Made by a program: the position numbers and the translations under genes. Under the pieces are notes generated by a model that searched no databases, was not told where the DNA came from, and saw nothing but the letters and a program-made list of their open reading frames with translations. A stretch of 64,000 nucleotides of DNA from assembly GCF_004010195.1 (NCBI RefSeq), contig NC_057718.1, forward strand, positions 51,107,941 through 51,171,940, in the 5' to 3' direction. Positions within the stretch are counted from its first letter, which is position 1. Every line of letters starts with the position of its first letter. Positions 1 through 64,000 of the stretch are shown here, piece by piece. The DNA is from Chiloscyllium plagiosum. Its lineage: Eukaryota.

Positions 1-154
1 TATGTATATTATTTTGCCTGGAAAGGAGGCAAAAGCTAAACAAACCCACAGAACTTTCACATCAGAAGGGTTCACAGAGTTCCAAAGCATTAAAAATTTT
101 ACAGATTCCAGCAAGCATAGGAAACCCTCCTGCCTGATGTCTTTTTGATAGCTT

Positions 155-445
155 GGGCTGGATTTTTAAATGCCGGCTGGGTCTGGGACTTCTTTAGGGC
201 ACCATTTAAAGTTCACAGCCTTGAAGGTAATCTCTGAATCACAATTACTTTGGGACAGTCTTCAATTTTGAAAGTATTGGCAGGGCCCAGGAAGAAAGAG
301 GGAAACCTCCAACAAACTATCCATTCAATCTCTCTGGAAGCTGGTCAATGATCTGGGAGGTCAGAACTGTAACGGGGTAATGGGGTCAGAAACCAGATTT
401 CATTCCGATGTTGTGTTCCCAATCCTGCTTTGAAAATCTGGTCCC
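155..445. mobile_element. Putative MITE (Harbinger-like) with imperfect terminal inverted repeats
   Basis: GGGCTGGATTTTTAAA at 155-170 and TTTGAAAATCTGGTCCC at 429-445 are imperfect inverted repeats; TAA follows the right end; no ORF. Confidence 0.4.
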
Positions 446-3400
446 TAATATCTAAATGGGCACTTTATTTTCATTTTGTTTCATCCAAACCTTAATATCA
501 ATCTACCTCTCGAAATAGCATACAAACATTATATCTGAATGCGCTTCCCCTATCTTTTTTCCATTATAAATTCCTAGGCAGGAGAGATAGAATTTTCCAG
601 AGTTTCTTGTAGGATGTGAATATCAGAAAATTGTTGTAAAGTTACTTACATTGATAAAGTTTCCCTCCAATAATAATGTATACCCTCAGAGTTACCAATA
701 ATTTCCTAAATTCATTGTGCTTGGTGATCAAGTGCATCGACCCCTACATTTGCAAGAAACTCTTTCCTCCTTTGACTACATTTATCATACAACTCTTTTC
801 TATATATTTGTCATAATACAATGAAGTATTCTTGCAGTAGAATCATCACTGATAGAAGGTTATACTCACAACATCCGATACAAAATCCACAACAGAACAA
901 AACAATGAATGGGGAGTTAAGGGTGCAATCTCATAGCGGCGTGAATGATATGGGCTATGGAGACATTTAGGGCAGAATTGGGTGAGAAGATCAGTCAGGC
1001 CAATGTTAAGAGCAACAATTCTCTTCTATGCAATAGTGTTGAGGTGAGATTCTCACTGGATAGCAGCAAGTTGATGATGAAGGAAGATAACTGCTTGGCA
1101 GTGACATTATCAACTTGTCTCTTAATAGGCAGCTTCTAATCTTACCAAACAATGCTAAGTCAATAAGACATCGAGAATTCTTGACATGAAAGTCAGAGAT
1201 GCTACCTAGCAACTTCAGCACAATGCTGGCTGCAAACAGCCTCCATGTTGCTCCATGAACACAGCCCAGCCCTTATCTGAGATTTTCCAACCCCTCAGCA
1301 CGCTCAGAGCACCTATCTGAACCCCTTCGCCAGACTCCCAGGCTAAAACAGAGGTGTACTACAGTGCCCTTCTGCAACTAAAATTGAAAGGCTGCTGCAA
1401 GAAAACCTAGTGCAAAGGGCAGGGATCCAGTTCAGGCTCCATATTTGGGCACGCACTTCACACTCACATGCATGCTCGTAGTATCTGTATCTTGTCTTGT
1501 TCCACCTTGCCACGCTGTGCCATGCTTGTTATTACATGGTGCTTCAGCCAGAGCCTAACTGCTATCGGTGTGGTCATATTTATGTGCTCTTTTGCACAGA
1601 CACACAGATGGCTGCTTGTCTGGTAGAGGCAGAGGGGCACATTGTATGGCACACTAAGAGTTTATTCTAACATGTACAGTATGTGCCAGCTGCCTGTGCA
1701 GCAAACATATGGCACATGGATTCATATTGGAAACTGTACCAGTGTGAGGGGTGGAGGGTAAAGTATTCTCAGTCCTGTTGAGGTCATGGTACCAAATGCA
1801 ACAAAAAGTTGAATGAACAATGTGAGCCTAGAATGGGAAGAGGCTAGGTGCAGGTACAGTAACCAGGGCTGTGGTGGAGCAGGCAATAGGTCTGCTGAAA
1901 ATACTGTTCCACTGCTTTTTCTAGTCTGAGAAAGTCTTCCAGTTTATTCTGGACTCTGTTCACATCATCCAGGTGCCCTCATCCAAATTGGAGAGGGAAC
2001 AAGGGAATGTGATGGATGCTGAAAAATTAGGAAATGGGAGAAGTCTTCAGAGCCAGGGGAGGAAGAAGCTCTCCTTGAGCATGAAAAACAGGACCTGATT
2101 GACATCAGTTCCAGTGGATGAGAGCTGGGTGCAGCTGACTATTATGGAATATAAAAAAGTCATTGGCCATAGTGTCAGTATTTGCTTTGCATTATGCAAA
2201 ATGCAGCCTGTATTAATTTGTTTGCTTTTGCTAACTGTAAATAAAAGCTCATGTTTGTGACTGTCTTGATTTGATGTTCCCCTAATGGACAACAACAAGA
2301 TGCACATTTCCAAGGGACATTGCAAATAGAATAGCAGTGGTCTCTAGAAGGATGGATGCAGCTAAAGATATATAAACTGTGTGGCATTGTGGTTAAACAG
2401 TGATTTGGGTGAGCGACTGAGGTTGTCTGAGTGATTTTGTGTTTCAGTCATGCTGACTATGTGGCATAAGCAGCATGACTCTGTGACTGCGGTGTTATTA
2501 AGTTGTCAGCGGGTGGCAAGGCCAGGTTGGCAACACGTATCCAGTTTATCAGTGACCATTTAAACATAGTGTGTGAACCAGGGATGCTAGTTTTTCAGCA
2601 GATGTCCGTTGAGTGGTGTTGTCATGTGAACAGCACATGGTAAGATGCTGCTCATATCAGATGAGAAGGACAATCATTGGAGTGGGGTAAGTTTTTAACG
2701 TGTATTGTAAGTCAGGCAAAAGATCTCGCTGGCCAAAACTCAGTGAAACAGGCACTTACCAAAGATTCAGTTCAGAATGTATAACTTTAGAGATTAATTT
2801 ACTGAAAAGAAAATACACTCAGAAACACATATACATCAACATCCAAATACATACACACACAATTTTCCAAATATCTCAAATTTGTCCAAAGAATGCTCTT
2901 GACTCTCGATGTCCAATGTTGCAAGGCAACAGTGTTATTGAAGAAGTGCAAATTTTCAACCAATGTCTCCATGGAAATGAAGTTTCATGAAAAATCTGTG
3001 CCCAATTCCATCAAAAATGAGTGTTCCTTCAACGGGATGAGTGTAGCTGTATTGATCAGTCAAGCAGAATGAATACAGACTAATTTTTATGAAGTCAACT
3101 CCAGACAGACCTATTCTTAATCCAGATGACCTCTTCCAAATTGCAGCTAACTAAATCTATTAGACGAAATCATATTTCAGTTATATCCATTGTATAGAAT
3201 TCCACTGTATAGAATGGAGGAATTGAATACAGGCAGCCAACCAAATGTCTCTCAATTATTCATTTTAGTATTTGCAAATCCTAAAAACAGTCCTTCTTTT
3301 GAAACAATTTCTGACAGTTATTTAGAAATTCAATCTGAAAAAAAAAATCCCTGCTACAGAAATCCACAGCTACAAATTGTTCTCTTAAAATGTTTTTTTT

Positions 3401-5961
3401 TGGCAAACTAATGCAAGTGTTTATGAGGATTTGATGGTGAATACTTGAAATTTGAAATTAAAGGAAAGCATGTTGGGGAAAAGACAATTTGACATTCAGC
3501 AGGCAAAAGGGGGAAGAAACATTAATGTTTCTGAATACAAGCTCTGTTCAGAATATTTTTTTTGTTCATCAGATGCTGGCTGATACATTTGGAAATTCCA
3601 GCATTAGTCTTTTCCTCTCATTGCTCCACCTGAGACTTGCCTTCTTTACTGAGCACCTTTGTAATAACCCTGAGGTTTTCCTCTGTTTGTGTCTCTATCG
3701 ATCAAAATCAACAGCGATTGATGAAACAATATAAGTGTCACATAAGGACTGACATAGGGATTAAGGGTTGGTGCTTATTGCCTAATTACATTTATCATCC
3801 TGGCATTGTTCTTATATTAACAAATGTAAAGCAAATTTAGTTTTCAACTACAATCTAGAGGGAGTCCAGCTGCTGTGCTAAGGTTTGTTCATAAATTAAC
3901 ACAACACTATTAAAGGTAATATTTCTCCTAAAGGGCTCTGTTCACTCAGCAGGATTTTTTTCCACATTGCCTCAGTTGCTGGCAACACCATTTCTAAAAC
4001 TACACAATAATGTCACTATGTTGGCTGTCAGGGGAACCCTGCACTGCAGCAGATGTTTGACTGGCTGCTTTACAATGACGTGCGATATTATTAAGATTCT
4101 GCTTTCAAACTACAGGATATGAAAAGGACTGGAGTTGATAGCGATTGAAATCATTACTGTGTTTGGCCAATACAAGGTGTAATTTTCAGTGTCAAAAAGC
4201 CCAGCAAACTCCCTATTTTCTATCAAGTTAACTTATCTCAAAGGAATTAAGTATGCTGAGAGTCCATCTCAACTTGATCAGTAGAACATCTTGTCCATTC
4301 TCCCAATGTTGGCTAGCCTGCTTCATGGATTTATTAATAGGTGCATAAGTATGAACATTGAGATCCATTTCAAGGTGCTTAACCTTCATGTCAGTATCTT
4401 TGTAATTGAAATGACAATTTTAATTGCACTAAATACAAAGGCTGATTTTACAATTGAATAAGCAGTGGTGCATTTGTATGTCCAGCAAACTGGAAAAGAA
4501 TGGGGCAGAAAAATACTAGAAATGCACCAACTCTGCAGTATTGATAATTATACCCAGGTTCTATGGATGCTTAACAAAGAAGAGTTCCGAAATTGTGGCA
4601 CATGAGGCAAGGCTAGCATTTATATCCTCTCCTTGGCTGTTCTTGAGAAGATATGGATCAAACATTATTTTGGTGGTGGACCAACTCCTGTTGACAGCAT
4701 GTAAGTGAATCAAATTGATCCTGGCTCTTGTCTTTCTAAAACTGACACGGCAAATATCCAGTGGGTGTTTGGACATATCTGAAGATTTTTGCCTTCATCA
4801 TCTAGTTTGCTAGGCAAGCATTGGAGTAGGCTTTAGATGGGTAGGCTTTCGATTTTCCAGAATAAGCCGGGCAGACTCCAGCCATGAGAAGCTTTGGGTG
4901 CTGAGGACAAAGAGATGGTTTTGTAGTCATGGGTATGGCCATTCCCACCAAGAGACTCCTCCATGGGTCAGAGAAATTCTCAGCTTGAGGACCAAGCCTG
5001 CAGTCAGCAATGTTCACCTATCAGTCTTGCCATGCAGTACAGGTAATATCTATTGCTGTTAAGTTTCCTGTGGTGGCAGGATGAAGTCGCATTGGTAGGC
5101 AATTAAAGTGGCTCAGTTGGCCTCTAGGCAGAAGGGCAATTTCCACCTATATTGCAGCTGGTAAAATACCATGATGGTGGGAAAACCACAGAAAATTTAC
5201 CCTCAGTCTTGCTCAACACTGTATAGGTACTTGCCTCTCAGCCTATTCCTCGAGTACTGGTAAAGTCTAGTCCATAGTATCTTTTGTCTGCACATTAATC
5301 TCAGATGACTTGACAGGTTGTACATTGGTTATCCTGCAATGTGTTGAATTGTACTGTTCCTGGAAAATGGGAACGCAGTTTTATTCTGCATGGCTTATCT
5401 TAAAAACATACCCCACTTCACATATGAATATGCAAGAGGTGCAAAAAAGTACTTTGAGGCACTCAAGAGAAAATTGAACGATTATCTGAGAAGGGAGAAT
5501 GTACAGACCAATGGTGACAGACTGATTGTGAGGCATGAGAGGAATTACTCTTATGGACAGCCAGCACAATCAATTGAATGGCCTATATCTGTACTGTAAC
5601 AATACTACAATTCTGTGATTCTGCTAAATTTGCTGAAAGATTTCCATAAACAAGCAGCAACATACAAAGGTAGCACTTTATGACATTGTCTTTATGTTGC
5701 CAGATTCCTCAAACAATGCAATTATTTTCACATTGAATTTTAAGCACTAGAAGTATTATTCGTTGCCTCGAGTCTCATTACCACCTGCTGCTAAGAATGG
5801 AGCAATGCTCTGTTCAGATATGATGCTTATTACTGCCTCGTTTCCCATGCTCACGCAACAGCACCCCCGTCTTGCCAACCCCTGGTTGTTGCGCCACTAT
5901 TTTTTGCCCGCAAACTCCTCCAATTAATTTTGTCTGGAAATCTTCCTGTTTGACTTTGGCA

Positions 5962-7984
5962 AAAGGGTCGTGCGAGGAAAGGGTCGTGCGAGGGAGCCGT
6001 GGTTTAATAAGGAATTGGAATCCCTTGTTAAATGGAAGAGGGCGGCCTATCTCAAGATGAGACGTGAAGGTTCAATTGGGGCGATTGAGAGTTATAGGGT
6101 AGCCAGGAAGGACCTGAAGAGAGAGCTAAGAGCAGCAAGGAGGGGTCATGAAAGGTCCTTAGTTGGTAGGATTAGGGAAAACCCTAAGGCTTTCTATAGG
6201 TATGTTAGGGATAAAAGAATGACTAGGGTAGGAATAGGTCCAGTCAAGGATAGTAGTGGGAAGTTGCGTGTGGAGGCTGAAGAGATTGGGGAGGCACTGA
6301 ATGAATACTTTTCTTCAGTATTTACTCAGGAACAGGGCATTGTCGTCGATTTGAATACTGAGTCACAAATAAGTCGAATGGATGGCTTTGGGGTATGTAG
6401 GGAAGAGGTGTTGGAAATTCTGGAAAGGGTGAAAATAGATAAGTCCCCTGGGTCTGATGGCATTTATCCTAGGATTCTCTGGGAAGCAAGGGAGGAGATT
6501 GCAGAGCCATTGGCCTTGATTTTTATGTCCTCTTTGTCTACAGGAGTAGTCTCAGAAGACTGGAGGATAGCAAATGTGGTTCCCTTGTTCAAAAAGGGGA
6601 GTAGGGATAGCCCTAGTAACTATAGGCCGGTGAGTCTCACTTCTGTTGTGGGCAAAGTCTTAGAGAGAATTGTAAGGGATAGGATTTATGCACATCTGGA
6701 TAGGAATAATGTGATCAAGGATAGTCAGCATGGTTTTGTGAAGGGCAGGTCGTGCCTCACAAACCTTATTGAATTCTTTGAAAAGGTGACGAAGGAGGTT
6801 GATGAGGGGAAAGTGGTAGATGTGGTATATATGGATTTTAGTAAGGCGTTTGATAAGGTTCCCCATGGTAGGCTACTGCAGAAAATACGGAGATATGGCA
6901 TTGAGGGTGAGTTGGTGGTTTGGATTAGGAATTGGCTGGATGGAAGAAGACAGAGGGTAGTAGTTGATGGCAAAGTTTCTTCATGGAGTGCCGTCACTAG
7001 CGGTGTTCCGCAAGGATCTGTTTTGGGACCATTGCTGTTTGTCATTTTTATAAATGACCTGGAAGAGGGGTTAGAAGGTTGGGTGAGCAAGTTTGCGGAT
7101 GATACGAAAGTCGGAGGAGTTGTTGACAGTGAGGAAGGATGTGGCAGGTTACAGCAGGATATAGAGAAGCTGCAGGGCTGGGCAGAAAGGTGGCAAATGG
7201 GATTCAATGTAGCTAAGTGTGAGGTGATTCACTTTGGGAAGAATAACAAAAAGATGGGGTACTGGGCTAATGGTCGGATACTTGGTAGTGTGGATGAGCA
7301 GAGGGATCTTGGTGTCCATGTACACAGATCTCTGAAAGTTGCCATCCAGGTAAATAGTGCGGTGAGGAAGGCATATGGCGTATTGGCTTTTATTGGTAGA
7401 GGAATTGAGTTCCGGAGTCCTGAGGTCATGATGCAGTTGTATAAGACTCTGGTACGGCCGCATCTGGAATATTGTGTGCAGTTTTGGTCGCCATACTATA
7501 GGAAGGATGTGGAGGCATTGGAACGTGTGCAGAGGAGGTTTACCAGGATGTTGCCTGGTATGGTAGGAAAATCGTATGAGGAAAGACTGAGGCACTTGGG
7601 GCTGTTTTCACTAGAGAAAAGAAGGTTTAGGGGTGACTTGATTGAGGTGTACAAGATGATTAGGGGGTTAGATAGGGTCGACAGTATGAACCTTTTCCCG
7701 CGTATTGAGTCGGGTATTACAAGGGGGCATAGCTTTAAATTAAGGGGGGGTAGATATAGGACTGATGTTAGGGGTAGGTTCTTCACTCAGCGAGTCGTTA
7801 GTTCATGGAATGCCCTGCCAGTAACAGTGGTGGACTCTCCCTCTTTATGGGCATTTAAGAGGGCATTGGATAGGTATATGGAGGATAGTGGGTTAGTGTA
7901 GTTTAGGTGGGCTTGGATCGGCGCAACATCGAGGGCCCAAGGGCCTGTACTGCGCTGTATTCTTCTATGTTCTATGTTCTATGT
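5962..7984 (+). mobile_element. Young 5'-truncated CR1-clade LINE
   Basis: Uninterrupted RT ORF, short 3' UTR with GGGCCCAAGGGCCTGT and a (TTCTATG)n tail at 7961-7984; 16-bp tandem duplication at the 5' junction. Confidence 0.95.
5970..7901 (+). CDS. CR1 LINE ORF2 C-terminal part (reverse transcriptase), 643 aa, lacking the APE endonuclease; not a host gene
   Basis: Non-LTR RT motifs KSPGSDGI, NYRPVSLTS, QHGF, YMDFSKAFDKV, GVPQGSVLGP, FADD and a CR1-type C-terminus (LEYCVQFWSP, RGHSFKL, FFTQRVV). Confidence 0.9.
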   Translation: MRGKGRAREPWFNKELESLVKWKRAAYLKMRREGSIGAIESYRVARKDLKRELRAARRGHERSLVGRIRENPKAFYRYVRDKRMTRVGIGPVKDSSGKLRVEAEEIGEALNEYFSSVFTQEQGIVVDLNTESQISRMDGFGVCREEVLEILERVKIDKSPGSDGIYPRILWEAREEIAEPLALIFMSSLSTGVVSEDWRIANVVPLFKKGSRDSPSNYRPVSLTSVVGKVLERIVRDRIYAHLDRNNVIKDSQHGFVKGRSCLTNLIEFFEKVTKEVDEGKVVDVVYMDFSKAFDKVPHGRLLQKIRRYGIEGELVVWIRNWLDGRRQRVVVDGKVSSWSAVTSGVPQGSVLGPLLFVIFINDLEEGLEGWVSKFADDTKVGGVVDSEEGCGRLQQDIEKLQGWAERWQMGFNVAKCEVIHFGKNNKKMGYWANGRILGSVDEQRDLGVHVHRSLKVAIQVNSAVRKAYGVLAFIGRGIEFRSPEVMMQLYKTLVRPHLEYCVQFWSPYYRKDVEALERVQRRFTRMLPGMVGKSYEERLRHLGLFSLEKRRFRGDLIEVYKMIRGLDRVDSMNLFPRIESGITRGHSFKLRGGRYRTDVRGRFFTQRVVSSWNALPVTVVDSPSLWAFKRALDRYMEDSGLV

Positions 7985-8799
7985 AAAAAGGAAAGGCGAT
8001 TACATAAATTTTGAAATGTTGAGCTGAAATAATATTTATATTTATAGACAGCCATTTAACAGTAAGTGCATATATCCTTTTATATGTGAGCTCTCAGCCA
8101 GATTTTGCAAATCCCCTTTTAGCTATCTTTCAACATGAAACCATTCATGAAGCTCTGAATAATTATGTGAATGCGCTGACCTAATAAATTTACAGGAAGT
8201 CAACTTATTGTAGTTTTGGCTACATTTGTTGAGTTGAGCTAAAACAGAATCATCTAAGTTTAGCTTTAACTGTTCAACATTGTTGCAATGGCTGGTCATG
8301 ACCAATCAGATAACTGTGTTCTCAGTTTACAAACTAAAAAATCAATTTACTGGAACAATAATGTTTCAGCAAGGAAAGAAAACCATTAAAACATCAACTT
8401 ACTTGGTTAGGGATTGTATTTAAGTGATGCCTTGATGCAAAGTTCTACGTTTTACCAGATCTCTGGTAAAGGAGGTATGAAGCTTTGACAAATGATGACA
8501 GAAGGCATTGGAATGGGAGCCCAGGGAAAGACTGGCAATCTGTTAGTGCGTTCCCCACTGAAGGACAAGAACAACCTTCCTTTATGGTGGCTCCATGGCT
8601 TAAGGAGGGCTTTCCTCCACCACTTGGCAAGAGTAGCTTCTATTCCATCCATACCACAGCTTTACAATGCTGATCACAAGAGTCTGAGTGTCACAAAAAT
8701 TCTCATTTGGCCTTCAAATGCACTTCCGCATGAAAATGCCTATTTCCTCTGCCTGCAGCTTCAACCGCCTGTATTGGTGACACTGTCGTGGTTTCCAGA

Positions 8800-9190
8800 G
8801 GTCACCTTCTCACCACCAAGGTCAGAAGCTTAAACATTCATTCCCATCAGCAAAGATTTATAATCTTGGCTGACAATTCAATATGGCATTGAGGCAGTGT
8901 TATGTCATTGGAAGTGCCATCTATCAGACAGAGCATTGAACTAATAGACCATTTGCTCTTTCCAGGAACACAGAGAATATTCCCCTTTAACCTTCAAAAC
9001 AAAGCTGCTGGGATCTGCTGGGGTCCTGCTCAATATATAGCCTTCAGCCAATGTTAATGAGTAGGTCTTTTATTTCAATGTTGTTTACTACATACGTGTG
9101 AAAATTCATTGTTGTACCTCCCTACATTGCAATAATGACAACATTTTAGAAGTTCCATGCGCAGATGTCCTGAAATCATAAAGATCCTGG
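8800..9190 (+). mobile_element. Old Deu-domain SINE (SacSINE1/AmnSINE1-like) remnant
   Basis: Degenerate resemblance from memory (ataatcttggctgaca, ggaagtgccatct, cctacattgcaataatgac); boundaries approximate. Confidence 0.45.
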
Positions 9191-9599
9191 AATTTGCAGA
9201 ATTCCCTTGTGATGTGTGAAGCTGGTCCTGCTGCCTATTGTAGGGGCAGTTTGATGACCTAATGTGAATGAAGTGTGTTTACTGATCTCCCATTGACTTT
9301 GTCCCTGCTTTCTGGACTTCTAAAAGGAATGATTAGATGAAAAAATTCAAGTTTGCAGTGCTGTGACAGTTCTTTTTGTCATATGCTCCATTTATACTGA
9401 CAGTCCAAGTTAATTGTTCTGTCAATGCACTATTGCCTATTTTGTGCTCTCCTCAAGATGAATAAATTCCAAAGCTTATTTGTTTTCTAATACCAGAATC
9501 TCTACAGGCAGAAAAGCTTATACTGGTCCTGGAGGTTGGTTGTACAATAAAATGTTACAACTCAAATATGTAAATACTAAGGTACAATTGTTAGAGATT

Positions 9600-10700
9600 A
9601 CATGATAGTGAGTCTACAGTGTAGACCTTAGCAAGGACTCCAGCAGGGACTTTCACAAGGTTACGCATGGTAGATTGGTTTACACGGTTAGATCACATGG
9701 GATTCAGGAAGAGCTAACCCCAATCATATGGAAAACTGGCTAGACAATAGGAGATATAGAAGGTAGTAGAGGTTTGTTATTCGGACTGGAGACCTGTGAC
9801 CAATGGTGCACCCACAAGGATTGGTGCTGGGTTCAATATTGTTTGTCATTTATATGAGCGTTTTCCGTGAAAGTAGAGGAGGTATGGTTGATAAGTTTGC
9901 GGATGACACTAACATTGGTGATATAGTGGACAGTGAAGATGGCTATATAAGAGTTCAATGGGATGTTGATCAGTTGGGCCAATGGGCAAAGGAATTTCAG
10001 ATGGAGTTTAATTTAGATAAATGTGAGATGTTGCATTTTGGTAAGACAAAGCAGTGCAAGACTTAATTATAAGCCCCTAGAGTGTGTCATCAAACAGAGA
10101 GACCGAGGGATTCAGGTAGCTCCTTGAAAGTGACATCACGGGTGAAGGTGTTTGGCAAGCTTGCCTTCATTGGTCACAACATTGAGAATAAGAGTTGGAA
10201 CATCATGTTGTGGCTGTACAGGACATTGGTGAGGCCACTTGTGGAGCACTGTGTACAGTTCTGTTCACCTGCTATAGGAAGATATTAATAAATTGGAAAG
10301 GGTCTGAGTTATAAGGAGAGGCTGAATAGGCTGGGACTTCTTGCCCTAAAGCATAGGAGGAGGTTGTGGAGTGACCATATGGAGGTTTATGAAATCATGA
10401 GAGGCATGGATAAGGTGAATTGCCAAAGGTAGAAAAGTCCAGAACTAGAAGGCTTATTTAAAAGAGACCTGAGGGGCAATGTTTTCACACAGAGGCTGGT
10501 GCACACATGGAAAGAACTGCCAAAGGAAGTAAGTGATGCAGGTACAGTTATAGCATTTAAAAGTCATTTGAACAGGTACATGAATAGGAAAGGTTTAGAG
10601 GGATGTGGGTCGAATGCAGGCAAACAGAGCTAGTTTAGTTTGGAAAACTTGGTCAGCAAGGACAAATTGGAGAGAAGAGATTGTTTCCTTGCTGTATGTC
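9600..10700 (+). mobile_element. Degraded CR1 LINE 3' fragment
   Basis: ORF pieces PQGLVLG, KFADDTNIG, LYRTLVRP..HCVQF homologous to 5970-7901, with frameshifts. Confidence 0.9.
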
Positions 10701-11149
10701 TCAAGAGTGTCTTGCTAAGTCTCAAGAGTGCACATAGGTCATTGAATGTTGAATAATCAGTAAAATTAGAAGATCTTAGACTCCAGAAACCTACCATGAT
10801 CATACTGACAGATGGTGACAGTGGGAAAAGACCTAGCAGCAGGACAGAACAGCGCAAGGAACATTGAAGGCAATCCCACCCTCAGAACAGAGAAGCAGGA
10901 TACTCACTGAAGGAACAGCCCAGCAGCCGAGAAACAGCCAGCAGAAACTGTGATAAAGAAACTGTTTGGGAAGAGAGTTCTAACAAAGGGAAGCCATGGA
11001 ACAGAACTTACCGCTGCCAGAATTGTTCAAGCATATGGAAGGCCTGTTGCTAGTTGAGAAGTGACAGAGCTAGTGCAGATGATTCACTCAATACAAAAAT
11101 GGTTCAAAGTTAGCAGCTAAATTAAGAAAATGCAGGCCAGTATAATAAG

Positions 11150-11900
11150 ACCAGAGACATAGAAGCAGAAGTAGGTTATGCAGCTCATCTGGTCTGCTCT
11201 GTTATTCAATGAAATTGTGGCTCATCTGTTAATCCTTAACTCCACTTTCCTGCCTTTCCCCCATAACCCTTGATTCTCTGATTTAAAATCTACCTCAGTC
11301 TTGAATATATTGAACGATCAGACTTGATGGTCCTCTGTGGCAATGAATTCTCAGATTCATAAAATTCTGGGTGAAGAAATTCATTCTCATCTCCGCCTTA
11401 AATGAATGACACCTAAATCTGAGATAGTGCCCTCTAATAGCCAACTCTCCCACAAGAGAGAAATCAGCCCTTTAAGAATCTTTTGTATTTCAATAAGACT
11501 GCCACTCAATTTTTGACATTCCAACAAGTGCAGGCCCAATTTATTCATTCTACTCATAAGATAGTCCCTCAATAGCTGGTATCAGCCAGTGAACCTTCTC
11601 TGGAGTGTTTCCAATTCCGGTATCTCACACCTTAGCTAAGGAGCCAAAACTGTTCGCAGTATAGCAGCTGTGCTCTGACAAGTGCCTTGTATATTTATAG
11701 AACATCCTCTCCTGCAATTATATTGCATTCCCTTTGAAACAAATCTATTTGCCTTCCCTATTACCTCCTGAACCTGGATGTTCACTGTTTGTGAATCATA
11801 CATGAGGACTCGTAAATCCTCTTGTTCTGTAGCTTTCTGCAGTCTTTCTCCATTGAAATAATTCTCAGCTCCTTTATTCCTCTGACTGAGGTGCATACAC
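11150..11900 (-). mobile_element. Degraded CR1-clade LINE 3' fragment (different subfamily)
   Basis: Minus-strand ORF pieces LGLHLLE..LSGSLIEIQKILKG and EQEDLRVL..QVQEVIGKAN match the CR1 ORF2 C-terminus. Confidence 0.8.
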
Positions 11901-13046
11901 ATGTCCTATTATTTAATTGTTAGCGGTCTACACACAATCTTAGCAAGGTGGAGACAAATGAAGAAACTATGATTTAGGCTGAGGAAACTTTCAATATGAA
12001 TTTCATTACTCTGCAAAATATAATCATAGAGAGAAAAATGTCAGATACAGCATGGATTCATTAACAACTCTTATATCAATTATCAGGTAACTATCAACAC
12101 AAGACATTAAAAGATGAACTGATTAGAGATTGGATCACAGCTGAAGAAACTCGATAAGATTTCTTATAATCCAAGGAACATTTAACTTTAGCAAAAACAA
12201 TGCATGTAATGAGACAAATAAGGATACAGAACAGGGTCTTTATATAAGGCATTAGAGGGTGTTTTTGAAAAGAAATATTGAAGGCACTAAAAAAGTGAAA
12301 GTGCACCAAAGCTGAAGTTGGAGAAGCACGAAGACAGAGTGGCAGACATCATTACAGTGTTCTTGCCTTTTCAGGTAAATATTTCATCAACATAAAGATT
12401 GTCCCACCAAAAATATGGAGTATTATGCAAGCAGTAAGATTAGTCATATTGAAACAGGGCATCATAGTGTTATGGTCCAGGCCAGACCCCCTCAAAACAT
12501 TTCAAGAAAGTAGCCCAGACCCTAACTTTGCTAGTTGTTTTAAGCAGGTGTAATATGGATATTCCAGGGGTAATGCACTTGGTCAAACCATGTAGTTTTA
12601 AACAAAAACAGAATTTATTTACAGGATTACTGAATGAAATACAATCAAAAGAGAACAGAATACTGAATAACTTAACCTACCTGAAAACCCAACAAACCAT
12701 CACATTCCATGATGCTGTTCCAAATAGTTGCAACAATCCCCATAAACACCCCTTGGCATAAAAGGGAAAATGAAACAAAGGTCTTATAGGAGAGAAGTCA
12801 GAGAGAGAGAGTCCCAGTGTGGACCTGATTATTTGAGTCCAGCAGCTTCAAAATTGCTTGACGGCTTTCAGTGAATAGCCAAATCAAAAACCAATTCAAA
12901 CCAGAGAAGTGCTGAACTAGGAGAACTGGCCACTCCCTTTTCATTATACAAGTTTTTTTTAAACTCCAAAGTCTTTTGCCTGTGGCAGTATCTGTTACTA
13001 TCATCAAATTGAACCAAAAGCCCCTCCAAACCCAAAGTTTTTGGAC

Positions 13047-13783
13047 TGAACTGGGAAATGGCAAGGGGCAGGGTGACACAAGGCACATGGACACACAAGA
13101 TGGCCACTGAGCCATAAGTTGGCCACTTGACACACAAGATGGCTGCCGGACCACAATATGGAGAGAGACAGCAGAGCAAACACAGATACTGCCTGGGCCA
13201 CCAGGATGCCAGCACAATGCACTCACAACCTAGTAGATTAAGGCAGGTGGGGGAGAAAATATACATGAGTAGTGTATACTGCCCGCTGAAGTGTCTGGGT
13301 CCAGCCAACACCTTTGATAAAAATGCTAACTGTTTGACACAGGCTCAATACAAAGTGCTAATAGTCAGGGCTGCAGTAATCGTCCTTCTCAGGAAGAGCA
13401 ATTAGCGCCCATTACTACACTAAAGGACTTCTGCGCAGACGTTGAAATTGACGATGTCTGTGCTGAAACTGACAATGACTGCGCTGAAATTAACAAAGGC
13501 AGCGCTGAAACTGACAATGACTGCACCGAAACTATCGACAATTCTGCAATGTTTACAATGAACAAACTATGTTACAAAGACAATAACCTCATCACTGACC
13601 TATTATGTTATAAAATGTGTAAAAGTTAATTGACATGTGCTCCGGGTGGAGAGAAGACTCGCAGCTGACCACTGTGCTGTTGGTGTCTCTCTCTCACCCC
13701 AGAGCTCCAATATTTCCTTGTACAATAAACTCTATCATTGAACCCTGACTCTGTCTCCGAGGCTGGTGATTTTCCCCACAACA
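13047..13783 (+). mobile_element. Solo LTR (inner, nested)
   Basis: TG...CA termini with partial inverted ends; flanks GGAC/GGAG; TATAAAA at 13609-13615 and AATAAA at 13724-13729; internal tandem repeats. Confidence 0.6.
13441..13533 (+). repeat. 21-bp tandem repeat, about 4.4 copies (consensus GCTGAAACTGACAATGACTGC)
   Basis: Units start at 13441, 13462, 13483, 13504 and 13525; the units at 13462 and 13504 are identical. Confidence 0.9.
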
Positions 13784-14719
13784 GGAGTCTGTGTCTTTTA
13801 CGTCTGTGTCTTTTAAGACCAAGGACAGCATAACCTTGTTAAAGGAACAGCATTGTCACAACAGTAGAAAGATTTTAACCCCAAAACAGAAGGAAAAACA
13901 CGACTAGTACAAGCAATATCCAACAGACTGATGAGCCAGACACCAGTAAAATAATATTCTTTGAAGAAAGAAAAAACCTGGCATATAAGTGAGGCATCAA
14001 ATAAATTTTAAACTTTGCACATTGGGGCAGGTATATCCAGTCAGAAGCAATAAAGTAGACGAATCAAGAAACACCCTAGCCATCCACCACTCAACTCAAG
14101 AACCAGCAAGTATGCTACTCATTGCAAAAGACCAGTAGAATGTTAGGCCACTGGATAAAGACAGAGCAGTCATTGAAATTTTATACATTTCTAATCAAGA
14201 ATGTTTTCTATTGAGCAGGAAAACTTGCACAGACTTGCAAATTACTTACATAGTCAATGAAGTGGACAGTCATGAAAGATGAAATGGATTCCAAACTTAA
14301 TTTCCAAAATTGTCCAGCATGCCTGGGGGAAGCTGAAAACAGCTTATAACATAACACTGACAGCAGATGCAAAGCCAATTTGACTATTCACTCCTAGAAG
14401 AGTCCTACATGTATTTTTGAAAAATGTGAAACGTGAGATTGAGGTAATGCTTCATGAAGGAAGAATTTCGCTAGTGACCAAGGGAACAAATTGACCAAGT
14501 TAACAATCTATCTTCCATCTACCAACTGGAATGGTAGCAGTTATAAATCGGAATGGCTAATGAAGCAGTTGGGTGAATTTTATGTAAGTAAATAAAGCAG
14601 CAGAAAGAGATTACAGTGATTTCTGGCAGTTTCCATTAGATGCAGAATGCCTTTCATTGCAGCATTTGGACAGTACTGCTTTAATTGTTTACTTATTGCC
14701 ATTACTTCGGCATTACTTC

Positions 14720-15033
14720 GGCAGTGGTAGCAGTGCTGCCTCACAGTGCCAGGAACCCAGATTCAATTCCAGCCCCAAGTGGAGGAGTTTGCACATTCTC
14801 CCCGTGTATGCGTGGAATTCCAACAGTTGCTCCAGTTTCCTCCCACAGTCCAAAGATGTGCAAGTTAGGTGGATTGGCCAAGCTATATTCCCTATAACAT
14901 CCAGGGATGTTTAGACTAGTTGGAGTAGTCATGGTAAATGTGTGGTTACAGGGAGGACTGCTCTTCAGAGTGTAGGGATAGACTCAATGGGCCAAATGGC
15001 TTCTTTCTGCACTGCAGGGATTCTATGTTTCTA
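14720..15033 (+). mobile_element. HE1/V-type tRNA-derived SINE
   Basis: tRNA-like head, core GGAGTTTGCACATTCTCCCCGTG...CCTCCCACAGTCCAAAGATGTG, CR1-like tail GGGCCAAATGGC. Confidence 0.9.
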
Positions 15034-16756
15034 CAGATCTGTGCTAGAACAGAATATACTCAGGGAAAATATCAAAACACAGCAGAAACATTGTCAATAA
15101 TTATAATTTAGCAATCAGTACAGGAGGACAAGAACTTTATTGAAGTTAGGTCTTCACTTTCTTCACTGCAATGCACTTGTCTGAAAGTGCAAGAAAACAA
15201 CAGAAAATTAGACAATCTTGGGTATATGAGAAATGGGTGAAAGTTTGTTTATGCAATAAACAGCTCCATTCAATTGGGAGAAGAAACAAAGACAATATAA
15301 CAGGCATGCCTTGGTTACAATCAAAAGAGAAGCATTATTAGGATGGACCAGTTAACCAGCTGCTCCAGAAGAAAATATGACCAAAAAGCTAATAGTTGCT
15401 GATAATTTAAATAATGATTCACAAAGTGTAAATGAAAATGTGAAGAACTCATATCATAACTAACTCTGAGGGAATGACAAATGAGACAAGTGAGATTACT
15501 GAAATCACCATGATGTTTATTCCATGACACAGTGAATTTGGCGAGAGGTAGGGAGTATATAAGTTAAATATTGTATTTGGTCAGTAACTCGAGGGTTAGG
15601 TTTAGTGTAAAGGGTTAATACTCAAATATCTAAGCAGTAAGCTATGTCAGTAATGATTTAAGAAATCACAACTTCTGAGACTTGAAGACAGATGCAGACC
15701 ATAAAACTATCTAAACGTAAGACTGCAAATTTTTCCTAGAAAGTTGAATAATCAATCATCTCAAAAGACCTTAAGGTCCAGCAACCTCACTTGAGCAACG
15801 TACAGGACCCAACCACTTCCAAATCTATCACCACAATAACAGTGGGTTGAATCAAAAACATTTGAAACAGTCATAATCATTTCTTGCTGTCACCACCCAA
15901 ACAATCTTGGAACGTTTTAGCTATTGCTTTCTCTTGGAAAGTCAACAATACATATATGGCAAGAAGTTTATGTATTTTCAAGCTAAAGCAAATTATAATA
16001 GAAACATCACAATTAAAGGAGAACAAGTTATTTACTCGAGTCCTTTAACAAGGTGCTGCAACTAAACAAAAAGTGCAGTAAACTTGAAGCTTGTGTAAAT
16101 ACAATAGCTTGATAACACAAAACAATGGAATACTGGCAGGTTTATAATGTTGTGCTCCTGATGGAAGGCGCATGTTCTTAAAGGGTGAGACTATTTACCA
16201 GAAATGTTAAGTCTGAAATTAATATGTCAGCAAGTTTTCTAACAGTCTTATAGAGGCAATGCTGTTTACCTCTGTGTCTTTGTCCTGACAACAATACTAA
16301 GTAGTGGCAACATGTGACATATTTGGAGCTGCAGATGGTATTTTCAGTGGAAATGTTACCATAACATGTGATTAATATTTTACCATCCAGGAATCTGATG
16401 ACACTTGTTTTAGCTAATGATGCTAAAGAATATATGAATTCATATAAACATCATCATGCTAAACCATTTATCCGTATGTAGAAAGGTGCCTTAACATATT
16501 TACCAGCAATTCAAGTACTCAGTGCTAATCCACACAAACATTTTCAAAGACCATTTGACTATTTCTAGCCCCGAGCTTGGATGATTGGTGGTTATGGTGG
16601 AACTTAAACTTCTCGCCCTGATTTTTACTCTTTTCTTATGCTTCATTATGCCCTGTGCTTCTGACAATCCCAACAACCAGGCAGTCATTTTTTGTGCAAA
16701 CATTATGCAGAAACTCCATGTTTCAGATCATGTCTCAGTAAAATAATTTGGAATTT

Positions 16757-17137
16757 TTTTTAGATTAGAATCAGTCTGAACATTGTGGCACAGACAGTCT
16801 CACACAGGGCACCTCAACTTTCAATACATTATCTGGGCCAACATGACACCAATTGTTAAAGTTCACTTGAGAATATAACTTTTAAAAAGTTCTGTGATTT
16901 ATATATGAAAGAACTGAAACCAACATGTTCATTCTAAAAGATGAGAGACTTAACAAACAATCCAGGTTCTTTTCAATATATAATTTCAGTGACATCACAC
17001 TGTAAACTTTTGCTATAAATTCTGTGTCTTATGATCTTATACTCCACAACCATCTGATGAAGGAGCAGCACTTCAAAAGCTAGTGCTTCCAAATAAACCT
17101 GTTGGACTATAATCTAGTATTGTGTGACTTTTAACTC
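16757..17137 (+). mobile_element. PLE-type 3' terminal fragment with degenerate AGCT-type minimal HHR (17051-17085)
   Basis: cat-CTGATGA-aggagcagcacttc-aaa-AGCT-A-gtg followed by the same tail as 33592-33668 and 48380-48465; left boundary approximate. Confidence 0.7.
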
Positions 17138-19733
17138 GATAAAATGAAGTTCAGAACTGCAATTTATATACCAACTCTCAGTGGTCCGGAATTTGCTATT
17201 GGTAACAAATGGACAGTGTTTGCTGCTGTATATTGATCTCTGTGGGGTGGACTTACTTTTCCTGTTGTTAACTTGAATCAATGCAAGGGGATATCCAGCT
17301 ATCCAGCAACTGTGATGTCACTAGGCAGGATTAACAGCCAGTCATATAGAAAAATCTCACTGATAGTAAATTAAAGTTAAAATGTTCTGATTATGTTTCA
17401 CAACTAAGAAATTTTACAAAGAGCAAGATGAAGATGGGAGACATGTATCAGAAGCTGAAATATCATGCATGAACATAAAACAACTGTGCTTATAAGAGAA
17501 ATATGGAACTTTTATATTAATGTTAAAGTTGACATTACACAAATATAAATCTCAAGGAAAGATAGGCTGTTCTGGAGTAGCTATGACTAAGAACATTGCT
17601 AAAACTTTGTGAACCTCACTAATAAGTTTTTTTTTTCCTGTGATTTCTTGATGATATCATTGCAAAAGGAAGGAAACTCTCATCACTTCAACAACTTGAA
17701 AAAATTGTTGTCTACCTGGGTTTTAACAGTACATTGTGCTGGAAAAGGAATCACTGACAGTAATTTCTGAGTTTTTGCATTTAACTATGTGTTGGCAGAT
17801 GTGAGAGATTACTGTCAGTTATATAGAGTAATGGTAATAAATACTGACATTTTCACAACCATAACATGATAAGATCCAGGTTTTTACCTATCCTTTGTAG
17901 CTTAATAAAAGCTACTTGACTTCTATTTGTTTAAAAATTATTTGTATCCATGCATTTTCACACTGCCATTGGAAGATGCATAATCCAGGCCTTCCCTGCA
18001 TGAGCATGAGACGTTCACCTTTAATCTCAATCTGAATTACAGTTGCACTAAACCAATTGCTGCATGGCTAAATTTTCATATTTCAGGTAGGACAGTCCAT
18101 TTCTCCTGTGCCTATGTTGAACATTCTGCCAGGAGCATTATCTCAAAAGTATGCCAAAGCACTGCTGCATTCACCTGGTGGTTCATTTGACCAAGATTTC
18201 TCTTTGAACCTTAAAATGTGTCCAGGAAGTTTTTAGGTATGTTTCTTCATCTCTCTCCTGTTCTTGCTTTGCTTGTAATAAAGTACTTATTGCTACTTAC
18301 TGTGACTTCTGAAATAAAAATTCTAAGTGGTTCCAAACAGATTTCCTGAAGTGTAGCTTGCAGTGAGTCAGGGAATAAGCCACTGTAAGCTTCAAAAGGG
18401 AACAAATTTGCAGTATTTTGATTCATATTTTCTAACACATTCAGGTTTAAACAGCAGGATAATATCTAGATATTCATTTTTTTTAAAAAAATCAGTGATT
18501 TTCATTTGTATTGGTTTGATATAGCAATTATTATAAAGGTTTGTGATATTATCACTGCCTGATGATTTGGATTCTAAGGTGGAAGAATAATGAATTTTAA
18601 GATTAATTTGTACTTCTGTATTGTATGTGTTATGAAGGGAGGACATGATTTTTGTTTAATTTTAGATTCAGTCAGTGAGTGGTAATGGGGTGTCTGGAAG
18701 TGTATATAATTCTGTGCATTTTAATGAAGTGGTTCAGCCACTGAGATGATTTGTACTGTGCATTCGGAAAAAGAAGGGATTTTATGCAAACCACTGTTGC
18801 CTAGTGAAAGGAGTCCTATAATCACAGAAAGACAGAAGCATTATGAAACAACGAAGCAGTTTGCGGGTTTTTGTCAGTGAGAAAAGATTTGAAACAGCAA
18901 TTGTTTAGAATTCTCCAAACCAGATTGAATTGAAAAGAAATTCTAAATGGCTTAAAAGTCAGTAAGATAACAGCTTCACAAGCAAAAGTCTTCTGAAGAT
19001 ATAAGCTTAAGGAAATATAACCTAAAGTTGAATACTAAGTGAACTGAGGTAGCAGTTTGATAATAGTCTCAGGAAGAGTCATTAACAAAAGGAAGTAACA
19101 TTGAATGAATGCAAAAGTTCACAAAAAAAAAGAACTGATTGCAGTCATGGCAATTAAACAAGGAGCTTTAAAAGTGGAACAAGATATGATGTGGATGTGA
19201 ATGTAGGAGGTTAATAAGTTTGCAGATGACACCAAAATTGGAGGTGTAGTGGACTATATTTAGGGCTATATTATTGGTCAGAGAAAAAAATGATATGTTG
19301 CACTGAATCAACAGTATTACTTGGATCTAAGAACACTGGAAATGGAATCCCTCAGGTGAAAACAGGGAATTAGGTTTTGAGATCTGGGTGTACTGGAATA
19401 TTGTTCCTGAAGCTTGGAAGAACTTATTTAGAACTGAGGAAAAGTAACAGTGGGTGAGTGATGGGGGGAGATAGAATCTAGACTAGTTGAAGGATCTGAG
19501 GATTTTGCAAATTTGAAAGGGTTGGACACTTACAGTTGCTTTGAGTGTGGAGACTAGCATCTTTACTATTTCATTACTTCCAATTCTCCAGAAGATTTAA
19601 ACAAGTTGTGGGGTGGAAATGTAATTGCAAATTGTTCCTAGCTCAACGCCAAAAAGTAAACATGTGGCAATTCATTCCCATCCTTGACACACTCCATGAC
19701 TGATCTTAAACCAGAATTCAGGAAAATGCTTTA

Positions 19734-19810
19734 AATTCTGAAGAAGACTCATATTGGACTCAAAGCATTAATTCTGTTTCTCCCGTCGAGTTTCTCCAGC
19801 GTTTTCTCTT
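19734..19810 (+). mobile_element. Degenerate pLTR fragment with decayed minimal HHR
   Basis: aatt-CTGAAGA-agactcatattggactc-aaagcatt-aatt, then gagtttctccagc tail similar to 44443-44530. Confidence 0.55.
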
Positions 19811-21249
19811 CATGTTACATGCTATGTTCCTTAAAATACTTTTGCAGTTATTTCAGTAAAAGAATAGTAAGTTCATTTGTGAAATAAATCTAAATTCTGC
19901 ATTATGGTACTTAGGCCAATTTTCGAGTGTAAGAGTTATCATTGTTGGGATGGTGGGGGAGGCACGGGGTGGGGGTTTGGTGTGAGGGAGCAAGTTAACT
20001 ATTCAGTCATTGCCAACTGTTGTTACACAGGTCATGAGTGGACCTTAGAGTAAAAGCGAGGTAGCTACCAGTTGTGGGAAGTGGGAAAGGCAGCAAAAGC
20101 TAAGCGTGGTAAGGGAACTTAGTCTTCACAGTGTCCTCTGCAGTTTGAAGATATAAATCAATAGTCAGGATGCCAGAGCGGTGCTGTGTGAGGAGATTGA
20201 ATTTGATCAAGAAACAGGATTCAAAATAAACATTTAATCATGAAAAATGCATTACTGGCAAAGGTGACAAAGTATGCAAAATAAGATGATGCAAGATTCA
20301 TAACATTAAAAGCATTTCAAGAAATAATGCTACATCGGAATTGTGCAGTACCACAGACCTTTAGTGGATTACGACAGGTAGATGCATTTCATTTGTGGTG
20401 GTCTGAGATGACAAGAAAATCAATGCTAAAATGTGAAAAAGCAATGATTTTTGGCAACTGATTGCAATGCAGCACTTTTATCATTTTAATCTGCCTTTCA
20501 AAACAAACCCTTGATGGAATAAAACCTTTCGCTTTCTAAAGGCTGTGAAGGTCTAAGGTGAATTCAGGCAGTCTCAACCCAGTTTTTAATTGAGCAGGCA
20601 TCCAAAGAATAAAATTGCCTGTAACATGACAGTAACGGGAGATAAACTGACAATCTAACCCAGGGTAGCCATAAGGACAGCTGGTGAGAGATTTGGACAT
20701 GCCACATAGATATTTAAGTGGACTGTTTTGCCAAAATAGATTGGATGTGACACTGACCCCACTGATGTTACATCTCCTTGATGCTAACAGGGAGTAGAAG
20801 TGGAAAATACCCATTCACTCCATATCACAAACCTCTTTCTCCTTGAACAGTGAAATTTTTACATGAAAAAATATCACTGGATAAGAATTTCACAGTTAAT
20901 ATTTCTTCCGGTAATGTTAGTTGGTGAGATACAAGCAAACTCAGAGAGAAATAGCTGGGTAAATCTTAAGTCGGGTTTTGTGAAGGGTTTTTCACAATGA
21001 GGCCTAATCAGATTTCTCGCTGTTTCTGACCAAACCTGCCCCATTATTGAGCTGCCACGTCCCTGTGCCAACCCTGCAGTTTGATACAAGCCCCATTTAA
21101 CTATGTAACCATTCCTGGAACAATTTGCCCCTGCCAGGCTATCCAGGGATTGGCTGACAGCCCTGGAGTGTGCGCCATCTTTAAAAGGCTGCTCTGCACC
21201 CAGACAAACACTGTCAGCCCGAAAATGCTCTGCACAGTTTCCTGAACAT

Positions 21250-21435
21250 TTGCCCCGGACTTGCAGACAAAGAAAGTTTATTGTCGACTTTGCAAGTCCT
21301 GATGGATGGAGTGGTCAGATGTACTTTACTCCCAGGAACATCAGGAATGACAGTAAACTATGCCAGCCCTGGTCTGAAGTTGCCACCTATGTCAGTGCGG
21401 TCCCAGCAATCTGGAAAAATGCACTCTGCTAGTGT
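21250..21435 (+). pseudogene. Frameshifted Myb/SANT (trihelix)-like fragment, probably from a Harbinger transposon
   Basis: Two overlapping frames give LQVLMDGVVR..LLP and PWSEVATYVSAV..KNALC, resembling Harbinger Myb-like proteins; judged by eye only. Confidence 0.4.
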
Positions 21436-21847
21436 AGGTGTCACTGTCTTCTCTCTGATACCCATTTTATCTCTGCTACTGTATCCACCTCGCACCAAGG
21501 GTCTACCACTCTCACTGTTGCCTGCAACACTTTCCTTGCTGGCTAACAGTCACTGCAACCTGTGATATCAGTAGCCTTTCAAACGGTCTGCGGCATACTC
21601 ACTTATTTTCTCACCTGCAACAACACTAACAATTGTGCCACTCACTTTCATCTCCCTTAAATGTCTGCCTCTCTTATTAGAGGAAGTAAACAGCACATCG
21701 GCCTGAAAGAGTAAAAGCAGATGGTGAGCTGCCTGACGTTTAGCTCCTGATGTGGAGAGCATTCTGACAATGACCCTCCTGAGCAGCTAAATGACCACGT
21801 TCAAGCCCAGGATAGAGGGATTCTTAGAAACTGCCCTTGACCTATTC

Positions 21848-22192
21848 ATAGAATCCCTACCATGCAGAAGGCAGTTATTCAGCCCATCAAATTTGTACTG
21901 ACCTTCCACAGAGCATGCCACCCAAACTTATCCTATCCCCGTAAATCAGCATTTCCCATGGCTAAGCCATCGAGCTACATATCCCTGGGCACTATGCAAA
22001 ATTTAGCATGACTCATCCACCTAATCTGCACATCTTTGGACCATGGGAGAAAATCAAAGCACCCCAAGGAAACCCACACAGAAATGGGGAGAATGTGCAA
22101 ATTCCACACAGGCAGTCACCCAAAGGTGGAACTTAACCCAGGTCCCTAGCACTGTGAGGCAGCAGTGCTAACCACTGAACTACCATGCACCA
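21848..22192 (-). mobile_element. HE1/V-type SINE
   Basis: Reverse complement of the SINE head (ctgtgaggcagcagtgctaaccactga), core and tail. Confidence 0.9.
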
Positions 22193-23039
22193 CTTGGGAT
22201 CCAGCAGTGAATATCTCTCTTGACTTGGTGGAAGACTGATGATGGCCATTATAAGTTCCTGGTTTTATGCCTATGCTAAACAGTGAGACCATACAAAAGT
22301 GAGCCTGCTAATTGAAATGGCAATGCACAAAAAGGGAAGGTGTTGCTGTGATCATCCACGTGGGCTCAGAGTGAGTAAGTGCTTTTCGAGCAAGTAAACA
22401 GACCAGTGATGTGGCGTGGTCCAGACTATGAGCTGGGTTTATGTCCCTGAAGGCCACAGTGTCTTTGCTGCAGCATTACAATGACAGATGCTAGTGCAGA
22501 CCATTATGCAGTGTTGAAGTGTTGAAGTGTCCTGGATCAAAGATGTATCATAATTGTTCTTAGAGGTTGGCACATGTGAAATGCCAAAGTGGATGCATGT
22601 GGCCAGTGGCTGTGGTGTGTGGCCTTAGATGTTGGTACCTGATGTCCAACACGGACATCCTTTGAGGCAAATAGGGAGTTGAATTGCCACACATCTGCTC
22701 TGAATTCCATGTCAAGAATTCTTGGCATCAATTTGTTTGGTATATTTGGTAAGGTAGGAAGTTGACTATTAATAAGGTCTTTTGTTATGTTAATAAAGTG
22801 TTTAAAAGCAATAACCACCACCACCGTCCCACCCCTCTATTTGGTATCTCACTGCTGCCTAGCAAGAAATTTGCATAACCTCTGGGCAGATGGATTAAAC
22901 AATCCAGGAGTTGCTCAGAGATTTGAGCTGGGCTTTGCTGGACATCTTGCACAATTTAACCACAAACACTACCAAAGCTCACTTCATTCCTGCTCCTGTC
23001 AGATATTGCCAGCACTCCTTTTAGAAAAAAAAACAGTCA

Positions 23040-23180
23040 AATTGGATGGGTATGTGAATAGGAGGGGTTTGGACAGATGTGGGCAAGGTGCTAGATTAGG
23101 TTGGGATATCTGGTTGGCATGGACAAGTTGGTCCAAAGGGTCTGTTTCCATGCTGTACATCTCTCTGACTCTATGACTCT
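23040..23180 (+). mobile_element. CR1 3' end fragment
   Basis: ttggatgggtatgtgaatagga...aagggtctgtttccatgctgta...(actctatg)n tail. Confidence 0.8.
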
Positions 23181-26100
23181 AAATGCAACATTCAGATTTC
23201 AAAATGTTAGCAGGAAAGGCTGTATGTATTCAGTGGACCACAACCATATGTATGGATCAAACATGTTTTATTCCATAGATGTAGCATTCTGGAAATTTTT
23301 ATTTGTTGTCATTTCATGAAGGAGGTTCTGAATGGCAGCAGTTCTATGAATGGCTGCTTTGGTATTTGACACAGAATTAATTGCTAAAATGGTTCTTTCC
23401 CCACATTTTGAATCTTTCTGCTCCTTTCTCCATCCAATTTACTTCTTTTTCTGTTGATGGCATTCACTCTTCATTCGAGATGGTACCATAGCCAAGATTC
23501 TGAAGGAATTTGATCGGGTAGACATGAAGGATGGATTTGTATAGGAGTCAGAATGATGTGGACTAAGTTGCAATTTGTGGCTGAATCACACAAGTCATCA
23601 ATTGAGACCTATCTTGACAAGTGGAGCAACTTGCTTCATCTTTTATATATCCACCAGGTGTCAAGGTGAGGTTCTCACCTGGCAACAGTGAGTTGCCATT
23701 AAGGGAGATTCTTGACTAGAAAATACCTTCTCCAGTGCACATCTTGCCTCACTAAAATTCATCCTCCTATCTTCCTGACTGTGCCAAGCAAACCATACAT
23801 GGCGAATTCTCAACGCGGAAGGCGGAGCGACTGGTGGCTTTGACTTGCCACTGACTATAAAGGGAATCCATGACACCACAGTATCTCATTGGCATGATCC
23901 ATAAGCACCAGCCACAGCCACAGCCACACGTTTTCCCTAGAGACTGGCAACAAAGATTTGCCTACACTGCAGGATCCTCATGGCAACTCTCCATTCACTC
24001 GCAGGATGCTTGCGAAACACAGACTTGCATTGGAGGCCCCAGCAGCAGCTAGCATTGAAATGCTGTTGCAATGACACTTGGCTGGCATGAACAGAGTGGA
24101 TAAGATTGCCAGAGCCTAAAGGCCAAAAGTATTGCATGGATGTGCAGTACACCAGGTTCCAGTGGAGGAGAGCTGGGTGCAGCAAACCATCATGGAATAT
24201 TAAACAGTGATTGGTCAAGATGCCAGCATTTGGTTTGCATTGTGGGAACAAACTGTAGCTTCTATTTATTTTGTTTCTGAATGATTTATATTGGGACAAA
24301 TAGAAGCTCAGGATTGGAATTGTTTGATTGCTTGACTGTATGTGATATTTTTCGAATGGACATTGACAAGCTGCAGGTCTATGGTAGCTACTGGGTACAC
24401 AGTAATGGTGACCTAGAGAGGGCATTTGGAAAGGTTTGGCTCAGGACAGGTAAACTGTGTGGTCTAGTGGTTGAACACCAACTGGGTGAGAGAATGGAGT
24501 TGTGTGCGCGAGGAAGTGTTGCATGCCGTGAGCAGCATGGTTTTGTGGCTGCTGTGCCATTATGTTGCTGGTTAAGAGCCACAATGAATTGCCAATTCTT
24601 GCTTGGATGCACCATGGCCTCTTAAAAATGGTGCAGGTGCAAAAAGTGCCAGAGTTTTGAAAGATATCCACTGAGTGATGAGTTGTTCCTTGAATGGCAT
24701 GTGATAAGACAGGGCTAGAATTTGATGAGCATAATGCCATGGGGCAACATAGGCAGTTAATGAGGTAAGCTTGGTATGATACAGCAAGAAATCTCCCAAG
24801 GCCACACAGCAGAGAACCCTTGAAAAACCTTGATGAAATTGACACTCATTCAAAAAAACGAGGCATTTCAGCCCAACTTTTCAGCATTACATTTCAATTT
24901 GCTGAGATTGCCTTGTGTGGACAACACTGTCAGAGGCATAGCATCTCAGAAGGTTTTGTTTGACAGCATAGCTGAACCAGCAGTTAGCATTTTGTACCTT
25001 CGAAGATGGAAATGAAAATTTCCATTTGTAATGCCGTGCCTACTGCTTTCCATGGTAAATTATCCTAAAAATAGATTTTGTTCAAAACTTGGTTCTTGTG
25101 AATGAGTATCTATAAACTCATATTTTTAAAAGCTTTACAATGAGAAAAAAAGGGATTAACCATTAGTCATATGCTTAGATTGCTGCTAGGAGATTATGAT
25201 TAATAGATAATATGTGCCAGGAGGAATCTAGCCAAGTCTTTTATCATTACTCTCTGAAATCTTTTTGGAGGAGTATCAAGAAACCTGACTGTCAATCAAT
25301 AATAGTGAAAAAAACAAAAAAAAAACCTTTTGATTCTGTGAGTAAGTATGTTGTTCTCAGATATATTTTTAAGATAAAATTTCTATGATGTTTTGTCACC
25401 AAGGGCAGTAGACAGGGGGAGCCTGAATGCACCAGGCAACTGTATGTGATATAAACTGGGGTATTGCCCACAGTTTTCCATCCATTGAAGTCAGTGAATG
25501 GAAAATTGCAGGTGCACCTCCATAAGCTGCCTCGCTGTATCCCTATGGCATAGCTTCAGACTGTAATCAGACCACAGCATCACTGATGCAAAGATGACAC
25601 AGATCGAGTCTGTCCTGTTGTTTTTTTATCTCTCTTGGTAAATTCCTTTCATGTCATCCTTTCTGCCTACTAGATATCCTCTGAACTGCAGCACATTGCA
25701 GCCATTAATCATACTCTCTCAGATGGGCCCAGTGCCATGCCCTCCAGTGGAACACACTACAAACCTCTGTGTCACAGACACTCTAATTCAGTGCATGCTA
25801 AAGCATTCACGTGACATTTCTAGTTGAAAGGAAAATGATCACTTCAGCATTGTGCAAAACATCTGCTGCTTGTTTTCTGGAACATAACCAATGCATATAT
25901 TGAAGCATCATGTTGGAAACCCTCTTTGCAATTAAGATACTGATGTCAATAATTATTACAACAGATTGTGCATTTTTATGCATGTATATACACAGACACT
26001 TGCATATTTTTAAATTATATTTCATTTATGAAAAATAGCAAGACAGGCAGACTCACATTTACATGGCAGCTTACTACATTAATAAAACCTGCACTGCCCT

Positions 26101-28775
26101 TCACACAGTTAAATTTCTTTTTAGAGTATAGTGACTCTTATTTATTAATGGATGCAAATGTGCATGTTCTTCTATATACCTAGATCTGCACACTATGAAA
26201 ATTGACATGTTTAGATCAGATGGCTCAGAAGTATCAATACGTACAAGAGCATCCACTTCAGATTTTGATCAATAGTCGCTCGAGCATCAATACTTTAATG
26301 GTCACCATTAACCGAAGTTTAAGTGTTACTCTATGAATAGTGGCTCAATTCCTGATCCCACTAATCTTCTAAATCTGTGGTGGACTGGAGGGTTAACTGT
26401 GCAGGGAGTATCGCAAGTAAATCATGCAGGATTGCTTGTAGGCTCCTGGATTAGTTGAAATACATTTAGTCACGGATTTCGGGGCCCGGCATCATGAAGG
26501 GTGGGCCCTGTGAGAGAGTCACCTCCTTGCTCTTGCTGCCAACTCTCTATCCCTGTCACCTACAGAACAGAATTCTCTCGTGCCATCAGTCACCTATGGT
26601 TGAGATACAAAGATGATTCTCAGCCTTGGGTGAATAATGTTATGCACTGGACACTGCCTCTTACCATTAAATAGAGCTGACAAGCTCTAATTGACCAGCT
26701 GCTCTCTGCAGGCAGGATGCAGACTTGATCCACCACTGCCAACCTAAGTGCCTGAGTAGCATTTAGCATATCAGACAGATTTCCCTAAAAAAGGGTCATA
26801 TATGGCTCTTGCTGGTTCTGTAACAAATTCCAACGTCTTTACTGTTCATATTCTTGAATTCTTTCCTGAACAATATCACTCAAAGCTGCTCCAGCAAAAG
26901 GCCCATAGCCACCTGTTCAGGGTGACTCAGGCTAAGTAGAAAATGCAGACTTAGCAGTAGCTCCAATCCCAGCTCAGAAATTTTTGTTCTCATTTGAGGT
27001 TCTCTTGCATTCATGTTTTTTTTGTTTATATAGGATTTATAGATACATCCAACATAATGTTCTTTCATACATGACCAGTTTTACTAATGGCAGAGAAATC
27101 TAAAGGTTTTTACTCTTACCAGCTGTGATATGAAAAGCCATACATTAGATAAGGGCAAATGAGGATGGGAAATAAAGGCTGTCCCAGTTAGGAAAGCCCA
27201 CATCTCCTGAATGAATTTTTTAAAGCAGAGTTGGCGATGATGGAATGTCTTTCAATAAAAAATAACAAAATATCTGTTTTTGCACAAAGCTAGAAGTAAA
27301 AAAATCAAACTGCAGGAATACTAATAAAAGTATAATTCGTGAGAATGCTATTTATTTTGCAGGTCATTAATTACAAAAACAAAAACCCGATACGCTTTCA
27401 CTTTTAATTGAAAATAGAAATTTTGCCCCAATCACAAAATCTGCCTCTATTAGTAAATGATCTTACTTCTCAACATTTTAGTTTGTGTTAATGGTCATTT
27501 TTGTTCCATGCCATTCATTAGAAATATATCAACTCATCAACTTGCTTCAAATACTAATTAAACTATACACACACACTGAAAATTCATTGAAGATGGCATA
27601 ATTATGATTCTATAAGATATCAGGTAATAGCTATATCAGCTAATAGCTACATCAGGTAATTGTTAAGAAATAATACATTGATGATATCAACAGCAATTAT
27701 TTCATCATTAGCTGAATACATAGCACGGCTGATCACACACAATATTTCCAATAATTTTCACCTAAAATGGGGAATACATTAAACAGTGATGACACATTTT
27801 GTTTTCTTAACCTTCACAAGATTGGTCGAGAGGGACTTAAGCTGTAAAAACTGCCACTGACAGAGTTATTTTTATCTTGTTGCTAGATTTGGTCAACAGA
27901 CGGATTTTCTGTGATGTGTCATTAGAGGTTTCACACAGTCCTACTCGTAAAACCTAACACATGAAGGTTGACTGCTCTTATGACATGAGCTGCTATAAAA
28001 ACATGATTAATATTCAATTCCATGATACATAATGAGCATATTTGGTCAGACACTAAAGCTTTTACTATCAGGTTGCAAAGAAACCATATGAGAATCAGGA
28101 GACATTGCAGCATCATACAACATCTATCATTTGCAAGGTAACTGCCTTTCTTTAAAGTTACTCAGGCAGAAAATGAACAGCTGCCATAGCCGTTCATAAG
28201 AAGAAAGCTGTCTTCTCCTCTCGATTGTAATATGCTGCCTCTTGTTATGCCTTTATTAAGTCATGTCAGAATGCACAGCTACATTAACCTAGATTGGAAA
28301 AGTCGCTATCCTTATGGTAAAAACTGATACTTCATTTTTGCACAACTCTAGTCAAATATTTTGTAAAGACCTATTTGTAAATAATTGTGATTAATTTCTT
28401 ACTCCCTTTCATGACAAAAAAGTCACAACTAAATTTATGAGATATAATCTTTTCCAAAATCATATAAATTTAAAAATGCTTGAGGAGCTGATAGTTCGTT
28501 CTTATCTTTGCATGCCAGAGTTGGATATGACAGATGATTTGGTGACATTATGTCATTGACACAGAGCACCAGGAACTGATAGCATATGAACTCACATCTT
28601 CCTGAAAACTCACTAGGATTCCAACAAAGTAAATTGTAAATTGTTGTCAATAAGAATGAGAGTTCTATCAGTGAAAGTCCTTCTACTGAGAGTGGTTTGA
28701 TGTAACAGAAGCAAAAATAAGTGAGAAGAGAGGAAAGTTAAAAAAAACTTCAAAAATAATGGGAAAAGCAAAGGG

Positions 28776-29066
28776 AGGCATGGTGGCTCAGTGGTTAGCA
28801 CAGTACCAGGGACCCAGGTTCGATTCCCACCTCGGGTGACTGACTGTGAAACCCGTGTCTGCGTGGGTTTCTTCTGGGTGCTCCGGTTTCCTCCCACAAT
28901 CCAAAGATGTGCAGGTTAGGTGAATTGGTCATGCTAAATTGCCCATGGTCAGGTGTAAATGTAGGGAAAGGGAATGGGTCTGGGTGGGTTACTCTTCGGA
29001 GGGTCAATGAGGACTTGTTGGGCCAAATGGCCTGTTTCCATACTGTAGGGAATCTAATCCAATCTA
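28776..29066 (+). mobile_element. HE1/V-type SINE
   Basis: GGCATGGTGGCTCAGTGGTTAGCA head, GGTTCGATTCC B-box, core, (AATCT)n tail. Confidence 0.92.
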
Positions 29067-29803
29067 AAAGAAAATGAGGGTGAAATTCAGTGGTAGCAGA
29101 AAATAAATGATAGTGGATCACCTGGTTGTCATGCATGGCTCCTTTTTTCCTTTCTTTTTCCAGGAGTTTGATACACTGCCATAGTTCAATATGGAGTCCA
29201 TGACATCTAGATTAGCATGCTGCTCACCTACATCTTGAAAGGTCACAGAGTTCAATTTATTCTGTCAGTTCAGCAAAACAAAACTGAAACCGAGTCATGA
29301 GAATTAATCTAAGCTGTTACAGAAAGAATTCTGATCCTCGTCACTTGAATATTTTTCACACCAACTATTACACCAGTGAAATGATGCAGCTCAAAAAAAA
29401 TAAATATTATGGCAAGTGTCAAAAATTATCTTCCTAACATTTGCTTACCCTAACATCTATACAGTGTGAGGGGTGATTTTATTTTTAAAGAGGATTGTTG
29501 TGCCATTCACGTTTTAATCAAATAAAATGAATCATTCACAACATCACTTCTACAGTGTGTTAGGGATCAAATGCTGCAGCACTTTGTAAACTAAAATCTC
29601 CATGAAAATATCTTCAAAATTCCCATCATACATTAAAACAATTACAGCTCTTGGTTGCTATACAATTGCATTGTAAAATAAATAAATTAATCAATAAATA
29701 ATACTGAATAAATTCTTCAAATAAATAAAACTGCTTAATTTGAGCCAGAGTTCCTTGGAAGCTGCCTAATACAGCTTCAATTCAAAGATGAATATTATCC
29801 TTC

Positions 29804-30019
29804 CAGAAGAAAGTGAGGACTGCAGATGTTGGAGATCAGAGTGGAGAGTGTGGTGCTGGAAAAGCATAGCAGGTCAAGTAGCATCCGAGGAGCAGGAGAA
29901 TTGATGTTTCTGGCAGTGGAGGACTCCTGATGAAGGGCTTATGCCCAAAACATCGATTCTCCTGCTCCTCGGATGCTGCCTGACCTGCTGTGATTTTCCA
30001 GCACCACACTCTCCACTCT
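29804..30019. mobile_element. Fold-back pLTR element with decayed minimal HHR (CTGATGA at 29927)
   Basis: Inverted arms about 29838-29910 and 29947-30019; TSD AATATTAT(C/T)CTTC at 29791-29803 and 30020-30032. Confidence 0.85.
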
Positions 30020-33000
30020 AATATTATTCTTCTGTCTACTCAATACAGGTATGTATAACTCCCTCCAACAGACGTAATTACAGCCACAGAGGCAGTAAAA
30101 TTGGACTCAACTTACTGCTCCATGCCCACTCAGACAATATTACAGTTATCTGAGGCAGACTCACATGGGAACCTTCCAAAACGGTCAGAAGCTGATGATG
30201 TAATTATGACTTAGATGCAATTTGGAACGCTTACTGATTTGAAAAAAATTGGTGGTCAAGAGAAACAAGTCTCAAAAAAGTGAAAGGCTCTTTTATTCCT
30301 CAGGGCTCCAAAAGAATATTGTGGGCACTAGAGTCTCCCCACTACACCTAGCTATCCACTACTTCCTTTACCAACTTAGCTCCCTGCAAATATAGACTCA
30401 TACTTTCCCGTAAACACATTGGGATTCTAATAAAATAAACTCACAATCTCAGTTTTGCTACCAATGGGGATGAGAGTTCTGGAAAGCAAATGTCCTTCCA
30501 CGGGAGAGTGGTATGATGTGGCAAAGGCAAAACTAAGTGAGAAAAGAGAAAGTAAGAATCTAGGAAAGTAATGGGAAAAGAAAATGAGGGTGAAACTCAT
30601 GCGGCAAACTATGATATTGAGACTGGAATCCTCAAAATCTGGGACTCAATCTGCTGGCTGAATCATCAGTTCACCTAGCCCAGGAATCTTCTCAGTGATG
30701 GAAGGAAACTAGGTGAATCATATCCTGCAACATGGATAGCCTTCCTCATACTCTGTAAATTGGCAGGCTCAGCAGTGGAAGTTATGGGCCTCAATTTTGC
30801 CCACTGATGGGGGCAGCAAAGGGATCAGGAATGTTTTCTTTCTTGTGGCAAATTAAAATTTGATGTGCCTTTGCGACCCTGAGCTATTTTAGTGAGACTT
30901 CCGTTTTGCAGGTTTGAAAGGTCTCAGTCATGTCCCTTCCCACACATTTTCCGAGACTGAGGTCGACAATGTGATCTTTATAGAACAACTGAATTTCCTT
31001 TCTACCATTATCATGTGCTGGTGCAGGTTTCTTGAACTCAGAAATAAAAAGACTCTTTGGAGAGTTTGTGAGCACTGAGGGAAGCCTGCTGGGAGTCAAG
31101 AACATTTTGACGGACAAGTATAAAATATTTGGACAACTTTAAATGTCACTGAAATAAGAATTGTTATAATATATATGTTTTCTAACTGCAATGTAAGTGC
31201 TCTATCCTGAAAAGGGAAGCTAACAATTACATTGACCAGTATTTACTAAATGTTTACAATGTGTTACAAGTATGGTTCCTTTAGACGAAGTGCAACAATA
31301 GATATAGAAAAGAAAATGCAGTAAAAGCCTTCTGATATAAATGTCCAGATATATTTAGCTTGTGAAAAATGTCCTGATGTTGAAAATTTAATAACATCTA
31401 ACCTCTTGCTCTTTTCTGTTGATTGAAAGGCAATCAGCTTTGAAATTGAAAAGACTTCAATTATAACTTAGGTCAAAAGAAAGACAATCTGTTTTTTTTC
31501 CGTTTCAGTAGATTTCATTGTGTCCAAGAGTTTTGAACAGTATGAGCTATTATGAATGTTTGGCTGAGTTTCAAAAGTTAAAGCATCAAGTTTCCTAGCA
31601 TGAATGTGTGTGCCCACAATTTGACAGCTTTAAGATGTTATGGAAAAGACTATGGTTGATACCTTACAGAGACCTCAATGAAACAGAGTATGATGCAATT
31701 TTTGACAGAACCATGCCAGAAGTCAGGCAAGGCCTATTTTGATGCTGGGAAAGATTTGTATATTTTATGCATCTGTCAGTGTCAAGGACAGTTTGTTGCT
31801 TGGCAGTGATGAACTTCTAATTAATGGAGATTACAGTTTTTGAGACACCTAGTTAATAGAACAAATCACTTCATTAATATACAGCTTCCTACCTTACAAA
31901 TCACATTGAACAAATAGGAAATCAAGAATTCTCAACACCGAAGTCAAAGTGGGAATCTGGTGACTTCAGTTTGTTACATCATCATGGCCTGCTGAACTCT
32001 GCATAATTGCAGTAGGCAATGAGGCAATGTGATAGATGCTGAAGGAAAATAGAAGTCCAATAGTAATCCAAGGGGAAGGATGATAGCATTGCGAGGAGGA
32101 AGCTCTCCTTGCGAATAAAGGAGCACAGCTCTGTTGGGCACTAAAAGCCAGACAAGGCTTGAATGACTCTCACTTCCAGTAGATGAGAGTGGGGTCAGCA
32201 CATCATCATGGACTGTCAAATTGTCATTAGTCATGATGATTTAGTCATTTAGTTCACAGTGTGAGGATGAACTGCAGACTCAACTCATTTCATTTGCGTC
32301 CACTTTTAGTGGCTATCAATTAAAGCTCATGCTTGGAATTGACTGATGACTGGCCTGTTATACAATGTTTTCCAACTGGAGAATGATAAGACACAGGGCT
32401 CCAGTGGGTTTAGGGGACAAATAGTGATGACTTAGAGACGGTGTTTAGGCAGAATATAGCTAGGGTGAGGAAAAATGTACGGCCTGGTAGTTGGACAGTG
32501 ACTAGAATGAGAGAATCGGGTTAGATGTGTGAGGGAACATCAGACATATCGGCTATGTGTCGTGAGCAGCACAGCTTTTTCGCTGCTGCGCCATTTCATT
32601 GTTGGTGAGAGGCAAAGCTAGATTTCCCATACCTGTCCCAGTATACAATGGTCTTTTAAAGTCGGCATGAGCATAAAGGATGTGGTCTTTTTATGGGTGT
32701 CCATTGAGTGCTGAGTTGTTTTGCGAATAATACAAGATAAGATTATGCCAGAATTGGATGTGAGGAATATCATAATGGCAGGGTTGGTAACTAATGAGAT
32801 GAATTTAGCACAATATGGTGAGAAATCTCGTGATGTCTAATATCAAAACTTCCTCTTTAAAAAAATAACACAACTGGCACTTAACCAAAAGAAACTAAGA
32901 CTCAGTTTATATGTTTTTGATGTGATAAGTGAATTGAGCACATGACTGAATTATTTTTTGGAATGACGTTTTGGAAAGAGATTTCTTTTTGCCAATATGA

Positions 33001-33476
33001 CTGGTAGCTCAACTAAATCATTAGAATTTTATCTTTGTAACAGCCATTTAAAATAATTGCCCATTTAAATGGCTCTTAATATAGTGGACACTGAGGGAAT
33101 GGCTGTGAAGAATACACAGGAGGCATGGAAATGGCATAGGAAGCTTGGGAGGGCATAGAGGAATCATAAATTGTATGGGGCCCTTGTGAGAAGTTGGGGA
33201 GACATGGTGGGAGCATGAGGGAGTAAGAGGGTGCATGTTTGGGTTTTGATGGATATTAGGGGTGATGGAGGGAGCACACAGGATGAGAAGGCATCAAGGG
33301 GATTGGGGTGTGGTGATAAAGGTGTGGGGATTTTAAGGACATTATAACAATGTTAGGGCCTCTCTTCCCAAGAACTGATGTGGGCCTTCTAACCATCCTG
33401 CAGACAGACCCACATTCCTCCCATAATGTATCATAGCTCACAAAACCCAACACTATCCCAATTCCCATCCTACATT

Positions 33477-33668
33477 TTGGAGATGCTGGTGTTGGACTGG
33501 GGTGTACGAAGTTAAAATTCACACAATACCAGGTTATAGTCCAACAGGTTTAATTGGAAGCACTAGCTTTCGGAGCGCCGCTCCTTCATCAAAGGAGCAG
33601 CGCTCAGAAAGCTAGTGCTTCCAATTAAACCTGTTGGACCATAACCTGGTGTTGTGTGATTTTTTAAC
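33477..33668. mobile_element. Fold-back pLTR element, AGCT-type HHR family
   Basis: Near-perfect inverted arms 33511-33586 and 33592-33668; minus strand reads tTGATGA-aggagc-ggc-gctcc-GAA-AGCT-A-gtg. Confidence 0.88.
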
Positions 33669-35759
33669 CCTCATCCCACTTGTATTTAAAAACAAAACAA
33701 AAAATGGCAGGTTCAGATTTTGGAGGTCAGGAACAGATATGACTCAAAGCTAAGAAGAAAATCTCAGCCCTGGTTTACATGGTTACAGAGAGGTTTGTGT
33801 TTTCATCGATTTTCAGAACTGGTATGCTTTAAATACTCAGTGCATAAAGATGTTCTCTGGAAAACAATTCAATGACAGCATCAAATAGCTAACACTTCAA
33901 AACTAAGGTACATTATATTGGTGTTTCTTTTCAACAGGCATTTTTCTGCAGTGAGAAAACATGAAGGCTTCAGACTCGGTAAAGCCATCCGCAGAGTCCA
34001 CAGCATTTGTGCTCACGTGACTATGAATTGCCATTAAATGAGAATTGATGAGCTAACTAGTGACCACGTTCACCTGCTGTGAATGCACTTGAAAACAAGG
34101 AGACATTACATTCAGAATAAGCCTTGAGAGAATAATCAAGACCTTTTCGCAACAGCAGCAAACAGAATTATTTATAACGCTGCAGACAGGAAAGCATTTG
34201 TTGCTCTTTTTATTGCCCTATTTAGAATTAAACCTCTTTGAAACTAAAAACAAAAGAAAAATGCTTTTTTGCAAAACTAGGGAAATATCAGTCTTGCTTG
34301 TCAATTGTATGTTACATTATGTACAAGCATGTAGGAAAACTGACCAAAGCTAAAACATTTAGCAAGGAAGTCTTCTGTTTGTTAGTTTCCTAGCATGATA
34401 TTTATGGTAAATTTCACAACAGACCTATTGATATGAGTTTGCTGCAAAATATAAAACTATTAAAAAATTATGTTTTCAAGGGCTGTATACAAGTTAAGAT
34501 TATCTTCAAATTGGGGTAGAATTGGTGTATGACTTTCCTCGAATAAAATGAGTTTTCTACTACCATGATACATGGTGTAAGGTCACAAAAGTATTTTTAA
34601 AACAAATTTGATTTAAAAGAAAAAGTGAATGCTGGACATCTGAAAGAAAAACAGAAGTATTTGGTTCTCATGTGTTAATCTTACCTGCTGTAAGGCTGCA
34701 CCGAGCATGCTGGCTCATCATGTATACATTGTTATAAGGCTAATTAAAGAACTTCTCGGTAGCTTGAGAATATCTGAAGAGCAGATGAACTCCCAGAAAT
34801 CATGAAACAGAAGCTGGGCGTTCTGTGCTGCTTTGCAGCAAAAAGGGGCAGCTCATATACATGCAAAATGTATTGCTCTAACTTTTGCTTCACATTTATT
34901 TATCCCTATGTGCCTTAAGTAAATAGTCATACATTTTACATATACCTTTGTAAATTAATTTTCATAATTCCTTTGACAAACTGATACAAATTATATTCAG
35001 GATCCCAGCTGTGTCAGCAGGCTGACATAGTCTGTCCTTTTTATTTATTTAACATATATAACTGGGTTAAATAATGGTCTTGCTTTGATGCCAAGGGAAT
35101 CCAATTACAACTTTCGATCTAACACCAGTGTGATACTGAGGTCCAAACTGACTCGACTACTGCCATTTAATGCACTAAATCTGTAATTATACGGCTGTTT
35201 TAATCAACGGTAAAAGTGAACGAGGGAATAAAATGAGACATTTTCATGGATGGAAAGCTGTAATATTGATAAACGTAAGTGACCATGTGACACATTTTTG
35301 CATTGTAAGCCTCCACTGTGATTGAGCCAGCAGCATGAAATGCTGTTGTCTTTCAAATAGTTTTATAAGACTTATCTCCTTGTCATAGCAGTCTCCTGCA
35401 GCATTTTCTCGTATTATTATCTATTATGGCAAAATAACATGCTGAACAAATAGCTTGAATGTGAGACATACAAAACCTTTAATCCTTGCAAAAGCCAATG
35501 GATTAAAAAGTCATAATCATGTGCCAATCAGCATTAAAATAATTTTGGAGCTGTGCATAATTTTCATCAATTAAATTAAGTTTGATCTTTATCTATGAAA
35601 GCTGCAACCATTCTAAATAAACCATTTCCATTGTCAAGGTCACAACTGTGTAAATAATTAACAACTGTACATGACAATATGACTGTGAAGAAGTCCCGTT
35701 ATCATTCTGTCTTTTGATGACAATAGTTGCCATATTGACCTTTATCATTTCTCTGAGGC

Positions 35760-36240
35760 TCATGTGTTCCAATGAATGAGTGACTCATGAATTAATGAGT
35801 AGGTTTGTGAATGGGCGAATGAATGGATAGTTGACTGTGTGGGTGAGATAGACAGGTAGGTGATGTGGGTACATGGCTATGTCGGTAGTGGGGGCCGGGG
35901 TGGATGAGCAGGGATCAGATGGCTTTGCCTGTGAACAGTCATGTTGTCATGAAGATAGGTCTGATAGGACGATGTGGTGAATGGTCAGGAGATCGTTGAA
36001 TCATTGAGGAGTTTTTGAGTGGCTAGTTGGATGGTCTGAGTGGGTAGGTGGGAGAGGCCAGGGAGTATTTGGCGAGTGGGGCAGTTGTGCGATCATAGGA
36101 TAGTTGGGTTGTTGGGTACTGGTAGAGTGAAGGTGGAATGGTCAGAGTGTTGTTATGGTTGGGAAGTTTGGTCAGGACAGCTCTATGGGGGTGATTAGGG
36201 TGAAGGGGTAAGGTTCAATTGTAGTCCACAGTTCAGATGC
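35760..36240. repeat. G/T-rich low-complexity tract
   Basis: Strong G+T skew with many ggt/gtgg words and no regular period. Confidence 0.5.
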
Positions 36241-36254
36241 ACTGACTAATTATG

Positions 36255-37740
36255 GAGTCATATTGAGTCATAGAGTCATAGAGATGTACAGCATGGAAAA
36301 GACCATTCGGTCCAACTCATCAGTGCTGACCAGCTATCTCAACCTAATCTAGTCCCACCTGCCAGCACCTGATCCACATCCATCCAAACTCTTAATATTC
36401 ATATACCCATCCAGATATCTTTTAAATGTTGCAATTGTACCAGCTTCCACCACTTCCTCTGGCAGCTCATTCCATACACGTACCACTCTCTGCTACTATA
36501 AAGTTGCCCTTTAGGTCTCTTTTATATCTTTCCCCTCTCACCCTAAATCTATGCACTCTAGTTCGGGACTCCCACACCCCAGGGAAAAGACTTTGTCTAT
36601 TTATCCTATCCATGCCCTTCACGATTTTATAAACCACTATAAGGTCACCCCTCAGCCTCCAACACTGCAGGGAAAACTGCCCCAGCCTATTCAACCTCTC
36701 TCTATAGCTCAAATCCTCCAATCCTAACCAACATCCTTGTAAATCTTTTCTGAACCCTTTCAGGTTTTACAACATCCTTCCGATAGGAAGGAGACTAGAA
36801 TTACACGCAATATTCTAAAAGTAGCCTAACCAACAGCCTGTACAGTCACAACATGAGCTCCCAACACCTATACTCAAAACTCTGACCAATAAAGGAAAGC
36901 ATACCAAATGCCTTTTTCACTATCCTATCTACCTGCGACTCTACCTTCAAAGAGCTATGACTCTGCACTCCAAGGTCTCTTTGTTCAGCAACACTCCCTC
37001 AGACCTTACCAATAAGTTTCAAGATGTCACCATCTATTTCCCTACATCCTATATCTTTCATGTCCTTCTCCACAGTAAATACTGATGCAAAATACTCATT
37101 TAGTATCTCCCCCATCTCCTGCAGCTCCACACAAAGGACACCTTGCTGATCTTTGAGGGGCCCTATTCTCTCCCTCGTTACCCTTTTGCCCTTACAAATA
37201 CCACCCTATTTGCCAAAGCTATCTCATGTTCCCTTTTAGTCCTCCTGATTTCTCTCTTAAGTGAATCTGCCTTTATACTCTTCTAAGGATTCCCTCAATC
37301 TATCCTGTCTATACCTGACATATGCTTCCTTCTTTTTCTTAATCAAAACCTCAATTTCTTACGTCATCCAGCATTGCCTATATCTACCAGCCTTTCCTTT
37401 CACCCTAACAGCAATATACTGTCTCTGGACTCTCATTGTCTCATTTCTGAAGGCTCCCCATTTTCCAGCCGTCCCTTTACCTTTGAACATATGGCTCCAA
37501 TCAGCTCTTGAAAGTTCTTGTCTAATACTGTCAAAACTAGCCTTGCTCCAATTTAGAACTTCGACCTTCAGATCTGGTCTATCCTTTTCCATCACTATTT
37601 TAAAACTAATAGAATTATGGTCGCTGGCCCCAAAGTGCTTCCCCACTGACACTGCAGTCACCTGACCTGCCTTATTTCCCAAGAGTTGGTCAAGTTTTGC
37701 ACCTTCTGTAGTAGGTACATCCACATACTAATCAGAATAT
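36255..37740 (-). mobile_element. CR1 LINE fragments (3' end plus endonuclease-proximal part, RT core missing)
   Basis: Minus ORFs LSYRERLNRLG..LRGDLI and PTTEGAKLD..SDHNSISF; (GAGTCATA)n tail at the left end. Confidence 0.9.
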
Positions 37741-38104
37741 TTTTCTGACATTAAACTGTTTAACATTTCCGGTGTCAGTATTTGGCCCATGTTTTCAGCC
37801 CAAATGCAGGGTTGGAGATATTTGTGGAAGATTTTAGGCAGCAGAAGTCAGACCATTGGAAGTTTAAAATTGCTGGGCAATTTCCACTTATACATGTGTG
37901 AATCAGCACATCTGTGAATCTTCCAAACCTACATCCCATCTATGATGATCTGGAGGCTGAATGATTTGGAGCAATAGTATTTCACGTTAAGAAAGAAAAC
38001 ACAAAGTATTGCGTGAAAATTGCACAAGACCAAATCATAGCCTTAAAGTAGTTGACCATTTATTGCATAAAAACAATGTTAAGTAGCATTTCTTATGCAA
38101 TGTT

Positions 38105-38322
38105 TGTTTAGCTCAGTTGGCTAGAAGGTTCATCTGTGTTGCAGAATGACACCAATAGGTAGCTTCAATTTCTGCACCAGCTGAGGTTATTATGAAGGAG
38201 TCATCTTCTCAACTTCTCCCTTTCCCTGAACTGTGGTGGCCTCCTGGTTAAACTACCACCAGTCATCTCTCTTGGATGAGAAATAAACCCTCGAGTCCAG
38301 CAGGGCTATGATGACTTTACTA
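38105..38322 (+). mobile_element. Second tRNA-derived SINE family, degraded
   Basis: TAGCTCAGTTGG A-box-like head, decayed B-box (agcttcaatttc), body unrelated to the HE1 type. Confidence 0.5.
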
Positions 38323-39284
38323 AGGTGCAAATTAGGCAATCCTGACTCCTCACAAGTTAGGCTCCTCACATCATGAATAAAGAATGCAAAGTACTCTTTC
38401 AATTATGCAAAACTCTGAGCAATTCAAAATGGGTCAATACCAGCTATATTTTTAAAAACTGACATGTTTAGCCCCAGCCTAATTTTTAAGCTAGACAACT
38501 GAAGAAAATTTGTATTTTGCTCTCATTCATTTCAATCCAACAGCTCTGTCCATGGAACCCAAAAATATTGAAAAAAATTAAAATTACCAAATTCAGCAGA
38601 AGATGTCATTGACTATGTCTTTATGAACTACAAAAGTTAATCAGTATTCACAAGGACAATTCAGCAACTGTTAAATGGCAAATCTGAATTGTACCCATTG
38701 TAGGAGATAATCACCATGACCAATTAAACTACTAAGCCAAGAACATTCATTGATAGACTGATCCCTGTCCTAGTTGCCAACCCCTTAATTCCATTCAAAA
38801 TTCACTTTCATCTTTATCTTTCCAAGCAAATTTACTTGCACTGAAATTGGAATCATTTTATACTTGTAGCATGGATCACAATCGTACACTGGGGTCTCCT
38901 GGGATTGTTTGTCTATTAAAATTAATGGATGGAAAATACCTTGAGACCCAATAACCTTAGCAACTGCTTTCCTGATACACACCCTTGACAGGAACATGTA
39001 TTGGAAAGTTTCCTCTCCCGTGTTTTAGCATTGCAGTTTCACAATCTAATAAGTTGATTGTTGGTGAGACAGAAAGTACATGTTTTGCAGAGCATCTTAC
39101 TGTTTTAAAACAAAACACTTTTATACTGAGTGCTGCCAGGCAGCCATTGCAAGAAGGAATCCAGACAGAGGCATTTTAATCAAAGGACGAGAATCTTGAA
39201 AGCAGTTGCTCAGCTCCCCATATCGATGTTGCAGTGACATCCAATGTTCAACTAATCGCTCTTCACAAACAATTTACAAGCTCA

Positions 39285-39924
39285 TAGGATCTCTACAGTG
39301 CGGAAACAAGCCATTTAGCCCAACAAGTCCACACCAACCTTCCGAAGAGTAACCCACCCAGACCCATTCCCCTATCAATTCGTCTGACTAATGCATCTAA
39401 CCTACACATCCCTGAACAACATGGACAATTTAGCATGGCCAATTCACCTAATCGGCACATCTTTAGATTTTGGGAGGACACTGGAGCACTTGGAGGAAAC
39501 CCATACAGACACAAGGGCAGCACAGTGGTTAGCACTGCTGCCTCACAGCGCCAGAGACCTGGGTTCAATTCGTGACTCAGGCAATTGTCTGTGTGGAGTT
39601 TGTACATTCGCCCCGTGTCTGCGTGGGTTTCCTCCGGGGGCTCCAGTTTCCTCCCACAGTCCAAAAATGTGCAGGTTAGGTGAATTGGCCATGCTAAATT
39701 GCCTGTAGTTTTAGTTGTAGGGGAATGGGTCTGGGTGGGTTGCTCTTCGGAGGGTCGGTGTGGACTTGTTGGGCCGAAGGGCCTGTTTCCACACTGTAAA
39801 GTAATCTAATCTAATCTAATAACACAGGGAGAAGGTGCAAGCTCCACACAGACAGTCACCAAGGGCTTGAATCAAACCCAGGTCCCTGGTGCTTTGAGGC
39901 AGCACTGAGCCAACGTGCCACCCC
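39285..39924 (-). mobile_element. HE1/V-type SINE (outer), split by an antisense SINE
   Basis: Minus-strand tail and core at 39285-39513, continuing at 39822-39924. Confidence 0.85.
39515..39820 (+). mobile_element. HE1/V-type SINE (inner, younger)
   Basis: Complete head, core, GGGCCGAAGGGCCTGTTTCC and (AATCT)n tail; ACACA(A)GGG on both sides. Confidence 0.92.
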
Positions 39925-40615
39925 AATATAACTGTGATTTTTAAACTATTATCTTTTTGGACTCATCTTTTACTTCTAATCTGTATGCATGTGTGTTGCA
40001 TTACTATTTCCTTTCACCCTTTGTAATTTAGAAACTCACTCATTTTCCAAATTCAAGAAAGCCACTGTAAATTGGCTCCTCTTAAAGCAGAAATGTGTTT
40101 GGGTCTCAGTGATGGGCATTCACAAGGAAAGGGATCTTTGTGAAATTAATCTTGCCGCGACCATCCAAGGGGGCAAGTGAAGAATCAAGGGAAGCTGGTT
40201 CACTCTTCTTAAGTTAAATGTTTGAAAGATCTTGTCTTGCTCTGAATCAAATTGAGGAATATTGCTTCAGGATTGATTGTAGTTTGATGTTGGCCTATAT
40301 CAGTAGAAAAATATCTAACAGAGTTGATGACAATTGAGAGGTACAAAGAAGCCGGACAATTAGGCACTTAATCCTTAAAGTAAAAGAAAAATCATTCACA
40401 TTGATGTTTCTATTTGAGTGTCCTCTTAATACGTTTTTTCTCATGGTTTACATAAAAACCTTTTCAATAGCTAAGTCTCCGTAAATAAAAGCATAAAGAG
40501 TCTGGAAGATAGAGTGTCTGGGTGAACAATAAAAACTCTGTTCTCCAAATGATTTTACTGCAAAGACTACATGTTTTTGCAACCAAAGAGCCAAAAAAAC
40601 ATTTTGTTCGATCAA

Positions 40616-42790
40616 AACCGAAAGAACTGAGGATGCTGTAAATCAGAAACAAAAACAGAAGTTGCTGGAAAATCTCAGCAGGTCAAGCAGCATCTGGGAA
40701 AAGAACTCAAAGTTAATATTTCGGGTCCAGTGACGCGTCCTCAGAACTGATGGTAGCTAGGAAAATGTCAGTTTATATACAGAAGGCGGAGAGGGTATGT
40801 AGCAAATGATGGAGGGATGGAGCCCAGAAGAGGGAGAAGAGCAGTTGGACAGACAAAGGAGTCGATAACAATCTGGCTGGGAGGGTGAATAGCTGTTAAT
40901 GGGGACAGTTGGTGGCAAACAATAGGTAGTTTGTAATAGTAGACAATTTGATAATAAGGCCTGGCGTGTGTGGTAGGGGGCTAGGGCATGGGGAGTTCAG
41001 GCCCTAAAACAATTGAAATAAATATTGAGTCCGGAGGGCTGCATAGTCCCAAGTGGAAAATGAGGTATTATTCTTCCAGCTTGCGCTGAACTTCGCTAGA
41101 GCACTGCAGCAAGCCTGAGACAGCAATGTTGACCAGGGATCAGGGCAGTATGTTCAAATGGCAGACAACTAGAAGCTCAGGGTCTTTTTTTACAGGCAGA
41201 ATGTAGATGTTCTCCAAAGTGGTTCATCAGTCTACCCTTCGTTTCCCTGATGTACAGGGGACCTCATGGTGAGTAGTGAATGCACTAGACTAGATTGTGT
41301 GTCGAGCAGGAAGAGTGCTGCTTCACTTGGGAGGTATGTTTGGGCCCTTAGATACTGAGGAGGGAGGAGGTAAGTGGGCAGGCGCTACACCTTCGGCATT
41401 TGCAGGGCAAGGTGCCATGGGACTGTGGGGGTGTTATTGGGAGTGAAGGAAGAGTAGACCAGCGTGTCCCAGAGGGAACGGTCCCTAGGGAAGGCGAACA
41501 AGGGAGGTGAGGGGAGAATTTGTTTGGTGGTGGTATCTCGCTGGAGGTGGCAAAAATGGCAGTTGATGATCTTCTGGATGTGGATGCTGGTGGGACGATA
41601 GGTAAGGACAGGGGGAACCCTTTCGGTGTTGTGGGAAGGAGGAGAGGGGTTGAAGGCAGAAGGTTGAGGGAGATGCATCAGACTTGGTTGAGGGCCCTGT
41701 CGACCACAGTGCTAGGGATTCCTCAGTTGAAGAAGAGGGTGGACATTTCGGAGGGTCCCTTATCAAAGTTAGTCTCAATGGAACATGTGCAATGGAGACG
41801 GAGGAACTGAGAGAATGGAATGGAGTCTTCACAGGAAATGGTGCAAAGTTGCATAGTCCAGGTAGCTGTGAAAGCTGGTGGTTTTATATCAGAGAAAGAG
41901 TTATGGGTGGATACTGGAATAGGACTGAAACATGAAATGTTCCACGTACCCCACAAAGAGACAGGCATAACTGGAGCCCATGCGAGTATCCATGGCCACC
42001 TCTCTGACCTGAAGAAAATGAGAGGAGTTAAAAGAGAAGTTGTTGAGGGTGAGAATGAGCTCTGCCAAGCGGAGGAGGGTGTTACTGGGTGGAGACAGAG
42101 CAGGCCTTTGTTCCAGGAAGACACGGAGTGCCCTGAGACCATCCTGGTGGGGGAATGGACATGTAAAGGGATTGCACGTCCATGGCAAAGAGGAGGCAGC
42201 TGAAGCATGCACACTGGAAATTCCGAAACTGGTGTAAAGTGTCAGAGGAATCTCAGATGTGCGTTGGCAGGCAAAAACAACGGGTCTGCCAAGGTTGTCC
42301 TGTTTGTGGATTTTCGGAAGGAGGGAGAAACATGTTAATTGGGGCTGGGGGATTGTCAGCATGTAGGCAGTGGGCAGGAGATCCCCAGATGAAATGAGGT
42401 CACTGACTGTAGTTGATACAATGGGCCATGGTGGGGTCATGGTCCAGGGAAGTCAGGAAGAGGTTCCTGAGAGCTGGCCCCCAGCCTCTGCAATATAGAC
42501 GTCAGTCCACCAGACCACAGCAGCACCACCCTTATTAGCAGGCTTAATTACAAAATCATGGTTGGACCTAAGCACACAGAGTGCAGTCATTTTGGAGGGA
42601 GACAGATTACTGAAATTCATTAAAGTGGGGATGCTGAGGGATAAAGCGGAGACCTTTGCTGAGACCAAAATTTCAGCATCGGAGAGTCGAAGATTAGGAG
42701 GGATAGTGAATACCTGACAGGAAGTGGGGTTGGGAAAGGGGATGGAATCAGAGGCAAGGGGAGGAGAGGAAGGTTTCAGAAGGCCTGAGT
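40616..42790 (-). mobile_element. Penelope-like element (Neptune-like), degraded, left arm of a head-to-head pair
   Basis: Minus-strand PLE RT motifs KPANKGGAAVVW, LPKIHK, VAMDTRMGSSYACLFVGYVE; linker PCKCRRCSAC; pLTR with decayed HHR at 40711-40748. Confidence 0.88.
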
Positions 42791-42811
42791 TGTTGAATCT
42801 TGTGGGCCTTA

Positions 42812-44545
42812 ACGTTTTACGCCAGTTTCGGAATTCCCAGTGTTCAGGCTCCAGCTGCCTTCTCTTTACCATGGACATGCAATTCCCTTACACGTCTGTT
42901 CTCCCACCAGGATGTCTCAGGGCTCTCCACTCCTTCCTGAAGCAAAGGCCTGAACCACCTCCAACCATGACCCCCCCCCCCCCCCCCTCTGCTTGGCTGA
43001 GCTCATCCTCACCCTCACCAACTTCTCTTTTAACTCCTCTCACTTTCTTCAGGTCAGAGAGGTGGTCATGGATACTCGCATGGGCTCCAGTTATGCCTGT
43101 CTCTTTGAGATGTATGTGAAACATGCCTTATTCCAGTCCTGTTTTGGCCCCCAGCCACAAATCTTTCACTGATATATCAATGATATCATTGGTGCTGCTT
43201 CCCTCTCTCATCTGGAATTGAAAAAAGGTCATTTATTTTGTTTCCAATTTCCACCCTGCCTTCACTTTCACCTGGTCCATTTATGACTCTCCCTTCCCTT
43301 CCTCGACACCTCTGTTTCCATTTCTGGGGATAGACTGACCACTAATATCCACTATAAACCCACCTACTCCCACAGCTACCTGGACTATACATCCTTGCAC
43401 TCTGTTTCCTGTACAGACTCCATTCCATTCTTCCAATTCTCCCGTCTCCATCGCAAATGTTCCAAAAAGACTAACTTTGATAAGGGAACCTCCAAACTGT
43501 CCACCTTCTTCCTCAACTGAGGATTCCCCAGCATCATTGTCTACAGGGTCCTCAACTGGGTCCAACTCATCTCCCACACTTTTGCCCTCAACCCCTCTCA
43601 TCCCTCCCACAAAAGCAATAGGGGTCCCCTTGTCCTTACCTACCACCCCACCAGCATCCGCATCCAGAAGATCATCCACTGCCATTTCCATCCCCTCCAG
43701 CAAGATACCACCACCAGAAACACATTCCCCTACTCTCCCTTTTCCACCTTCTGCAGGGACCGTTCCTCCAATATATCCTGGTCCACTCTTCCTTTACTCC
43801 CAAAACCCGAGCCCCAAAGCTCCACATCATCTTTCCCTGCAAACGCTGAAGATACAACACTTGCCCATTTACCTCCTCCCTCCTCAATATCCAAGGGCCC
43901 AAACATACCTTCCAGGTGAAGCAGCACTTTACCTGCATGATACACAATCTAGTCTACTGCATTCGCCACAGTGGTCTCCTCTACATTGGGGAAACAAAGT
44001 ATAGAATGGGTCACCACTTTGTAGAATATCTACATTCTGCACACTGCCTTGTTCCCTGGCCAACATCTCTGTCTCAGGCTTGCTGCAGTGCTCCAGCGAA
44101 TCTCAGCGCTAGCTGGAAGAACAACACCTCATTTTCCGCTTGGGGACCTTGCAGCCCTCCAGACTCAATATCAAGGTCAGTAATTTTAGGGTCTGAACTC
44201 CCCAATGTCCCAAGTCCAACACCTTGTTGTCACATAGTCTACCATTACAGACTATCTATTGTTAGCCATTAACAGTCCCCATTAACAGCTATTCACCCTC
44301 CCAGCAAGATCGTTATTGACTCCTTTATCTGTCAAACTGTTCTTCTCTGTCTTTGGACTCTGTTCCTACCTATCGTTTATTGCTAAGCCTCTCCATCGAC
44401 TCTACCTTCTGCATATAAACTGACATTTTCCTAGCTACCATTAGTTCTGATGAAGGGTCACTGGACCTGAAACGTTAACTTTGATTTCTCTTCACAGATG
44501 TTGCCAGACCTGCTGAGCTTTACCAGCAACATCGATTTTGTTAAA
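42812..44545 (+). mobile_element. Penelope-like element (Neptune-like), degraded, right arm
   Basis: LFTMD, YIND (YIDD-like), GIY-YIG motif NLVYCIR..LLYIGET; inverted homology to 40650-42240; pLTR with HHR. Confidence 0.88.
44443..44480 (+). ncRNA. Minimal type I hammerhead ribozyme motif
   Basis: AGTT-CTGATGA-a-GGGTC-actg-GACCT-GAA-ACGT-T-AACT: 4-bp stem I, 5-bp stem II (closing G.U), ACGT palindrome, GUU cleavage triplet. Confidence 0.75.
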
Positions 44546-45269
44546 TCACATGTTTCAGACTGAAAACTAAGAGTTAAGAAATAAATTTGAATGGAATGAA
44601 ATACAGATATGAGAAGTTTTATGAAATCTGATGTCCAAATAGTGATTGAATCCATCTCAACAATAATATACAGCATACCTGATGGGAAAGTGTAGATATG
44701 TGAAAATTGTTCTGACAAGGTCATACAAAAGCCCTGTGCAGTTGGTACTCAGTAAAGAAACGTTTATACTGGAGCTAGTCATGCACCATCTTTAACAAAT
44801 ATCAGGATAGGTTAAGAAAAATGAAAAATGATGTCTTTAACAATCAACTATAATTATCAATCATACCAGGACTCAGGACTAAAATTGTAGGACAGGTTTT
44901 CATCATGTTATGTTTACATCAATCAGACAGCAACAAAATGTCACAGTTTGAATGCCTGCCCAACTCTGATAAAGGTCATATTCCAGCAAAGTCACATTAA
45001 TGAAAGGCTTCTTTTAACTCTGAAATGTGAACACCTTTTGTCTTTCTAGAAGCTGATTGACCTGCTCTGTGTTTCTTGTTTTGAACTCCAATACAGTTCT
45101 CTTGCCTCGCTCTATAACCAGGCCTCCCTCTACAACCAGGAATCCAAAATGATCAGTTCATGGCAACTCCTTCCAGCTTGGGTGAGCTTTATGTTGAGGG
45201 AAGAGGCTATATGGTCAATAGTATTTGCACCAGCTCTACGTAACAGCAATTCAGCTCGTATACATAATC

Positions 45270-45890
45270 CTTAGCCCATAATCCTGCAGGATGTTTATCT
45301 TCAGATGCTTATCCTATACCTTTTCAGAAGTCAGAAATTGAGTCTACCTCCACTACTTTATCAGGGAGTGTATTCCAGATCCTAACCATTTGCTACCTAA
45401 AAGGATGTTTTCTCATATCACTTTTGGTTCTTTAGCCAATCAGCATGTGTCCTCCCATTCTTGACCCCACTGCCAAAGGGAACATTTCCCCTCTGTCTGG
45501 ATTCTTCATAATTTTATAAAATCGCCTTACGACCTCTCTTCTGTCATGTTGAAGTCCCTTATCCTTTGAACCAGCATTGTATTACCCTTTTCTGTACCCA
45601 GACTAAAGCCTTATCATCGTTCCTGATGTATACCCCCTGAATTACACACAATATTTCAATTGAAGGTAGAACCTGTAGATTATAATGATTCAGTAATTAG
45701 GCCTCAATTTACCAGTTTAGAAGATTGCATGTGCCTTTTTAACCACTTTCACAACCTGAACACCAACTTCAACAATTTGTGCCTGTGTGCCTCCAAGTCT
45801 GCACATTTCTGCACCACCTTTGGAATTGTACCACCTAGTTTACTTTGCTGCTCCTCATTATTAAAATCAACATATAATCTCACATGCCTC
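45270..45890 (-). mobile_element. Old CR1-clade LINE 3' fragment
   Basis: Resembles the reverse complement of CR1 C-terminal sequence (tctacctccactac..ttccagatcctaacca; attacacacaatatttcaa); highly degraded. Confidence 0.55.
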
Positions 45891-46410
45891 TGAATGAATT
45901 AAAAAGAGATATGCCGAGTGTAAACACAATCCAAAAACTTATGTCCTTTTGAAGTTTTTCACTACTGTTCTTACAGTTCACAATACTTCAACATCAGAAA
46001 AAAAAATTAAATAGGCCAACTAGCTTAAAATCTTTAGTGGCAATCTTCATACCAATAGTATATGTTATGTCAGTCATCAGTTGATGCCAGCAATCAGTAA
46101 CGTATTTAGAGTCCTCACCAATGAATGAGCTATCAAAGTTATTACGTAATTATTAAAACTACAAGCCTTAAAATGATGACAGCCTTGCCTGATCTGGAGG
46201 GTCAATCAACAGATTAAGATTTCAAACAGGAGCATCAATATGAAGCCCAATTTGCAGCATTTGGATATTGACTGAATGACCAGAAAATCAAAAGTGACAT
46301 ACTCAGACAATTAATTCTTATTCCCAATTATGTACTAGTATTTTCACGAAATAAGATTCTACGTTTGGAGCAAAGCTTCACAATTCAGTCCAAGAGTATG
46401 ATTTAAATCC

Positions 46411-46544
46411 CTTCTTCCTGAAGAAGGGCTTATGCCCGAAACGTCGATTCTTCTGTTCCCTGGATGCTGCCTGACCTGCTGCGCTTTTCCAGCAACACAT
46501 TTCCAGCTCTGATCTCCAGCATCTGCAGACCTCACTTTCTCCTC
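46411..46544 (+). mobile_element. 134-bp non-coding pLTR insertion with intact-core HHR
   Basis: Exact 14-bp TSD TATGATTTAAATCC at 46397-46410 and 46545-46558; almost identical to 51545-51674. Confidence 0.92.
46415..46448 (+). ncRNA. Minimal hammerhead ribozyme motif, intact core
   Basis: tc-CTGAAGA-a-GGGC-ttat-GCCC-GAA-ACGT-C-ga; GUC triplet; stem I is short in this copy. Confidence 0.75.
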
Positions 46545-46644
46545 TATGATTTAAATCCAAAACGTTCACAGTCCATATTCTTGACCAATACAACAAAATC
46601 AGATGACTTTTTTTTCTCTTATTTGTTCCTTCTATAGATATCAC

Positions 46645-46970
46645 TGTCTGGCCAGCATTTTCTGTCCATCCCTAAATGCCCTGGAGAAGGTGAATGTGAA
46701 CTGCTTGGGATACAGTACATACATAGTGATGTTTAGAAGGGACGTCAAAGACTTAGACTACGTGAAAGTAAAGGAACGGTGATATTGTTCCAAGTTTGGA
46801 TGGTATGCGGCTTTCAGGAGAACTTGCGAGTTGTGTTGCTCCTGTACATCTACTGGCTTTGTCCTTCTAGCTTTTAGACTTCAAGGGGTTGAAAAGCCCT
46901 GTAAATGGAGACTGGGTGAGTTTGTGTGGTACATATTGTAGATGGTACATACTGATGCCACTGTTCATTG
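46645..46970 (-). mobile_element. LINE 3' fragment related to 59462-60800 and 49720-49935
   Basis: Shared blocks such as ttgtccttctag and ttgtagatggtacatactgatgccactgttcattg. Confidence 0.55.
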
Positions 46971-47352
46971 CATCTGCACAATAAAAACCATCACCCTAAA
47001 TCTGTAGATTAGTGAGGTCACAGTTAATATGCTTCCATTACATATGCATAAAACTGGAACATGGTCATTCGATCGTCACTGCCCTTCTTATTGCATTTTA
47101 GATTTCAACATATTTTAACAATTGACATTTTTCTGCAACCTTAAGTGAGCAATTTCTTTGGAAGGAATTAATTGTTGTTGTGATTTCAAGTTTTCATGGC
47201 TCCCTGTTAGTTGAGTATCATGTTGGTGATATATTTAAAATTGTTGTCCCTCCTTTTCAACCTCTTTCCATTCACCGAGCAACCTCCTCCTTATGGTGCC
47301 TTTGCAGTCTTTCCCTTTCCACCCATGACCACACATCAACAAGTAATAACAG

Positions 47353-47640
47353 ATGCACGGTGGTTCAGTGGTTAGCACTGCAGCCTCACAGCACCAGGGA
47401 CCCAGGTTCGATTCCAGCCTTGGCTGACTGTCTGTGTGGAGTTTGCACATTCTCCCTGTGTCTGCGTGGGTTTCCTCCCACAGTCCAAAAATGTGCAGGC
47501 CAGGTGAATTGGCCATGGTAAATTGTCCGTAGTGTTTGGTGTATTAGTCAGAGGGAAGTAGGTCTGTGCAGGTTACTCTTTGGAGGGTCGGTGTGGATGT
47601 ATTGGGCTGAAGGGCCTGTTTCACACTGTAGAGGATCTGA
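47353..47640 (+). mobile_element. HE1/V-type SINE
   Basis: Head, GGTTCGATTCC, core and GAAGGGCCTGTTTC tail. Confidence 0.9.
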
Positions 47641-48288
47641 TCAAACCTTTTTCCTGGACCCTGCTTGAACCAGAAGATTGTAAACCATTTGATTGGTCAG
47701 CAGGCTCTTGGAGGCAGGCTTTCCATTAGTCATAGGTGGAGGTCTCATCCTGAGCCAATTACTCTCCTGCTGAACATTTAAATGGTTTGGGATAATCTAC
47801 CAGATCAGGGCAGATCACCCAAATTTTACACCAGAGTGAAAGGATGTCAGGGAAATGTACAATTCTACCTGTGGCAACTTAAGCGGTGTTCAGGTTTCCC
47901 ATGTCACTACATTGTTAAACAGTTATAAGAAAGTGAAAGTGTTTTTTTTCTGAATGACAGAAATGAAAGGTCAATGTTGACTGGAGTATTATGGAAGGTG
48001 AAAAGTTAAATATAATGGCTGGGATTTTCATGCCAGAGTAAAAATTGCAACGGCTAGATCATTTCTGAGTCCACATTCCAGGCTTCATTAGTATCATCAG
48101 CAAAGCCTCCAACTGGACTGGGGATGAGTTCGATGTCCAATAGCATCACAGGCTCTGCTTAGAAGCTGAAATTGGCTGTGGAATACCTACTGAAAAGCAG
48201 GTGAAAGCCACGAGTGAGCTTAACGTTGCCTTACAACTTGTATCAAGTAGTAGCAGCTTCACGGTGTGTATAAACCTTCATTTACAAG

Positions 48289-48503
48289 GTTAAAAATCAC
48301 ACAACACCTGGTTATGGTCCAACAGGTTTAATTGGCAGCAAACTAGCTTTTGAAGCACTGCTCCTTCATCAGGTGATTGTGATGATGAAGGAACGGTGCT
48401 CCAAAAGCTACTGTGCTTCCAATTAAACCTGTTGGACTATAACCTGGCGTTGTGTGGTTTTTAACTTTGTACACCCCAGTCCAACACCGGCATCTCCAAA
48501 TCA
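48289..48503. mobile_element. Fold-back pLTR element, AGCT-type HHR family
   Basis: Inverted arms about 48289-48371 and 48383-48465; exact 12-bp TSD TTCATTTACAAG at 48277-48288 and 48504-48515. Confidence 0.9.
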
Positions 48504-48759
48504 TTCATTTACAAGCCACTTGACCTGCTCTCACCAAGCAATGGTAACTTTATCCCATTACCTGAGCAGCTCAGTTGAAAAAAATAGTTTCTTTTTCAAT
48601 GGTTTCATTCAGCAGACATGTTGAATTCTGGCTCCTTGCATTGCTCTCCTTTGTGTGCACTGATGTGCAATAGATTGTTCACTGTTCCGGAGGTTTAAGG
48701 ATTTCTTTCTGTTTCCCTTCAGCATATTTACAAGCTTCTCAATGAGCTTAACCTTGGAG

Positions 48760-48836
48760 ATAGAGTCACAGAGAGTCATAGAGATGTACAGCATGGAAAC
48801 AGACCCTTCAGTCCAACCCGTCCATGCTGACCAGAT
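48760..48836 (-). mobile_element. Very short CR1 3' end
   Basis: gagtcatagagatgtacagcatggaaacagacccttc, as at 36275-36310. Confidence 0.75.
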
Positions 48837-49937
48837 GTAGTTTCGAAGTGTGCTCACCCCCAGCCTTGTTTCACACAGGCATTTGGGCTCAATACAATTA
48901 ACTACACTGCCAACAGAGCGGAATTTCTTTGGGATGCTATGATTTCTTTCCAATTGCAACATCAGACATTTTTGTAAGATCATAAAGCCACTCATGGGCT
49001 GTAAAATATGAGTCTATGTTTCACTGATAAAAGGTTCCAAATTTTATTTCACTCTTTTGGTATAAAATTGCAAGTGTCATCACATTGTTGAGCAGGATAC
49101 TATTTCACTCTAATTGTTTATCTCATTCTTATCTCATCCCAATCATTACATTTTGATTTGGGCACTGATTACGTTGTCACTATCGACTCAGTTGTAGATA
49201 CACAACTTTAACACTGTACAAATATTGACTTTGGTTTCGATTTCTGTGATGTTATCTCTTCCCATTCCTCATGTCAATCTAAATCCAGACTGCCTATTCT
49301 CTTGCCTATGCAATCATGGCAAATCTTAAAACTCTGAATATCAACATACAGATGGATCAATACCATCATTTCTCCAATGAAAGAAACAACTTCTGTTTAA
49401 ACTTCCAACCAGAAAATAATTATCAGAAGCGTAAGTAGGTGGAAATAATTCTTATATCACCACATAAGATGCTGCAGCCAATTTTGTGCAATAAAATGAG
49501 ATTGAAATCAGACTGACTCAACCAGGGCAACTCCTTTCTTCCCTAGTCTAGATGGTCGAGTTGCAGAAACTTCTACCTTACATGAGAGGTCATTGATAAA
49601 TTCTAATCCTAGTGATAGATTTTTTTGATTCAGATCAATTTTTGCTTCAGTAACTACTGAAATTGAATGCCCTCTGGGAGAGCATATTGCACCATCTGTC
49701 AAGTCTAGGTCTCCTGAGATGGCTGCTTACTAGTGTCATTTCACGTACTTGCTGCCCTTGGTCTTCTAAGATTATGGGTTTGGAAGATGTTGTCGAAGAA
49801 ACCTTGTTAGCAATGTCTCTTTTAGGTGGTACACACTGCTGACATAATGCACAGTTGATCAGGACTTCTGCCTGGTTGTGGATCAGATGCCAATCAAGTG
49901 GGCTCCTTTGTACAGACAATGTTGAGCTGTTTGAATA

Positions 49938-50150
49938 AAGGCAAAATGTTGTAGGTGCTGGAAAATTGGAAACACACAGAGGTTGCTGGATAAACTCAGT
50001 GGCAGCATCTGTGAAGGGAGAAATAGAGGTAATATTGTTAGTATGATTAGCAGAAGAGTAAAACTATCCTCAAAACATCAATTCTTTCTCTCTCCTCAAA
50101 TGCTACCAGATCTGCAGAGCTTCTCTAGTAAATCTGTGCTTATTTCAGGT
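49938..50150. mobile_element. Old degenerate fold-back pLTR element
   Basis: ttgctggataaactcagtggcagcatctg mirrored by aaatgctaccagatctgcagagcttctctagtaa; decayed cagaagagta..ctcaaaacatc core. Confidence 0.5.
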
Positions 50151-51496
50151 CTTCACCTCTTATTTTGATATGGAAAGGAATCATGATAAAGCAACTGAAA
50201 ATACTTATGCTTCAGACATTTGTCTGAATAACTCTTCCTATTTTCTTCAAAGATCTCTGTAACATTGGGTGCACTGTCTCAGCAGGTCTCATGACGCTAA
50301 CGGACATCTCCTCCTTCGGACTCAAAAGGTATAGTAGCCCTTGTCCCTCGATGGCTTGGCTTTATTCCATTCCTTGATAAGTTACGTTGTCCTTTGAGAA
50401 GGAGAAGAAAGGAAGTCCTTGTACAGCATTGTGTTTGGGTACTCCAACTGTCAGAGCTCCTGGAGTTATCTAGAGACATTAAGATGTTCACATGACACTG
50501 AAAACATTGTCAGTTGTGTGAAGGCAAGATGGAGTCTCTGGATGTTTGATGAGTGGCCTGAGTAGCTTCTGATGGGAGTTGTGAGTGCATGTTGTATACA
50601 TGTGATTGCAGAACCATGTGTTTTTGTTATAGATTTTTATTCTTTAACTTTATTGTTGGAGTAATAGCATTCGTTGACCATCCTTGTATCTGAGAAAGTA
50701 TGCAAAGCAATTTTTAGCCCAATACTTTGTGTCATTATTCCAGGAGATCAACACAATTACTCCAGACAAAATTCAGTTTATTATAATAGTCTAGTATCTT
50801 CTGCTTAGCTATTTTTTAAATGGAAAGTTGATATTTTTATGTATTCACTTAACATTACATTTTATTTTCCAAGGAGACCCAATTGTATTGGAAGCATCAG
50901 TTGAATTAAGGAATTCTGTAATTTGGTGATAAATGTGAGCTGTAAATCTTTCAACAAATATTATATATAGAAGAAGAAATTGATGCATTTTGCCCTCTTC
51001 ATTGATGAGATTTGGAAATAAAATTCAAACTCAAATTATCTTCCTCATTTATTCTTTACTTCTACAGAAGAAAGTTACAGATAAAGAAAGCATCTCTGGT
51101 TTAATTCTGACAATGCGGAAAATGTTTGCAACATGTCCTTTCCATTGCACTTAAACATACCTTTTTGTTATATGTACTTTAATGAGCCTTTCTAGCTGTA
51201 GCTGCAAGGCAGTTACACTGTGCTTCTAATCATTGCACAGCCACCCACTTCAGGTCACCTAGAGTTGTTTCTGTCATCCAAAGGCTTTTTCAGCAGCCAC
51301 TATCTATGATGACTCCCACTGAAAACCAACTTTGCCATGCCACTGTTCCATCTATATTCAGAACATTTGACAAAATCTTTTGCTTTCAACCTGATTTGCA
51401 CAAGTTGTCATTCCAGAAATGGGCTTTAGGCTGTTGAACTTGTTTCTGCTCTTTTCTCTTTGTGTTATTGTGACAGCTTTGTCTCTTATTGAGATA

Positions 51497-51671
51497 CAAA
51501 GAACAGGAAAATCGACGTTTCAGGCATAAGCCCTTCTTCAGGAATTCCTGAAGAAGGGCTTATGCCCGAAACGTCGATTCTCCTGTTCCCTGGATGCTGC
51601 CTGACCTGCTGCACTTTTCCAGCAACACATTTTCAGCTCTGATCTCCAGCATCTGCAGACCTCACTTTCTC
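51497..51671. mobile_element. Young fold-back pLTR element carrying an HHR on each strand
   Basis: 88-bp near-perfect palindrome 51501-51588 centred on GAATTC; exact 14-bp TSD CTCTTATTGAGATA at 51483-51496 and 51672-51685. Confidence 0.93.
51545..51578 (+). ncRNA. Minimal hammerhead ribozyme motif, intact core (mirror copy on the minus strand at 51511-51544)
   Basis: CTGAAGA 51548-51554, GGGC-ttat-GCCC, GAAACGTC 51568-51575. Confidence 0.75.
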
Positions 51672-52660
51672 CTCTTATTGAGATAGGCTTCCCCAAATGG
51701 TTCTACCAGAATCAAGCACAAATATGAAGTTAGCAGTTAATAATATATTTGTAGTAGACTGAGAAAGTCACTTCTGAATCCTCCAGGGGAGAATTAATTA
51801 TCACCTTCCTGCACTTCTGCTCCTACTTATTCCATGGCTTCCACAATGTGTCCCTCATTTCCTGATACTTCATTAGCACCAATCCAAAATATTGCCTCCT
51901 GCCCTTCGCTCAATGTGTTTAGCCAACATCTAAGCCTTCTGCTGCTGTTAAATACTTTTTGCTCTTTCGTTGTATAATTATTACACCTACTTCTTTACTC
52001 TGCATGCCCATATTTTACCCAACTTACTCACAATATTTATTAAGATATCAACACTAGAGTAAGCCAACTTCCAAGTAATAGCTACAAAGCAGCTACAGCA
52101 CGTTCCACAGTGTCATCCAACCACTCCTTTCCAGAGTTTCTCCATGCCGTGCCATCAACATTGCAATATTCTCACAACTCAAAATTACTCCTCTGCTGCT
52201 ATCATTCCCCAGTGATTTCTCCCACCACATCCTCAAACTTAATATACCCCTCCCAGTATGACAGACAATGAAAATCTCTTCTCAACTCCTTGCAAAATTA
52301 GGCTGTCTTGCTGAATTCCAAATTTATTAGAAATTTTATAGAGTATTGTCCATATGTCATTTTGATGGTACATGAACAATTCAGCATATGTGGAATTATG
52401 AGCATAAAAGATAATGCACTATTCGATAAACAGAGCAGTGAAGCAGGAGTATGTCCAATCAATGCACTACCTAAAATCACCCTGCTCGAATCAATATCTT
52501 CCACCCACCGTGATGTGCCTGAAATATTCCATGGCTTATCAACTTCCTTGCTACTTTGCACCCTGACACCTTTCCCACTTGGTATCCTATTTACCTACTG
52601 ACTTGGTACTTTGTCCTCCATTCATTTGGCACCCTACATAGCCAGTTCACCAGGTATTAG

Positions 52661-52889
52661 ACAGTAAGGTCTGCAGATGCTGGAGATCGGAGTTGAGAGT
52701 TTGTTGCTGTAAAAGCACAGCAGGTCTGGCAGCATCCAGGTGCCGGAAAATCAACGTTTTAGGCCAGAGCTGTTCATCAGGAAGGGCTGTGGAATTCTCC
52801 TCATGAAGGGCTCTGGCCCAAAATGTTGATTTCCCTGCTCCTCAGATGCTGCCTGACCTGCTGTGCTTTTCCAGCAACACACACTCAAC
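52661..52889. mobile_element. Fold-back pLTR element with two decayed HHRs (stem II GGGC-tctg-GCCC)
   Basis: Inverted arms about 52692-52782 and 52798-52889; same tail as the 46411 and 51497 elements. Confidence 0.82.
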
Positions 52890-53099
52890 AATTCACCTGA
52901 CACCCTACTTATCTGGTACCATTCCCCTACTGGCCTGGCATTTATCTGCTGGGCACTTTATTCCCTAGCTTGTGCTTTAATTTCACACATTTTGTGCATA
53001 CCCTGTCACAAGAGCTGTAAAAATGACTGCCAATAATACTTAAACTTTAAATCATAGAATACAGCAGCTGACTGTACAAGCTCATGAAATGCATGGGTG

Positions 53100-53630
53100 A
53101 ATGCACTCAGCCTTTTTCCCAGGATTTGGGAATCAAGGACTAGAAGGATTTAGTTTAAGGTTAGAGGATAAAGAATAAAAGGGAACCCGGGGGGGGGGGG
53201 GAGAACGCTTTACACAGAGGGTGGTTTGCACATGGAATGAGACAAGAAAACTGCAGATGCTGGAATCCAAGGTAGACAAGCAGGAGGCTGGAAGAACACA
53301 CCAAGCCAGGCATCTTCAGGAGGTGGAGAAGTCAACATTTTGGGTGTAACCCTTCTTCAGGATTTGAGTTCTCCACCTCCTGATGCTGCCTGCTTGTCTA
53401 CACATTTGGACTGAGCTGCCAGTGGAAATGGTTGAGGGGTACATTCACAACATTTAAGAGGCAATTGGACAAATACAAGGATAGAAAAGGTATAGAAGGA
53501 TAGAGGCAGGGAAGTGGGGTTAGCGTGGATGGACATTTTGGTCGGCATGGACTAGTTTGGGCCAATAGGTCTGTCTCCATGCAGTAGGACTCCATGACTC
53601 TGTGACTGTATGACTCCATGACTGTATAAC
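53100..53630 (+). mobile_element. CR1 3' fragment interrupted by a pLTR fold-back
   Basis: ttacacagagggtggt..catggaatga | insertion | gagctgccagtggaa..catttaagaggcaattgga; (gactccat)n-like tail. Confidence 0.8.
53242..53400. mobile_element. Fold-back pLTR element with decayed HHR (stem II GGGT-tac-ACCC, minus strand 53331-53363)
   Basis: tcaggaggtggagaa mirrored by ttctccacctcctga; flanks cacatggaatgag / cacatttggactgag resemble a decayed TSD. Confidence 0.72.
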
Positions 53631-54374
53631 TGCTGTGAACAAGTTGCCTTGCCTTGACTGTTCCGTACTATGTCGGGCCGGTCAGGATGAATGCACGGCT
53701 CCTCATTTCTGAAAGAGGCCTCGTCAGAATCCTTACCAGAAACTCAGAGCTCTTTTACTATGTAAAAACTCAATGGAGTAGCTATCTTCATGAAATTGCC
53801 ACTCCTTGTAAAACCTGGCCCATAACCTTAAATTAATATGCCCTTGTCAAAATGACATATTTTTATTTAATTCACTCACTCTCAATTTGTAGATTAGATT
53901 AAAATTGACTGCTCTCTTTTCAGTTATATTGTATTCTTATTTGGTATTAGAAGTAGTTCTAACTTACCTTTTAAACTTTGTACCTTAGCCTTAATTTTAA
54001 TTATGCATATGTTAGGGCTGTTAGTTATTATCCAATATGAAAAAATGTTTTAGCTTTTGCAATTATCCACAATATGCTCTCCTTAAACAAACTTATATTA
54101 AAAGGAAAATAATGTTAGTGAGGACAATTAATTCCTTTGAAAATATAAAATTAAGGTAGAAGCAGTGAATGAGTTTTCTGCAGATGTCCATGTTTTCCAA
54201 TGTATGCATGCAAGGCTTGCACAGAGCTATGTCTCTTACTTAAAGTTGTGAATTAAGATATTTGTCTATTTGTTCAAATCTGAGAACCAATGAAATGAAA
54301 GACAGACAAGTTCAATGAATGATAAATCATGTACTTTTGTCAGCCGCCAGCACAAGAAGATCCAGTTTTCTCCT

Positions 54375-54675
54375 TAAACTAGAGGATTTAAGGTGAGGGG
54401 GCAAGATTTAAAAGGGACCTAAGGAGTAATGTTTTCACACAGTGGGTGGTGCATGTGTAGAATGAGCTGCCAGAGGAAGTGGTGGAAGATCGTACAATTA
54501 CAGTTAAAAGCCATCTGCATAGGTATATGAATAGGAACGGTTTAGTGGGATGTACACCAAATGATGGTAAATGGAACTAGGTTTATTTAGGATATCTGGG
54601 CAGCATGGATGAGTTGGACAGAAGGGTCTGTTTCCATGCTGTACGTTTCTATGATGCTATGACTATGACACTATG
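54375..54675 (+). mobile_element. CR1 3' end fragment
   Basis: tttaaggtgagggggcaagatttaaaagggacct..aagggtctgtttccatgctgta with an (ctatga)n tail. Confidence 0.85.
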
Positions 54676-57600
54676 TTGGTGCACAACACAGTAAGCAATA
54701 CTGAAATTCAAAATGCCAGATGTTTGGTGTCCATAGCTGAATATATGAGAATGTGGATTTTTTACTGCACAGTGTACTGGACCTCTATGTATGGAAACCC
54801 AAATTAGAGATCATGGGCTTAATACTTCGTTTTCTCTCTCTAGTACCTATGATAATCTAGTGAAGCAGATTGCTTCCTCTTCCCTCCTCCCATTCATCTA
54901 TACAGTAACTATCTGATTTTCATTTCACTTAACTTATAATCAGAAAGGTTCTACAATGCTCAGGAAATCTGCCCCATTCCCTGTTCAGCGATGAAAACAA
55001 GACATGAGCTTGGTTCCAATGAGCAGAGTTTGAATCGTTATTATTTTACTGACCGGTAATGTTGTGTAAGGTTTTTCACTGAGTGGGACAGAGAACTAGT
55101 TATAGGTCAAGTCATTCTCAGCTAGTCATATATTTTCTCATGGCTTGGGAAGCAGCAGCAGAAACAAAAACGCTCATCTGCCAAAGTATAGTGTGCTAGT
55201 TGGAAAGTAAACATTCGGAGCAAAAAAGAAAGAAATATCTATGAAAAAGGAAGCAACAAACATAAAACTGAATAGAAGAAAGCCTATTCTTTCCATGCTC
55301 TTCACCCTCAGTTCCGACCCTGTGCAGGACTTTCTAAAATCATTTCTACCTCTTTCACATAATTCCATGGTCTTGTATTACAGTACTTTCTGCTGAGTCT
55401 TCATTCAGCCCATTACTTCAGTACATGGGAATTAATGACAATATATGTCACAAATCCCATGTTTTTAAAAATAGATATCTTTGCTTTTCATTGATTGTAC
55501 GTTATTCAGCATAAATAATTTCCATGTATCTTAGCTCATGAATACATTTCATGATTTTCAACATACTCGACGCTGCCAATTATCACTGTTTCTACCAGCA
55601 CAGAGAATCTAATTAACTGTAGCCTGTTATCCCTTAGCAACCTCAAGTAAAAAACATGCTCTAAATGACCAAATAACTGTTTGCATATTTCCTGTTGCCT
55701 GCAGAAACAAATTGTGATATAACCACTGTTTCAGCAGGATGTGCTCTATTCCACATCTCCTAGTTGGCATAAGTAATTAGGTAGCAATGCTGTTATGGGT
55801 AGCAGTGTAAATACCTATTAGCAACAGCCATATTAAAAAAAAGTCTCATAAATTTCAGAAAACCTTTAGTTAGTTTCTTTAAATAGAATCTATTTAAATA
55901 ACTTCTGCACTTGTGTCATATCAAAACGCCTAACAGATAATTGTCTATTCCTTGCACTGTCAGTTTTTCTTTACTGTTTTTACTGGGTGCCATCACAAAT
56001 TATGATGCTATACATATTTTCATTCCATCACATACTGATGTAGCAAATAATGAATGCATGGCACAGATTTTGACAAATTGATTCTGCAAAGCATTCTCCC
56101 CATCTAGGAACTTGGGAGATTCAAGATGAAAAAAGACCTAGGTCCACTGAGTTTGTCTTGAACCATCCTTGTAGTCTCATGATACATTGATAATGAAGTT
56201 CTCGGCTAATCATAGCAATCAATCTCCATCAATTAACCTACATTAAGCTCAAACATGACATGAGGAAAACCACTGTGTTGGAGAGCTCTGGGAACAATAG
56301 GTCCAAAGTCATTTGCAGCTACAAAGCAAGCCACATGTATCATATGGCATATTCCAAATGAATGACAAAATTATATCCCAAAATGAATCTATCTGAAATG
56401 CTATTTAATTTGCATTGTGTGAATCTGGAGTTACAATGAACTGCTTTAAGTCCATTTTGAATAGACCTGGATTTAACAATCAAAAGTCAACTGATTTTGC
56501 ACTAAATTTATTAACCAAAGTTCAAGGACAAAACCGTTCTTTTGTAATTTTCATGAATTACAGGCATTATTATTTAATGCAATCGAAAATTATTCTTTTA
56601 CGTCATGTGCCAGATCACCAGAACATATGCAATTACTATTATTGGGAGAGGTCCTTTATTTCTCCATTCCCTTCCTGGGGTCTTTAAAGTTCTTTCTTAC
56701 CCTTCAAGCCACTTTAACCCATTAATCTGTTTCAAAATTGCAGTCTTGCAAGGATGCAATTTTTTAAAGCCAAAAGGTGAACGAGGTGCTACGATAAGAG
56801 TCGGAACAAAAAAAAATGCACACGTCTGATTCAAATTTTCATTTCCGTTTCACCTCTTGCATGTGAGATATCCTAACATAATCACTTCCATTTGAAAGTG
56901 AAGCCAGTTGGAAAATCCAGAAAAAAAAAATCCATTTGAGAAAAGTATAAAATAACAATAAATAATGCATCAAAAAAAAGTTTATCACTTGGCAAGCTGT
57001 ATTCAAAGTTGCCAAAGTTGACAACAAAATTAATGTATATGAGGACATGAGAAGCAATGGGAGTTATAGTTGAATTGATCTATGGTTCTTGACCTGGCAG
57101 AATCAGTCTTCGAATGGAATTAACCATAAATTAATCTGCATTGTTTTAACTTTACATGGGAAATTGTCTACTATTTAATTACAATCAGCTTTTATGAATC
57201 GGAAACCTTCAGTATTTGCCCAAGAATGAACATTTGACCAGACATTCTTCAGCTGGCTGTTATATTAATACGGTTTCGTCTTTTTGAATAAGCAGTTCTA
57301 TTATCATTACTAATCAAACGTTTCTCCTCAAGGTAGTTATGTGGCTAACTGAGTTTTAACAAGTTGGTGCCAAAGATGTCACAATTAAAACCAAGAGGAC
57401 AATATTAGATGAAGGTATGACTTTGCAGTGGATGGTTATACCATGCCCAGTCTCATCAAGACTTGCAGGAGAATGTTGTGCCTCCTGTCATTCAGCTTGA
57501 TTGTATAAAATAGCTCACAATTTTTTATTTGCAAGGGGGTGTGCAGGAGTGCAGGGGTGGCAGGAGTCCCACAAGATACATTTACAGAATGGAATGGGAG

Positions 57601-58083
57601 AAAGCAAGCCAAAAACCAGAGGAGAGGACAACCGACAAGGGGACACTTGTCACACATCTATAAGAGCAAGCACTCTGGAAAGAATGGTGGCTTCCATTAT
57701 GGAACTGACTGTGTCTGAGTTGGCCAGTAGAGAGAACATTCAGGCTGACAATATGTTCCTGTCACATGCACTTTGTTCATTCCAATTTGAGTAATTCTCT
57801 AACTGGCATGAATTGCAAGCTGGGGCAGTAAAGTTGTTGCTTTCCAGCCCAACCATTCTTGCCTCACCTAAACACTTCTCTTTTCATTTTCTATTTTCAG
57901 TACTCAGGAATTGCAGCCTGACCAGACACTGGAACCTCAGTGCGAAGGGTAAGAACAACACTATTCTTTTGATGAAAATGCATTGTCACTTGATCTGACA
58001 TTCATCACCCCCAGCTTAGATACTGGCATTGCACATACGTTACAGAATGATAACAATACTTATTTGAGTCAATGGCAATGAGT

Positions 58084-58357
58084 GGGCTGCACAGTGGTTA
58101 GCACTGCTGCCTCACAGCGCCAGAGACCCGGGTTCAATTCCTGCCTCAGGCGACTGTCTGCGTGGGTTTCCTCCAGGTCCTCCGGTTCCCTCCCACAGTC
58201 CAAAAATGTGCAGGTTAGGTGAATTAGCCATGCTAAATTGCCCGTAGCCTTAGGTGAAGGTGTAAATGTAGGCGAATGGGTCTGGGTGGGTTGCGCTTCA
58301 GCAGGTCGGTGTGGACTTGTTGGGCTGAAGAGCCTGTTTCCACACTGTAAGTAATCT
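58084..58357 (+). mobile_element. HE1/V-type SINE
   Basis: Closely similar to 39515-39820. Confidence 0.92.
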
Positions 58358-59193
58358 AAACTGTTTATTATGCTTACCACAATATTGAGTATATTGGCAG
58401 GCCTTCCAGGATACAAACTGTCAATTTCAAGGAGGATGGAGGAATTTGGTTTTAACTTAGCACAAAGTTTCACACAGAGCTTGGAGCCCATCACATCAAA
58501 CATGGAAGTGGTGGTCAACTCCATAACAGGATTCGCAGCATAAACTGTGTTGAAGGACCCGTGGTCCCAAAGTCCAAGCTGTAAGATTACAGTAGTGGGA
58601 AACTAACATACTATGATGATTAGTTAGTAATCTCATAACTAAACTACATTCATCCATTAATCTAATATTATTGTATTCCATATAACAGGAGTGAATGGAG
58701 ATCTTGACATTCTGACATCCTGTGACTCTGCTTAGCTTCATTTGTCAAATCAGTTGCATCATGGGATAGTGATCAGGGTGAAGACAATAACTAATGTTTA
58801 GAGTTTCGCTTGGAAGACTGAACTAAGTCTGCTTTAACCTCAGGTCCAGATTTCTAAGGTTGAATAAGTCAAAGATAATGCACTCCCAGTTTGTTAGCCC
58901 TAATCAAGAAATCATAACCACAGCTCTGTTCCTGCATTTGTATATTAAAAGTACATCAAATGACCAAATGTAACCTTTGTCTTAGATTTAAATTTATAAT
59001 TATTGACATATCCTGTACAGCAATTTGGAAAAATTACTCTAACTTCTGATTTTCTGTATTAAGGTAATGCAAGGCGTTTGTAAGCATCAATACAACAAAA
59101 TCAAAACAATAGTCAGTGATAAGTAAGTGTCTGATTTAATGGAACTTTGCCAATTAAGCAAGGATTGAGACTTAAGCTTTAGGCTATTTAGGC

Positions 59194-59455
59194 TATCTCT
59201 CCACCCTGCAGGCTCTCCACCTGCAGGGTGGAGAGATAAATGAGAGGAGGGTGGGGGTGGGGAGAAAGTGGTATAGAGTACCTATTGTACTCCATGCTAC
59301 TTTCTCCCCACCCCCACCGTCCTCTCATTTATCTCTCCACCCTGAAGGCATTCTGCCTCTATTCCTGATGAAGGGCTTTTGCCCAAAACATCGATTTTCC
59401 TGCTCCTCGGATGGCTGCCTGAACGCTATGCTTTTCCAGCACCACTCTAATCCAG
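59194..59455 (+). mobile_element. pLTR fragment with a double fold-back 5' part and decayed HHR (CTGATGA at 59365)
   Basis: Arms 59194-59212 / 59220-59238 and 59220-59281 / 59287-59348; GGGC-tttt-GCCC-aaaacatcga core. Confidence 0.8.
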
Positions 59456-59461
59456 AGTTCC

Positions 59462-60800
59462 AAGTCAGGATTGTGTGGAGTTCAGAGAGTACTTGCAAGT
59501 AGTGTGCTGCTTCTACGTATTTGCTTGTCCTTACCGGTGATAGATGTCATTGATTTGGAAGGTGCTGTTAAATCAGTCTTGGTGAGTTGCTGCAGTGCAT
59601 CTTGTAGACAGCACACTCTGATGCTACTGTGCATTGGTAGTGAAGGAAATAAGTGTTGAAATTGCTAGATAAGGATGCCAATCAAACAGACTGCTTTGTC
59701 CTGGGTGGATCAAGCTTAAGTGTTGGCAGACCTACACTCGTCCAAGCAAGTAGACATTATTCCATCATGATCCTGGCTTGTGCCGTGTCAATGATGCACA
59801 TGCCAAGCCTCTGACCTGCTCTTGTTATCACAATATTTGCATGGACTAGTTTAATTTACCTTCTACTGATAGTGCAGCATCGGTGATAGTTATGCCAAGG
59901 TATATCAAGGGGTGATGGTTCAATTTTCTCCAACTGGAGGTGGTTATTGTCTGGCACCTGTGTGGCATGAATGTTTCTTGCCGCTTGTCAACCCAAGCCT
60001 GGGCATTGTCCAGGTCTTGCTGCATTTAAACATCAAAAGAATATCGAAGGCAGTATGAATGGTGTTGAACACTGTGCAATAATCCGTAAACATGACCATG
60101 GGAGGAAACTCATTGATTATTCAAGTGATGATATTTAGTTCTAGAATACTATCCTAAGGAATTTCTGTAGTGATGTCCAGCAACTGAATGACTGATTTTT
60201 AAAAAAATAATCACAACCACCTTTCATTCTTCTAGGTGTGTACCAAGCCTTTGCAGAGTTTTCCCTCAGTTCTCAATGACTCCAATTTTATTAGGGCTCC
60301 TTGATGCTACAATCTGTGAAATGTTGCCTTGATGTCAAGGGTAATAACTCTCACTTCACCTCTCGAGTTCAGCTCTTTTGTCCATGTTTCAACCAAAGCA
60401 ATAATGAGATCAGGAGTTGAGTGGTCCTGCAATAGAAGCATCCGTGAGCAGGTTATTGCTTACCAAGTTTCATTTAATAGCTCTGTCAATGGCCCCTTCC
60501 ATCACTTTGCAGAGAATCATGAGTAGACTGGGGGATATTAATTAGCCAGGTTGGATTTGTCCTGTTTTTTCTGACAAAGGACATACTGAAACACTTCGCC
60601 ACACTGTTAGGTAGATTCCAGTGTTACAGTTGTACTCGAAAGCTTGGCTCGGGGCCCAGCTAACTCTGGAGCAAACGTCTTAAGTACCATTGCCAGAATA
60701 TTATCAGGTTCCATGGTCTTTGCAGTATTCAATGTCTTCAGCTTTTTCTAGGTATCACATAGAGTGATTCACATTGTCTGAAAACTGGCACCTATGATAT
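59462..60800 (-). mobile_element. Degraded non-LTR retrotransposon (CR1-clade RT)
   Basis: The minus strand near 60310-60400 translates to ALVETWTKELNSRGEVRVITLDIKATFHR (LD.K.AFD motif). Confidence 0.75.
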
Positions 60801-62059
60801 TGGAACCTCAGGTGTTTTGCAACCTTCCTGGTAGTAGCATGACTTTCAACGAAGAGACACTTGCCTCAGATGATCAAGTGGAAGAAAAACGCCATGAGCC
60901 AGGTACAAAGTCAACCGTCAACCAGTATTGGGTTCTTCACAATAGGACAAGGGTGACAGGTACAGTTGACTGGTGCAAGATGAATGTGCTATGGGTACAG
61001 CCAGAATAACAGGCACTGATTAACAGGATTCTATTGGCATCTTGTCTCACTAACTATACATTAATAGATGGATTTTTTACAGAAATGCAACATCTCCCGA
61101 TTAATGTTTTGTACCCACAAAGCCATGTGTGTGCACTTGATTTTACAATGATCAACTGGGAATCCCATTCATAGAAAAAATGATGCTGCCAATCTCAAAT
61201 AAAAACAACACTGTGGGAAGTACTCAGTAGGTTAGTCACTGTCTTTGAAATGAAGCAAACCTTTCAGATCAATGACCTCTCAGCCTCATTGTTTGAATTT
61301 GCTTGTCAGTTGATCATGCTCACAGTAAAGCAACCCCAACTGGATTTATTGCTCCAACTCCTTTTCAGACTACTGAACCATAGGGTGATTCATGAGAGTA
61401 ACTTTTATTTTACTTTCATATAATAACTAACATTTGCATTTCAGCAAGAAACTCAATTCAGCAAGATTATCTGAGAAACTTAAAGCAGCTTTGTTGTTTA
61501 GTTGACTGTTTATGCATTTACTCAGCTCTGGCCTTTTAAGGTGGTTATTATCAGCTTAGAACAACGGTTCTACAAGCATATTAATAATTAGGTAGATCAA
61601 AATTTCTAACACTTGTCAGCATTAAGATGACAAATTATCTTCTACTGTGTGTGTGGCCTCATTCATTTCCTTTTTGCAGGAATGGATGATGAACAGGGAG
61701 ACATTGTTCATGTTGTTTGCTCCAATCTGGAAAGATCCACTGGAATAGAAATTTAACATGTTCAGCTGTGATTGAAAGGGAGAAAGGATTAAAGGGCTTG
61801 CATGATCCAAAATGTCACCAAATCAGTGTTAGAGATTGTTGCCATCACAACATTCCCAATCTGCATACTTCCAATGCATAACCCTCACTGTAAGAATACG
61901 ATGCGTGGTCCATGTCTGAAGTGACTAGACATGTCTGACCAACATTTCAGAGTTCTGAGTTGAAGTGACATTGGCAACAGCTGTGCTACGGAACTGTATT
62001 TCACAGCCCAAAAATTTAACAAGGCATGTTTTTGTACATAAACCAGCATGTGATTTGTA

Positions 62060-62144
62060 CCAAAATCAAATTGCTGGAGAAACTCAGCCATGTGTGGCAA
62101 AAATGCAGAATTAATGTTTCAGGTCCAGTAACCTTTCTTCAGAG
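62060..62144 (-). mobile_element. pLTR fragment with decayed HHR, same family as 44443-44480
   Basis: Minus strand reads CTGAAGA-aaggttactggacct-GAAACATT-aatt, then ctgagtttctccagcaa. Confidence 0.65.
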
Positions 62145-63363
62145 GTGATTTGTAATATTTGTAAGATTGCCTCCAACTTTATTTTAAATGTATCTTTATA
62201 TTAATAATAAAGTGAACATAATCAGTATAGACATTTTAAGGAACTCAGTCTGTACCAGATACCTATCTCAGACAATATAGCTTAAAGTACATTCTTGTCA
62301 CACAAGAAATATTGGACAACTTTCAGTTTTTCTGACAGTCAGGCAAATAATATAGTGTGTGTTTTACAACAAAAATGTAGTGTTACAACTTTATGTATTA
62401 CAATGGAAATGTCACATTGCTATTCCCACCCTTTTACCTATGCAGCAGCCATGAAAATCCATTTCTCAGCAGCAGTCCAAATAGTGCTGATTTTGCACAA
62501 AGCATTACCATAATTTATCAATAGTGAGTCCTATTCTGGTGTGAGAATTTTTTTTATTGGGACAAAAGTTCCAGCATTGCTTCTGCAGCAAAATATTAAG
62601 CATGCTCTTATAAATGTTAACACAGAGAGCAAATCATTTGATCAAAATTCCTTAGTCCATTATATTGACATAGAATTCAGACTTACACCTGGATTTAACA
62701 TACTACACCAGGAACATTTTGATTCAACCTTATGCTGAATATTCTATGATTATTAGACCAAATGGTATTGCTATATACCATATTTTATGCTTAATTGAGG
62801 TTCCAAATTGCAGGAACCAGATTATGAGCATATGTATGAATGTGCTCAACAGAGTCCTAGAATTGATCACATCCATGTACTGAAGCAGCCCTGAGCAAGA
62901 GTGTGCCACCAGGATGGATGCTTTCAGTCTGTATATTAAAATTGGGTGTCATCCCCCAGAAAGTGCACTAGCCATTAAATCAATTGACATACTAATCCAC
63001 TTAATAAGCTTTGAACTTCAATGTGGTTGCAAAGATCTGCTATTGGACAGAAGGCAAATCAGCTTTTATGAACCAAACTGCTGCAGAGCTGGTTAATTAG
63101 AGGCAGCGTTACTAAATACAGTGAACCACAAGTATCCTGGATCTATGGCTACCTTTCAACAGCATTTTGAAGTTTCTGGTGAATCAGGAGTAGAATTAAA
63201 TAAAACAATACCACTATTTTTCACAACTAATTTATGGTGTCATACTCCACACCAGTCTTCTGTGTACATTTTAATTAAGGAAATCTGATCAAAGTTTGGG
63301 AGAAGATTTGTAGCTCGGGTGCTCGTTGTTGTGGTTCTGTTCGCCGAGCTGGGAATTTGTGTT

Positions 63364-63402
63364 GCAGACGTTCGTCCCCTGTCTAGGTGACATCCCCAGT
63401 GC
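63364..63402 (-). ncRNA. Mutated minimal HHR motif (third structural family)
   Basis: Minus strand: GCA-CTGGGGA-t-GTCaCCT-agac-AGGgGAC-GA-ACGT-C-TGC; two core deviations (CTGG for CTGA, one A missing), so probably inactive. Confidence 0.6.
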
Positions 63403-63509
63403 TTGGGAGCCTCCTGTGAAGCACTTCTGTAATAATAGTATTGTCCCAGTCGAATTCATGTTGCTTGTCATCTGTGTGTGTGGCTACTAAGGATAGCTAC
63501 TAAGGATAG

Positions 63510-63998
63510 TCCGAACTGACAGCCAGACTACTGAGACCACTAGGACGCATAACAGCACACAAACCAACATCCACTCTCAGACAACAACTCACCAGGATGA
63601 AGGACCCGATAACCAGCATGAGCAAAACCAATGTATTGTACAAAATCCCATGCAAGGACTGTACAAAACACTACATAGGACAAACAGGAAGACAGCTAAC
63701 GATCCACATCCATGAACACCAACTAGCCACGAAACGACACAACCAGCTATCCTTAGTAGCCACACACACAGATGACAAGCAACATGAATTTGACTGGGAC
63801 AACACTATTATTATAGGACAAGCCAAACAGAGAACAGCCAGAGAATTCCTAGAGGTATGGTACTCATCCACAGATTCAATCAATAAGCACATCGATCTGG
63901 ACCCAATATACCGACCACTGCAGCGGACAGCTGGAACTGACAACCGGAAGTGGCAGATTCAAACCATTACAAATGCCGGAGGAAAGATCACAGAAGTG
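63510..63998 (+). CDS. 5'-truncated PLE ORF fragment: GIY-YIG endonuclease domain (open to the window end, absent from the ORF track)
   Basis: Manual translation SELTARLLRPLG..HKPTSTL..NVLYKIPCKDCTKHYIGQTGRQLTIHIHEH..REFLEVW..SIN; no stop in 163 codons. Confidence 0.85.
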
Positions 63999-64000
63999 CT

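Follow-up and report, generated by a model that had tools for sequence, protein, structure and literature searches.

The hammerhead motifs in the 64,000 nucleotides of the Chiloscyllium plagiosum genome analysed here (contig NC_057718.1, positions 51,107,941 to 51,171,940; hereafter the window) are best read as end pieces of several families of Penelope-like elements (PLEs), mostly dead, whose short copies are probably run-off cDNAs, copied from an uncut RNA as far as its capped 5' end. That the motifs derive from PLEs is as good as certain, and their sequence places them in a known kind, the minimal type I hammerheads of PLE terminal repeats (pseudo-LTRs).

A sequence-only reading had listed 15 entries, equivalent to 16 arms, as CTGANGA...GAAA cores. 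All were found at or within a few bases of the positions given and all are hammerhead-derived, but the literal core is present in six arms (40744-, 44447, 46418, 51541-, 51548 and 62142-, the minus sign marking the reverse strand) and absent from the remainder, and the observation as a whole is partly confirmed. The number of motifs is far above chance: a strict hammerhead descriptor gave six matches in the window against none in 30 dinucleotide shuffles, and a relaxed one gave 24 against a shuffle mean of 3.4. One strict match outside the list, at 18993, is probably due to chance. None of the 48 Rfam matches of the window at E<=10 was to a hammerhead; there were only hairpin matches to microRNA models. 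The full core, stem II and ACGT palindrome are retained in four arms (44447, 46418, 51541- and 51548), two of which have G-U in place of G10.1-C11.1. Core or palindrome defects are found in 12 arms, and G12 has become A in eight (17054, 19738, 29927, 48372-, 52780-, 52800, 53360- and 59365), losses that mostly reflect CpG decay. Among 82 unselected family A copies the core is intact in 25 (about 30%), and CpG core positions are 22% decayed. Therefore, with 12 of 16 window arms defective and so few family A cores intact, most copies are fossils; the claim of a dense and diverse ribozyme complement holds for density and for the presence of several families, but overstates their status as ribozymes.

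Most of the listed entries are short insertions with a target-site duplication, often head-to-head pairs, which had been overlooked. Family A contributes a head-to-head insertion at 29799..30019 (+), flanked on both sides by an 8-nt duplication, with its forward core at 29927-29954 (+; G12 = A, ACAT) and its inverted arm and tail at 29805-29915; a solo insertion at 46411..46544 (+) with a micro-inversion, a tail, a 14-nt target duplication (46397-46410 and 46545-46558) and an intact hammerhead at 46418-46445 (+); and head-to-head insertions at 51497..51671 and 52659..52889, each spanning both strands. The former has a 14-nt target duplication and two intact cores (51541-51514 on the minus and 51548-51575 on the plus strand), and both of its arms end at the inferred start base (-4), with AT common to both; the cores of the latter (52780-52753, minus; 52800-52827, plus) are both decayed. 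A further family A copy, at 59194..59448 (+), has about 80 nt of upstream region in two nested inversions and a core at 59365-59392 (G12 = A, ACAT). Family B is represented by a tailless long copy at 16760..17136 (+; start approximate), with an A/T-rich upstream region, TATAAA at 17014 and a decayed hammerhead at 17054-17082 (+; G12 = A, stem II broken); by a head-to-head short insertion at 33476..33669 (-), where the core at 33592-33564 has the absence of C3 as its sole defect and the partner arm begins at stem II; and by a head-to-head insertion on both strands at 48289..48503, with a 12-nt target duplication and a tail on the plus arm only. Both cores of this last insertion have G12 = A (48372-48344, minus; 48382-48410, plus), and the plus core, which also lacks C3, was not in the earlier list.

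Two broken Neptune-like copies of family C stand head to head. The one at 40648..42890 (-) retains reverse transcriptase (RT), linker and GIY-YIG remnants, a TATA box and the end piece (tblastn with the L278 frame, E 3e-56; upstream limit approximate), and its hammerhead at 40744-40715 (-) has a palindrome damaged to ATAT and a stem II mismatch; the other, at 42940..44542 (+; start approximate), has RT and GIY-YIG remnants and a hammerhead at 44447-44476 (+) with an intact core, a 4-bp stem I and TATAAA 33 nt before the core. A short family C insertion at 62060..62144 (-) has a 10-nt target duplication and a core at 62142-62113 with a damaged palindrome (ACAT) and G10.1 = A. The family D insertion at 53251..53396 (-) combines a core at 53360-53334 (G12 = A, ATGT) with a short inverted arm at 53364-53396. 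In family E, an inverted arm at 63289..63498 (-), whose core at 63399-63367 has A6 changed to G and one A lost, is followed by a forward copy at 63499..64000 (+) with a GIY-YIG-like remnant and a hammerhead 21 nt past the window end (L106:1021). The heavily decayed hammerhead at 19738..19769 (+), of a GAGTC/GACTC stem type, has an unpaired stem II and a damaged palindrome besides G12 = A; better-preserved relatives exist (L006).

Exact-core motifs number 140,343 genome-wide, against 810 in a reversed control, with 33,157 in family A and 13,134 in family E; roughly 4,000 are given for the coelacanth and 9,000 for Xenopus, with different descriptors (Cervera and De la Peña 2014, PMC4209133). The same paper describes for metazoan PLE hammerheads the type I form, loopless palindromic stem III, extra base after A9, G10.1-C11.1 pair, short stem I, several families per genome and mostly solo occurrence with some opposite-strand pairs that we also see. 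Here the extra base is A in 226 of 230 copies, the G10.1-C11.1 pair is G-C in 201 and G-U in 29 of the same number, stem I has 2-4 bp, and stem III is the palindrome ACGT or AGCT, as the earlier reading had it. The stem changes that it read as covariation are real between families, compensated stems occurring between at least six, but not within family A, where stem II shows only single-sided decay in 82 copies; the selection behind the covariation acted on active lineages of the past and not on the copies present today. Folding energies could be scored for four of five copies, and in none of the four was the dimer of lowest energy the one with the hammerhead fold. The window holds no tandem hammerhead arrays; locus L289 has one 42-nt local duplication.

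The proposed origin in PLE pseudo-LTRs gains support from a link to frames with RT and GIY-YIG domains. An 893-aa frame lies 159 nt before a family A hammerhead and matches RVT_1 at E 6e-8 and GIY-YIG at E 4e-4, the latter just below the curated cut-off; this frame has tblastn matches at window positions 41006-44202. Family C has remnants of an RT/GIY-YIG frame and family E a GIY-YIG-like remnant; in family B no frame was found within 290 nt of shared upstream sequence, and Pfam matched neither the broken PLE frames nor eight further open frames of the window. The linker C-X4-C-X2-C in L278 and L050 is of the CX2-5CxxC type that marks the Neptune clade between RT and endonuclease (Craig 2021, PMC8557442), and families A and C are classed as Neptune-like. 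The end piece runs into a 5' UTR and ATG (L280, L051), the family A ATG lying about 165 nt downstream of the hammerhead; none of 14 long-frame loci, several of them gapped, had the complete 5' end of a full-length copy. The insertion marks of endonuclease-bearing (EN+) PLEs are also present, namely an inverted shortened copy, a one-sided tail and a target duplication. The earlier interpretation is partly supported as a whole, but the repeats are not a hidden host biology; they are a by-product of PLE insertion.

The 5' ends of the copies cluster 4 nt (families A, C and D) or 8 nt (family B) before C3, with peaks at -5 to -1 in A, B and C, and the 3' ends peak at +80-94 and +120-129, two end points about 35-40 nt apart. 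Short copies ending exactly at the inferred start are only part of the set, and many end 1-20 nt short of it. ATTC accompanies 19,672 of the 33,157 family A exact cores, and in 5,359 (27%) of these the templated C is missing at -5, where the drop from one base to the next is largest. Among the first 100 non-C matches listed, counted by eye, the base at -5 was G in 67, A in 18 and T in 15; one base further up, the control gave C 60, G 21 and A 19 (Fisher p 0.004 against -5), with no significant G surplus (p 0.11). In family B the base at -9 was G in 67, A in 10 and T in 23 of 100 listed, and at 30 loci the copies with G lacked upstream homology and those with T were mostly long. For C and D, the base outside the start was G in 58 and A in 42. 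The G share expected for these counts is 41%, and against the same expectation solo copies, whose neighbour is host DNA, had G at 38 of 53 purines; long family A copies had it in 3 of 62. The surplus G stands in front of ATTC, ACAA and AGTT alike, its position (-5 or -9) depending on the place of the TATA-like box. In B and C this box is TATAAA, 29-32 nt upstream of the inferred start, and in A and D it is the non-canonical TTTATCT at a similar place. Because many Gs lie in microhomology with host DNA or the partner arm, single cases are ambiguous and the argument is statistical; a Fisher test on the 82-copy family A set was set aside since its control columns vary by subfamily.

A cap can be copied by reverse transcriptase as an extra G, a behaviour for which our literature search found no supporting paper. 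Judging from the joints, we are fairly confident that the surplus G records a capped RNA start at -4 in A, C and D and at -8 in B. In 29 copies of family E there was no 5' end cluster at the ribozyme and none clear behind its TATA box, and a predicted start cluster about 20 nt before the core was absent. Splice-acceptor-like motifs lie 12-27 nt before the core in A, C and D and do not coincide with the cluster of 5' ends. Copies that begin at the cut site number 438, against 163 four bases on, and are a minor class at most; 7 of 30 inspected were point mutants or small deletions. We rejected cut RNA as the template, since the small excess is largely due to point mutants and stem I microhomology.

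We suggest that RNA polymerase II would start at the A at -4 or -8, so that the first few transcribed bases would be the 5' strand of stem I; this would account for the shortness of the stem. Reverse transcription would begin internally, 85-125 nt downstream, as in Anolis Poseidon, and initiation in the 5' repeat would give a 90-135 nt run-off product that integrates, its cap copied as an extra base. Both nicked target strands would prime, and microhomology or filler could join two run-off cDNAs, made from one RNA or one source, head to head. Retroviral minus-strand strong-stop DNA, a short cDNA from a near-5' start to the cap, offers an analogy only, as the product here would be primed on a nicked chromosome and integrated, not transferred. 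The ribozyme would be off during reverse transcription and integration; with its cut site placed between the point where reverse transcription begins and the reading frame, a cut would spoil the template. It would most likely act as a brake, dependent on dimer formation or on a protein, by decapping and splitting the element RNA, a role that we put forward tentatively. Taken jointly, a Neptune-like transcript starting at stem I base 1, integrated cap run-off cDNAs in the hundreds of thousands, many of them joined as head-to-head pairs at one site, a PLE inverted repeat from twin priming on capped uncut sense RNA instead of antisense self-priming, and a ribozyme serving as a decapping brake and not a maturation step make up a picture for and against which we see even chances.

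In PAc, the Anolis Poseidon element, initiation is internal, both strands are extended, uncut RNA is the main substrate and no reads fall at the cut site (Frangieh 2024, PMC11167929). It also has two internal reverse-transcription starts downstream of the hammerhead, as proposed here; however, its frame begins inside the ribozyme, unlike that of family A, it belongs to Poseidon whereas families A and C are Neptune-like, and the accessible text of that paper maps no transcription start. Nor does the accessible text of PMC4209133 place a transcript start at stem I, where we infer it. The layout is not general, since the D. virilis Penelope has its start behind an intron and some 120 nt upstream of the hammerhead (PMC2377424, PMC4209133); TATA and Inr-like motifs have been noted in rotifer pLTRs (PMC8557442; Arkhipova 2013, PMC3846280). 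One single-cell RNA run, possibly from a relative, yielded 1,545 reads on both strands with no pile of starts, ends or cut sites, and a second run yielded no reads. The top loose read end fell exactly at -4 (140 reads) and came from both strands, and is therefore due to short genomic copies carried within host RNA and no sign of a start.

Ordinary 5' truncation might also give such ends, if RT dropped off after unwinding the hammerhead or an endonuclease preference for ATT set the joint by microhomology, the G being a terminal-transferase habit unrelated to the cap. The spread of 5' ends over about 20 nt fits this, as do the many solo joints sharing GAT or GATT with the target and the preference of PAc for ATT, the family A joint bases (PMC11167929). 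We nevertheless consider it unlikely, given that family E shares the fold but not the cluster, that G precedes three different sequences at a position tracking the TATA-like box, that the surplus is not significant one base further up, and that the target duplications of inverted insertions show, by eye, no tendency to end in GA. Still less probable, and in our opinion very unlikely, is that the stubs are an independent mobile ribozyme family (retrozyme- or MITE-like) or a functional host ribozyme set. Their very high copy number, uniform length, roughly 30% intact cores and transcription within host RNA would suit such a family, and non-LTR retrozymes, likewise non-coding, with type I hammerheads and derived from PLE repeats, are reported in one chondrichthyan (10.64898/2026.07.22.740005). 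However, those are defined by tandem units, whereas the stubs are solo or head to head; moreover, joints vary from copy to copy, the upstream box is missing from short copies, CpG core positions have decayed, and the reads lie on both strands without a cut-site pile.

The origin of the inverted arm is a separate matter, and that head-to-head arms are two joined cDNAs is the reading we somewhat favour. EN+ PLEs are known to insert with an inverted 5'-truncated copy and a 30-40 bp tail, and head-to-head arms, a tail at one end, target duplications and junction palindromes are common to them and the present copies (PMC8557442; PMC3846280); unlike in those reports, arms here are 90-135 nt long, end at one base and carry a surplus G on either or both. 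The 5' ends might also be the RNA start with the inverted arm made by fold-back self-priming of one cDNA or, as proposed for rotifer PLEs, from an antisense template, with no second cDNA, and antisense self-priming is what PMC3846280 favours, arguing from junction palindromes. Paired arms do agree in subfamily, with a mean of 1.6 non-CpG differences against 3.9 at random in 59 pairs, joints frequently coincide with palindromes or with complements of stem I, and the filler is copied from the element itself. The same concordance, with no clear mixed pairs among the 59, leaves unsupported a pairing of two different RNAs at each insertion through the ribozyme palindrome. However, in five pairs (L209, L246, L247, L248 and L289, four of them chosen from lists requiring a non-C base) both arms carry the surplus G, separated by 2-21 nt of filler, and a fold-back cannot easily copy its own last base. 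In addition, the arms end at the two different 3' points, one tailed and one tailless, and PAc extends both strands (PMC11167929). We therefore regard self-priming as rather unlikely, though less so than simple truncation.

The hammerheads themselves are ordinary for PLEs, and only their number is extreme; motif counts exaggerate the number of working ribozymes about threefold. The joints matter more, as they bear on where PLE RNA starts, why stem I is so tiny, what gives rise to the inverted arm and what purpose the ribozyme serves, questions that the papers cited here leave open. Thousands of joints support a start predicted to the single base in four families, which makes these questions testable.

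We name the families by stem II, as A (GGGC/GCCC), B (GGAGC/GCTCC with AGCT), C (GGGTC/GACCC and kin), D (GGGT/ACCC) and E (GTCACCT/AGGGGAC), with a family F met outside the window only, and count all relative positions from C3 of the ribozyme core, taken as 0. The window, 40% G+C and rich in repeats, comes from an assembly of 3.56 Gb. The hammerhead sites listed by the sequence-only reading are present and above chance (strict, 6 against 0 in 30 shuffles; relaxed, 24 against 3.4). Its CTGANGA...GAAA cores, however, were found in only 6 of the 16 hammerhead-bearing arms; core, stem II and palindrome are all kept in four, and G12 has become A in eight. The covariation claimed for stem II holds between families, where changes preserve pairing, but not within family A, as judged from 82 copies. 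These were located by their tails, 3' of the hammerhead, in unselected DNA and filtered at an identity of 70% and at five of the first eight bases. This filter makes the core look better kept; the core was intact in 25 of the 82. The CpG pairs of family A include G12, C11.1, C15.2 and G16.2, and the four CpG positions differ in 22% of cells, against 3% for other core positions. Subfamilies vary in N7 and loop II while the core is constant among them. Therefore, selection acted on active lineages, and copies decay. Loop II of the main family A subfamily contains an ATG, as at window 46432, that starts an upstream frame of 26 codons on the 5' side of the cut site; the GGGCCTGT subfamily has no such ATG.

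Genome-wide, CTGANGA-N11..17-GAAACGTH, a descriptor that leaves out family B, has 140,343 matches, and the reversed pattern has 810. Unselected DNA totalling 944 kb contained 42 strict cores, 30 with a stem II of at least 4 bp and 25 also with a stem I of at least 2 bp. A BLAST search in which natural copies served as queries gave 248 arms in 766 kb, or roughly one every 3 kb, in a sample drawn from the 21 largest contigs.

Family A hammerheads lie 3' of a frame with RT and GIY-YIG domains (893 aa at locus L278; the GIY-YIG of L050 is above the Pfam cut-off), and because this frame carries a C-X4-C-X2-C linker, the element is probably Neptune-like. The motifs at 40744(-) and 44447(+) terminate two broken, head-to-head copies of a related element, and 63399(-) belongs to a copy that carries a different GIY-YIG-like remnant: the motif forms the inverted arm, and the copy's own hammerhead is situated slightly past the window end. 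No frame was found for family B. The remaining window entries are short insertions, with clean target duplications of 10-14 nt around 46418, 48382, 51548 and 62142. Copies end 3' at +80-94 or +120-129, a "tail" pattern for which PMC11167929 gives two internal reverse-transcription starts as the explanation. The tail runs on, in L280 and L051, into the UTR and ATG of the frame, and thus the hammerhead heads the 5' UTR.

Several other features were seen along the way. Among family A copies (L057:+679 region/L016) there is an internal deletion that fuses the end of the endonuclease to the -63 region, as well as a short tandem triplication within GIY-YIG. At L300 a short family B copy directly adjoins a family E arm at its 3' end, and Penelope-like element (PLE) ends may attract further insertions. 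At 5928-7901(+) an open frame of 657 aa contains RVT_1 (E 1e-35) and is presumably a young CR1-type LINE fragment. A dispersed SINE-like family occupies 14722-14940, 21846-22189, 28775-29067, 39282-39907, 47352-47648 and 58084-58362, with nested inverted pairs at 39.3-39.9 kb, and a 21-nt tandem repeat (4.3 copies) lies at 13443-13533. Families A, C and D have a pyrimidine tract and AG 12-27 nt upstream of the core (e.g., 44420-44435), with a branch-point-like motif in family C; read-through RNA might use this as a splice acceptor. The D. virilis Penelope intron ends at helix I, according to PMC4209133.

Of 158 core-bearing family A arms, 61 reach well upstream, 59 have an inverted arm next to them and the other 38 are solo, and the short ones mostly end between 0 and -6. 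Tail-anchored BLAST, for which no core was required, placed the peak of 5' ends at -5 to -1; this peak is abrupt on its upstream side and falls off gradually downstream. The ends of long copies are scattered from -31 to -900. One exact family A core occurs 33,157 times, falling to 19,672 with four upstream bases, 14,313 with five (obtained by subtraction), 11,568 with six and 9,837 with eight, so that 27% is lost at the -5 step, compared with some 12% for each preceding base. Among 29 copies of family E, which has 13,134 exact cores, none had a 5' end at the ribozyme; this argues against a purely structural stop and limits the start model to families A-D.

Where -5 in family A differs from the templated C, the first 100 matches listed, hand-counted on one contig, gave G 67, A 18 and T 15, against non-templated purines of G 21 and A 19 one base further upstream and a background G share of purines of 41%. 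Family B shows a similar surplus at -9 (G 67, A 10, T 23) and families C/D a weaker one at -5 (G 58, A 42). Over all genomic DNA examined, G among purines was 14/22, 7/8 and 17/23 in solo copies and 17/28, 17/17 and 4/6 in inverted ones. The base 3' of the G is A in each family, with TATAAA (B, C) or TTTATCT (A, D) about 30 nt upstream of it; in A, C and D this A stands in a context that resembles an initiator. The four bases that begin with this A make up precisely stem I in A2, C and D. A literature search covering few subscription papers found none on a cap-derived G or a stem I start in PLEs.

We suggest that a capped RNA would start at stem I, that run-off cDNAs would be made from the 5' repeat, and that two of these would be joined end to end. 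Paired arms have subfamily marks in common, so a single RNA or a single source locus would have given rise to both cDNAs, and the G is on both arms in five pairs, four picked from the non-C lists and one (L289) met by chance. That fold-back makes some of the joints is a live alternative. Among 30 loci of family A, a plainly non-templated G was present in about six, and more often the G lay within microhomology with host or arm; an additional C at the cDNA end, able to pair, would be expected to give such microhomology. At L209, L246, L247, L248 and L289 the filler between the arms frequently has AG at its end and duplicates parts of the core, which suggests that template jumps occurred repeatedly. 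Internal initiation, extension of two strands, an uncut substrate and protein-assisted cleavage are described in PMC11167929.

The ribozyme may act as a brake, because a copy cannot extend into the frame without crossing the cut site. By the purine test used for -5, starts at +28 numbered 438 against 163 at +32, and of 30 inspected +28 starts the core was still present in seven, many others being joined via stem I look-alike bases; cut RNA contributes little. Neither start nor cut was seen in RNA reads, and energy models did not favour a dimer ribozyme, in agreement with the low activity reported in PMC4209133. The hammerheads noticed by the sequence-only reading are of a known kind, at unusual density and mostly fossil, and it is the signature at the joint that is the part of the finding worth following.
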